A stretch of DNA of 64,000 bases from Basidiobolus meristosporus CBS 931.73 (lineage: Eukaryota; Fungi; Basidiobolomycota), in contig MCFE01000112.1 of NCBI GenBank assembly GCA_002104905.1, positions 1-64,000 of the forward strand. The letters run 5' to 3'. This document shows, piece by piece, positions 1 to 64,000 of this stretch; position 1 is the stretch's first letter; each line of letters opens with the position of its first letter. Under the pieces are notes generated by a model, which worked only from the letters and a program-made list of their open reading frames with translations, ran no database searches and was not told the DNA's origin. The position numbers and the translations under genes were made by a program.

Positions 1-213
1 GAATTATGGGCAGTGGTGATAGAACCATATAATACATACAGAGGCTGTCATTCCAGCGCATGTGTTTTATATGTTACAGGTTTCCTCAATAAAGTCCATA
101 ACAGAATGTATCTAATAATACTCACTTTATGCCCTCAGTTTAACCTTATTATATAGCCTCCCATGCTATATAGCGGCCTATGCAACTAACTTATTTCTCA
201 GCTATTTTTCAGC

Positions 214-711
214 ATGCGCTCTACTACCATAACAGTGATTCTAGGCCTTGCCGCTCTTCAAGTTGCCGTTGCTGCCCCAATCGGCTGTTCTTCTCCATGC
301 ACTCGCGAGTATAGAAGGGTACATTATCGCAGCTTACCATGTGCACAGTATGCGAGCGATTGCCACCAAAACGTTCGAGTTTTGCCTGTCGTTAAGACGA
401 CGAATGTCCAATCCCCGTTATTGCGCCAGGTTTTCACCACCGTGACCAGAAAGCACGATAACCTGAACATTGCTAACGCCAACAGCAACAAAGGCTTCAA
501 TGTCAAGTATCAAGCAGGGCCCAGTCTCGAACTGGAGGGTGGGGCCAACGCATTAGAATACGCCAAGCAAAAGGGAGCGGAACACTCGGAAGATAGTTCT
601 TTCTCTCCCTACGTTCTGATGCAGCCCACTCAAGATGTACAATACACGGCCCCTGTCGCAGAAATGCAATGCGTAGAAGATTGCCCAGAGCAAAATGTTC
701 AATACAATTAG
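214..711 (+). CDS. Secreted protein, family A (divergent outlying paralog, 165 aa)
   Basis: ATG start, hydrophobic signal peptide ending in AAP, 4-Cys N-terminal block, core PLLRQVFTTVTRKHDNLN...GPSLELEG shared with array A genes; tatata upstream and aataaa downstream. Confidence 0.8.
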   Translation: MRSTTITVILGLAALQVAVAAPIGCSSPCTREYRRVHYRSLPCAQYASDCHQNVRVLPVVKTTNVQSPLLRQVFTTVTRKHDNLNIANANSNKGFNVKYQAGPSLELEGGANALEYAKQKGAEHSEDSSFSPYVLMQPTQDVQYTAPVAEMQCVEDCPEQNVQYN

Positions 712-1089
712 TGCGGCGACAATGCTTCAAATGTAGGTAGCCATCACCACACTATTACTGAAAATCTCCAATCAATAAAATTGAAATGACATTCTTATAT
801 TTATTGTTACTTGTGGTTATCATTAACTGGGTCTCCAGTGCTTTTTACTTGCACACACCTGTATCATTATCAGAACTGCGGGCATTAATATTAGATATTC
901 ACTTACGTACTAACATACTCACCCTCAGTCTTTAGTGATGCTGCCCTCCACCGAAAAGTTTGATATTAGAGAGAATGTCTGGCAGGGTTACCGGATTGAC
1001 TTCGATTCGAGATTGACAGACTGCCCAGTGACTGTTAGCATTGTAATAATTCCTCTTATCATTTTTGTGCAAGCTAAGAGTAAAATAGA

Positions 1090-1171
1090 TGATGAGGGTG
1101 GGGTTCGAACCCACGCCTCCGAAGAGACTGCGACCTGAACGCAGCGCCTTAGACCACTCGGCCACCTCACC
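1090..1171 (-). tRNA. tRNA-Leu(CAG): tRNA-Leu(CAG), 82 nt, no intron, no encoded CCA
   Basis: Reverse complement reads GGTGAGG...TGGCCGAGTGGTCTAAGGC (D arm), CTGCG-TT-CAG-GT-CGCAG (anticodon arm), long variable arm, GGTTCGAACCC (T arm), CCTCATC-A; a TTTT Pol III terminator follows. Confidence 0.97.
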
Positions 1172-1794
1172 AGCTTGTACTTGGACCTTACGAAAGAGTT
1201 TGAAAGGAAATATTCTTGAAGTACTACAATCACTCGAAGCAAGCATCATAAAGTATCTTTACCTACTGTTTTGTCGTTACCCATCAGTGTCTTTTCATAA
1301 CGAAGATATGGCAATTGAATTTACGATCAATAAATACAAAATCCCGGGTTTGGCAGACTAAATTAAACTGAAATTCAATGGATGCCTCAAAGACGAAGTA
1401 CATAGATCTTTTCCTATGGAATGGTCAATAAACCAGTTGTAAACGGAGCAATTGTCTAGATGATACTGAGTAGTGAGTAATGGTCGTTCAAGACACTGCT
1501 GTTATCGATGCACAGATGTAAGAGATATGGCTTAGTGATGAATCCAATCCAAGAAAAGTGCTACTTTATACCGGATGAACTAGACTGTTTAAATCATCCC
1601 TGGGTTCTTCCCAAGCGTGATTAATATTCAAGCTGCATGTTGTGTGACTTACAAACCAAGAAGGTATAATAACGAATATAAAGGCCGTAGAGGAGTGTCT
1701 ACAGCCAGCAAATTTGTTTAGTTGGCTAATGTGCATATTAAACGACTACTAGAGGCAAATGTGAATATCAATCATCATTAAACAGCTACTATGA

Positions 1795-1880
1795 GTGGGA
1801 TTATCATCACTCAGCCAGCATGAAGTATAAGAGATCTGCTCGTCGCCACTTCAAAGATACTAGGATTAGCAATAGAAAAT
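1795..1880 (+). pseudogene. Family C 3' remnant
   Basis: atcatcactcagccagc...aagtataagagatctgct...cacttcaagat matches the family C C-terminus (IITQPA..KYKRSAH.YFKI) and sits upstream of an A paralog as in the array. Confidence 0.6.
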
Positions 1881-2130
1881 AAAGACGAAATATAAGGTTT
1901 GGTCACGGCGAGTTCCATCAAATAATAGAAGAAAATTAAAAAAATATGAAACTATGGACATGTGTTAGGAGAATGCAAAATACGGATGACACTCAAACAG
2001 CATTGTAATAGTGTGAGTAATGACCTGATTGGTCAACGAATGGCGAGATACGAAATATATAATAGCATTTTGGCCAGCTAAACCATATCATATACTATAT
2101 AACAGCCCACAAATACGTTATCCACTCCAC

Positions 2131-2535
2131 ATGCGCTTTATTACCGTGGCAGTAATTCTAGGCCATGCCACCATTCAAGATACCGTTGATGCCCCAATCG
2201 GCTGTCATACTCCATGCACTCGCGAGTATAGAGGGGTTCATTATCGCAGCTTACCATGTGCACAGTATACGAACGATTGCTACCAAAACGTTCGAGTTTT
2301 GCCTGTCGTTAAGACGTCGAATGTCCAATCCCCGTTATTGCTTCAGGTTTCCAGCACGGTGACCAGAAAGCACGATAGCCTGAACATCGTTAATGCCAGC
2401 AGCAATAAAGGCTTCAACGTCAAGTATCAAGTAAGACCCAGTCTCGACCTGGAGGGTGGGGCCAACGCGCTGGAATACGCCAAGCAAAAGGAAGCGAAAA
2501 CCCAGATAATAGCTCTTCATATCTCTACGTTCTGA
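2131..2535 (+). pseudogene. Family A paralog with a 3' frameshift (ATG at 2131, not 2029)
   Basis: Closely similar to 214..711 up to AKQK, then a 1-nt deletion shifts the frame; the homologous sequence continues out of frame to about 2600. Confidence 0.7.
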
Positions 2536-3489
2536 CGCAGTCCACCCAAGTTGTACAATACACAACCCCTCGGCAGAGGCAGAACAACACGTTCAATACA
2601 ATTGGTGTGCTGACAGTTCCCCCCAACAGATAAATCAACCTAAACTGAGGATATTGCGTAGGCAAAACAAATAAACATTCTTTGCACGACTACTCTACTC
2701 TCACAGTCTCATTGACTATCAATCCGTCGCAGATACAGTGTACTGGTCCAAAAAAATCGACAGACACAAAAGGCATAAGGGCACTCCGCATTTGGTTGGT
2801 GGCAGGATGAACTAACGATAGAGAAGTCCAAACAGCGTTGTGTATCAACAACCGCATTTGAAGATACTCTTGGATGTCAGTAAGCTCTTGTGAGCGCCAT
2901 GTTCAATGTTTACATACTTATTCCATCGAACTTTAAAATAAATGTATCGATTTTGGGAGTTGAATTGCCGTTTAAGTCAACATACCATTGTCTTATTAGT
3001 GAGACGCAAAACGACTCGTACTACGATTTCTCAAGCAAGGGCTTGAAGCGTGCACACAGGAATGGCACTGTTCTTACGTAGTTGGTTATTTCATTGTCAA
3101 TTACTCTAGTCCGGAGTAGTATATATAATACTGTTATTTTCGTCGATTTCAATATTATGGGATTAGGCAACGAAATGAGTGAAAATTTCTAACGAATTTT
3201 TTCCTATAAATAAAGAGCATCTTCTTTACAGGATTATGTATATAGTACATTCCCAGTACGCTCATTCTGACAGCTTGCTGTTATCCAACTATCATTCAAA
3301 ATATCAATTTATATTGCTACAAAATCACATTGAAAAGAAAAATGCTTAAAATTTTGTTTGCAAAATGACATACTTGTTTGATTACGATTACAGTTTTCTG
3401 ATCTTTAAAATCAAAATTCATAACTGAATGTTTAAGCGGACACACAACTTTGCATAAAAATCGGAAAAGAGTAAGTCGATAGTATCACT

Positions 3490-3770
3490 TTGTTGTAGCG
3501 CCTACTGATGACCATCCAGTCAGACTTGCCAACCTCTGACTGCTCCAGTGCACTTGGTTTTAATTGCTCTGTTGCCAGCCTCACGCGTTCCCCAAGTCTG
3601 TAATAACCTTGCCATCTCGCAATTACTTGAAGATGCCCATGTCAACACTAGGCTCTAAAAAACATGGATAGAAATCATCAGCAGGGACCCACTACTCAAG
3701 CCTTCACCCAACCAGTTCTCCAGAAGCTTGAGCTACAGATTGACGCCACTCTACCCAACTGTTAACTTAT
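3490..3770 (+). mobile_element. LINE-like remnant
   Basis: ctactgatgaccatccagtcagacttgccaacctctgactg nearly matches 41290-41340 in the LINE at 41.3 kb; a broken LK.FTQPVL motif lies near 3695. Confidence 0.5.
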
Positions 3771-4429
3771 TCGAAAATCAAAATGAAGGGGCTAAGAGTT
3801 ATTTATTGCAATGCTTTAATATGTATTATCAACGCTTTAAGCTTCCTTTGCTGTTCCTCCCTACGGATTCTCGTATATTGCACAAGAATATGTAAAACAT
3901 TTGATGTTGTAGTACGCACTGGGCGGGTTACTGTATTGATATATGGACCAAGTAGATCCATACCACACCCACATACCTCAGGAATGACTGTATGGTGACA
4001 CTCCTGCATACGCAAGCCTTTCATAATAATTTTGGTCAATAATTATCTGTGCCGGGGCATAGGTTCAGTGGGGGGGGGGTAAAAAGAGGCATTGTAATTA
4101 TCAACTAGCTCAATTCCCTAGTACTACAGACACTATTTCAATGTCATTTCCGGGTGAAGTCCTCACTCCGGTCCAAACGCCTACGTGTTCTCTTTAAAAT
4201 ATGCCTTTCTTTGCTGTATACCACAATCCCATCTCAATAACTATGGTCAATGGGTAGGCAGATGCTCCAAAGAAAATGCGCAATCCGGAAGAAAAGTGTT
4301 TGACACCGTTATTCTGGAGATTACCAACTCAATTTTCTATAGCTCATCTTATGACGCAGTAGCGCAGAAGATCTACGCAATGATTCATCAGAAAGTGTGG
4401 AGTTTGCCTAGCATATGAACGCAGACACT

Positions 4430-7400
4430 GAAATATTGAGGATGCGTAGTGTTACCGTACATCTATTTCTCATCTAACAAGACTTCATGGAAATGAATGA
4501 ACAAACCTGCAGTGTTAGATGTACTGGCATTGCTTTCAGTTTTCTTCCTACTGTTGCAGTGACTGCATCCTCAATCTGGGTCTATCATCTCAGCTTGCCA
4601 CTGCACCTACAATGCCAATACTTAGCCCACAGCTGATGCAACACTTTGGAGACTCAAACAACCTGAAAGTTCGAGCTTTGAAATATAGACTGATGGCCTG
4701 ATTGAATAACTGATGTGCTTTGACTAGGATAATGACTATAATTCTGACAATGATGAGCACTTGTCAATCCATAGAATGGAGAAGCCCTATTAACCAGACA
4801 GCTGTGCCCAGTGCTGCTATCACAGCACTTCATACTGCTTAGTTGGTTTGGGCACCTGAGGAATACAAAGTGAAACATTGGTAGCTTACATTGCTCACTC
4901 CTCCAGTACTCAGTTGTGCAGCCTTGAATGACAGCATCTATATGGCCAATAGGATGACTTATTCTACTTCAGGCAAGGCAAAAATGGCAAAACCAGCACT
5001 ATTCAAAAGTCTAGGAATTAAACTAAGCAACAGACTTGAGATGTCCAAGGTGTAGTGACACAACTTGCAAAGTAAAAGCAACTGCTTGTAGGCTGAAGAA
5101 GTATTTAGGCTCTTGTGAGGACACAAATAGCTGAACATAAGTAAATTTGATGAAAATAAGAGTGGTTGTGCATATTATAGAGTATAATGTTTCAAGAGTC
5201 TTATAGTAGAAGTGAATGGGAGAACAAGTAGAATTTGCGGTCTGCTCCTGATCATTCATCAAACATAAGAGTATTATCTATACTTCAGCATGGTCTTAAC
5301 AATGCAAACATGAAGAATACAATTATGATGGTTCCATGAACATGTGTGCAAAGTTTGGGGCTGTTATGACAACTCTCAGATATTTCACGTCTTAGGTATC
5401 TGGTACTTGTGCTGGGTGACTCTATACAAGGTCAATGGCAAGAGCTCTCAAAGATATGTAAGGCATAACCTAGGTGTGCAGAAAGCATGGATGTTACATT
5501 GCTATGAGATATATCAGACCTAGAACTCATGTGATAATCAGATGGTATTCTGCCAATATTCCAATGATATTTTGCTGGCATTGTGCTGGTGTTTTTCCTC
5601 TAGGTTTCTAGCTGCAACTTTAGGGGCAAGTAGAGAGTAGTTGATGATCAGATGTGGTATTAATTCCAGTTGGTCTTGTCTCCACCTGAAAAGTATGTCT
5701 GCCAAATAGCTAGTACCTTTTATGTACCTTACATGGTGATAGCTGTAAGCTTAGTGAGACTTGGAGCTCAACTGATATGCTACAGTATGCAATGGTTCTT
5801 CCTCTCAAAGTATGAAAACTATAAGAAAAATGAGAAGGATGCAAAAAGCATCAACAACAGTATACATTATCCAACTAAGCTCTCTGGCAGCTATTTCTCA
5901 TTGTGAACAAACTACTGTACTGAAGTTCAAGAGCAGCACCAAATGGGCTTACAGTAAGTGCCTATGCTAGTCAACAGACCCCTATTTGTATACACTTACT
6001 GCCAAGAAGGTCACCCTATATACCTGAAAAGTGACAAGTGACATCAGCAATGCAAGCACAATAGGGTGATGATAGCTGCATATCAGTGAATAACAACAGC
6101 AAAGTAGTGCTCCCTTTGCTGTAGCTGTACTTTGTTCCCTCTGATCAGCAAGTGATGCATACAGCTGGGCCAAAAATATGTAAAGTGCATGCAGGTATTA
6201 CCACACATAGTTAGGTACCCTATATAGTGCTGACTGCTATGCATCAACATTTAAACTTTGCCAATTTTACTCCATTAGATAATCTAGTACCCCAAGCAAC
6301 TTTCCTTAACCCAAGCATAACTAATCCCTGTTATGGTTTATTTTATTACTTCTCAGAATCTATTTTTAGCTGTCACAAATGATCAACTTTCATGTGGTCA
6401 TTATGTCCTCAACTGATATACCAAGCCTTTGCAATTGATTAGCCATCTGAGATCTATCCAACCACTTAGCAGTTACCAAGACATCAGCTGATCAATGATG
6501 CAATTTTCCTTTATCTTATGCACCTATCAACATCCAAACTGGTTTCAATTAGTCTAGTCTCTTGGCACATACTAACTCAACTTGATCAGAAAAATAGTAG
6601 CCAAGCTTACTGGACCTTTTGGTTTAGTGTGTGTCTCAACCAAATTTAGATTGTGTCTCAGCAAAATCAAGAATTCAACAATTCTGATCTAGTTACTATC
6701 CAAGCCTAGCATATCTAGCACTCCCAAGAACACCAAGACTAGCCTGCATAGCAAACCAACTATGTTGCCTTTATAGCCAAACCCAGCAACATACAAGACC
6801 AATATTAGACCAGAACCTCTCTGCTAATATTTCCTCCACTCTCTGACAACTCTAAGATTCTGCACTTAGTTGTCACTTAGGTTCAGTTAAACCATTCAAG
6901 AGTCTTATTATACCTTTCTCTTAAATGCAACACTGTCTTACTTTGTCTGCAGAGTTGTTTGATCTTGCACTACCTTATTGTAGGCTACCTATAATGCAAT
7001 ATTATTATATTGTGTTTATATCCTTTGATGTTATTTATGGACAAGAACTGTTGAAAGAAGGACATGCAATAGTGCACTAAAGGCATGCACATATTCAGCT
7101 GCTCAATGTCATTCATATATTACATTCCTGTGGCAATAATGCCAAGAAATCTTGCAGTTTCTATCATGTGTGCATTTCCATGGATAGCATCAGCTCTGAA
7201 GTCGTAGGTGCACATTTATGTTATGACCAGGCTAAAAAAAGAGCTCCTGATGCACCTTTGGTAGCTATCCTTCAGTTGAAGATCAGTTTTGTGCACACTG
7301 ATGGTATTCTGGGCATAAATACTACATCTTTGCAATACAGGTATTGGAGCACTTAGCTTATAATCTTTATACCTCTGATATGGCATATATCTGTGAGTAT

Positions 7401-10120
7401 ATAGGTGTTTTGGAGTCAATGATGTGACCACAAAGTAGGTTACTATGGTTCTGTGCTGAGAGAACATCTCTAGATGACATTATGTCTTTAGTGATATACT
7501 TGACTGCTAGATTGTATTCAACTAATCTTTGTGACAAGGAAAGTTAAAGACCTGCTGATAAAGCTGCTTTTGTTGCTTTTAACAGGTGCACACTTGTATC
7601 CTTGGGTATTTTCAGTGGCTGTCCCTTGAGTTGAAGCTCAGATACTGAGGTACCAAAGGGAGTTCTGGCCAAACATGCTCTATGCAATTGCTATAAATGT
7701 CAGAGCAGTAAATACTTCTATTACTTATTAGTAGCTACAGAGTATTTCAGTGAAGATAGATCTGTGATGTTAAAGTCCATTATTACCCACAAAGCACTTA
7801 ACTCTTTTGGAGGAGCTAGATACATATTTATTTCACTGGCCATCTAAAGCTACTTTACTCTGAGTTCACTGGAAGCATTGGGTGTCATATGTTGACAGTG
7901 TAGGAGAAAGTGCCCAGAAGCTGCCAACCAATGGCAGTTTGATGCATCTACTGATTTTATGTAAGGAGCTTTCAACAAGACCTGGGAGGTTTTGCTGCAA
8001 GCATAAGGATGCAGATATAGATCTTGGATGTATGGTTTCTCTGCTTTTTACTTGATGCTTAGAGAGCATAGATGTTTGTTCACCTAGAGTCTCCTAAGGT
8101 GTGGATATGTAAGGAGATAGGAAGAAGAACAATTTAAAGGTTCTGCCACATTCAAGTCCCATGAGAAATACATCATTCAAGTATATCTGCAATCCAAAGA
8201 GTGACTGATGAAGGAACATCAAGTACAGTGGACAAGAAGCAAGCAAATATCCCATTTGCATTAAGAAGCACAACATCCTCAGTAAATGTGTAGTAAGTCA
8301 AATTAGGCAAGGCCTGGCTTGGCACAGCAACCAAGTATTACTTCCAAAGACAACCATATTAAAGTATGCCAGGTAACTCTTGCATGCCAGCCAACTTGAA
8401 TACCTTTTGAAAAGCAATTTACACAAAAAGAAATGGGATTACAGGTGACCAGAATGGAGTAGGGAAAGGAAGTCTATTAGCCAGGAGTCTGGGAGTATTT
8501 TGAGATATTAAGCAGATACTCTTTGCCAAGTGATGGCAGCTAGATGTACATTTGTAAAAGGCAGATTTTACCAGCAATGCAAGGCATACAGTAAGTTTAC
8601 AAGTATTACACTGAGAAGACTGGGAGCATACTGCACTCTGTGACACAGTATGGCACTATAAAGCTGCAATCACTCAGTTGTACTGTACATGAGCAGGAAT
8701 TCTTTGCAGTGGTGCTGATGTATTCAAGGTTGGACTATAATTTGTTTATTCACTCATCTTAGTGGTCCATAACCATCCCTTGTGATGGATGTCTACTTGT
8801 ATGGATACATTGAGCATTAACTAGAACCTTGATTATTTGGTCTAGCTAACTATTCTCTCATAACTTCTCTGCTGCCAGTATCATTAATTCTGAATACGGT
8901 TCTTTGCCCATTTCTTTATGAATACCACAATGCAGCTACTGCTTGGGTAGTGCCCTTGCTGATACCTGATGTTTTCCTGCTTTGTACTCATGGCTCCCTG
9001 GCTGACTATCAGCATGCTCTTGAGAGGTCTATTGCCTTTTGGTTTAATGTCCCTGCCATTTAGTGACTGAGAGTTTATAGCATTGCTAATATATTCCCTT
9101 AGTGTATCAGTTATAAACTGACATTCACCTACTTGCCTGGCTCCTGAATACTGCATGGAGAGCAGGTCATGTGTAAATCACCTGGCTTTGGGTCCTGATC
9201 ATCTAGGAGCACCCTGGCTGCAAGACAGTGACATGGCAGATATTTGATGGCATCTTATATATTGGTACACTCAAGTTCAAAATATTCAGCAGCTTCTTAT
9301 GTCACTGTTATCTTCAAGTTGGGGTCTTGATGTATGCTTCATTGCCTCATGCCCCCTTGCTGTGATAAACACTTCTACAAGCTTAGTTTATGGCCACATT
9401 GTCTCACCCAAAAGAATATGCAATTCACATGCATTGCCAGATAAAAAAAAGCATCACAGTACCACTTGTGATTCTTCCTTGCAGCAAAAGTACTGTGATG
9501 TCTACTAGGGATGGTATTTGCTCAAAGGTTTTGGTTGAGGGAGATATTTGTTTTGAGTATATTGCAAATTATTGCACCATTGAAAGGCTTGAAGGCTTTT
9601 AGTCAGGCAACAAGATGTCATGGGTGCTTCAACATATAGGGGTAGCAACTCAGAGTAATGGGTTGTGTGAGCCTCATGTCCAGATATCTATCTGGAAAGA
9701 GCTTTGGTTTTAGATTGTCAACCTCCAAGAACTTCAAGTCAAGGCTTGTTTCTGCAAGGCCCTGAATTCAGGTCTCAGATGATTAGAGCATCAGGCCTTG
9801 ATTTTAGTCTGACAGAGCCACAAATAGAGGTTTGGCCATTATAAGCCCAATGTCAAGGCTTTTTCTAATGTAATCAGTGAGCTGCAGTACTAGATAGATT
9901 AGTGCCTCAAGTTGAGACACCTAAAGAGTGGAATGTTAGATTAAGAGCTTTTGCAAATACAAACACCAAGCTAAGGCTCTCATTGGACAGACACCTCCAA
10001 TCACTCCTTTTGCAAGTAAAAGCCTCACATTCACTGAGGGCCTGGATGTGAGCCTGAAGTTAGATTTCAGCATAAAAGATTCTCCATTGGTGTTTTTTAG
10101 TCACTGAGGCTTGTGCTTGC
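4430..10120. mobile_element. CpG-depleted, ORF-poor block, probably a mosaic of decayed transposons
   Basis: About 4 CG dinucleotides counted in 4981-10080; no long ORF; sharp transition to normal CpG at both edges. Confidence 0.6.
8400..9650 (+). mobile_element. Degenerate non-LTR retrotransposon (APE endonuclease + RT) remnant
   Basis: Motifs in the expected order across frames: TGDQN (8441, cf. GDFN), SRLDY (8724), ALGPD (9185, cf. APGPD), VTVIFK, CPLAVINT.YK (9350, cf. RPIALLNT.YK), KAF (9592). Confidence 0.45.
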
Positions 10121-10124
10121 AGAC

Positions 10125-10260
10125 TATAGGCATATTGATGGATGCTCTGACCAAGATACACAGTACACAGAGCCCATGGAAGATACCCTGTATGGCAATG
10201 AGTGTGCTAAACAAAATGAGCACTACATTGAGTCTGTGGAATGAACTTAAAGCTGTTAGA
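10125..10260 (+). pseudogene. Family A 3' remnant (C-terminal repeats), left edge of the array
   Basis: ggatgctctgaccaagatacacagtacacagagcccatggaagat matches the A repeat; truncated on the left by the CpG-depleted block. Confidence 0.7.
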
Positions 10261-10612
10261 TTTGCGTTGATTAAATATTACTTGCTTAATATGTAGTAGC
10301 AGAAGTATGATCCATGCCAGCACAAGAACAAGAGTAAGGTTAGAGCAGAATAAAGCAGTCCCGCAATATCAGCCACTAGTACCTTTCTGAGTAGCCAAAA
10401 TGGATAAGTCAGCTGGCGCAGATAGTTGATACAATATCTAGTCGAGTTCCTGAGAGCTGTAAAACGATGGACTCCAGTATTTTGGCATATATGGCATTGT
10501 GCGGAGACTGCTCTACTTGCTAATTGCTTACATGAATAGGAGTAGTAATGACTACATGATCCATTAGCCTATTTATTGTGGTGGGATCACAATAGTATTA
10601 AGCCTATTCATA

Positions 10613-10900
10613 TCATTAGCTGTCTCTGTATCTACGTCTACGGTAACATGATGTCTGATCGTCATCTTCACTCGAGTCTTGGTTTTCATCCTTGTCGGGA
10701 GTAAATGATTGCACATATGTCAACGTAGATGGTTGGAAAGTGCCTGAGCATTCTGTGCGGAGTTAGTTTAAACATTGTCCAACAAGGGATGGGGACTCTA
10801 GCTGGCATCGATGGTTCAGTCTCATGGTCTACTTATTGGTTGTCATGTGTAGCTATGGGTGTTGCAAAATACACACCGAATAGGATGAAGTGCTGTGAGC
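10613..10900 (-). pseudogene. Family B' pseudogene
   Basis: Homologous to B (tctacgtctacgg, gatggttggaaagtgcctgagc) with internal deletions and no intact start. Confidence 0.7.
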
Positions 10901-11499
10901 ATGAAGGTTTTGACAGAAGTATTCTTATTGCTTGTTCTACGCTGTTTCTTCCTGATATCAGTTGGTGTAATGTGTTGGATAGCCTACAGAGATAGCGATT
11001 TTGTGATGGGATTTATTATGACATCAACAAAAATAAATAAACAATCCTCTTCAATTTTGATCTTGCTTTACCACCTTGGAAGGGACAAACTAAAATGACT
11101 CATACTACGCCTTTTCAAGCTATGGCTTGAGGTGAGAACACAGGAATGGCTTCGGTCTTACGTAGTTCTTGATTTCATAGTTTTAGAATGCTAAGCTAAT
11201 CTGGTTATATAGCAACCTGTAGCAATCTTTGTGAGTGTTTTGGGATATCTTCACCAGCCATCAGTCGATAGTATACTGAGCCAGATTTACGATGCATTGC
11301 ATCAACTACCTTAGGTAGGTTTAGCAAAAATGCAACTCTCCATCACTTCATATATCGCCTCTACCCAATTGACCTCTATTGCACCAGATAAATCTTCAAG
11401 TCGGAACATTAACCGAGGGTTGTGTTGATTTGAAATTATAGAGTCATAAGAGTAGTGATAGCCAAGGGTATCAATGTGTATTCATCATAAGATTATCAC

Positions 11500-11869
11500 A
11501 ACTATATGGATGTGAATGAGGGCAAAGATGAAGGCGAAGGTGAGGACTCGATAGATGACACTTCAACTCAGCCAGAGTCATCCTACAACATGACAAACTG
11601 CAATATAGCCGATATGCAGCCAAGACAGGCCTTGTTGGACAGAGTGAACGCTCACTCATCCAGTGATGCTGATGCCCTGTCGAACTCTAATCAGTTTGAC
11701 CAAGCGCAGGTTGTCGACCAAACCCTCTATCAGCCTAAGCAGCAACAGCCCCTAGATCATCATCACCCAGCCAACCGCCCGTAGCCATGTTGGACGCCAG
11801 AAGTACAAGAGATCTGCGCATAAGTACTTCAAGATCAGATATTTCAGTGGGAATCGATACATTGAATAA
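11500..11869 (+). pseudogene. Family C pseudogene (5' half lost, frameshift)
   Basis: MDVNEGKDEGEGED...DQTLYQPKQQQ matches C; signal peptide missing; frameshift at cagcccctagatc. Confidence 0.8.
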
Positions 11870-12166
11870 ATAAACATTTCATTTGGTCACCCTATATTAA
11901 TATGAAACATCATCAGCCGTGGTTCGTGAATTACCACACTACTGCTGAAATATCAAAAGCATATGCGTATATATTAGGGTATATATTGGTGTATTTATCA
12001 GTGTATTTATCGTGTTGTTACCCAATCAAGTACGCGATATCAATGCGATTGAGCCGATGATGACAGAGCGAATGCTAATTTTCAATCTGATAAAGTGCGA
12101 GTTCATCAAAGTTAACTAACTATTGCTACCATCAACGTTGTAACCATGTTATAATGGTTCCCATGC

Positions 12167-12173
12167 TATATAT
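12167..12173 (+). promoter_or_regulatory. TATA-like box of family A genes
   Basis: atgcTATATATtcc about 41-47 nt upstream of the ATG, conserved in all array A copies. Confidence 0.55.
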
Positions 12174-12213
12174 TCCCGAGTGTACTTGGCAATGAACTCA
12201 GCAGTTCTCAAAG

Positions 12214-12792
12214 ATGCGTGCATTCATTGTATCATTGATCTTGGGCCTTGCCTCTCTTCAAGCCGCCGTTGCTGCTCCAGTCCCATGCTCCGAATCATGC
12301 AACCGTGAGCATAGAAGAGTCCGTTATCGCAGGTATTCATGCTCGGACCAAGAAAGCAACTGCTACCAGCAAGTCCAGGTTCAGCCCACTGTTGAAACGC
12401 CAAATATCCAAGTGCCATTGTTACGTCAGGTGTTCACCACCGTGACCAGAAAGCATGACAATCTGAACACTGCCAACGCCAACAGTGACAAGAGTCTCGA
12501 TGTTCAGTTTCAAGCAGGTCCTAGCCTCGAAGTAGAAGGCTCAGCCAGCGCATCCGAGTACGCCAAACAGAAGGGTGCTGAACACTCCGAAGATGGCTCT
12601 GGTTACCCCATTGTTATGGTTCAGCCTGCGCAAGATGAGACATACTCCACACCAGTAGTGGATACCCAATGCATCGAAGGATGCTCTGACCAAGATACAC
12701 AGTACACTGAGCCCATGGAAGATGTTCAATGTGGCGATAACTGTGCTAATCAGGACCCACAGTATACTGAGCCCATGGAAGACACTCAATGA
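12214..12792 (+). CDS. Secreted protein, family A (192 aa)
   Basis: Signal peptide MRAFIVSLILGLASLQAAVA, C-x3-C-x12-C-x6-C with RRVRYRRY, C-terminal 20-aa Cys/acidic repeats; five near-identical intact copies. Confidence 0.88.
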   Translation: MRAFIVSLILGLASLQAAVAAPVPCSESCNREHRRVRYRRYSCSDQESNCYQQVQVQPTVETPNIQVPLLRQVFTTVTRKHDNLNTANANSDKSLDVQFQAGPSLEVEGSASASEYAKQKGAEHSEDGSGYPIVMVQPAQDETYSTPVVDTQCIEGCSDQDTQYTEPMEDVQCGDNCANQDPQYTEPMEDTQ

Positions 12793-13512
12793 CCCAACGA
12801 CTGCACTTGAGCCCAAATGCAATAAAGTTCCATTATTCATTTTATTTTTCGCCTCATACGTGAGCAGAAATATAGCCATTAACAGCATGGGAGCAAAGAG
12901 CGTTTGACAAACTTAAAACCAAGCCAATTTCCACACTTCACTCTGATGATCCGAAGTCCAGTCACCAATTCAGGAGAAGGGTAGGAAACGTCTTGAAGTA
13001 CTGCTTGAAGGTAGTGAGTGGCTTATTTAATATGCTCAGCGAGGGCTTAGTCAACATGGATATCGGACATCCTAGAGTGTATCGCTATGTCAAAAAGTCC
13101 AACTATTGCTCACCACCATTACCAGAAAACATGGTATCCTGAGTGCACATATAATATGCACCACTAATTATAATGAAGAAAATTAGTGCTTGATATTCGC
13201 AATTCAGAGGGGACACAACCAAAATAATTCACACTGTCATGTGAGGAGTTGTTAGATGTTCTGAGCATAATGGTTTTAACGTCTAATATGCCTGACTGAA
13301 AGGCACTGCGTATCCATATCTATGTTTGGTTATTTCGGTTGATGCTCATTCCACTCATCCCTGTGTTCACATCTACGCTGTTTCTTCCGGATATCAGTTG
13401 GTGTAATCTTATTTGCAGAAGAAATGTGCGTGTTTTATAGCATGCAGAAATAGCGATTATATGATAGGATTTATTATGAATGCCAAACCAATGTTTACAT
13501 GATCCGATTGAG

Positions 13513-13947
13513 TCAAAAGCGGCCGCTGTATCTACTTCTACGGTAGCGTCGTTGACAACGTTTGCACGATGGCTGATCGTCGTCGTCACTCGAGTCTTGA
13601 GTATCATCCTCATCGGGGGTAATTGATTGTACATATGTCGGTGCAGATGGTTGGTACAATGTTTGATCTACTTGCTGCACCTGGTCGTACTGATTCTGGT
13701 TGGAAAGTGCCTGAGCGTTCTGTGCAGAATGAGTCTGAGCGTTGTCCAACAATGGATAGGCATTCGGGGACTCTAGTTGATAGTATGTTGGTGCATATGA
13801 CACTAATGGTTCATTGTCGGCATTGCCGCCAAAGTCCACTGGGACACCCTGGTCTACTTGCTGGTTGTCATATGTTGCAATGGGCGATGCATAAGATGCA
13901 CCGAATAGGAATAATAAGGCGGATAGAATGCGGAAAGTGCGTTGCAT
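13513..13947 (-). CDS. Secreted protein, family B (144 aa from ATG of MQRTF)
   Basis: The ORF-track start is a TTG; the first ATG at 13947 gives signal peptide MQRTFRILSALLFLFGASYA-SP; Q/N/Y-rich core, Asp tract, basic tail CKRCQRRYRRSRY. Confidence 0.88.
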   Translation of the reverse strand: MQRTFRILSALLFLFGASYASPIATYDNQQVDQGVPVDFGGNADNEPLVSYAPTYYQLESPNAYPLLDNAQTHSAQNAQALSNQNQYDQVQQVDQTLYQPSAPTYVQSITPDEDDTQDSSDDDDQPSCKRCQRRYRRSRYSGRF

Positions 13948-14689
13948 GTTGGCTCCTGATGACACACTGGAAGGCAAACAGTTGCTTTTATGTATGGTTT
14001 GCTAGATTCATCAGCGATCATCAGCAACCAAACCCAGTTTACTAAATTATGCAGCAAAGGTGAGTAAAGTTAATCAGCATTTCACTTTCATTGCAATCAT
14101 CAGTGAATAGGTGTTGATTAACACCGTAATCCCGGCGACCAATCACTTCAGTACATCAAGAAAAATAAATAAACATTCGTCTTCAATTCTGGGCTTGCTA
14201 TACCACTTTGGAATGACAAACGCGGTAGTGAAGGGACAAACTAAAATGACTCATACTACGCCTTTTCAAGCTATGGCTTGAAGTGAGCACACAGGAATCG
14301 CGTCGTTCTTGCGTAGTTCTCGATTTCATCGTCGAAGGCCACCAAACTACTCTGATTATATAGTACCCTGCAGCTATTTTTATGAGTATGTTGGGATTAT
14401 GAACGAATTAACATCTTCACCGGCCATCAGTCGATAGTATACTGAACTATATTTACGATTTAGCATTATGCATTGCATCGACCACCTCAAGTCCGCTTAG
14501 CAAAAATGTAACTCGCCATCACTTTGCTGGCTTCATATATCACCTCTATCCAAGCGATCTCTATTGCAGCAGATGAACCTAGAGTTGCATTGATTTGAGA
14601 TCGTAGATTCATAGGGATAGTGATTGCTAAGGGTATTAATGTGTACCTATCACTATGACTATCAGCATGTGGCTTTCCAAATCTTCAAT

Positions 14690-14990
14690 GATGTAGCTAC
14701 TTTTTCTTTTGGCCATCGTTGTTGCTCCAATTCCACGCTCCAAATCATTATCGTAGTTCGTCATGCTCCGATTGAGCAAGTAACTGCCACCAGCAAGCCC
14801 GAGTTCTGCCAACTGTAGAGACTTCGAATGTCTAAGTAGGATTGTACGTTGAAGGATGCGTTGATCAGGATATACAGTACACTGAGCCCATGGAAGTTGC
14901 TCAGTTTGGCAATGACTGCGCTAATCAGGACTTACTGTATGCTGACTTTATGGACGACACTCAACGTACCGACAACTGCACTTAATTCAA
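14690..14990 (+). pseudogene. Family A remnant inside the B-C divergent spacer
   Basis: gttgctccaattccacgctcc...gaaggatgcg...actgagcccatggaag matches A with large deletions; equivalent remnants at about 18490-18880, 22120-22460, 26770-26950 and 31140-31320. Confidence 0.7.
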
Positions 14991-15202
14991 TAAATCTCGA
15001 TTATCCATATCATTTGCTCTTAACGCCAATCTAACTTGATTGCTAATAGCTAAACCAGGTAGTTAGTTGATGGGCAACAAAAGAAGGACACAGCATGTGA
15101 ATTCCTGGCCTCAAGTGAGTCAGATACAGGGTGTAGTATAGTAGACTATGCAAAATACCACTATAAAGTGAGCTTACGACTGGTTTTACGATATTCATCA
15201 AA

Positions 15203-15757
15203 ATGCAGCTTACTCTCACTTTGTTTGCTTTGTACCTTGCTTCTGTCCATGCATTCCCTGCCACAGAGGATACCTCTTCTCAGGTTAGCTACGGTGACAA
15301 TTTGTGCGGGGAGCAAGTAAGTCCTTGCTACCTAGAAACTCAATCGCCTGCAGATGACTACCAGCCGGAACAGGACGAGGGTGATCACTATATGGATGGG
15401 AATGGGGGTGAAGATGAAGGCGAAGGTGAAGATTCAATGGATGGCACTACAACTCAGCCAGAATCATCCTACGAGATACCCAACTTCAATATAGCCGACC
15501 TGCAACCAAGACAGGCCTTGTTGGACAGAGTGAACGCTCACTCATCCAGTGATGCTGATGCTCTGTCGAACTCTAATCAGTTTGACCAAGCGCAGGTTAT
15601 CGACCAAACCCTCTATCAGCCTAAGCAGCAACAGCCGCGGATCATCATCACTCAGCCAGCCGCCCGTAGCTATGGTGGAGGCCAGAAGAAGTACAAGAGG
15701 TCGGCACATAGGTACTTCAAGATCAGATATTTCAGCGGGAATCGATACATTGATTAA
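15203..15757 (+). CDS. Secreted protein, family C (184 aa)
   Basis: Signal peptide MQLTLTLFALYLASVHA-FP, Cys pair, D/E tract, ALSNSNQFDQAQVIDQTLYQP, basic aromatic tail; TATAAA at 15162 and aataaa right after the stop. Confidence 0.88.
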   Translation: MQLTLTLFALYLASVHAFPATEDTSSQVSYGDNLCGEQVSPCYLETQSPADDYQPEQDEGDHYMDGNGGEDEGEGEDSMDGTTTQPESSYEIPNFNIADLQPRQALLDRVNAHSSSDADALSNSNQFDQAQVIDQTLYQPKQQQPRIIITQPAARSYGGGQKKYKRSAHRYFKIRYFSGNRYID

Positions 15758-16101
15758 ATAAACATGTCATTTGGCCACCCTATATTAATATGAAACATCA
15801 TCAGCCGTAATTCGTGAATTACCACACTACTGCTGAAATATCAAAAGCATAGGTGTATATATTAGGGTATATATTGGTGTACTTATCAGTGTATTTATCG
15901 TACTGTAACCAAATAAACTACGCGATATCAATGCGATTGAGCCGATGATGGTAGAGCAAATACTGCTTTTCAATCTGATAAAGTGTGAGTTCATCAAAGT
16001 TAACTAACTATTGCTGCCATCAGTGTTGTAATCATGTTATAGTGGTTCCCATGCTATATATTCCCCAGTGTACTTAGCAATGAACTCAGTAGTTCTCAAA
16101 G

Positions 16102-16680
16102 ATGCGTGCATTCATTGTATCATTGATCTTGGGCCTTGCCTCTCTTCAAGCCACCATTTCTGCTCCAGTCCCATGCTCCGAATCATGCAACCGTGAGCAT
16201 AGAAGAGTCCGTTATCGCAGGTATTCATGCTCGGACCAAGCGAGCGACTGCTACCAGCAAGTCCAGGTTCAGCCCACTGTTGAAACGCCAAACGTCCAAG
16301 CGCCATTGTTGCGTCAGGTGTTCACCACCGTGACCAGAAAGCATGACAATCTGAACACTGCCAACGCCAACAGTGACAAGAGTCTCGATGTTCAGTTTCA
16401 GGCAGGCCCTAGCCTCGAAGTAGAAGGTTCAGCCAGCGCATCCGAGTACGCCAAACAGAAGGGTGCTGAGCACTCAGATGATGGCTCTGACTACCCCACT
16501 GTTATGATTCAGCCTGCGCAAGATGAGACATACTCCACACCAGTAGTGGACACCCAATGCATCGAAGGATGCTCTGACCAAGATACACAGTACACTGAGC
16601 CCATGGAAGATGTTCAATGTGGCGATAACTGTGCTGATCAGGGCTCACAGTATACCGAGCCCATGGGAGACACTCAATGA
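16102..16680 (+). CDS. Secreted protein, family A (192 aa)
   Basis: Intact paralog of 12214..12792. Confidence 0.88.
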   Translation: MRAFIVSLILGLASLQATISAPVPCSESCNREHRRVRYRRYSCSDQASDCYQQVQVQPTVETPNVQAPLLRQVFTTVTRKHDNLNTANANSDKSLDVQFQAGPSLEVEGSASASEYAKQKGAEHSDDGSDYPTVMIQPAQDETYSTPVVDTQCIEGCSDQDTQYTEPMEDVQCGDNCADQGSQYTEPMGDTQ

Positions 16681-17373
16681 ACCAACGACTGCACTTGAGC
16701 CCAAATCCAATAAAATTTCATTATTCATGTTATTTTTCGCCTCGTATGGGATAGCAGAAATATAGCCGTTACCATCAAGAAAATAAGGGTATTTTACAAA
16801 CTCAACACCATGCCAATTTCCGCACTTCCCTCTGATAACCCGAAGTCCAGCGACTAATCCAGGAAAAGGGTAAGAAACGTCTTGAAGTACTGCTTGAAGG
16901 TCATGGGTAGCTTGTTCAATAGGTTTTATGTGGGTTTAGTCAATATGGAAATCGGGTCTCCTTGAGCATATCACCATTCCAAGAAGTTCTAGCATGAGTC
17001 CGCTATTATAGAGGGTAGGATACATGATAAATAAGGAGAATTCGGTGTGTGTCAAATCCAATAGTCTGGCGCTTTTGACTTATACTCACTGGTACCAGCA
17101 GAGTGAGAAAGTACCAAAGCCCAACTATTGCTTACTACCATTACCAGCACATAACTAATACGCACTACAGACGAATGGTTCTTATTGTAATTGAGAAAAT
17201 TGGTGCTTGATCGGCTCTTTCCCTTACATTAATATCGGTTAAATACTCGCCGTTGTTCCACCCATCCCTGTGGTCATGTCTCTTTTGTGACTTTTTTTCC
17301 TAGTATTAATTGTCAGAAACTGGAGTGATGTCGGTTATATATTACATTATCTTATTTATTAAACCTATTCATA

Positions 17374-17808
17374 TCAATAGCTGTCTCTGAATCTACGTCT
17401 ACGGTAGCGTTGTTGACAACGTTTACACGATGGTTGATCGTCGTCGTCACTCGAGTCTTCAGTGTCATCCTCGTTGGGTGTAATTGATTGCACATATGTC
17501 GGCGCAGATGGTTGGTACAATGTCTGATCAACTTGCTGCACCTGCTCGTATTGATTCTGGTTGGAAAGTGCCTGAGCGTTCTGTGCGGAATTCATCTTCA
17601 AATTGTCCAACAATGGATAGGTGTCTGGAGACTCTAGTTGATAGTATGTTGGTGCATATGACACTAATGGTTCATTGTCGGCATTGCCGCCAAAGTCCAC
17701 TGGGATACCCTGGTCTACTTGCTGGTTGTCATACGTTGCAATGGGCGATGCATAAGATACACTGAATAGCAATACAAAGGCGGATAGGATGCGTAAAGTG
17801 CGTTGCAT
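17374..17808 (-). CDS. Secreted protein, family B (144 aa)
   Basis: Intact paralog from ATG at 17808; variant tail RRRRFRDSY. Confidence 0.87.
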   Translation of the reverse strand: MQRTLRILSAFVLLFSVSYASPIATYDNQQVDQGIPVDFGGNADNEPLVSYAPTYYQLESPDTYPLLDNLKMNSAQNAQALSNQNQYEQVQQVDQTLYQPSAPTYVQSITPNEDDTEDSSDDDDQPSCKRCQQRYRRRRFRDSY

Positions 17809-18489
17809 GTTGGCGCTTGATGACACACTGGAAGGTAAACAGTTGCTTTTATGTATGGTTTGCTAGATTCATCAGCGATCATCAGCAACCAAACCCCGTT
17901 TACTAAATTATGAAGCAAAGGTGAGTAAAGTTAATCAGCATTTCACTTTCATTGCACTGATCAGTGAGTAAGAGTTGATTAACATCGTAATCCAGGCGAC
18001 CAATCACTTCAGTACATGAAGAAAAATAAATAAACATTTGTCTTCAATTCTGGGCTTGGCATACCATTTTGGAATGACATACGCGGTAGTGAAGGGACTC
18101 GCCAAAATGACTCATACTACGCCTTTTCAAGCTATGGCTTGAAGTGAGCACACAGGAATGGCTTCATTCTTACGTAGTTCTTGATTTCATAGTCGTAGAA
18201 CGCCAGGCTACTCTGGTTTTATAACAACCTGTAACAATCTTTGTGAGTGTTATGGGATCATGACTGAATTAATATCTTCACCAGCCTTCAGTCGAAAGTA
18301 TACTGAGTTGAATTTACGATGTAGCATTATGCATTGCACCAATTAGCTTAGCTTAGCTTAGCAAAAATGTAACTCACCATCACCTCTGTCCAAGTGATCT
18401 TCCAGTGTAGCAGACGAATCTTCGAGTTGTGTTGATCTGAAACTGAAGAGCCGTAAGAATAGTGATTGTTAAGGGTATTAATGTGTATT

Positions 18490-18930
18490 TATCACAGCAC
18501 TTCAACTGCTAGTTTCTAATGCCCCGACCGAGCAAGTGACTGTTAACAGCAAGTCCAAGTTCTGCATACTATTGAAACGTCGAATATCCAAGTGCCATTA
18601 TTATGTCAAGTGTTCACCACTGTTACCAAAAAACATGGCAATCTGAGCACTGCTAACGCTAATAGGGAAAAGAGTCTTAATGCCAAGCTGGCCCCAGCCT
18701 CGAAGTAGAAGGTTCAGCCAGCGCATCCGAGTACGCCAAACTGAAGAGTGCTGAGCAATCAGACGATGGCTCTAATTTCCCATTGTTGTGACTTAGCCTG
18801 CACAATATGAGACATACACTACACCAGTAGTAGGCACCCAATGCGTTGAAGAATGCGCTGATCAAGATACTGAAAGGAATACAAGAGATCGGCTCGGATA
18901 TTATAGTGGAAATAGACACAATGAACATCA
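18490..18930 (+). pseudogene. Fused A remnant and C 3' remnant (C gene lost from this unit)
   Basis: A-like sequence with stops to about 18875, then aatacaagagatcggct...agtggaaatagacac matching the C tail, then the A promoter. Confidence 0.65.
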
Positions 18931-19217
18931 TTTCACTTGACCACCTTATATTAAAATGAAACATCAGCATTGATTCGTAAATCACTATACTACAGCTGGA
19001 ATATCAAAAGCATATGTGCATTTATTGGTGTATTTATCAGTGTATTTATCCTCCTGTAATCATGCAAACTACGCGATGATGGTAGACAGAATGCAAATTT
19101 TCAATCTGATCAAAGTTAACTAACTATTGCTGCCATCAATGTTAAAACCATATTATACTGGCTCCCATGCTATATATTCCAGAGTGAATTCAGCAATGAA
19201 CTCAGTAGTTCTTACAG

Positions 19218-19796
19218 ATGCGTACATTCATTGTATCCTTGATCTTGGGCCTTGCCTCTCTTCAAGCCGCCGTTGCTGCTCCAGTCCCATGCTCCGAATC
19301 ATGCAACCGTGAGCATAGAAGAGTCCGTTATCGCAGGTATTCATGCTCGGACCAAGAAAGCAACTGCTACCAGCAATCCCAGGTTCAGCCCACTGTTGAA
19401 ACGTCAAACGTTCAAGTGCCACTGTTGCGTCAGGTGTTCACCACCGTGACCAGAAAGCATGACAATCTGAACACTGCCAACGCCAACAAGGACAAGAGTC
19501 TCGATGTTCAGTTTCAAGCAGGCCCTAGCCTTGAAGTAGAAGGCTCAGCCAGCGCATCCGAGTACGCCAAACAGAAGGGTGCTGAACACTCAGACGATGG
19601 CTCTGGTTACCCCATTGTTATGATTCAGCCTGCACAAGATGAGACATACTCCACACCAGTAGTAGACACCCAATGCATCGAAGGATGCTCTGACCAAGAT
19701 ACACAGTACTCTGAGCCCATGGAAGATGTTCAATGTGGCGATGACTGTGCTAATCAGGACCCACAGTATACTGAGCCCATGGAAGACACTCAATGA
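19218..19796 (+). CDS. Secreted protein, family A (192 aa)
   Basis: Intact paralog. Confidence 0.88.
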   Translation: MRTFIVSLILGLASLQAAVAAPVPCSESCNREHRRVRYRRYSCSDQESNCYQQSQVQPTVETSNVQVPLLRQVFTTVTRKHDNLNTANANKDKSLDVQFQAGPSLEVEGSASASEYAKQKGAEHSDDGSGYPIVMIQPAQDETYSTPVVDTQCIEGCSDQDTQYSEPMEDVQCGDDCANQDPQYTEPMEDTQ

Positions 19797-20329
19797 ACCA
19801 ACGACTGCACTTGAGCCCAAATCTAATAAAGTTCCATTATTCATTTTATTTTTCGTCTCATATGTGATAGCAGAGATGTAGCCATTACCAGCATGGGAAC
19901 AAGAGCATTTGACAAACTCAACACCACGCCAATCTCCATACTTCCCTCTGATGACCCGAAGTCCAGCTACCAATTCAGGAGAAGAGTAAGAAGCTGGTAA
20001 AGCTTGGCTATGCACGTGTTTAAGTACTGCTTGGAGGTATTGGGTGGCTTAATTAATAAGCTCAACCCGGGCCGAGTCAATATGGACATCGGGCATCCTA
20101 GAGTGTATCGTTATCTCAAGAAGTCCAACTATTACTTACTACCATTGCCAGAAAACATAGTATCCTGAGCGCACATATAACATGCACCACAGACGAGTGA
20201 TTCTTGATATAATTGAGAAAATTAGCGCTTGATCGGCTCTTTCCCTTACTTCAATCTCTGTTGATACTCGTTTGTTCCACCCATCCCTGTGGGCATATCT
20301 CTTATGTAGCTTTTTTTCCTAGTGTCCAT

Positions 20330-20510
20330 ATTTGAAAGCTTGTTTACAGAAGAACTGTGTGTACTTGATAGCTTACATGAATAGGGAAACTGGTGTGACA
20401 TCGATGGTTCAGTCACAGTGCTGCCACCAAAGTCCACTGGGGCCTACTTGTTGGTTGCCATATGTAGCAATGGGTGATGCATAGGATACACTGAATAGGA
20501 ATACAAAGTT
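20330..20510 (-). pseudogene. Family B' remnant
   Basis: gatggttcagtcacagtgctgccaccaaagtccact...gggtgatgcataggatacactgaatagg matches the B/B' 5' part, with deletions. Confidence 0.6.
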
Positions 20511-20956
20511 TAGTTTACTATATTATTGAACTAACTTGAGTAAAATCAATCCTATGTTGAAAGCTATTCTATGCGGCCAATCATCAATCAATCCACAACT
20601 ACTCACCACTATTCCATTTTAGTAACTTGTTCGTTATTATTCGCAATTCAGAGGGGACACAACCAAAATAATTCACACTGTCATGTGAGGAGTTGTTAGA
20701 TGTCCTGAGCATAATGGTTTTAACGTCTAATATGCCTGACTGAAAGGCACTGCGTATCCATATCTATGTTTGGTTATTTCGGTTGATGCTCATTCCACTC
20801 ATCCCTGTGGTCACATCTACGCTGTTTCTTCCTGATATCAGTTGGTGTAATCTTATTTGCTGAAGAAATATGCGTGTTTTATAGCATGCACAAATAGCGA
20901 TTATATGATAGGATTTATTATGAATGCCAAACCAATGTTTACATGATCCGATTGAG

Positions 20957-21391
20957 TCAAAAGCGGCCGCTGTATCTACTTCTACGGTAGCGTCGTTGAC
21001 AACGTTTGCACGATGACTGATCGTCGTCGTCACTCGAGTCTTGAGTATCATCCTCATCGGGAGTAATTGATTGTACATATGTCGGTGCAGATGGTTGGTA
21101 CAATGTTTGATCTACTTGCTGCACTTGCTCATATTGATTCTGGTTGGAAAGTGCCTGAGCGTTCTGTGCAGAATGAGTCTGAGCGTTGTCCAACAATGGA
21201 TAGGCATTCGAGGACTCTAGTTGATAGTATGTTGGTGCATATGACACTAATGGTTCATTGTCGGCATTGCCGCCAAAGTCCACTGGGACACCCTGGTCTA
21301 CTTGCTGGTTATCATATGTTGCAATGGGTGATGCATAAGATGCACCGAATAGGAATACTAAGGCGGATAGAATGCGGAAAGTGCGTTGCAT
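20957..21391 (-). CDS. Secreted protein, family B (144 aa)
   Basis: Intact paralog from ATG at 21391, nearly identical to 13513..13947. Confidence 0.88.
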   Translation of the reverse strand: MQRTFRILSALVFLFGASYASPIATYDNQQVDQGVPVDFGGNADNEPLVSYAPTYYQLESSNAYPLLDNAQTHSAQNAQALSNQNQYEQVQQVDQTLYQPSAPTYVQSITPDEDDTQDSSDDDDQSSCKRCQRRYRRSRYSGRF

Positions 21392-22671
21392 GCTGGCTCC
21401 TGATGACACACTGGAAGGCAAACAGTTGCTTTTATGTATGGTTTGCTAGATTCATCAGCGATCATCAGCAACCAAACCCAGTTTACTAAATTATGCAGCA
21501 AAGGTGAGTAAAGTTAATCAGAATTTCACTTTCATTGCAATGATCAGTGAATAGGTGTTGATTAACACCGTAATCCCGGCGACCAATCACTTCAGTACAT
21601 CAAGAAAAATAAATAAACATTCGTCTTCAATTCTGGGCTTGCTATACCACTTTGGAATGACAAACGCGGTAGTGAAGGGACAAACTAAAATGACTCATAC
21701 TACGCCTTTTCAAGCTATGGCTTGAAGTGAGCACACAGGAATCGCGTCGTTCTTGCGTAGTTCTCGATTTCATCGTCGAAGGCCACCAAACTACTCTGAT
21801 TATATAGTACCCTGCAGCTATTTTTATGAGTATGTTGGGATTATGAACGAATTAACATCTTCACCGGCCATCAGTCGATAGTATACTGAACTATATTTAC
21901 GATTTAGCATTATGCATTGCATCGACCACCTCAAGTCCGCTTAGCAAAAATGTAACTCGCCATCACTTTGCTGGCTTCATATATCACCTCTATCCAAGCG
22001 ATCTCTATTGCAGCAGATGAACCTAGAGTTGCATTGATTTGAGATCGTAGATTCATAGGGATAGTGATTGCTAAGGGTATTATTGTGTACCTATCACTAT
22101 GACTATCAGCATGTGGCTTTCCAAATCTTCAATGATGTAGCTACTTTTTCTTTTGGCCATCGTTGTTGCTCCAATTCCACGCTCCGAATCATGCAATCGC
22201 AACCATAAAAGAGTGCATTATCGTAGTTTGTCATGCTCCGATCGAGCAAGTAACTGCCACCAGCAAGCCCGAGTTCTGCCAACTGTAGAGACTTCGAATG
22301 CCCAAGTACGATTGTACGTTGAAGGATGCGTTATCAGGATATACAAAACACTGAGCCCATGGAAGTTGCTCAGTTTGGCAATGACTGTGCTAATCAGGAC
22401 TTACTGTATGCTGACTTTATGGACGACACTCAACGTACCGACAACTGCACTTAATTCAATAAATCTCGATTATCCATATCATTTGCTCTTAACGCCAATC
22501 TAACTTGATTGCTAATAGCTAAACCAGGTAGTTAGTTGATGGGCAACAAAAGCAGGACATAGCATGTGAATTCCTGGCCTCAAGTGAGTCAGATACAGGG
22601 TGTAGTATAGTAGACTATGCCAAATACCACTATAAAGTGAGCTTACGACTAGTTTTACGCTATTCATCAAA

Positions 22672-23226
22672 ATGCAGCTTACTCTCACTTTACTCGCTTT
22701 GTACTTTGCTTCTATCCATGCATTCCCTGCCACAGAAGATATCTCTTCTCCGGTTAGCTACGGTGACAATTTGTGCGGGGAGCAAGTAAGTCCTTGCTAC
22801 CTAGAAACTCAATCGCCTGCAGATGACTATCAGCCGGAAAAGGATGAGGGTGATGGCTATATGGATGAGAATGAGGGTGAAGATGAAGGCGAAGGTGAAG
22901 ATTCAATGGATGGCACTACAACTCAGCCAGAATCATCCTACGAGATGCCCAACTTCAATATAGCCGACCTGCAACCAAGACAGGCCTTATTGGACAGAGT
23001 GAACGCTCACTCATCCAGTGATGCTGATGCTCTGTCCAACTCTAATCAGTTTGACCAAGCGCAGATTATCGACCAAACCCTCTATCAGCCTAAGCAGCAA
23101 CAGCCGCGGATCATCATCACTCAGCCAGCCGCCCGTAGCTATGGTGGAGGCCAGAAGAAGTACAAGAGGTCGGCACATAAGTACTTCAAGATCAGATATT
23201 TCAGTGGGAATCGATACATTGATTAA
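22672..23226 (+). CDS. Secreted protein, family C (184 aa)
   Basis: Intact paralog, nearly identical to 15203..15757. Confidence 0.88.
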   Translation: MQLTLTLLALYFASIHAFPATEDISSPVSYGDNLCGEQVSPCYLETQSPADDYQPEKDEGDGYMDENEGEDEGEGEDSMDGTTTQPESSYEMPNFNIADLQPRQALLDRVNAHSSSDADALSNSNQFDQAQIIDQTLYQPKQQQPRIIITQPAARSYGGGQKKYKRSAHKYFKIRYFSGNRYID

Positions 23227-23570
23227 ATAAACATTTCATTTGGCCACCCTATATTAATATGAAACATCATCAGCCGTGCTTCGTGAATTACCACACTACT
23301 GCTGAAATATCAAAAGCATATGCGTATATATTAGGGTATATATTGGTGTACTTATCAGTGTATTTATCGTGTTGTAACCAAATAAAGTACGCGATATCAA
23401 TGCGATTGAGCCGATGATGGTAGAGCGAATGCTGCTTTTCAATCTGATAAAGTGTGAGTTCATCCAAGTTAACTAACTATTGCTACCATCAACGTTGTAA
23501 CCATGTTATACTGGTTTCCATGCTATATATTCCCGAGTGTACTTGGCAATGAACTCAGCAGTTCTCAAAG

Positions 23571-24149
23571 ATGCGTACATTCATTGTATCCTTGATCTTG
23601 GGCCTTGCCTCTCTTCAAGCCGCCATTGCTGCTCCAGTCCCATGCTCCGAATCATGCAACCGTGAGCATAGAAGAGTACGTTATCGCAGGTATTCATGCT
23701 CGGACCAAGCGAGCGACTGCTACCAGCAAGTCCAGGTTCAGCCCACTGTTGAAACGCCAAACGTCCAAGCGCCATTGTTGCGTCAGGTGTTCACCACCGT
23801 GACCAGAAAGCATGACAATCTGAACACTGCCAACGCCAATAGTGACAAGAGTCTCGATGTTCAGTTTCAAGCAGGCCCTAGCCTCGAAGTAGAAGGCTCA
23901 GCCAGCGCATCCGAGTACACCAAACAGAAGGGTGCTGAACACTCAGACGATGGCTCTGGTTACCCCATTGTTATAGTTCAGCCTGCGCAAGATGAGACAT
24001 ACTCCACACCAGTAGTGGACACCCAATGCATCGAAGGATGCTCTGACCAAGATACACAGTACACTGAGCCCATGGTAGATGTTCAATGTGGCGATGACTG
24101 TGCTAATCAGGACTCACAGTATACTGAGCCCATGGAAGACACTCAATGA
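23571..24149 (+). CDS. Secreted protein, family A (192 aa)
   Basis: Intact paralog. Confidence 0.88.
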   Translation: MRTFIVSLILGLASLQAAIAAPVPCSESCNREHRRVRYRRYSCSDQASDCYQQVQVQPTVETPNVQAPLLRQVFTTVTRKHDNLNTANANSDKSLDVQFQAGPSLEVEGSASASEYTKQKGAEHSDDGSGYPIVIVQPAQDETYSTPVVDTQCIEGCSDQDTQYTEPMVDVQCGDDCANQDSQYTEPMEDTQ

Positions 24150-24800
24150 ACCAACGACTGCACTTGAGCCCAAATCCAATAAAGTTTCATTATTCATGTT
24201 ATTTTTCGTCTCATATGTGATAGCAGAAATATAGCCATTACCAGCATGGGAACAAGAGCATTTGACAAACTCAACACCACGCCAATCTCCATACTTCCCT
24301 CTGATGACCCGAAGTCCAGCTACCAATTCAGGAGAAGAGTAAGAAGCTGGTTGAGCTTGGCTATGCACGTGTTTAAGTACTGCTCGGAGGTAGTAGATGG
24401 CTTATTTAATAAGCTCAACCCGGACCTAGTCAATATGGAGATAGGGCATCCTAGAGTGTATCGCTATCTCAAGAAGTCCAACTATTACTCACTACCATGA
24501 GCGCACATATAACATGCACCACAGACGAGTGATTCTTATTATAATTGAGAAATTTAGCGCTTGATCGGCTCTTTCCCTTACTTCAATCTCTGTTGATACT
24601 CGCCATTATTTCACCCATCCCTGTGGGCACATCTCTTGTGTATCATATTTGAAAGCTTGTTTACAGAAGAATTGGGTGTACCTGATAGCCTACATGGACA
24701 GGGACACTGGAGTAATATCGATTGTATGATACATTAACCTATTTATTATGCTGGGATCACCATAGTCATAACATGTAGAAAGGCCAACAACCTGTTCTCA

Positions 24801-25248
24801 TCAATAGCTGTCTCTGTATCTACGTCTACGGTGGCGTCGTTGACACTGTCTACACGCTGGCTGATTGCCATCATCACCAGAGTCTAGGTCTTCATCCTCG
24901 TCGGGAGCAAATGATTGCACATACGTCGACGCAGATGGTTGGTACAATGTCTGATCTCTTTACTGCACCTGGCCATACTGATTCTGGTTGGGAAGTGCCT
25001 GAGCATTCTGTACGGAGTCAGTTTGAATATTGTTCAACAAGAGATAGGTGATTGGGGACTCTAGCTGGTAATCTGCCGGTGCATATGATATCGATGGTTC
25101 AGTCCCAGTGCTGCCACCATAGTCCACTTGGACACCCAGGTCTACTTTTTGATTGCCATATGTGGCAATGGGCGATGTATTGGATACACCGAATAGGAAT
25201 ACCAAGGTGGATAAAATGCGTGGATAAAATGCGGAAATTACGTTGCAT
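24801..25248 (-). pseudogene. Family B' pseudogene
   Basis: ATG at 25248; a 13-nt duplication (gtggataaaatgc x2) shifts the frame after MQRNFRILST; in-frame TAA after QYGQVQ. Confidence 0.8.
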
Positions 25249-25661
25249 ATTGGCACTTAGTTACACACTGGAATGCAAAAAGTTGCTTTTGTTTTTATCA
25301 ACAATCATCAGCAGCCGAAGCTCAGTTGATAGCTATTCTATGTGGCCAATCATCAATAAAAACAATCCACAGCCAATTGAACCCATGTATCATCGATCTA
25401 CGCACTTCATTTATGTGGTTCGGGTTGCTCACCACGATTGCTTGCCACTATTCCATTTTAGTAGTTTATTCATTATTGTTCGCAAATTGGTGAGAACAAA
25501 ACCACGCATTCCTGTGGTCACGTCCGCTGTTTCTTCCTGATGTTAGTTGGTGTAATCTTATTTGCAGAAGAAATATGTGTGTTGGATAGCTTACAGTAGT
25601 AGCGATTATTATACAGGATTAATTATGAATGCCAAACTAGTGTTATCGTGATCCGATTGAG

Positions 25662-26096
25662 TCAAAAGCGGCCTCTGTATCTACGTCTACGGTAGCGTCG
25701 TTGACAACGTTTACACGATGGCTGATCGTCGTCGTCACTCGAGTCTTGTGTGCCATCCTCGTCGGGAGTAATTGATTGCACATATGTCGATGCAGATGGT
25801 TGGTACAATGTCTGATCTACTTGCTGCACTTGCTCAAATTGATTCTGATTGGAAAGTGCCTCAGCATTCTGTGCAGAATTAGTCTGAGCGTTGTCCAACA
25901 ATGGATAGGTGTCTGGAGACTCTAGTTGATAGTATGTTGGTGTGTACGACATTAATGGCTCATTGTCGGCATTGCTACCAAAGTCCACCGGGATACCCTG
26001 GTCTACTTGCTGGTTGTCATACGTTGCAATGGGCGATGCGTAAGATGCACCGAATAGGAATACAAAGGCGGATAGAATGCGGAAAGTGCGTTGCAT
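25662..26096 (-). CDS. Secreted protein, family B (144 aa)
   Basis: Intact paralog from ATG at 26096. Confidence 0.88.
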   Translation of the reverse strand: MQRTFRILSAFVFLFGASYASPIATYDNQQVDQGIPVDFGSNADNEPLMSYTPTYYQLESPDTYPLLDNAQTNSAQNAEALSNQNQFEQVQQVDQTLYQPSASTYVQSITPDEDGTQDSSDDDDQPSCKRCQRRYRRRRYRGRF

Positions 26097-27133
26097 GTTG
26101 GCTCTTGGTGACACACTGGAAGGCAAACAGTTTCTTTTATGTATAGTTTGCTAGATTCATCAGCGATCATCAGCAACCAAACCCAGTTTACTAAATTATG
26201 AAGCAGAGGGGAGTAAAGTTAATCAGCATTTCATTTTCATTGTAATGATCGATGAGTAAAAGCTGATTAACACCGTAATCCCGGCGACCAATCACTTCAA
26301 TAAATAAACACTCTTCAATTCTGCGCCGCCGCACGATTTGGGAATGACATTAGCGGTTGTGAAGAGACAAACCAAAATGACTCATACTACGCCTTTTCAA
26401 GCTATGGCTTGAGGTGAGCACACAGGAATGGCTTCGATCTTACGTAGTTCTTGATTTCATAGTCATAGAATTGTAACCTGCTCAGGTTATATAGCGATCT
26501 CTAGCTATTTTAATGCGTATTATGGGATTATGAATGAATTCATATTTTACCAGTCATCATTCGGTAGCACACTGAGCTAGATTAACGATTTAGCATCAAG
26601 CGTTGCATCAACCACCACAAGATGATACAGCGCCTCTATCCAAGGGATCTCTATTGCCGCAGATGAACTTCAAGTCGAAACATGAACCTAGATTTGTGTT
26701 GATTTCAAATTGTAGATTCATAGGAATAGTGGTTGCTAAGGGTATTAATGTGAATTTATCACTGCGACTATTAACATATGGCTTTCCAAATGCTCAATGA
26801 CGTAGCTACTTTTCTTTTGGCCGTCATTGCTGCTTCAATACACTGAGCCCACGGAATATGCTCAGTATTGTAATGATTGTGCTTAGCAGGACTCACCGAC
26901 TGCAGACTTTATGGATGACACTTAATGTACCGATAAGTGCACTTAATCCAATGAATCTCGATTATCCATATGAGCCCATATCTTCACAAGTACTTAGTGG
27001 ATAGTCAACCACGGCTGGACATGGCATGTGAATTCATGGCTTCAAGTGAGTCAGATATAGGATGCAGTATAATAGACTACGCCAAATACCACTATAAAGT
27101 GAGCTTACGACTGGTTTTACGCTATTCATCAAA

Positions 27134-27688
27134 ATGCAGCTTACTCTCGCTTTGTTCGCTTTGTACTTTGCATCTATCCATGCATTACCCGCCACAGAAG
27201 ATACCTCTTCTCAGGTTAGCAACGACAACAACTTGTGCGGGGAGCAAATAAGTCCTTGCTACCAAGAAACTCAATCGCCTGCATATGACTATCAGCCGGA
27301 ACAGGATGAGGGTGATATCTATATGGATGAGAATGAGGGCGAAGATGAAGGCGAAGATGAGGACTCAGTGGATGACACTCCAACTCAGCCAGAGTCATCC
27401 TACAACATGCCAAACTTCAATGTAGCCGACCTGCAACCAAGGGAGACATTGTTGGACAGAGTGAACGCTCATTCATCCAGTGATGCTGATGCCCTATCGA
27501 ACTCTAATCAGTTTGACCAAGCGCAGGTAGTCGATCAAACCTTCTATCAGCCTAAGCAGCAACAGCCACGGATCATCATTACCCAGCCAGCCACCCGTAG
27601 CTATGGTGGAGGCCAGAAGAAGTACAAGAGGTCGGCACATAAGTACTTCAAGATCAGATATTTCAGTGGGAATCGATACATTGATTAA
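27134..27688 (+). CDS. Secreted protein, family C (184 aa)
   Basis: Intact paralog. Confidence 0.88.
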   Translation: MQLTLALFALYFASIHALPATEDTSSQVSNDNNLCGEQISPCYQETQSPAYDYQPEQDEGDIYMDENEGEDEGEDEDSVDDTPTQPESSYNMPNFNVADLQPRETLLDRVNAHSSSDADALSNSNQFDQAQVVDQTFYQPKQQQPRIIITQPATRSYGGGQKKYKRSAHKYFKIRYFSGNRYID

Positions 27689-28038
27689 ATAAACATGTCA
27701 TTTGGCCACCCTATATTAATATGAAACATCATCAGCCGTGATTCGTGAATTACCACACTACAGCTGAAATATCAAAAGCATATGTGTATATATTGATATA
27801 TATATATATATTGGTGTATTTATCAGTTTATTTATCGTACTGTAACCATATAAACTACGCGATATCAATGCGATTGAGCCGATGATGGTAGAGCGAATGC
27901 TGCTTTTCAATCTGACAAGGTGTAAGTTCATCAAAGTTAACTAACTATTGCTACCATCAACGTTGTAACCATGTTATACTGGTTCCCATGCTATATATTC
28001 CTGAGTGTAATTAGCAATGTGCTCAGTAGTTCTCAAAG

Positions 28039-28617
28039 ATGCGTGCATTCATTGTATCATTGATCTTGGGCCTTGCCTCTCTTCAAGCCACCATTGCTGC
28101 TCTAGTCCCATGCTCCGAATCATGTAATCGTGAGCATAGAAGAGTACGTTATCGCAGGTATTCATGCTCGGACCAAGCAAGCAACTGCTACCAGCAAGTG
28201 CAGGTTCAACCCACTGTTGAAACGTCAAACGTCCAAGTGCCATTGTTGCGTCAGGTGCTCACCACCGTGACCAGAAAGCATGACAATCTGAACACTGCCA
28301 ACGCCAACAGTGACAAGAGTCTCGATGTTCAGTTTCAAGCAGGCCCTAGCCTCGAAGTAGAAGGTTCAGCCAGCGCATCCGAGTACGCCAAACAGAAGGG
28401 TGCTGAACACTCAGACGATGGCTCTGGATACCCCATTGTTATGGTTCAGCCTGGGCAAGATGAGACATACTCCACACCAGTAGTGGACACCCAATGCATC
28501 GAAGGATGCTCTGACCAAGATACACAGTACACTGAGCCCATGGAAGATGTTCAATGTGGCGATAACTGTGCTGATCAGGACTCACAGTATACCGAGCCCA
28601 TGGGAGACACTCAATGA
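28039..28617 (+). CDS. Secreted protein, family A (192 aa)
   Basis: Intact paralog. Confidence 0.88.
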   Translation: MRAFIVSLILGLASLQATIAALVPCSESCNREHRRVRYRRYSCSDQASNCYQQVQVQPTVETSNVQVPLLRQVLTTVTRKHDNLNTANANSDKSLDVQFQAGPSLEVEGSASASEYAKQKGAEHSDDGSGYPIVMVQPGQDETYSTPVVDTQCIEGCSDQDTQYTEPMEDVQCGDNCADQDSQYTEPMGDTQ

Positions 28618-29290
28618 CGCAACGACTGCACTTGAGCCCAAATCCAATAAAGTTCCATTATTTTTCGCCTCATATGTGATAGCAGAAATATAGCCGTTAT
28701 CAGCATGGGAGCAAGGGCGTTTGTCAAACTCAACACCACGCTAATTTCCATACTTCCCTCTGATGACCCGAAGTCCAGCTACCAATTCAGGAGAAGAGTA
28801 AGCAGCTGGTAAAGCTTGGCTATGCACGTGTTTAAGTACTGCTCGGAGGTAGTAGATGTCATATTTGATAAGCTCAACCCGGGCCTAGTCAATATGGAGA
28901 TAGGGCATCCTAGAGTGTATCGCTATCTCAAGAAGTCCAACTATTACTCACTACCATTGCCAGAAAACATAGTATCCTGAGCGCACATATAACATGCACC
29001 ACAGACGAGTGATTCTTGATATAATTGAGAAAATTAGCGCTTGATCGGCTCTTTCCCTTACTTCAATCTCTGTTGATACTCGTCATTATTCCACCCATCC
29101 CTGTGGGCACATCTCTTGTGTATCTTTTTTTCCTAGTGTTTATATTTGAAAGCTTGTTTACAGAAGAATTGGGTGTACTTGGTAGCCTTAGGTAGCTGTT
29201 TACACGATGGCTGATCGTCGTTGTCACTTGAGTCTTGCATGATAGGATTTATTATGAATGCCAAACCAATGTTTACATGATCCGATTGAG

Positions 29291-29718
29291 TCAAAAGCGG
29301 CCGCTGTATCTACGTCTACGGTAGCGTCGTTGACAACGTTTACACGATGGCTGGTCGTCGTCGTCACTCGTGTCTTCAGTGTCATCCTCGTCGGGAGTAA
29401 TTGATTGCACATATGTTGATGCAGATGGTTGGTACAATGTCTGATCTCTTTGCTGCACCTGGCTATACTGATTCTGGTTGGGAAGTGCCTGAGTATTCTG
29501 TACGGAATTAGTTTGAATATTGTTCAACAAGGGATGGGGACTCCAGCTGGTAGTCTGTTGGCGCATATGATATCAATGGTTCAGTCTCATAGTCCACTTG
29601 AACACCTAGGTCTACCTATTGGTTGCCATATGTAGCAATAGGCGATGCATAGGATACACCGAATAGGAATACCTAGGTGAATAAAATGCGTGGATAAAAT
29701 TCGGAAATTACGTCGCAT
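29291..29718 (-). pseudogene. Family B' pseudogene with a B-type 3' end
   Basis: Same 13-nt duplication as 24801..25248 plus further indels; ends RRYSGRF with a B-type 3' flank. Confidence 0.78.
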
Positions 29719-30077
29719 ATTGGCTCTTAGTTGCACACTGGAATGCAAGAAGTTGCTTTTGTGTTTATCTACGATGTATCATCCATATATGTAGATTGCC
29801 TGCCACTAGTCCATTTTAGCAGTTTATTCATTATTGTTCGCAAATTGGTCAGAACAAAACCAAAATGTTTGATGTGAGGAGTCATTGCTCATTCCACACA
29901 TCCCTGTGGTCACGTTTCCGCTGGCTCCTCCTGATGTCAGTTGGTGTAATCTTGTTTGCAGAAGAAATGTGTGTGTTGGATAGCTTGTAGCGATTATTTC
30001 ACAGGATTAATTATGAATGCCACATACGAATGGATTTATTATGAATGCCAAACTAGTGTTTACATGATCCGATTGAG

Positions 30078-30512
30078 TCAAAAGCGGCCTCTGTATCTAC
30101 GTCTACGGTAGCGTCGTTGACAACGTTTACACGATGGCTGGTCGTCATCGTCACTCGAGTCTTTATTGTCATCCTCGTCGGGAGTAATTGATTGCACATA
30201 TGTCGGCGCAGATGGTTGGTACAATGTCTGATCAACTTGCTGCACCTGCTCGTATTGATTCTGGTTGGAAAGTGCCTGAGCGTTCTGTGCAGAATTCGTT
30301 TGAGCGTTGTCTAGCAATGGATAGGCGTCTGGGGACTCTAGCTGATAGTATGTTGGTGTATATGACATTGATGGTTCATTGTCGGCATTGCCACCAAAGT
30401 CCACCGGGATGCCCTGGTCTATTTGCTGGTTGTCATACGTTGCAATGGGCGAAGCATAAGATACACCGAATAGGAATACTAAGGCGGATAGGATGCGGAA
30501 AGTGCGTTGCAT
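30078..30512 (-). CDS. Secreted protein, family B (144 aa)
   Basis: Intact paralog from ATG at 30512. Confidence 0.88.
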   Translation of the reverse strand: MQRTFRILSALVFLFGVSYASPIATYDNQQIDQGIPVDFGGNADNEPSMSYTPTYYQLESPDAYPLLDNAQTNSAQNAQALSNQNQYEQVQQVDQTLYQPSAPTYVQSITPDEDDNKDSSDDDDQPSCKRCQRRYRRRRYRGRF

Positions 30513-31501
30513 GTTGGCTCCTGATGACACACTGGAAGGCAAACAGTTGCATTTATGTATGGTTTGCTAGATTCATCAGCGATCATCAGCTACCAAACCC
30601 AGTTTACTAAATTATGAAGCAGAGGGGAGTAAAGTTAATCAGCATTTCACTTTCATTGCAATGATCAGTGAATAGGTGTTGATTGAAACCGTAATCTAAG
30701 CGACCAATCACTTCAGTACATGAAGAAAAATAAATAAACATTCTTCAATTCTTTTAGAATGACATTAGCGGTTGTCAAGAGACAAACCAAAATGACTTGA
30801 AGTGAGCACACAGGAATGGCTTCGTTCTTACGTAGTTCTTGACTTCATAGTCGTAGAATAGGAACCTGTAGCTATATTAATGCGTATTATGGGATTATGA
30901 ATGAATTCATATTTTACCAGTCATCATTCGGTAGCATACTGAGCTAGATTAACGATTTAGCATCAAGCATTGCATCAACCACCACAAGATGATACAGCGC
31001 CTCTATCCAAGGGATCTCTATTGCCGCAGATGAACTTCAAGTCAAAACATGAACCTAGATTTGTGTTGATTTCAAATTGTAGATTCGTAGGAATGGTGAT
31101 TACTAAGGATATTAATGTGTATTTGTCACCGCGACTATTAACATATGGCTTTCCAAATGCTCAATGATGTAGCTACTTTTTCTTTTGGCCGTCGTTGCTG
31201 CTTCAATACACTGTGCCCACGGAATATGCTCAGTGTTGTAATGATTGTGCTTAGCAGGACTCACCGACTGCGGACTTTATGGACGACACTTAATGTACCG
31301 ACAACTGCACTTAATTCAATAAATCTCGATTATCCATATGAGCCCATATCTTCACAAGTACTTAGTGGATAGTCAACCACGGCTGGACATGGCATGTGAA
31401 TTCATGGCTTCAAGTGAGGCAGATATAGGATGCAGTATAATAGACTACGCCAAATGCCACTATAAAGTGAGCTTACGACTGGTTTTACGCTATTCATCAA
31501 A

Positions 31502-32056
31502 ATGCAGCTTACTCTCGCTTTGTTCGCTTTGTGCTTTACTTCCATCCATGCATTCCCTGCCACGGAAGATACCTATTCTCAGGTGAGCAACGACAGCAAC
31601 TTGTGCGGGGAGCAAATAAGTCCTTGCTACCAAGAAACTCAATCGCCTGCATATGACTATCAGCCGGAACAGGATGAGGGTGATATCTATATGGATGAGA
31701 ATGAGGGCGAAGATGAAGGCGAAGGTGAGGACTCGATGGATGACACTTCAACTCAGCCAGAGTCATCTTACAACATGCCAAACTTCAATATGGCCGACCT
31801 GCAACCCAGAAAGGCATTGTTGGACAGAGTGAACGCTCACTCATCCAGTGATGCTGATGCTCTGTCGAACTCCAATCAGTTTGACCAAGCGCAGATTGTC
31901 GACCAAACCCTCTATCAGCCTAAGCAGCAACAGCCTCAGATCATCATCACTCAGCCAGCCGCCCGTAGCTATGATGGAGGCCGGAAGAAGTACAAGAGAT
32001 CGGCGCATAAGTACTTCAAGATCAGATATACCAGTGGGAACCGATACATTGAGTAA
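31502..32056 (+). CDS. Secreted protein, family C (184 aa)
   Basis: Intact paralog. Confidence 0.88.
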   Translation: MQLTLALFALCFTSIHAFPATEDTYSQVSNDSNLCGEQISPCYQETQSPAYDYQPEQDEGDIYMDENEGEDEGEGEDSMDDTSTQPESSYNMPNFNMADLQPRKALLDRVNAHSSSDADALSNSNQFDQAQIVDQTLYQPKQQQPQIIITQPAARSYDGGRKKYKRSAHKYFKIRYTSGNRYIE

Positions 32057-32344
32057 ATAAACATTTCAATTGACCACCTTGTATTAATATGAAACATCAT
32101 CCGCCGTGGTTCGTGAATTACCACACTACAGCTGAAATATCAAAAGCATATGGGTATATGTTGGTGTATTTATTGTACTGCAATCATGTAAACCACACAA
32201 TATCAATGCAATTGAGCCGATGATGGTGGAGAGATTGCTAATTTGAGATCTGATAAAAGTTAACTAACTATTGCTACCATCAATGTTGTAACCATGCTAT
32301 ATATTCCCAAGTGAATTCAGCAATGAACTCAGTAGTTCTCAAAG

Positions 32345-32685
32345 ATGCGTACATTCATTGATCTTGGGCCTTGCTTCTCTTCAAGCCATCATTGCTGTTC
32401 CAGTCCCATGCTCCAAATCATGCAATCGTGAGCATAGAAGAGTCCGTTATCACAGGTATTCATGCTCGGACCAAGCAAGCAACTGCTACCAGCAAGTCTG
32501 CCAACGCCAACAGTGACAAGAGTCTCAATGCTCAGTTTCAAGCAGGCCCTAGCCTTGAAGTAGAAGGCTCAGCCAGTGCATCCGAGTATGCCAAACAGAA
32601 GAGTGCTGAACACTCAGAAGATGGCACCAATTACCCTATTGTTATGGCACAGCCTGCACAAGATGAGACATACTCCACACCATAC
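32345..32685 (+). pseudogene. Family A pseudogene
   Basis: Small deletion just after ATGCGTACATTCATTG (frameshift), a large internal deletion, and 3' truncation. Confidence 0.8.
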
Positions 32686-33060
32686 GGAAATCGGGTCTCT
32701 ATTCCAAGAAGCTATTATAGAATGCAAGGAGAATTTGGTGCGTGTCAAATCCAGTAATCTGGTCCTTTTGACTCACACTCATTGGTACCAGCAGAGCGAG
32801 AAAATACGAAAGCCCAACTATTGCTCACTACCATTACCAGCACATGACTAATATGCATTCTTATTATAATTGTGGAAATTGGTGCCTGATTGGCTCTCTC
32901 CGTTACTTCAATCTCTGTTGACCACCCATCTCTGTGGTCATGTGACTTTTTCCTGGTGTTAATTGTCAGAGACTGGTTACATAAATAGGGAAAATGGAGT
33001 GATGTTGGTCATATATTACATTATCTTATTTATCACACAATAGTATTAACCCTACTCATA

Positions 33061-33340
33061 TCAATAGCCATCTCTGTATCTACATCTACGGTAGTGTTGT
33101 TGACAACTTTGATTGTTGTTGTCACTGGAGTCTGGAGTAAACAATTGCACAAATGTGGGTGTAGATGGTTGGTACAATGTCTGATCTACTTGGTGCATCT
33201 GGTCATACTGATTCTTGTTGAAATGTGCCTGTGTGTTCTGTGCAGAATATGCCTGAGCATTGTCTAGCAATGGATAAGTGTGTGGGGACTATAGTGACAG
33301 TATGTTGGTGCATACAACATAAATGGTTCATTGTTGGCAT
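33061..33340 (-). pseudogene. Family B pseudogene, CpG-eroded, right edge of the array
   Basis: LDNAQAYSAQNTQAHFNKNQYDQMHQVDQTLYQP matches B; many CG changed to TG/CA relative to intact copies. Confidence 0.75.
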
Positions 33341-33399
33341 TCAAGGATTTTGTACCAAAGCACAAGATAATAAAACACTGAGCAGACTCTGCAACAGCC

Positions 33400-35020
33400 A
33401 TGCCAAAGAATATGCATATGTTTATTTTGGAGATCTAATGGGGACACTTGCTAAGGTACAGCTAAGTAAAGTGCTCTATCAAAGAATTGGGATGTTCAGA
33501 TAGGTTGGATCTGGATTGCTTTGTGAAGATCCTGCAATAGCTTCAAACCAATCCTGTTAGCCTAGATTTCAGCCAACTCTTCTTGATTACAGCCAACTCA
33601 TCTTGATATCTTGACAGCCTTACAATGCTAATTGTAGTCACTTTTCCTCATGAAGTCTTAACAGTGTCTTGTAGGTAGCTAAGCAGTCTCATCACAGTCT
33701 CATCACAGCATCTGAGTACCTTCCCCATTTCTACATTTTAGGAACTCCCATTTCAATGAGAAATATGATGGTGCTCTGATGACTCTTCAGTGGCATCGTT
33801 ACAGCCTTATTGTAGAGTCTTAGCTCTTTTCAACTTTCTACACCATTGGAATTCCTTCTGTTGGAAAAAAACATATAGGTGTACTAAGAGTGCTTCCATA
33901 GCCTTATCATAGCCTTGTCATGGTGTTGACATTGTTTTAGTTTATACCCAAGAGTCACTATATGCTATAAACTTAACAATATAGTCCAAATTGCTTAGCT
34001 CCATTATACCTCCACTGTACCAATAGGATACTTGAGGATATAGGCACTGCCATTTTGTTTACCCACTCACACTATTGGTTATCTGTATATAGTTTAAATC
34101 AAAAAGAACTACTGATTCTTCTTGATGCACTTTGGCATATGCTTATACCTGCCACAATTAGAACACTTGTATCATACCCCCATGATGATACTTCATCCTA
34201 ATGCTTACAGAGCTCTCATATGCAGCATACTGTTGGTAGCATATGATTCTGGCAAATTAAAGATCTGTGATATATATCATCTGCTCTGTAGGAAACTCTA
34301 TAAATGTGAAGTATGGACTTAAAGTCTTTTGGTACCTTGTCAGACTTAACAGAGTATGAATGCAATGGGAGAGGACACTCATATGCCCTGTCTTGTGCCT
34401 GTAAAGGAGTGGCTCAAGCCCTTATACATGCCCATTATATAGCAGCCATAGATGCAACATGCTGACATTGGTGATGAGCATCAGGAGGCACATTGCTACT
34501 ACATCTACATACAACTCACTATGCTTCAAGTGTGCTGTAGGTAGAAGCTGTCTCAAAGGGGCAATAGAATAAAATATATTCCACTCCACCAGTTCTCACA
34601 TTTATATCATTGCAAATGCATATGCTTCTTGATTAGTTTCCATAAAGGCACATAAGTCAATAATTGCACTGCAGTAATTTGCCAATGCTTTCTATTTTCA
34701 CCAGGATTCCAGGTGATTGAAGTGGGCACTATTATCTCTTATGCAGTTCTGTGATTACTGTTGGAGTATTGCTGAATGGCAAATTTGTTGCTTCTGATTG
34801 AAAGCCTTTACCCCAGCTGAAGTAATCCTTTTTGTTGTAAGAGGTTTGGGACAAACACCATATTCTGACTTTTGACAATTAACATGCTAACCATTGGGCA
34901 TACTAATGCTAATCTCTGTATGTTCTTTTTGAGGAAGCTGTATACTCCAATCATTGTTGTTAAGAGAAGAATAGTAGGTACCTATAATGGAATTGTTGTG
35001 CATCAACATTTAAAACTTAG
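33400..35020. mobile_element. CpG-depleted block, probable decayed transposon
   Basis: Almost no CG dinucleotides and no long ORF; interrupts the family A/B/C cluster. Confidence 0.5.
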
Positions 35021-35021
35021 C

Positions 35022-35110
35022 CAAGTACAAGAGGTCAGCTCACAAGTACTTCAAGATCAGATATTCCGGTGGGAGCAGATACTAGCAGTGGTCACCTACG
35101 TATTATGAAT
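35022..35110 (+). pseudogene. Family C 3' remnant
   Basis: aagtacaagaggtcagctcacaagtacttcaagatcagatattccggtggg translates as KYKRSAHKYFKIRYSGG. Confidence 0.7.
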
Positions 35111-35437
35111 AAATACATCATCTGAAATGACGATATATTAGCTTGAAACATCACATTTAATTTGCGAACTATCATACTGCAAGTACAATGTTGGAACTTG
35201 GACAATGAATGTTGATAATATTCTTATTTATTAAGCTTACGTCTATCACGATGACAAGTCATATCTCAGCAATTGTAAGATCGATGGTCACTAGAAAGCT
35301 AATTTGCAATCTAACAAAATTGGAATTTCTCAATACACTTGAAGAACAACCACTATCATTATCCAAACCATATTATGTAGCTTATCATGCTATGTATTCT
35401 CTCGGGGATGAAACAATGTATTCAGTCATACTTGAGT

Positions 35438-36023
35438 ATGTGTTTTACCGCTGCTATAGTGATCCTTAGCCTTGCCTCTCTGAGTGCTACCATAGCTGTG
35501 CTAATTGCTTGTTCCTCCCTATGTACCCGAGGATACAGAGGAGTCCAATATCGTAATTCACCATGTTACCATCATGCAAAAATCTGCTACCAGAATGACC
35601 AAATTCAGCCTACTGTCGAAACATCAGATTTTCAAGCCCCATTATTGCGACAGGTGTTCACCACTGTTACCAGAAAACACGACAATCTGAACACTGCGAA
35701 TGCCAACAGCGATAAGAGCCTCAACATAATATCAAGCAGGCCCCAGCCTCGAAGCAGAGGGTGAAGCTAGTACAACTGAGTACGCTAAGCAGAAGGGAGC
35801 TGAACACTCCGAGGATGGCTCTTCGTATCCCATTGCTGTGGCTCAGCCCTCACAAGACACCCAGTATTCAGCACCCGTAGTAGACACCCATTATGTTGAA
35901 GGATGCTCTGACCAGGATACTCAGTACACAGAATCTATGGAAGACATTCAGTGTGGCGATAAATGCGCTGATCAGTTCACTGAGCCTATGGAAGATACTC
36001 AATGTACCGATGCGTGCCCGTAG
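35438..36023 (+). pseudogene. Divergent family A paralog with one frameshift
   Basis: MCFTAAIVILSLASLSATIA...PLLRQVFTTVTRKHDNLNTANANSDKSLN, frameshift near 35725, then repeats ending EDTQCTDACP*. Confidence 0.75.
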
Positions 36024-36624
36024 ACTGGCAAATCCCAATTCCAATAAATCACTACAACTCATTCAGTTTGTCACCTTGTTTGTGTACGCTTATGAAGCAG
36101 CTTTGGTAGCATCTTAGCCAGAAAATAAACCAGTTTCCGGTGGAGCCGTAAGTGTTGCAATTCGAGCCTCCACTAGAGTTGAGCCAACTGCCAACACACT
36201 GACAAGAATCATCCTGATCGGCGATCTCATTGAGAAGATTAAATGATTTAATGACTCATAATCACCACAATATCTAACCGATCTATAATACACTACATTT
36301 GTCTGTTATTAGCGACTTAATCATGCGCATTGCTACATTGATTAACCAAGTTAAGATCAAGTGTATACTTGAAGGCAAGGTACATAATGTCAAGGGTATA
36401 TGGATTACAGCGGTAGAGATATCAAAGTAAAGTAGACACATCTTGTGCAGTAGCAACTATTGACCGGTGGGCAAAGCGTTTTGTCCACTCATTACAAGTA
36501 GAGATCAGCCCAAAATTGGATTTAAACAAATTTGATGCCATAGATATGGTTTATGAGGTCGCATCAGTCAAAGCAGCAAAAGCCTCAAATCATTACTGAG
36601 CCATCAGCTCATGGCTATAGCGGC

Positions 36625-36710
36625 CACCAAAAGACGTACAAAGACTCAGCTCACAAGCACTTGAGGATTAGATATTTCAGTGAGAAGAAATACTTATATT
36701 CCAGATAAAT
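36625..36710 (+). pseudogene. Family C 3' remnant
   Basis: ggccaccaaaagacgtacaaagactcagctcacaagcacttgaggattagatatttcagt resembles GQKKYKRSAHKYFKIRYFS. Confidence 0.6.
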
Positions 36711-37166
36711 ATCTCCATCGAGTCACCTTATACTAATTCGAAACATCAATAACCTTAATTTGCAAGTTACTTTACCCCAGTTATAATATTAGAATCATAT
36801 AAACAACGATTGTTTCATTTATTTATCATACATCAATCACGATAATTTGGATGATTGAGTTCAAGAGCTAACTTCCAATGTAACAGAATAAGAATTCATC
36901 AACGAACTTGAACTCTTGCTACCATCAATATTCTGTAGCCTATATGCTATATATTATTGTGTAAACAGAAATGTCTTCAGTTTTTTTCTACTGATACAGT
37001 GATCTTGTGCCTCATATTTCGTCAGCAGCTTGTTTGTAATCTAACAAGATAAGAATATATCAGCGCATTGGAACAGTAGCCACACCAATATCCAAACTGT
37101 ATTCAGTAACCTACCACTCTATATCTTCTCTTGTGTAACCGGCAACGCAGTCAGTTTTATCTTGAA

Positions 37167-37350
37167 ATACGTCTTACTACTACTGCTATTGTAAACGGGG
37201 GTCTTGTATCTCTTCATGCTACCTTTGCTGCTCCAATTTCATGTTCCTCTGAATGCTCCCGGGGATATAGATCACTCGTTGTGTTACCAAACTGCGAACA
37301 ACTGCAACCAAAATGTCCAAGTGCATCCATACTTCGACCAAGCCCGCTAT
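37167..37350 (+). pseudogene. Family A 5' remnant
   Basis: Start codon appears as ATA; GLVSLHATFAAPISCSSECSRGYR matches the A N-terminus; truncated by the repeat at 37362. Confidence 0.6.
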
Positions 37351-37410
37351 TAGCTATGATATGAATAGCATACCGCCAATCATATATAAGCCAATTGACC
37401 CTTCTCACTG

Positions 37411-37502
37411 GAGTGCGCAGATCGACAGCGGATAGTTGCTGCCGTCACCAGAGTGCGCAGATCGACAGCGGCTAGTTGCTGCCGTCACCAGAGTGCGCAG
37501 AT
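37411..37502 (+). repeat. 40-bp tandem repeat x2.3 within a ~200-bp dispersed element
   Basis: gagtgcgcagatcgacagcgg(a/c)tagttgctgccgtcacca repeated; the surrounding 37362-37565 is similar to 52660-52850. Confidence 0.85.
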
Positions 37503-38449
37503 TAACAGTGAAGTAGTTAGTTGGGGCTGTTAATCGGCTATTTATTAATTTATACACGATCAAGATGAACACCTGCCAATCTTTGTTCAGTAGTGATGAT
37601 GTCGACCTTGTATTACCAAGATACCGGCTGCCATTAAATACCAGGGTGCATGTATGCTTGTACCAAATCCATTGGCTATGTACATGAGCGCCGCCATTTA
37701 GAAAACCCAGCCAGAGACCTGATTTGCAGATGCAGCAACTATGGTCCTGCTCGGAACTTGCAATATGCTCATTCTCACAAGCACCTTAGCCGGTTGCTCT
37801 TTTTCCACTGCGCCCCTGTAGCTACTTTATTTGCAACCAGTCAGTCTAAGCCGGAGTGGAGTGAAAGCTGGGCCTTAAGAAAGCTGGTACACAGCATACC
37901 TTGTGGACATTTAGCACTTGATGGAAGTAAGCATTGGCCATCAATACACGTGACTATTTTTTGAGATTGGTTGATTTTATCAGGCTACTGATGCAGTCGA
38001 GGAGTGCCAAATATGACAACTGGTATGAGCAGTTTGAGTCGGTAACAACCTTTGAGTACTGTCAAGTCTCTCGTACACTTCAACAAGAATGCAAATACTG
38101 TATTGTAATGTACAATTATGGCATTTCCATTTAGACTCCTACACACACCGGTTAATAACTTAATAAGAGATGTACATATAAATGTTGAAAGTCACTACAC
38201 TAACCTTGTTAGGGTGTGTGATGCCTATGGAAATGCAAGAAGTGTTCGTAATGATGCAGTTAATTAGGATTGTGCAACTATGACTGAGAATATATGATGC
38301 AAGATCCATGCTGGCAACATTGGATTTCGTTGTATTCAAGCTTGTTAAGCAATTGGTTAGCCTTATATTGAAAGAGTCATGTTACTGCAATAATCGGTCT
38401 TTGTTTAAGAGATCTATATCAGAGTTTGCCGTAGAGGGCTTCCAGTAAA

Positions 38450-39587
38450 ATGACTGTGGAGTCACGGTATTCATTTCTACACATCCTGGGCATGGGGAGC
38501 TTTGGCGTGGTGTGGGCAGCCCGCCGCAACTCAGACCAAAAGGTATGGTCAATGGAAACATGGCTTTCCTCAACCTCACCATGCCATTATAGATTTTTGC
38601 AGTCAAGATTATTGCGGTAAAATCCAACGAGCACACCAAGCAGCAGTATTTCCTCAACGAGGCAAGGCTGTTGCGTGGAGTAAAGCACCCGAACCTTGTA
38701 TACATTGAGGAATATGTCCACGATGCTGCAAGAGAGCTGCTTTACATTGTCATGGAATATTGTGGGCACCGGGATCTGGCCTTTTTCATCAAAGAATTCC
38801 GAGAGAATAGGTAACAGAGCTCTCACCATGATACCAAGAAAGTTGCACTAACATTGGTGTTGCAACAAAAGCTGTCGAGTGCGGCCAGAAAAGGTGTGGG
38901 CAATCTTTGCCCAGGTGGTCAGTGCCGTGCACTGGTGTCATTTGCAGTCACCAATGGTTGTCCATCGGGACATCAAGCCAGAAAATGGTACGGCAGGTGA
39001 TCGTTGATATGACAATGACTAATTCTTTGCAGTTTTCATCACCGCAGAGAATAATTTTAAGCTTGGCGATTTTGGCTTGTACCGGAGTCTTGCCCAAAGA
39101 TCAGTCGCATGTTCATTTGTTGGAGTAAGTGTATGGAATCATGGTCACTGAATCAGGCTAACCCAATCTTCTTAGACCCCACTCTATATGGCGCCAGTGG
39201 GTATTTAGTTGCGCTCACTATATATATACTACTAAGTCTGCTACTTATATAGGAGATGTTTCAAAATAAGCCATATTCAAATAAGGTGGACATATGGGCT
39301 TTGGGGCTGCTGTTGTACGAGCTCTGCTGCCTAAAGACCTTGTTCCATGCCAACAACCAGGAGGAACTACTCAAGCAAATGAAGCTGAAGCCTCCTTTAG
39401 AAATCCCTCTCATTTACCCTCAATCTATGCTACGTCTACTTCGCAGGATGCTTGACCCCGAGGTTAGTAATAGCGACCGGCTTGACATCTTGTCTCATAT
39501 CTAAACTTTTGGCAGCCATTGCAAAGACCAACTATTCAGGAAATAGTGGTAATTCCCGAAGTTGCCGAGGCATTGCAGCTGACATAG
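38450..39587 (+). CDS. NEK/NIMA-like Ser/Thr protein kinase, 7 exons, kinase domain only (about 273 aa)
   Basis: Spliced reading: MTVESRYSFLHILGMGSFGVVW, FAVK, NEARLL..HPNLV, VHRDIKPEN, KLGDFG, VG|TPLYMAP|E, KVDIWALG, RPTI; six GT-AG introns at the same positions as in the second copy. Confidence 0.9.
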
Positions 39588-39774
39588 CCGTAAGCAGACC
39601 TAGCCATTGGACATAGTGCCTCTTGGATTGTTCAAGCTTCCTTATTGCTCATGTTGAAATGTTTCTAACCATCCTCCTACATTTGGAAATAAAGTGGTCA
39701 TACTTGCCGCCTGCAGCAGAGGCAAGTGTGGTGTGGTACAATTGGTGGTCAACATGGTAAACAGGGTGGATTGG

Positions 39775-39840
39775 AGTTCATCAAATCCGCGGCCTGGTAT
39801 CCATAATAGTTCATCAAATCCGCGGCCTGGTATCCATAAT
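39775..39840 (+). repeat. Perfect 33-bp tandem duplication
   Basis: agttcatcaaatccgcggcctggtatccataat x2. Confidence 0.9.
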
Positions 39841-39882
39841 TTTAGTGAATCTTGAAACTATCTTCGCTGCGCTACTCTTAAC

Positions 39883-40368
39883 TTATGGCTCCTGTAACGC
39901 TAGTTTGGCTTGCTCTATGAGTGGTACAACTTTCCTATGCATATCATTGATATTGCAATGGAACTGCGTATAGTCATCTACTGACACCAACTGAAGATGA
40001 GATTGCTCACCTTTGCGCGTATCATGTTGATTAGTAATGTGAGTTGGATTGATCTGAATAGTGTTGCACAACATCTTTGGCCTTATAATTGCGTGAAACA
40101 TACGCCCGTGGCAAGTAAAAGTGGCCTTGGCCAAGCGGAATTCTATAAAGGGCTGGCTAGCAGAATGTTCAACAATATTCCCTGCCAAGTAATTTCCATG
40201 TCCAATCATAGACCTGAACATGGATCCACTCTGTGGCCAAGAGGCTTCAATTTCATTAGAATTGGTACTGATCTCAAGTGATTCGGGTTGTAGCGTTCTT
40301 TTGCTCATAAACTGATGATGAAGAACCCTAACCTTATCGTAGGCATGAGCCTGAATTTCCTGCCTCAC
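39883..40368 (-). CDS. Unknown protein X (probably lacking upstream exons), convergent with the kinase
   Basis: Homologous to 50568..50966 (WP.SGSMF.SMIGHG..L..NIVE....QP, C-terminal LI.QA.LALQ.P*); true start uncertain. Confidence 0.6.
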   Translation of the reverse strand: MRQEIQAHAYDKVRVLHHQFMSKRTLQPESLEISTNSNEIEASWPQSGSMFRSMIGHGNYLAGNIVEHSASQPFIEFRLAKATFTCHGRMFHAIIRPKMLCNTIQINPTHITNQHDTRKGEQSHLQLVSVDDYTQFHCNINDMHRKVVPLIEQAKLALQEP

Positions 40369-41261
40369 TGAAGGCCATTCCTACTGGGAAGGAAGCTAGG
40401 TTTGATGAGTGTGTGAAGATGATCCAAGGATTCACTCATACACAGCAACGTTAAGAAGCGCGACCTTGATGCATCCAATGGGGTTGACGTGCTTTTTAAT
40501 GCTCTTGGCCGTTTTGAGCAGACTGTAAAAAGCTGGGAGAAATCAAACCTCGTCTGTGGAGTAACGAAGCAAAAGGGGGGCAAGGATATTTGCGGCTGCA
40601 ACAATGGAGAGTTGGCATGGAGCTTACTATGCAAACACAGTCGCTTACAAGGTATTCAGTGCCATGGTGGAGTGGGGATCATCTCGTTTGGTATCAGATA
40701 TGCAGCACCCCCGCAAAGTGCACCGGAGTGGTGTTCCATCAACAATATCTAAGCATCATGATGTATACACTCTTACTAACACTCCAGCATCTCTACAGTG
40801 GTACGGCCCATCAGACTGTGTTTTCGATAACACCAGCTGTGCTAAAAATTACTGCGCACTTTTCTAAGCAATGATGATCATTCAGGGCATCAAGGTCTAC
40901 ATGTAGTCATTTAATCAATGAGGATTTTTCATTGAAGAGCAATTCGTAACTGAGAACTGAGAATCAGGGTAAAATGTGCAAGAGATACAAAAGTGGATTT
41001 ATTACTTACGTGCAATTGTCACCACCATTCCCTGCTTCACTCCCAGCTCCGCAGTTACCAATTTCCCCCTTTACTATACCGACATATCCGGCACAATCAT
41101 CCACCTAAGCCATACACCCCATTCCCTCTGGTCTGTAACCTTCTATTCAGTGAAATTTGAATGAATTCACCAAATTGATGCTATAAATCAAGGGAACAGC
41201 AGGTTGGACGAAATCATGCAATTTCAGGTCAACTACAAAAAAAATCTGCTCTCAAATTAAT

Positions 41262-42570
41262 AAAAGAGTTGGTTGGTACTCAAACTTTGTTATTGTGGCT
41301 ACTGATGCCCATCCACTCAGACTTGCCAACCCCTGACTGGTCCTCTGCTTCTGAAACTACCGTTCCTCCTTCCACTGCACAAAAGTCTATTCATACTTCT
41401 CTTCTTTCTAAATATACTTCTCCACTTCTTCTCACTCTGCCAGAAACTACCAATCTATGTTTCTGATCCAACCCAGTCTGTGTTTCTGGATCCACTAGCA
41501 AGGATTCTGCACCCAAGTGAGCAATCTGTAGTCTTCACAGTTGCTAATGGTGTTGCTCAAGGCTCTGTGCTAGGCCCTATTCTATTTTGAATACTCCTGA
41601 ATGACTTTCCAAGACTATCAGCTGACTCTCTGGCTTCCCTCTTTGCCAATGATATCAGAATCTTCTCCAATGCCCAGTAAGACTCCCAGACCATCCACCA
41701 ATATCTCCAGAAGAATAATCCCCGGCTTTCCATTGCCAAGACAGTACCTTTGGGTTGTCCTATCAACTTAGAGAACTGCACTCTACCTGCTCAGGTCTCT
41801 GCTACATATCTTGGCTTTCCTTTCCTTCCTACTTGACTGGACTCTGGAGCTCACCTGAAGAAGAGAATCATCCTGGCAAGACAGGCCCTCCACAGGTTAA
41901 TGGCTGTTACTCCTTCTTCAACTTCAGCTCCCAGCTGTCTCCTTCTACTCAAGCAGTTTGTCTTCCCTGTCCTGGAATTTGGTCTACCACTTCTCTATCT
42001 TACTTCTAGAGACTGCACTAAGCTTGACAAGTTTGCAGTCTGGTGCATTACCTCCTTGGTGCCTCATCTGCCAGAATGCCCCTGCAGACATGCTATTCTT
42101 GGTGCTCTTGGGTTTATGCCCTACAAGATCAGACTTCTCTACCTTAGAACCAAATTATATCTCAGACTTCACCACTGCAACAACCCACTGATCAAGGCCT
42201 GGATGAGAACACACCACACTACACCTGGCTCCTGCTGGAGAACTATACTTGGAGATCCAGATGTCAAGAAGTCTGCTCATTATATTCTGCAGTCAGAAAA
42301 ACCCAAGGAGGCCTACCTGAAGCACCTGATGGACCTCTGGCAGCAGTACCTGAAGCAACACACTCCCTTTATGATGAACATCAATCCTTATCATATTCCC
42401 CTTATTAATGTTGTCCACAGATCATTCCTACCCCACTTGCTACCCCCCTTCCCACTGAACAGTGTCTTGAGCACTGAAGAGCTATCTTCTCTCCTTATTA
42501 ACTTACCTACCAATTCCCCTCAGCTACACACTCTTGTATCAAAGCTACAGCAGTAGTGCTGGCTTCTTTG
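41262..42570 (+). mobile_element. Degenerate LINE reverse-transcriptase fragment
   Basis: GVAQGSVLGPILF* (41549), LFAND (cf. LFADD, 41641), TYLGFP, LLLLKQFVFPVLEFG; stops and frameshifts; CpG-depleted. Confidence 0.85.
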
Positions 42571-43729
42571 TTTCAATACAAATAAAGATTTCACTTGTTG
42601 GTGACTGTCTCCCCCCCTAAGCCCACAATGCAATAGCTACTTTCACTATACACATACTGAGAAGTGCTTTGGTTTAAAAGATTCTGATGCACTGTTGCAG
42701 TTTCATTCTCAAAAAGCACTCATCACAATGCTGTCAGCAATAATCTCAGCAATTAGGCTAAAGTTGCTGCATTCAATATATACTGAGGAGCAAAAGTACC
42801 CTTGGAGTATTAGTGGGACATCACATAGCTGGCAATACCTATTATCACAGATGTTCATGTATAACTGTGTATTAGACTTGTTCCATTGTGCCATTGATCA
42901 TAGTGCCAGAGAGTGCTGTATATTTTGTTATAATTTGATATTTAGAGTCATATGCATTTCAATTTTTGTCCCAAATTGGCACTGTATGGCACTCTGTGGT
43001 ATGATCACGCACTATCTGGCATGCTACGGCACTATTGGGCACTATGATCAGCTGGAATGATGGCACAAGTCTATTGTACTCTTCTCTTTGTATAAGTAAG
43101 CACTATATGAGATTCACAGTACAGTATCTACATGCCAAACCCTAACCCTAAATCCTCCTCTAGACACTGATATTGAGGATATTTGGGATACAGCAAAGCC
43201 CAAAATTACCTTGTAGGCTTTCTGCATCTCAGATGCTCATATTCAAACTTGGCTTCTTTGTTCATGATTTAAATTAGCTGTTGCAATATATGACTCACAC
43301 CCTTCTCTCAAGTGGCAAGATATAACCTTGTGAGAAGTTGCTGAATATAGTGTAGTTGTGGTGTTTTGTGAATATTACAGTATCAATAGATAATATATAT
43401 CAGAGCTAAATTTGGTGCAATCAGTGTATGGACAACATGATGAATATTTGTCACAAAGATATGATTGGTATTGAAAATTTTGGTTTAAGCTAGCAAAGTA
43501 GCTATTGAACTGCCAAATTTAACTTGCATTCTACTGTATTTTTATGGTTGCACTTAAATATCTACATGAACTTAGTTACATAATATTTGCAATATTTTTA
43601 TGAGCATTACACAAATGTACTTCTTTCTGGATATTTCAGATGTCCTAAGGAACCCAAAATAGTGCATACTAGTGTTTTGAACTCTCTTCTCTAAAGTATA
43701 TTCTTTTGCAATGCATGGTGCTACTGCAA

Positions 43730-43900
43730 ATACATAATATTCTAGAAGTTGATATAGCTACCATATCCTCTGTAACTGCCATAGCAACCACAGTGTCCTT
43801 GTATCTGTCCCTTCCGCTGCCACATTTGCCTTATCTTCAGAGTCTGTATCCATTTGCAGAATACACCCCAAGATACTGCTCAGCAACTTCCATTTCCGGC
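43730..43900 (-). pseudogene. Family D (Gly/Tyr/Cys-rich) 3' remnant
   Basis: Reverse strand reads ...GKCGSGRDRYK/HCGCYGSYRGYGSY across a frameshift. Confidence 0.5.
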
Positions 43901-44397
43901 AGACTCATGCCAATGAGTGGAAAAACGGTTACTGTAGGGGCAGTAAGAATCTCCATCAATTAACATTCTCAATAAACTGCATTATTTTGATCAGAGTGCA
44001 CCTACAACTCATCAACTGCTACACTAGTATTACAACTATATTGAGGATACCAACAACTCAGACAAAGAATACAAGTAAACTTTTGCCTCAGATATATATA
44101 TACATTATACTCATTATTATTAATCAGGCAATGTTGGATTCCACTGTTGCTCATATTAAATATTGCTTATTACCCTAAGAGCTATCTTCCCTTATTCATA
44201 CAATTAAGCAAAGTGTGAATCAATTGAATGAAATTTATTCAGTATACATTCATGGCAAACGTATCTTTTTTCTTGTCAATCCATTGCCTAACCAAAGGAG
44301 ATTCTGTGCCAAACTTGCTTTCTCTTCCATGTAAATGCCAGACAGCATAGAGTGAGGAGTGTAGTAATTTGTTTATTCAGCGTAATGATATGGTAGA

Positions 44398-44880
44398 TTA
44401 GCTGCCCCAATTGCACCCACCATAGGCTCTATAGGCCCCATACCCATTGTAGTGGCCATATCCCCAACATCCCCCATTACCACAAAAACAACCAAAATGT
44501 CTTTGCCCCCAGTATCTACCCTTTCCTTGTCCATAGCCACCATATATACCATATCTACCCCACAACTTGGACTCTTTGGAATCTGCTTCAGGATTACTCA
44601 ATTCAGGACTGCTCTGCTCTCCCTCTCCTCTTTGGTCAGTATCTTGTTTGCTAGAGAGTGTTTTGTTGAATGTATTCCTTGACATTTGGCCAAGAGGACC
44701 ATCAATGTAGTACTGAATGCTCTGTGCATCTCTTTCCTTGCTGGGCAAGAACCTCTTGACCACTGACTGCTTTGTGGATCCCTACTGGAGATGGAGGCAC
44801 TTGCCACATTTGTGCTTGTCACTTGTGCAGGGTTCCCAAAGGCACTGGTAGCCATCACTAGAGCAATGAATTCTTTGACA
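44398..44880 (-). pseudogene. Family D secreted Gly/Tyr/Cys/Trp-rich protein, frameshifted
   Basis: Signal-like FIALVMATSAFGNPAQVTSTNVAS, then a 1-nt shift into VKRFLPSKE...KLWGRYGIYGGYG...GGCNWGS*; a second N-terminal remnant lies at about 44985-45065. Confidence 0.65.
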
Positions 44881-45959
44881 TTTAGATAAGAAGGCCATTA
44901 ATGTAGCCTCAAATGTTACATGCATCTTTCCCCTTGTATGACTGGAATCTCATTATCACATGACAACCTTGTTGATTGCAATTGGTGATGGAGGAACTTG
45001 CTACATTAGTGCTTGTCACTTTTGCAGGGTTCCCAAGGCACCAGTGGCCATCATTAGAGCATAGGCTATGGGGGTTTGCTTATGCACTTTCAATCTTCAA
45101 ATGAAGCTCACAAATTCTCTCTGTGCATAGAACACTACATCATGCAAAAATAGAAATACAAGATATTCAAGTGCCACTCTTAGACTTTCTGCCAAGGTAG
45201 GAGCTTGCTCAAGTATACCTATATATCAAGATGATGGCTGTCAATTTCTACTCTACAGAGTGTACTCAATTTCAACTTTAACTCAAGTCCTCAATGCCCA
45301 GCAAAGGAACCGGGCCATACATGCAAGAGGAAAAATGATCTAACGTAAATGGGATAGCCCAGTGAATGCTATAGAGATTTGTCAAGTTTTGATAGCACAA
45401 CTGGGTCAAATTTCAAATTAAAGGTAAATTGAAACATATTATGCACATCAATGGTTGATCAGGTCATTGACAAACACTTACATAATCAAGAATAGCTTTA
45501 AGAAAATCAAGATCTAATGTGCACATTGATGGTTGATCAGGTCATAAATGAGCTCAAAAGAATCAGGATACACATCTATTAGACACAAGAAGAACAAGGC
45601 CACAATCTCAGGCAGGCATTACTCAGGTAGAGGCATAAACAAAGTTGACTTGATTGTTGATTGAGTACTTGGGTATCAGTCAACTTGTATGATAGCTATA
45701 AAACAGTGTTCTCATGTAGTAAGAAATACCTATGTAGCTTTGTAGAACACTTTTCATCAACTATGTGAAATGTGGCATGGAATAGATGTCTCTTGTATTT
45801 ATCAATATGGTGAGACCAAAATACTTGCTCCCTAGCCTTACACCTTGTGAGAATGCAAGTGGTGCTACTGACAGCCAAGAAAATAATAATTAGAGGGCAT
45901 GAGCATCAAGTACTACTCTAAACAAAGCTGAAGATGAGATGATTAGTGCTTATTTAGCT

Positions 45960-46080
45960 TAATAATGTGGTAAATTAGCAATCCCAGTCACACTTACTAT
46001 ACCAACCATAGCAATCATATCCCCAATATTCACTGTAACCACAATAGTACTCTTGACAGACTTACTTCTCCTGCATTGCC
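45960..46080 (-). pseudogene. Family D 3' remnant
   Basis: Reverse strand reads EYYCGYSEYWGYDCYGWYSKCDWDC*. Confidence 0.55.
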
Positions 46081-46726
46081 ACCATTGCAATGATCAGTGC
46101 GATGCACCTCTTTCAGACTACCAGAGAGGGAGGAAATTACTAATAATCCTGTGCATCTATCATATTTGTTGTTATTATTTACTCAAATAGCTCAAGCAAA
46201 GAATATATGTATCCAACCACAGATAGAAGTCCTTTACTTATGCCAAGGAGCCACATTCACAGCACTATACTGCCAGCATTACCTCTGAATCCCCTCACAC
46301 CTTTGCCCAAGTTATCCTATATCCATCTCTGCAGCATTGAACCAATAGAAGGAACCAAATTGCAATGATATCCTCCAAACAAGGGGAGGTACTCACGACA
46401 AAGAGCAGAGGAAAAGTGACTGTAGGGGTAGTGAGAATCTCCATCAATTAACCTTCTCAATAAACCCCATCATTTTGACCAGTGAATCAAGTTCGGTAGA
46501 TGTAGCCTTATTTGTTTGTAATGACAGGAAGTGAAATCTCCCAGACAACCAGCTTGATAATAAGCATTGCGTCAATGGATATTGCAAATAATATAGTAGG
46601 AATGCATACACAAATGATTTTCAGTCAGGCGATTAGCATATTCATACAATGCTAACAATCAATTGAACTGTGCCGCAAAATTTTCTCATATATTGTTCTA
46701 GATCAATTGAACTGCTTTATTTACGC

Positions 46727-47090
46727 TTAACAACCCCAATCACTCCCTCCATAGCCTCCGTAGCAACCGTTACACCCTCGTCCCCAGTATCTATCCCTCC
46801 AACACCCGTAACCGCCATATCTTTCCCAAAGCTCAGCCTCCTCCGAAGGATTGATTGTCCCTTCCTCGTTGCCCTTCTTGGTATTGACTCCCTGATCAGC
46901 ACGTTGCTTACTCAAGGGTGTCTTGTCAAATTTATTGCTCAGCATTTGGCTGACAAGGCCATCGGTGTAGCAGTAAATTGGCAAGCATCTTCCTCCTTGT
47001 AACTTGGCCGGAAAATGATGAACTTGCCTCATTTGTGCCTGTTACTTTTTCAGGGTTTCCAACGGTAAAGGTGGCCAGTTGCACGTGGTA
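46727..47090 (-). pseudogene. Family D copy (101-aa open C-terminal part, N-terminus out of frame)
   Basis: EAELWERYGGYGCWRDRYWGRGCNGCYGGYGGSDWGC*; GNPEKVTGTNEAS lies upstream in another frame. Confidence 0.65.
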
Positions 47091-47099
47091 CTAAGCGTA

Positions 47100-47400
47100 T
47101 CAGCCATATTGCCACCATCTTCAACATTCTCCATAGTGTCCTTGTGTGCAGTACCACGGTCTCTTCCGAACTGAAGTCAGGGTAGCTCTCTCCTTCTTCA
47201 TTTATCCGCAACTTTATTACTTAATATGGTGCTTGACATCCGGTTGAGAATATCACGAGCATCTTGCTCTTTGTTGGGCTGGAACCTCTTTGCCGATTGG
47301 CCACTTTCCAGATCACATCTGGAGATGGTTACGATTACCACATTACTGCTTGTCATTTGTCCCCAAATAAGAGAGCGCTGACCAAAGAACAAAGATCTCC
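47100..47400 (-). pseudogene. Family D degenerate copy
   Basis: QMTSSNV..TISRCDLESGQSAKRFQPNKEQDA matches VTSTNV..SISSRDPQSSQSVKRFLPSKERDA; stops downstream. Confidence 0.55.
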
Positions 47401-47819
47401 GCATCTTCTTTGTATACGGAAGCAACCATAGCTTTGTGAGAAGGGAAGGGATAGTTTACAGGCAAATACACATTAACTTTGTTATTGACGATGTGGGTTT
47501 AGGGTGACAAAGTGACTGGAATATGGCATCTAGGCAAATGTTAGTCAAAGAACGCGTTCGTTGGTTTACCATGAATAGAGTCACTATTGTTTTACCCTCC
47601 CTACATGCTTTAGCCCACCAATCTGCTATGCATGCACCGCAATAAACCATAGTGTGGCCAAAGAAAGTAAACAAGGAGATAGGCCAAATTAAACCGGAGA
47701 ATACGGTCACCATTTGGACACTTGGAATCTCTAAGTGCGATGTTTGCCAAAGGGGAAATTGGCTAAATCCTAGGATACATGTAATGTTATATAGAAATAA
47801 AGAACCAACTCAATAGCAA

Positions 47820-48110
47820 ACCCTTGGACTTATGCATGTAGTTGGCAACTCCAATCATAGCGGCCAGTTCCCACACCTCTAGTATCTGACTCTCCTTGTC
47901 AAGTAATCCTTCCACAGCTCACTCTCTGGTAACGACTTCTTGATCGGTCAAAAGTATTGCTTGGCACCTGGTCCGGAAGGTTGTCGATGTGGTGTCACAT
48001 ATTGCCCGTGCCTTCCTCCTTGAAGGATTGCACCCTTTTACCACATGACCATTTGGTAGATGAGATGGAGAAATTGGCCACAAGGGCAACAGGGATGGTG
48101 CTAGATATAT
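47820..48110 (-). pseudogene. Probable further family D degenerate copy
   Basis: aaggaggaaggcacgggcaata and gagagtgagctgtgg (ESELW) resemble the family D middle and the AELW motif. Confidence 0.35.
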
Positions 48111-49047
48111 ATATAATTTTATATGTTTGCTTGCATTGAGGGTCATGGGATCAATCTTTCACCCAGCAAAACAACTAGTCCGTGTATGATTCCTTGCTAT
48201 CTCAGACAACCTTCAGAATTCCCCTTTTGTTTCGCCTATATATCTAGTGAAGAGTAACACTAGCAAAATAATTTAAGCCTCGTTATGATGCTGGTAATTA
48301 GGAGTGAGCTATTGTGGCTAGCAAAACACCTACATTCAGCATTAGCGCTGTGTCACGTATGCATGTAGGCATTAGTTACCCAACGGAGAGGTGGAAGACT
48401 TTAACGTTGGGGATATCTTTGATAAATTTGTAGATGTTGTGAAGGTGGGTGGTGAATATTAAAACTAATATGTTGTTCGGCAAGGGTCATAATGCTGGAG
48501 GCAAAGATGGCGGAACCAGAGGTGTGTTCAGTGCCATGGGTGATTTTGTTGGCAAGGACTAGAGTGTCTGGTGTGTACTGTACTGATTAAAGAATTGAGA
48601 AACTACAACTGCAACACAACCAATGCTTAAATACAATGGAACCACCAAATATGACATCCAGCACGGTCTTACGTATGAGGACACTTGAAGCGCACAGATG
48701 TAAGGGGGTGGCGGTAGGTCAAATATATATTACCAGAAGCAGAAAGGCATATTCGCTTCAATATTTTACTATTCTCTACTCTTGTACCGCGATCAAACTA
48801 GCATGCATTCAATCAGGTTTAACACTGGTAGCTAAAAAGGAAGAGCGGCTAAGCCACCCATTCAATCATTGTCGAGCAATCCAAGTAACTATTGGTAGAA
48901 CTCCACCACGTGAATATATGGTGAATAGCATCAAAGTTATTTATTCGCAATTGGTTGTCTATGGAATGAAAGTGCCATTCAGCAAGCACAATCAATCCTT
49001 GTTCACAGGATTTATATAGGAGTGTGCAGTAGTGGGCTTCCGGTAAA

Positions 49048-50216
49048 ATGTCCGTGGAGTCTCGCTATTCATTCCTGCATATCCTGGGAATGGGGAGTTT
49101 TGGTGTGGTGTGGGCGGCCCGCCGAAATAATGACCGCAAGGTAGGGCTGACTCACAAATAGTACCTCTCAATCTCACCATGTCATTTCAGATCTTTGCGA
49201 TCAAGCTCATCACGGTGAAATCTAACGAGCAAACAAAGCTTCATTATTTCCTCAATGAAGCAAGGGTGTTGCGTGGTGTGAAGCACCCAAACCTTGTATT
49301 CATTGAGGAATACACCCATGATGTTCCAAAAGAGCGGCTTTACATTGTAATGGAGTACTGTGGCCATCGTGACCTGGCCTTTTTTATTAAAGAATTTCGA
49401 GCCAACAGGTAACCTTATTACATTATGGTACTAACCAGGATACACTAACATTGCCTTTAAAAATAGCTGTCTGGTGAGGCCAGCAAAGGTGTGGGCAATT
49501 TTTGCTCAAGTGGTCAATGCTGTCCACTGGTGTCATCTGCAGCCACGGATGATTGTCCATCGGGACATTAAACCCGAAAATGGTACAGTGGGGGATCATC
49601 GCCATGGCTATGGCTAATTCCTTTATCTTTTGTCTAGTCTTCATCACCGCCAACAATACTTTTAAACTCGGTGATTTTGGCTTATATCGGAGCCTTGCCC
49701 AAAGATCTGTGGCATATTCTTTTGTTGGTGTACGTATATGTAATCACATCTAGTGAACATGACTAATGAAATTCTTTTAGACACCACTCTACATGGCCCC
49801 GGTAGGTGTTTCCTTGGGCTCAAAGTAAATGTTGTTTAACCTGCTACTGATCCAGTTCTGTAGGAAATGCTTCGGAACCAGCCTTATTCAAGTAAGGTAG
49901 ACATATGGGCTTTGGGGCTACTGCTATACGAGCTCTGTTGCCTTAAGCCCTTGTTTCAAGCCAATAACCAGGAGGAGCTTCTTAAACAGATGATGCTGCA
50001 GCCACCTCCCAACATACCTCTCATCTATCCTCAATCAATGCAACGGCTACTGCACAGTATGTTGAACCTAGAGGTTAGTTGGATTGGCAAGCACAACACC
50101 ATACATAATATCTTAAACTTTGCCAGCCTTTACAGAGACCGACTATTCAGGAGATAGTGGTGATTCCTGAAGTGACCAAGGCACTGCAGCTGATGCACAC
50201 CTGCCAGAAGACTTAG
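49048..50216 (+). CDS. NEK/NIMA-like Ser/Thr protein kinase, 7 exons, 279 aa
   Basis: Exons 49048-49140, 49191-49408, 49467-49582, 49638-49729, 49781-49801, 49864-50073 and 50127-50216 splice to 840 nt with no stop; GMGSFG, AIK, HRDIKPEN, DFG, GTPLYMAPE, DIWALG all intact. Confidence 0.92.
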
Positions 50217-50567
50217 CCCCTATATATACTGCCTTGCTGGTGGCCCAAATAGTTTTAGTATCTTAGTTATCCACATATGTTACGGAATAAAGTGATCGTT
50301 TGTGTCAAGTGCGTTTACTACTATATTGGTTAACACGGAGCATACCACCACAACAGTACACCAGTCTCACGAATCATTCTGCTGACAGCCATAAGTTGCT
50401 GCTGTCGGAATAAGTGCAGTGGTAAATACATTCCAATAGAATAAACAAGATTGTCTGCCTACTTGGCAGCGGAGTAATTACAGCTATTTACTTATCTATT
50501 CAATTACTACTACTAGAGATCATAGTGGCGTCTATACTTAATTCTCTAAATTCTTCTGTGTGATAGC

Positions 50568-50980
50568 TTATGGCGCTTGTAATGCCAGTTCGGCTTGCGC
50601 AATGAGTTGCAGAATTTGTGCGTTCATATCATCCATGCTGCAATGCAACTGCAAATTATCATTTACAGATACTGACCAAGTACAAAGGGACTCACCTTTG
50701 AATGCTTCACATTGGCCGGTTTTGAGGGTTGAACAGGTTGCTTTGTCTTTGTGCATCATCTTCGGTCCTATAACTGCTTGAAACATAGGCCCATGCCGAA
50801 CTAGAGCTGTCTTGGCCACTCCGCGTACAATAGAAGGTTGGCTGGTAGTTTTTTCAACAATGTTCCGGGACAAAAAACTTCCATGGCCAATCATAGATTG
50901 GAACATGGATCCACTCCGTGGCCAAGCGGCTGGGATTTCAGTGAAATTAGTACCACTCACAAACAATTCAGCTTGTAATG
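50568..50980 (-). CDS. Unknown protein X, second copy (last exon; upstream exons not resolved)
   Basis: Paralog of 39883..40368; the frame opens after a candidate tttgtag acceptor; no in-frame ATG before the conserved region. Confidence 0.55.
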
Positions 50981-51959
50981 TACCTACAAATAGCTAAGGA
51001 CTTGTTGATAAAATGCTGCATGGTAATGTGTATTGCTTTTCAGCAGCAAAGCCCATTATATACGCACTCTCACATGAAACATCATAGTTGTTTACGGTTG
51101 CAATCACTACACAATCAATCCTGCTTGATGTGTTTTAATACATAGGCTGGCTTTTTATGTCTCAGCCATGTATCAATAGTTATTTTTATCATATAATCTT
51201 CATTTGTAAATACATGGCGGGAATGGACTATAATAAGTAATCAAGTCTCTTACCAGTGTACAGGCAATATTACTCAGTTTTGTATTTGCGTATTGCAAAA
51301 CAACTCCGTGTATTCCGTTGTGCCATTAATATAAAGTCAACAATCAAAGCTCGCTTAATGGCTCTAGATACAAATGGAATATTGTCACGTCTTAGTCTGC
51401 TACATTCAGAGGAATGACACCAGTAGGATGCTCCAACTCTTTCTACATGGCATTAAAGTGGTCATTGCCTTAGTTTCTTGAGAGAAATTAAATAGATACG
51501 GTTATATTAACATCCGGCCAAGAATACCTTCAACCATGATTGATTCTTACTCTCAATATATACATGCGTTCAATCAGGTTTTATACATGCGCTCAATCAG
51601 GTTTCCTATAAATACGAGGCAAATACCCATATTTTGGTGGTAGAGCCCTGGTCCGGGAAGACCTTGGCGTGGTGGATGCTGAATACAAGACACACAGATA
51701 GCCAGGTAGAATATGCTCCCAACCAACTCTCATAATTTGAGTCCAGCAGGAGGTGCAGCGGTATTCTAGTGCGGTTGTAAGGCTTAGCATGGTAAATGAG
51801 CAGGCCAAACAAAAGCACCCTCAGCTCACTCCGCAAAAACTATTCAAATACCTGGTATCACTGTTGGATGGCAGCCCGAATAAGTTAATTGCGTGACAAC
51901 ATTCTTGGTCACCTGGTGCTGATTCAATTAAATGTAATTGATAGCAAATGTGATTATTA

Positions 51960-52250
51960 AGCATGATGTTATGTAAGCTAGCAACCCAATCACACCCGTC
52001 ATATCCTCTGTAGCCTCCATACCCATTGTAACGACTGTATCCCCGACGTCCCCCATAGCCACTGTAATGACTGTAGCGTTGTCATATCTGCCCCTTCCTC
52101 TTCCATAGCCACCATATCTTACCCACAGCTCAGCCTCTTCTGAGCCAATGTCTTCACCAGTGGAAGCGGCTTGCTTATTGGCAAGCTCATTGCCTGGCAT
52201 TTGGCCAAACATGTCAATTCTCTGGTCATGCCACACTAGATGAACCACAA
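51960..52250 (-). pseudogene. Family D copy, frameshifted
   Basis: GQMPGNEL...SEEAELWVRYGGYGRGRGRY, then in another frame YSGYGGRRGYSRYNGYGGYRGYDGCDW. Confidence 0.65.
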
Positions 52251-52659
52251 AGCCTACAATAAATCGGCAACATTTGCTTTAATACCTGTGGTTACAATGA
52301 GGGTTGGAATCTTGGTTCTTTGCGGTATACAGGCAGTTTGCAAGCACAAAATGTTGACCATTGAATCTATTTATTCTGCTTCATAATAGCAACAACATGA
52401 AGAGCCTTTGACATTAATATCTCCCCTTGTATCTGCGTCAGTGAACGCTCACTTATCTGATAATGATGACGCACCAACAATCACACCCTCAAGAGAAGAA
52501 CCAGACATAAGTATAGATAAACGTATTTGTGTACTACACACCAATTGTATTACTAAATATTCTAATTTGTTTGAAAGAAAATAATCAACCTTTGGCCAAT
52601 TGGCATTTAATAACAAAATCAATTATCCATTAGTCTACCACAAAGTCACACCTAAAGTA

Positions 52660-52850
52660 GGAATAGCATACCGTCAATCATGGCATTAACATATGTATTA
52701 TGTAAGCCAATTAACCCTTCTCACTAGAGTGCGCAGATCGACAATTGTTGCTGCCATCAAAAGAGTGCATAGATTGACAGCAGTTAGTTGCTGCTGTCAG
52801 TGAAGTAGCTAGCTGAGGCTGTTAATCAACTGTTGATACACAATCAGGAT
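52660..52850 (+). repeat. Dispersed ~200-bp element, second copy
   Basis: gaatagcataccg...taagccaatt.acccttctcact.gagtgcgcagatcgaca...agtgaagtag.tag.tg.ggctgttaatc aligns with 37362-37565. Confidence 0.75.
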
Positions 52851-52878
52851 GTATCCGTTATCAGATCACTCTCACAAC

Positions 52879-53214
52879 TGTTGTAAAAATTCGTAATTCT
52901 ACCTAAATATTCACCTATCTTAGTTACTTAGACTATTACCTTCAAGTCATATAGAGTACTGACCAAATTCCTTCTTGGGATTTACCTAGAATATTTACCC
53001 ACAACATGAAAATTAGATAAGTTGTCCAAACAGCCCCAAACTTTGCACACATGTTCTTGGGACCTTCCTTAACCTAATCTACGTGTTTTTTATGCCAAGA
53101 CCATGTAAAAGTATAAATACTACTTTTATATTCAATAAATCATTAAGTGAAAACCACACAATCTACTTGCCCTCCCAAATTACTTGCAATATCTCCAAGA
53201 CTCTTACTACAACA
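52879..53214 (+). mobile_element. Solo LTR of the copia family below (older, partly deleted)
   Basis: TGTTG...CAACA termini, similar to the other three LTRs; 5-bp TSD ACAAC on both sides (slightly ambiguous because of the aac run). Confidence 0.85.
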
Positions 53215-54853
53215 ACAACACATATCCTGGCTCATGTACTATATTATATTACTAAGTTCATTGTTTTGATAGTTGGTGTTGTCAGGTCCAATTTAGTAAA
53301 CCCCAATGCACTTTGGACTTACTTTCTGTTTACTTCTTTGCACACTCTGAGTGCAAAACAATCTAATCAGTTTGTATTTCTATATGCAAAGACTTCTGGA
53401 CTTTGGCCTTGTCTTGGCTCTTGCTGCCCTTCCTCCATGTGCATCTCCACTTCTTCTGTATGAAGACATCCCTCTCCTGTGCAGTCTTCACTACATTTAC
53501 AGTACCAGTGAAGTTTGTACAAGTCTTACCTTTGCTACCTTGAGGGCCAGAGAAAGGAACACTAGTGGAAAAATGCTGTAGGCAAAGAAGTCAAGAATGT
53601 TTATGTTTGGAGTTAGTGGATGCAACATGCTTGATTGAACACCTGTCATTCTTTGTTCAGTTGGGATGATGTCAGCCATGTACTATCACAATTGTATATA
53701 TGAGTACCATTGGGCTTGCATTGCATCTCCAACACCTTATCAACTATTGATGCACACTTATAATCTTTCTGCAGTCACCATTGGCCCAAGTCTGTGCAAA
53801 TATTTGTTGGCACTTGATACTGTAATACTGGAACCAATTTTATTCTTCTTAATCCTAAATTCTTCACATAATATCATATCTATCTCTCACCATAGCTGTA
53901 CCTTGGTGTGAATATACTACATATTGGTCCATATCCTGACCACTTTTTGCAGCTTACAGCCTTCCCCAAAGTAAGACATGCCTCCATATCTCCCTGGGAG
54001 GATATGAAATCTCTTCAGAGATCCAAAACTAGGCTCCACCATGAATCTGGAATGTGAGAATATCATATTGTAAGCCTTGTGTCTATCTGAGAGCACTCCA
54101 TTCCTTAGCTTCTTATGTGCTGTGATGCATCATAGATTCCTGCATTCTGCTCATATATAAGCCAAGTCTGCCATACATTGTACTTCTTTGTGAAATGGTG
54201 ATGAGTTCTCCACCCAAAGTCTTTTATCATGATGCCTTTGCATGTATGGCCCATCAGTCCAGATGATATTTCCTTCAAAGTCTGATGATGCCTAGAATTT
54301 GACACAGTCAGTTTTATACTTGCCTAGATAAAAGTCTCTTTGGTTCCTGTTGGGCCTTCCAATCCTGACTAGAAAGTATCCAGGATACTTACAATCTTGA
54401 TCCTATTAGGAAATTACCCTTGGAGTGGCAGTGTATTGCTGGTCCCATATACCTGTATGGTACAGGTGGAGAATGTTGTAAAAATTTGTATTTCCACCTA
54501 AATATTCACCTAACTTAGTCACTTAGATCATCACCTTCAAATCCTAAAGAATACTGACCAAATTCCTTGTTGGGATTTACTTAGAATATTTTCACCAAAA
54601 TACCAGGTACCCAGAACATGAAAACTCTCAAAGTTGTCCAAACAGCCCCAAACTTTGCACACATGTTCTTGGGACCTTCCTTAACCTATTCAACATGTTT
54701 GTAAAGCCAAGACCAGGTAAAAGTATAAATACCACTTTTACATTCAATAAATCATTGAGTGAAAACCACATAATCTACTTGTTCTCCCAATCACTTCCAA
54801 TATCTCCAAGACTCTTACAACAGGTTGTGAGCCCCAAGCTGTCACTCTCTGCA

Positions 54854-56193
54854 ATGTCTACTACTACTATTACTGGAATTTTTCCCTCTGCTGAAAAGTT
54901 GGATGGATCTAACTACCAAGTGTGGAAGGAGAAGATGAAGATGCTGCTACAAGAAAGAGGCCTTTGGGATATTGTCATGGGAGAAGAATGCCCTCCTAAA
55001 AATGTGGGAGAGGAAGCCTGAAAGTACCAGAAGAAAGAACAAAGTGCCTTTAACTGCATTTGCCTTAATGTCAAGGACAAATTGCTAATTCAATGCTCAA
55101 GAGCAAAAACGGCAAAGAATGCCTGGGAAGCATTGGAAGACACCTACAAAGAACATGCTTTAATAAGCAATGATAACCAACAAAGGAGGTACCCAAGACC
55201 CTACAAAAGCAACAGCAACCTATTTTGCAACTACTGCAAAAGGAAAGGACACACATTAGACCGGTGTCTCAAAAAGAGGGATTATCAGCAAAAGAAGCCT
55301 GAATATGGAAATGCTGCAACAACTGAAGATAGACTATTCATATCTGCACTAAATATGACCGCAAACAAGGATTCTCAGACGGGGTATATTGACTCTGGAG
55401 CTTCTCAACACTTTACACACCAAAAAGAACTTTTTACCCAATATCAAGAAATTCCAATTAAGAAGGTTTTCATGGGTGATGATAGAACACTTGATGCAGT
55501 GGGAGAAGGAACTATCAAAGTAAACCTTAGAAGCAGTGAAGGAAGCCATACACTGACCTTTAAAGAAGCACTCTATGTACCAGAAATAGCCAAGAACCTA
55601 CTCTCTGTAAGCAAGGCCACAGCTGAAGGACTCAGTTTCAGTTTTGACAATTCTGGATGCAGGATCACTGATCAAAATGGTGCCCATATTGCTTCAGGCA
55701 TCAGAGATCAGAATCTATACAAGTTGACTTATATTCCATCATATCTGGAAGCCAATATAAGTAACTTAAATGAAGAAACACCAATGCTTTGGCACAGGAG
55801 ATTTGGACACATCAATTTTGATTATTTGCGTAAAATGATCAAAGATCAGCTAATTTCTGGAGTGAAAATTGATCCCCCAGCTAATTTGGAGCACTGTGAA
55901 GCCTGCATATATGGGAAACAAGCCAGACAACCGTTCAAGAGCTCTGGGTTAATCAAAACTAAGAAAAAATTAGATCTAATTCACTCAGATCTGTATGGAC
56001 CTATGCAAAATTTATCCTTAGGCGGGATGAAGCATTTAATCACTTTTATTGATGATTATACAAGATACACATGGGTCTACTTAATGGAGAGAAAGGAAGA
56101 AGCTCTGTCTAAGTTCCGGGAGTTTAAAGCCATGGTGGAGAGAGAAACTGGTGAAAAAATCAAGAAAATACGCTCTGACAATGGTGGAGAATA
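54854..56193 (+). pseudogene. Copia gag-protease-integrase (5' part)
   Basis: KLDGSNYQVWKEKM, in-frame TGA at 55019, zinc knuckle CNYCKRKGHTLDRC, protease YIDSGASQH, LWHRRFGH...CEAC, HSDLYG, IDDY, RSDNGGEY. Confidence 0.92.
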
Positions 56194-56542
56194 TGTTGTA
56201 AAAATTTGTATTACCACCTAAATATTCACCTAACTTAGTCACTTAGATCATTACCTTCAAATCCTAGAAAATACTGACCAAATTCCTTGTCGGGATTTAC
56301 TCAGATTATTTTCACCAAAATACCAGGTACTCAGAACATGAAAATTCTCAAAGTTGTCCAAACAGCCCCAAACTTTGCACACATGTTCTTGGGACCTTCC
56401 TTAACCTATTCTACGTGTTTGTAAAGCCAAGACCAGGTAAAAGTATAAATACCACTTTTACATTCAATAAATCATTAAGTGAAAACCACATAATCTACTT
56501 GTTCTCCAAATCACTTCCAATATCTCCAAGACTCTTACAACA
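56194..56542 (+). mobile_element. Solo LTR of the same copia family inserted in the integrase core
   Basis: 349 bp, TG...CA, TSD GAATA both sides; removing the LTR and one TSD restores RSDNGGEY-TSKLF...PQQNGVAE. Confidence 0.95.
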
Positions 56543-56547
56543 GAATA

Positions 56548-57025
56548 TACCTCAAAACTCTTCATCCACTTCTGCAAAATTCATGGGATAAAGCAAGAGA
56601 CTACTGTACCATACTCCCCACAGCAAAATGGAGTAGCAGAACAAGCTAACAGATCAATAATTGATATGGCAAGATCTATGATCCATGATCAAAAATTATC
56701 CTATGATTTTTGGGCGGAATCAGTTGCCACTGCTGTATACCTTAAAAATAGGAGTTATAAGAGAATACTTCGTGATTCTACTCCATTTGAAGCATGGTAT
56801 GGATATAGACCAAGTGCAGAACATCTAAGAATATTTGGGTGTACAGCATATGCCAAAAAACTGGCCGGAAATCAGTCAAAATTTGAGCCAAAAAGTGTAA
56901 AATGCATTTTTTTGGGCTACTGCAATGTGAGTAAGGCGTACAGACTCTACAATACCAAAGCAAAGAAGCTGATCAAGTCCAGGGATGTGTTGTTTGATGA
57001 AAATTCAAAATTTTCACAAGAATGA
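56548..57025 (+). pseudogene. Copia integrase 3' part
   Basis: TVPYSPQQNGVAEQANRS...FWAESVATAVYLKNR...LRIFGC...KCIFLGY...SRDVLFDE, then a frameshift into the RT frame. Confidence 0.9.
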
Positions 57026-58848
57026 CATCAGATTATGACGAAAATTTGATCTCAAGTCCACCAATTGTCAGGATTGAATCAGAGCAAAACAATGAAAATT
57101 TTTTCACTCCAGAGGACTCTACAACCATGGTTCAGCCAGAATCAGTGCCCAGGAATATCTCAGAAGTGATCATTCCAGTATCAAATGCCCGGAGATCAAA
57201 TCGGACAAGAAATAGCCCAAATTACTATATTAATGAGGGTACAAACTTAGCCTATGCCTATTCAGTCCATATTGATGAACCCCAGACTGTAAATGAGGCC
57301 CTAAACAGCCCTCAGACAAGGTTTTGGAGATCTGCAATGACTGAGGAATATCAGGCCCTGATGGAAAATCAAACTTGGGACTTAGTCAAATTACCAATCA
57401 ACCAAAAATCAATTGGATGCAGATGGGTCTTCAAGACAAAATACAAGGCTGATGGTACAACTGAAAGATACAAAGCAAGACTTGTAGCCAAAGGATACTC
57501 TCAAACAAAAGGACTTGACTATACTGAGACCTTTGCACCGGTAGCCAAGTTTAATTCCATCAGATTAATATTGGCTATTGCAGCCAAATATAAGTTTTTT
57601 ATTCATCAAATGGATGTAAAAACTGCATTTTTGAATGGAGAACTTGATGAAGATGTGTATATGGACCAGCCTGATGGGTTTGCTGACCAAGATAACCCCC
57701 ATTTGGTCTGCAAGCTTAAAAAGTCACTATATGGTCTCAAACAATCACCAAGAGCCTGGAATTGCAAGATAGATTCTTATTTGGAATCTTTGATATTCAA
57801 AAGGAGTAATGCTGACTATAGTATATACTATAAGCCAGATAGAGCAAATCCAGTTCTATTAGGTCTATATGTGGATGATCTTATTATAGCCGCCAATAAC
57901 CTAGAAACATTGGAAGAAACTAAATCCAGCCTATCTAAGGAGTTCAAGATGTCTGATTTAGGAGAACTTAGTTACTACTTAGGGATTAAGTTCTCCATAG
58001 ACAGAAGTACCCAGATTATCACCCTAAGCCAATCCAAGTATACTGAAGATATACTAAAGAAGTACCAAATGGAAGACTGTAAACCGGCAGCTACCCCAAT
58101 GGAGACAAACCTTAACTTGGTCAAAACTCAACCAAATCAAGAGAGCTTGGTGCCATCTGAAAGCCCTGACTTTCCTTATCAATCTATGGTCGGCAGTCTG
58201 ATGTATATCATGCTTGGAACACGTCCAGATATCTCATATTCAGTGGGAGTTGTCAGCCAACATAATCAGAATTATGGATCTGATCATATTGCAGCAGTTA
58301 AGCGGATTTTTAGATACCTAAAAGGAACTGCTGATATCTGCTTAAGATACACTTATAAGGATTCAGAACAGGATCTTGTGGGATACTCTGATGCTGATTG
58401 GGGACGAAATTTGGAAGACAGAAGATCCACCACAGGATACACCGTTCTTTACTGTAAAGGAGCAATTTCATGGAATTCAAGAAAGCAACCAACCGTAGCA
58501 CTTTCTACTACAGAGGCAGAGTATATGGCAGCCTGTGAAGCTACAAAAGAAGCAATGTGGTTAAGAAAGCTCTTTGCAGATTTAGGCCTATGTCAAAAAA
58601 CGCCTATTACTTTATTTCAAGATAATCAAGGATGTATACAATTAGGTAGAAATCCAACTTTTCATGCTAGAACCAAGCACATAGATATTAGACATCATTT
58701 CATACGTGAAGCTACAGAGAATAACTTAGTTAGCTTAGTTTACTATTCTACAGATGAAATGATTGCAGACATATTTACCAAACCATTAGCTAGAGACAAG
58801 TTTGAATATCTTAGGTCAAAATTAGGACTAGTCAGTATGAACATTTAG
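57022..58848 (+). CDS. Copia reverse transcriptase-RNase H (open frame, 608 aa)
   Basis: YKARLVAKG, QMDVKTAFL, LYGLKQ, LYVDD, YSDADW, STTEAEY, DNQG, ADIFTK. Confidence 0.93.
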   Translation: MTSDYDENLISSPPIVRIESEQNNENFFTPEDSTTMVQPESVPRNISEVIIPVSNARRSNRTRNSPNYYINEGTNLAYAYSVHIDEPQTVNEALNSPQTRFWRSAMTEEYQALMENQTWDLVKLPINQKSIGCRWVFKTKYKADGTTERYKARLVAKGYSQTKGLDYTETFAPVAKFNSIRLILAIAAKYKFFIHQMDVKTAFLNGELDEDVYMDQPDGFADQDNPHLVCKLKKSLYGLKQSPRAWNCKIDSYLESLIFKRSNADYSIYYKPDRANPVLLGLYVDDLIIAANNLETLEETKSSLSKEFKMSDLGELSYYLGIKFSIDRSTQIITLSQSKYTEDILKKYQMEDCKPAATPMETNLNLVKTQPNQESLVPSESPDFPYQSMVGSLMYIMLGTRPDISYSVGVVSQHNQNYGSDHIAAVKRIFRYLKGTADICLRYTYKDSEQDLVGYSDADWGRNLEDRRSTTGYTVLYCKGAISWNSRKQPTVALSTTEAEYMAACEATKEAMWLRKLFADLGLCQKTPITLFQDNQGCIQLGRNPTFHARTKHIDIRHHFIREATENNLVSLVYYSTDEMIADIFTKPLARDKFEYLRSKLGLVSMNI

Positions 58849-59994
58849 CTGAGTGGAAGTGTTGTAAAAATTCGTATTTCCACCTAAATACTCACCTAGC
58901 TTAGTCACTTAGATCATCACCTTCAAATCCTAGAGAATATTGACCAAATTCCTTGTTGGGATTTACTTAGAATATTTTCACCAAAATACCAGGTACCCAG
59001 AACATGAAAATTCTCAAAGTTGTCCAAACAGCCCCAAACTTTGCACACATGTTCTTGGGACCTTCCTTAACCTATTCTACGTGTTTGTAATGCCAAGACC
59101 CGGTAAAAGTATAAATACCACTTTTACATTCAATAAATCATTAAGTGAAAACCACATAATCTACTTGTTCTCCCAATCATTTCCAATATCTCCAAGACTC
59201 TTACAACAGAGAAGCATAATGAAGCAGGTTACATATGGCTCAGAGCTAGTACTGATACTCCCATATATCAACAGATCTATGGCATTTTCACCAGTGTATA
59301 ACAACATTATGCAATGCCCAACTTGCTTGGAATGAACAATTGATGGTTGAAAATACCATTCAAATTCTGGATATATTCCAGTAATACCCCATCTAAAGAT
59401 GCTGATGCAATCAAATGATACCATCAGGCTATACGCCCTATGAAAAATTATTGAGATGATCCTGTCAAAAGGCCGTCAAAAGTGAAAGTACTGTGACTAA
59501 GAGGTACTGATCTTGTCAGGACACCATCCTGAGACCGTTGAAAAATAATTGCACCTCAAATGTCACAAAAAACCTAGTCAAAACTTTTCATCACAACAAT
59601 GTATAAGTGGCATTTGATTGGTTCCCTGCCAATTTGCCCACTTTGTGATCCTGGACACTCTATTGCCTCCTACATTTATGTGAATTGATTGGCTATTGCC
59701 TCTTTTTCACACTCCTTACTTCCTGACTCAACTGTTTCTCTTACTTTTCATGTGTATGAATTGATTTATTTCCGTTCAAATTTCAGTTGTACCTCAATTG
59801 CCAATAGTATTGACCTATACAAGTCTCTACACCCTATACTAACATTAAACCCAACCCCACACTCAACAAGTAGCTCCATTAAAATCCACCACCCAATAAG
59901 TATTACTGCTGTAAAGCTCTGGTTCCACAACTTTGGCAGGAACCCAACGGCTTTATGCCACTGTTCACTCACTGGTTCCCACACATCCTGGTCT

Positions 59995-61523
59995 TCAGCC
60001 AAGGTCTAGCTCCTTATCTGCCAGTCTTTGTAATAAATCCTTGCAATACTCCAGTGCATTTTCTTGAGCACTGTTCTTGGAGAAGTACTGTAACCTCTTG
60101 GTGTGCCTATTGATGTTCCAAAACTTCACTGAAGGCATTGTGATAGTTTTTTGAGCTCTTTACATTTTAGCCTTGTCTGTCAGTGGGATCTCCACACTGT
60201 CAACAATGGAGGCTGCGGAGGCTGTGGATGCTGTGGTAGATAAATTGCCTTTTCCAGCAAACTCATCTACCTTGCTGGAGTGTAGCTCAACTGGCTGTGC
60301 TTCCTACTCTTGTGAAAACAGCTGTTTTCTTGTTGGTAATTCTTCTTAGCTATGATGGGATTCAGTCTGTTCCTGGCTTGCAGCATTAATTGGCAAGAGC
60401 TGCAGTTTTTTTTGCATGCCTCCCTGTCTCAGGCTTGGGTAGACATTTTTCCCTTTCCCTTTTTCTTTATCACTGCCAGGTCTCTCACAGGTACTTTGTC
60501 CGAGTGCTTCTTGTAAAGAACTACGTTTCTCCTGGATAAGTTCTGCTCTGATGCATCTGTTTTGGTCTGCTTGTCCCTTGCTGGCACTCTTCTGGCAACT
60601 TGACGTTTCTATTCAGCTTGTTTTGAGCTCTCAGCTGTAGTTGTGATTGGCTCCTGTAAAAGCGGCTGGTTTTTATCACTGTCAGGTCCTTCACTGCTAC
60701 TTTGACTGGGTGCTTGTTGAGTGGTACTATGCTTTTTCCTTGATAAATGTTGTACTGGTGCATCCATGTCTGCCTGCATGTCCCTAATTAGCACTCTTCC
60801 AGCTGCCTGACATCTCTATGCTGCTTGTCTGGAGCTTTTGGCCTTGCTTGTAACAGGCTCTTGAGGACACCACTGGTTTCTAGCCACGGCACCCTTGTTT
60901 GTCTGCCTCTGATAGTTTCTGCTATTCTTAAGATACTTTCTTAGCATACCAATGCTGGCCCAAAATTCATTTGCCTGTTTCAGTCTAGGATAATGCTCAT
61001 GAAACAAGTCAAGTGCATTCTCCAGGGCCTTGAGTTCCTGATGGTCCCATGGTATACCCACCTTAAGGTGATGGAGTGCTAGACTTCTGATGGCCTCTTG
61101 TATATTAGCCCACTCTTCATTATTGCACTCAACAGCTTCTCAGATCTTCAGTGTCTTTTGATTTTTAGGCTTTGATATAAACACCACATTGTCTCCCTCC
61201 CACACTGTGATAGATTTCTCTATGGGCTTTATCTTTGGGCACTGCTGTTGTGCTTCAACAACTGTATGGTGTTCCACTGCTGTTACATTGGGAAATGGCT
61301 CAATTCTTGGCTGTGATATTGAGCTGCTTGAGTTCCTTCTTTGCAGCAAAGATACTGCTTTCTCTACCTGGGATATTGATTGCGCTACACATATTAGACT
61401 TGTTCCATCGTACTGTGCCAGGGCGCGCAGCGCGATCCGCGGTTGCAAAGAACGATTGGGCGCGATATTATAGCTACCGGAAGGCAGGATTGTTCTTGGA
61501 CAATTTTGCACTATGCGGGACAA
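59995..61523 (-). pseudogene. Decayed long ORF of unknown type, possibly transposon-associated
   Basis: Track ORFs 61140-61523, 60816-61061 and 60609-60794 share one frame and join through single stops; mostly CpG-poor; internal repeat of about 60 aa. Confidence 0.45.
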
Positions 61524-62138
61524 TCTCGCACACTATGGCACAATCTGACACGATGAGGTTGGCGCGGATGATCACGCCAACTTGTAATGCTTGCATCATG
61601 TGCGCAATTGGATACCGCTATAATGGCAGGTAAAATCCGGTATTTGGATATGTTTCTTTAATGTAAATGGAAATAAATGTGTATCACACTATAAACTACA
61701 CTGATACTTACCATTTTGGTTACCCTCACTCCAATTGGACGGTATCTCAGTGGTTAATTGGTCCAAAAGTATCCTGAAGCTGGCAGCCCCCAATTGGCTC
61801 ATTGACTACTGAAAAAGCTACCTGATTCGCCATCAAATATCCCATTTTGCCCATTGAGCAAGTATATCCCTGATCCTAGTGATTGGGCAAGGTGTCATAG
61901 CTAGCACGCAAGCGATTGTGTAGGTGCAAAACAGATCCAATAGCTGCACTGGTATTACAGATGACGTATATATATGCAGGGTGTTTATTTATAGGGGTTC
62001 TGTCTCAAATGTGAGACGACCTTGATATTACTTATATCAAAAATTTGATGATCACTGATTTGTGATGGCTCAATTTGGATCGCATAAAAAAAAGGTTGTC
62101 GGGATCATTACAAATGTGAGCAATTCAAAGCAATCGCA

Positions 62139-63380
62139 TCATCTTCTCCTGGGTTTTTTTCTCACAGGGATTACTACTGAAGCATTTGGTAGTGACTCAC
62201 TTTGCACACCTATACTACTTCCTGGCTGACTATCATCTTGGCTACTTGTGTATTTGTAGTCAGTATTTTGCCTCCTAGTTGATGAGTGCAATGCTGCAGC
62301 TTGGCTGCGCTGAATCGCTCCAACTGAACCAACTGAGCCAACTGAACCGGCCTGTAGTGCCACGCGCTGACGCGTTCTTTTACTTGCCAAGGGCTCTGGT
62401 GGTTGAGTCACTTCATGTTGGTCATCATCAGTCAGTTCACCAGAAGTAACTTGCTGATGGTCAGGCAAAACGGCACGCGCAGGCACGCCTTGAAGCGTTG
62501 AGATGGCCCTTGGCTGAGCTTGATGTGATGCCGCATGTTGACGCGACTCGGTCCGCTCCAATGGACTTGTGTCTAAATGAGCAGTTTGGCGAGCTCTGGT
62601 AGTTTTGCTCTGAAGCGCGCACGTTGACTTGACGCGGGGCGTTCTGGTAAAGGGTGTTGGCGTGGTCTGGACTGACGTGCGCCGGCGCGCTGTGGTTGCA
62701 AGAGATGGTAGGGAATCCAGCAAGGCGTGCTGGCGCAATCTGGACAATGTTGCTTGCGGTCTGTATTCTTCCTCCTGAAGCTCACTATCTGATTCCTCAA
62801 GGTATTCACTTACCCTCTGTCTGATACTTTGGAGCTGTTGCCTGGATGAGTCCTGTGTATATTGCTCTTGGAAGCCACTTAGCTCTACTAATATATCACG
62901 TAGTACATTAGTCATTTGAGGCAAAAACTCATTCAAAATCTCTTTGGTTCCCAAAGTTGAGGCACAAACGGACGCGTCCGGCCCGTACTGTGCAAATTGC
63001 GCGCAAAATTGTTCCCGCGTGGCTTCCTCGTCAAATCCCCTCACTCTCAGCTCATTCTTGATTTCAATACTTGTCTTGTTATATATCTTTTTACATACAT
63101 TGGCTGGCATCTTGATGTAGAACTCATGCCACAGCTTTCTACTCAAATTCTTCCATCTTTGTCGACTCTCTGAGGTATCTAGTTTTGCTAGATTAATCAG
63201 TAGTGCCCAAATATCTGTATGAAGGCTCATCATAGACACTTGGGCCATACTAAAATCATTTGGCAAGAACTCGAACGGATCCAACATCAACTTTTCCGGT
63301 CCGGACCACGCTTGTGAGCTGGGGGATGGGTTTTGTCTGGGTTGTACTAAAGATGAGTTGAGGCTTGGTATGGGGACCAT
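62139..63380 (-). CDS. Hypothetical 413-aa protein with a SAP-like motif, disordered C-terminus and basic NLS-like end
   Basis: Long ORF from ATG in CpG-normal DNA; NKTSIEIKNELRVRGFDEEATREQF resembles SAP; ends RKKPRR. Confidence 0.7.
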   Translation of the reverse strand: MVPIPSLNSSLVQPRQNPSPSSQAWSGPEKLMLDPFEFLPNDFSMAQVSMMSLHTDIWALLINLAKLDTSESRQRWKNLSRKLWHEFYIKMPANVCKKIYNKTSIEIKNELRVRGFDEEATREQFCAQFAQYGPDASVCASTLGTKEILNEFLPQMTNVLRDILVELSGFQEQYTQDSSRQQLQSIRQRVSEYLEESDSELQEEEYRPQATLSRLRQHALLDSLPSLATTARRRTSVQTTPTPFTRTPRVKSTCALQSKTTRARQTAHLDTSPLERTESRQHAASHQAQPRAISTLQGVPARAVLPDHQQVTSGELTDDDQHEVTQPPEPLASKRTRQRVALQAGSVGSVGSVGAIQRSQAAALHSSTRRQNTDYKYTSSQDDSQPGSSIGVQSESLPNASVVIPVRKKPRRR

Positions 63381-63739
63381 AGCAACGGATTTGGATACTT
63401 ATACAGCAGTATATTGGCATCAACCTGGTCTTATATGAAATATATATGAAAACTAAAGTGATTGTTGAATTTTCCATATATTATGCATGATGCATCTTGG
63501 ATTGCGTTGACACGGATCAGATCACATCAATCGCAGATTTCCTATTTGATTATAGACCTATGATTAAAGCATCAATAAAAGTACCAAGGCATTGTTTGCG
63601 GATGATTTTTGCAACATAATGATGGGATACATGGCAATTGATGGAGATTTAACCATAATGTGTTAAAAATCAGATAAATAACGCAGATTGCGCCAAATCA
63701 ATTCAAACCGCCACCATATGATCATCCATCAATTTTAAT

Positions 63740-64000
63740 ATGACTTACTCATCTGAATGGTCTTTTCTCATCAATCCTATCACTACCACTGGATTTCCTT
63801 TTGACACACTGGAGGAGATCTATTCCAAGTACTGTGGACCATCAACCCCAATCTACTCAAGGAGATCCCTTGTTAAGCTTCTCTGCTATTACAAGAACTA
63901 TTGCCCTACAAGGTTTCATCCCACCATCCATGGCAACAAAAGTCCTAGAAGCTTTCATTTCCAGCTGACAGCAATGGAGAACCACCTTGCAGAGGGTATG
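63740..64000 (+). CDS. ORF running off the window (87 codons, CpG-free), possibly the N-terminus of a transposase
   Basis: MTYSSEWSFLINPITTTGFPFDTLEEIYSKYCG...LVKLLCYYKNY... with no stop before the window end. Confidence 0.3.
   Translation, partial: MTYSSEWSFLINPITTTGFPFDTLEEIYSKYCGPSTPIYSRRSLVKLLCYYKNYCPTRFHPTIHGNKSPRSFHFQLTAMENHLAEGM

Follow-up and report, generated by a model that had tools for sequence, protein, structure and literature searches.

Silkmoth chorion gene arrays encode abundant secreted structural proteins from tandem units with divergently transcribed genes. In fungi, clusters of small secreted proteins (SSPs), such as the effector clusters of Ustilago maydis, bring together orphan, signal-bearing small proteins, in tandem, near transposons and expanded in one lineage. 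Sandcastle-worm cement proteins and mussel foot proteins are co-secreted disordered sets, encoded by multigene families, with blocks of opposite charge and segments rich in Tyr and Lys/Arg/Gly. The Ustilago Rep1 repellents and the Kex2-processed repeat proteins are secreted fungal precursors with dibasic sites and a possible surface-material substitute in fungi without hydrophobins. Basidiobolus, an isolated lineage that has received little study, moves between insects, the guts of amphibians and reptiles, and soil, with occasional human infection.

In the window, that is, the 64,000 nucleotides at positions 1 to 64,000 of contig MCFE01000112.1 of Basidiobolus meristosporus CBS 931.73 (GCA_002104905.1), a tandem array occupies 10.1-37.3 kb, near the start of the contig. 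Its unit of 3.1-4.5 kb carries a B gene on the reverse strand followed by a C and an A gene on the forward strand (Table 1). The array shares with the SSP clusters all the properties listed above, but its unit is heterotypic, with three genes on two strands, its copies have fixed lengths and are under purifying selection, its proteins are charge-patterned and predicted to be disordered, the genus has both fused and split forms, and profile and Pfam searches linked the proteins to no described SSP family. The tandem unit with divergent genes recalls the chorion arrays; however, the spacer between B and C measures 1.0-1.3 kb and holds an A relic rather than a compact shared promoter, the unit is irregular, homology is absent, and every gene is preceded by a TATA box of its own, placed 40-50 nt ahead of the ATG and kept in 55-70%-identical paralogues. 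No 8-mer common to the A, B and C promoters was found. The likeness to complex-coacervate bioadhesives is an analogy with no sequence relationship, and A, B and C differ from these in being all net acidic with both charge types within one chain. B and C follow the domain order of cationic antimicrobial peptide (AMP) prepropeptides, acidic and then C-terminally cationic, but the order is reversed in A. Unlike the Rep1 and Kex2-processed proteins, A, B and C have no KR-separated internal repeats.

Table 1. Features of the array and its surroundings (positions in the window; aa, amino acids).
Feature	Position	Strand	Evidence
Divergent A-type subfamily gene, intact, 165 aa, 56% identity to A1	214-711	+	tblastn
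Truncated sibling of the preceding gene	2131-2499		tblastn
Decayed first unit, whole	10116-11866	.	tblastn
First unit: A C-terminal fragment	10116-10247	+	tblastn
First unit: B pseudogene	10646-10889	-	tblastn
First unit: C pseudogene, first third missing	11500-11866	+	tblastn
A1, intact, 192 aa	12214-12792	+	ORF listing, tblastn; identical sequence found on MCFE01000112.1
B1, intact, 144 aa	13513-13947	-	ORF listing, tblastn
A relic without A core, ~240 nt upstream of C1	14734-14964	+	tblastn
C1, intact, 184 aa	15203-15757	+	ORF listing, tblastn
A2, intact, 192 aa	16102-16680	+	ORF listing, tblastn
B2, intact, 144 aa, tail variant	17374-17808	-	ORF listing, tblastn
A pseudogene, three frame changes, upstream of A3	18514-18874	+	tblastn
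A3, intact, 192 aa, in the unit without a C gene (unit 2)	19218-19796	+	ORF listing, tblastn
Further B relic	20381-20507		tblastn
B3, intact, 144 aa	20957-21391	-	ORF listing, tblastn
A relic of the same type as upstream of C1, upstream of C2	22141-22433		tblastn
C2, intact, 184 aa	22672-23226	+	ORF listing, tblastn
A4, intact, 192 aa	23571-24149	+	ORF listing, tblastn
B pseudogene adjoining B4	24855-25220	-	tblastn
B4, intact, 144 aa	25662-26096	-	ORF listing, tblastn
C3, intact, 184 aa	27134-27688	+	ORF listing, tblastn
A5, intact, 192 aa	28039-28617	+	ORF listing, tblastn
Further B relic	29166-29690		tblastn
B5, intact, 144 aa	30078-30512	-	ORF listing, tblastn
C4, intact, 184 aa	31502-32056	+	ORF listing, tblastn
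Sixth A copy, pseudogene: internal deletion and frameshift	32337-32757	+	ORF listing, tblastn
Further B relic	33076-33294		tblastn
Decayed CpG-poor array end	35023-37338	+	tblastn, CpG measurement
Array end: C fragments	35023-35082, 36562-36696	+	tblastn
Array end: A-like copy, frameshifted	35459-36002	+	tblastn
Array end: A fragment	37200-37338	+	tblastn
Copia-type element	55-59 kb		

The gene map, drawn from the ORF listing and a tblastn search of the window, contains 14 intact genes, all intronless (five A, five B with the length counted from the ATG, and four C) and of invariant length within each of A, B and C, as the preliminary description had it. On a scaffold with paralogues, the NCBI/JGI gene models show identical lengths (184, 192 and 144 aa). 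That description had also placed about six units between 10125 and 33400. The array is real and five of the A genes are intact, but the sixth is a frameshifted pseudogene, and the array runs on to ~37.3 kb, with at least 17 decayed A, B or C copies beside the intact genes. The distance of 344-350 nt from C stop to A start, given for four units, holds for the three intact C-A pairs (344, 344 and 350 nt), whereas the fourth pair consists of the decayed C of the first unit, ~343 nt before the start of A1. The A relic lacking the A core occurs at another B. meristosporus locus, L004, as well. The notion of a fixed cassette had to be abandoned, with one unit devoid of C, many pseudogenes, varied ratios on other scaffolds and family-pure arrays in B. 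ranarum.

The units differ from one another by 5-10% in DNA and therefore represent neither a collapsed nor an inflated assembly repeat. This divergence, together with a colinear, ~95%-identical paralogous array on a second B. meristosporus scaffold, rules out an assembly artefact. Very probably it arose by repeated unequal duplication of the three-gene unit, and its exported, acidic, predicted-disordered products are split versions of one genus-restricted modular superfamily.

Comparison among the copies gave dN/dS values of 0.35 (A), 0.22 (B) and 0.29 (C), that is, purifying selection on all three, and the 14 intact copies contain no frame-breaking change. The array is moreover marked by a CpG contrast: the observed/expected ratio is 0.57-0.78 in the intact part and 0.01-0.08 in the flanking repeats, and the decayed edge, at 0.26-0.29, has lost much of its CpG. 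Since CpG is kept in the intact array and nearly gone from the flanking repeats, the intact part escapes treatment as silent repeat DNA. When the exact sequence of A1 was looked up, it was found on the genome scaffold only and in no transcript-like contigs, and the literature on the locus tags and on the Basidiobolus secretome or transcriptome yielded nothing on this family. Searches for transcripts, proteomes and localisation drew a blank, and even the expression of A, B and C is thus putative.

A, B and C carry putative signal peptides, judged from the sequence by their hydrophobic N-termini with cleavage sites of the AVA|AP, SYA|SP and VHA|FP types, in agreement with the earlier assignment to secreted proteins; two homologues bear the UniRef label 'Secreted protein'. 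The chains are assembled from a small set of modules: the signal peptide, a C-x6-C-Y-Q loop (in A and C), the A core, acidic blocks, the B/C core, a short beta-prone segment and a strongly basic Arg/Lys/Tyr/Phe block, which sits at the C-terminal end of B and C but in the N-terminal part of A. In A, the signal is followed by a basic four-Cys N-region, the conserved A core (PLLRQVFTTVTRKH..NLNTA..YQAGPS.E.EG) and an acidic tail with two CX3C units. B consists of the signal, the Q/N-rich core common to C (ALLD..ALSNSNQFDQAQ..DQTLYQP), an acidic block and a CxRC Arg/Tyr basic tail, and C of the signal, the C-x6-C loop, an acidic block, the shared core, an IIIT segment and a Lys/Arg/Tyr/Phe tail. 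All three proteins are acidic (pI ~4.2), their basic Arg/Tyr-rich blocks lying apart from the acidic ones.

These modules link what had been described as three families. B and C have a core of 38 aa in common (hhalign 98.3%) and are thus paralogues, and an N-terminal module of signal and Cys loop connects A with C (hhalign 80.6%), two Cys columns being near-invariant across A, C and the fused proteins; therefore, a single modular superfamily takes the place of the three. A direct comparison of A with B gave nothing alike beyond a 12-residue basic stretch (probability 1.5%). Ancient internal duplication as the source of the A core and the B/C core was rejected, their hhalign value of 6.3 falling inside the column-shuffle range of 5.4-15.1. 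AlphaFold returned a mean pLDDT of 49 for a fused relative and 46 for A1, with essentially no secondary structure, so that these proteins are predicted to be intrinsically disordered, although with such shallow alignments AlphaFold may under-call structure.

A Pfam scan of A, B, C and 19 relatives gave no match above threshold and a profile search of the PDB none even at E<=10, in line with the earlier impression that no domain was recognisable. Hydrophobins are defined by eight Cys as C..CC..C..C..CC..C and by Pfam Hydrophobin/Hydrophobin_2, neither of which was found here; A does have eight Cys, but spaced as C-x3-C-x13-C-x6-C ... C-x3-C-x14-C-x3-C, with the last four missing in many relatives, and a hydrophobin identity was rejected. 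UniRef names three relatives (P0009, P0013 and P0018) CBM1, yet P0009 and P0013 (alignment A5) have no CBM_1 match in Pfam at E<=0.1, and the name probably reflects a pattern match on the Q-C..C tail. Tandem KR/RR-bounded repeats, the mark of Kex2-processed repeat proteins (KEPs), are absent and dibasic sites occur only in the basic blocks, so that this class was discarded too; the only repeats within the chains are the CX3C units of the A tail, one to three in number. Curli and other functional-amyloid repeat proteins, marked by repeated strand-turn-strand units, a beta-solenoid model and a Pfam Curlin_rpt match, were likewise set aside, with no Pfam match, next to no secondary structure in the AlphaFold models and an A core that has no detectable relation to the B/C core.

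The split forms have joined counterparts. In B. ranarum, single-exon ORFs carry the A core fused with a half of C type or B type, as in P0077 (966 nt, 321 aa) and P0079 (1086 nt, 361 aa), and P0082 can be aligned with the A core as well as the B core; at one B. meristosporus locus, an A tail is joined in-frame to C. A, B and C are, on their alignments, split versions of one superfamily, whose joined versions B. ranarum also encodes as single ORFs. Because the A core and the B/C core meet in single ORFs and an in-frame junction joins the A tail to C, there is indirect support for the products belonging together. The cassette itself recurs without being conserved. Within B. meristosporus the same or a similar cassette (one 55-70% identical) lies on other scaffolds, although C-A pairs lacking B and other ratios occur too; B. 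ranarum has C-only and A-only arrays and no stand-alone B. With A and C in separate arrays and stand-alone B absent there, the cassette is dispensable, as is a fixed stoichiometry; the stoichiometric extracellular structure suggested at the outset is a candidate reading, and descent via segmental duplication alone can explain the linkage in B. meristosporus.

B. meristosporus holds ~89 distinct A, 36 B and 61 C sequences (summed cluster sizes). An exhaustive profile search of 1.84 billion representative proteins returned 46 relatives; the sources of ten were checked, and all were B. ranarum except one metagenome protein. The family thus appears, from these searches, to be restricted to the genus Basidiobolus.

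What might such proteins do? We give a probability of roughly 0.4 to A, B and C being released together as constituents of an adhesive, wall or matrix outside the cell. They would be made in bulk and secreted together, gene amplification serving dosage; outside the cell they would associate, basic Tyr/Arg blocks against acidic blocks, with the conserved cores as specific contacts or cross-beta segments, and the resulting material may serve as an adhesive, form a layer of the spore or hyphal wall, or make up a matrix. By analogy with coacervate-type adhesive sets, segregated opposite charges, aromatic/cationic segments and predicted disorder are present, alongside a co-secretion that we infer. 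Basidiobolaceae produce capilliconidia with adhesive tips (PMC13370150), and a bulk secreted glue thus exists in the biology of these fungi. The bolder proposal that A, B, C and the fused relatives form a previously unknown self-assembling, charge-patterned fungal glue or coat (for example the capilliconidial adhesive or a spore or hyphal surface layer), built of heterotypic split modules from ~200 amplified genes in a lineage without hydrophobins, is doubtful.

The main rival reading makes the proteins prepropeptide precursors, in which an acidic pro-region neutralises a cationic peptide that dibasic cleavage releases for an antimicrobial or signalling role in gut or dung rich in microbes. 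Candidate peptides would be the C tail (~25 aa), the B tail (~17 aa) and the N-terminal four-Cys block of A. B and C do show the sequence of signal, anionic pro-piece and cationic C-terminus (in B a -9 block immediately before a +8 tail, in C a -15 block and a +7 tail), but A does not, its basic block being N-terminal with no pro-piece ahead. KR and RR sites lie within the tails, yet Kex2-type cleavage at the internal RR would shred the B tail, and the dibasic site before the tails varies (KK, NR, ER), KR becoming KK in B. ranarum C and CKRC becoming CNRC or CERC in B relatives. From one species to the other the C tail hardly varies, in proteins otherwise 33-45% identical; still, conservation is highest in the uncharged Q/N-rich cores, and in an AMP precursor these would make up the dispensable pro-region. 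Four members have a weak Pfam match to the mussel myticin prepropeptide (E 0.012), far under the curated threshold, and dN/dS of 0.2-0.35 gives no sign of diversification. We consider precursors rather unlikely.

Effectors directed at hosts or competitors, encoded in a lineage-specific SSP cluster among transposons and aimed at insect, amphibian or microbial partners, would suit an orphan, secreted, tandemly amplified family with transposons (the copia-type element) and CpG-free repeats nearby, in a genus that lives in animal guts (PMC9391592). Against this, purifying selection, invariant lengths and cores near-identical in two species give no picture of arms-race divergence, the very many near-identical copies point to dosage rather than diversity, and low-complexity charge blocks are unusual for folded effectors, so that this explanation seems improbable. 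Perhaps the amplification is a by-product of a duplication-prone genome, most copies being silent or decaying and their number having no meaning for dosage. The many pseudogene fragments and the paralogous array on another scaffold agree with that, but dN/dS well below 1 in A, B and C, 14 copies free of frame breaks, TATA boxes kept in distant paralogues, CpG retained in the intact part and lost in the decayed part and flanks, and conservation of the family in B. ranarum make it highly improbable.

About 200 Basidiobolus genes appear to fall in one undescribed secreted family, whose split and fused architecture offers a ready hypothesis on which parts of A, B and C interact. Should the proteins turn out to build a material, this would represent a new class of structural or adhesive protein in fungi and offer a simple recombinant system in which to study charge-patterned disordered assembly; should they be peptide precursors, they would provide a new source of cationic peptides. 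Either way, the array is a clear example of a heterotypic gene unit amplified, homogenised and decaying. In the basic tails it is the exact sequence that is conserved, beyond composition, and this suits a specific ligand or the release of a peptide no less than a material.

The genes encoding the secreted-type proteins A, B and C form a real, undescribed array, a tandemly amplified lineage-specific secreted-protein cluster whose heterotypic unit and clear history of split and fused modules are unusual. The ORF list for 9-35 kb, together with a tblastn search of the window with one A, one B and one C protein, reproduced the gene map of the preliminary description; A1 lies at position 12214 of the 167,007-bp scaffold MCFE01000112.1, whose first 64 kb make up the window, and on a paralogous scaffold the public gene models of A, B and C match these genes in intronless length. 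Copies in repeat families of 5-8 members share 60-98% identity and are spaced 3.1-4.5 kb apart, which confirms that the units are arranged in tandem and have diverged. The C-stop to A-start distance is 344, 344 and 350 nt, and ~343 nt where C has decayed. About six repeats of the unit had been proposed; the array itself stands, but unit 2 has no C gene and the sixth A copy, listed among the A starts, is frameshifted. At least 17 relics beyond the original map were detected in the window by tblastn.

Features of the A/B/C array and of other parts of the window
Feature	Position	Strand	Basis or remark
A genes, 192 aa	starts 12214, 16102, 19218, 23571, 28039	+	ORF list, tblastn
B genes, 144 aa counted from ATG	13513-13947, 17374-17808, 20957-21391, 25662-26096, 30078-30512	-	ORF list, tblastn
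C genes, 184 aa	starts 15203, 22672, 27134, 31502	+	ORF list, tblastn
Sixth A copy	~32337-32757		frameshifted
B pseudogenes	adjoining B3, B4, B5		tblastn
A relic without A core	~240 nt upstream of C1, likewise upstream of C2		tblastn
Decayed first unit	10.1-11.9 kb		tblastn
Decayed array tail	extends to 37.3 kb		tblastn
A-type gene, 56% identity	214-711		missed in the preliminary description
Near CpG-free blocks	6001-10000, 42001-46000, 54001-56000		CpG o/e 0.01-0.08, GpC normal
161-aa ORF	39883-40368	-	
132-aa ORF	50568-50966	-	
ORFs with Gly/Arg/Tyr/Trp(/Cys)-rich tails	44398-44763, 46727-47032, 51928-52248	-	
Copia-type retroelement	55082-58848	+	two ORFs

Elsewhere in B. meristosporus, a colinear array with ~95% identity lies on another scaffold (L008), a partial cassette on a second (L004) and a 55-70%-identical version, its genes likewise oriented B<- C-> A->, on a third (L005); two further scaffolds (L006, L007) carry C->A pairs without B. 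Of the 18 C-bearing contigs, told apart by their lengths in the search tables as a proxy for identity, 12 also hold A. In B. ranarum, by contrast, the arrays are family-pure: a whole 11.7-kb contig consists of at least nine same-strand C copies with no other genes, another contig has five same-strand A copies, and homologue searches found no stand-alone B. The A and C arrays of this species are not interleaved, though given the short contigs they could be neighbours. These variants and family-pure contigs show that the cassette, initially regarded as fixed, is not a conserved operon-like unit; it is a B. meristosporus arrangement spread by segmental duplication.

The dN/dS comparison suggested in the preliminary description, made pairwise with the Nei-Gojobori method on the intact copies, gave 0.35 for A, 0.22 for B and 0.29 for C, so all three are constrained coding genes. 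Mean dS is 0.09 for the A copies, under half the values of 0.24 for B and 0.21 for C in the same units (array 12214-32056), which suggests that the A segment underwent gene conversion or had a duplication history of its own. Each A, B and C gene has its own TATA box 40-50 nt 5' of its ATG, found too in paralogues sharing only 55-70% protein identity. The CpG observed/expected ratio is 0.57-0.78 in the intact array, 0.26-0.29 at its decayed end, where C>T and G>A substitutions hit CpG sites 4-6 times as often as between intact copies, and 0.01-0.08 in the adjoining repeat DNA; we take this pattern as an indirect sign that the intact array has not been silenced as repeat DNA. Set against the intact array, the near CpG-free blocks suggest that repeat DNA has undergone methylation-linked CpG decay.

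What had been taken for three families is one modular superfamily, as B and C have a common core and A and C a common N-terminal module. In profile-profile comparisons, B and C align over a 38-residue Q/N-rich core with a probability of 98.3% (E 1.8e-14), and A and C over the signal peptide and C-x6-C-Y-Q loop (80.6%, E 1.3e-5), both Cys columns of the loop being near invariant in A, C and the fused proteins. A and B have nothing significant in common in the same comparison, and the A core showed no detectable relationship to its B/C counterpart. Fused forms occur in B. ranarum, where in P0077, P0079 and P0081 a C-type core and tail come after an A core, while in P0082 and P0029 the A core precedes a B-type core, an acidic block and a CxRC Arg-rich tail. 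P0077, of 321 aa, and P0079, of 361 aa, are each encoded by one uninterrupted ORF (966 and 1086 nt, respectively) in an ordinary, non-array neighbourhood. At one B. meristosporus locus the A tail runs in frame into C without a signal peptide, with a frameshift further upstream in A. The linker between the A and C cores of P0079 (L010:5900-6985) contains His/Met-rich tandem repeats, KPKKHHT(W/S)E and MEMP(T/M)MEKT, found in none of the B. meristosporus genes.

The superfamily is restricted to the genus and present in high copy number: cluster sizes for B. meristosporus add up to roughly 89 distinct sequences of A, 36 of B and 61 of C. All homologues in protein searches are hypothetical proteins of B. 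meristosporus CBS 931.73 or B. ranarum. A profile from an alignment of fused, A and C sequences, scored against all 1.84 billion cluster representatives, retrieved 46 proteins at E<=0.001, the newly found ones being from B. ranarum except for one repetitive metagenome protein. In agreement with the earlier view that no domain is recognisable, Pfam gave no match above threshold (the best being sub-threshold myticin-prepropeptide hits, E 0.012) and a PDB profile search none even at E<=10. We found no paper that mentions the family.

The mature proteins, in which Q, D, E, S and Y are abundant, have a pI of 4.1-4.4, a GRAVY of about -1 and sharply segregated charges: in B a -9 block precedes a +8 CxRC/Arg/Tyr tail, C combines a -15 block with a +7 Lys/Arg/Tyr/Phe tail, and A has a basic 4-Cys N-region, the rest being -18. 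The proteins are predicted to be disordered. AlphaFold2 models of A1 and P0077 (mean pLDDT 46 and 49) have almost no secondary structure past the signal helix; as the underlying alignments are shallow, we call these proteins probably disordered rather than proven so. Conservation peaks in the A core, the B/C core and the C tail, the last being near identical in both Basidiobolus species although whole-protein identity is only 33-45%. The A tail contains 0 to 3 CX3C units.

Taken together, the many near-identical copies, high in dosage and under purifying selection, the fusions placing A-type and B/C-type halves in one context, and the block polyampholyte composition with Tyr/Arg-rich segments point to extracellular material. 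A, B and C would be abundant proteins secreted together as parts of an adhesive, wall layer or matrix, a tentative reading to which we give a probability of about 0.4. Basidiobolaceae make adhesive-tipped capilliconidia (PMC13370150). The main alternative, a precursor made of an acidic pro-piece and a cationic peptide, would suit the architecture of B and C; it is nevertheless rather unlikely, since cleavage sites are not conserved, the cores are the best-conserved parts, and the order is reversed in A. Effector roles are improbable and functionless amplification still more so, both fitting the selection and conservation data more poorly.

Outside the array, the 161-aa and 132-aa ORFs have no Pfam match; they clearly resemble each other over one stretch, ..WP.SGSMF.SMIGHG.., and are probably copies of a repeat not yet classified. 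The copia-type retroelement is divided between two ORFs, one with Pol beta-barrel, GAG-pre-integrase and integrase core domains and the second with RVT_2. Three further ORFs end in Gly/Arg/Tyr/Trp(/Cys)-rich C-terminal tails after acidic stretches and resemble copies belonging to a different amplified secreted family, so the window may be a secreted-protein island.
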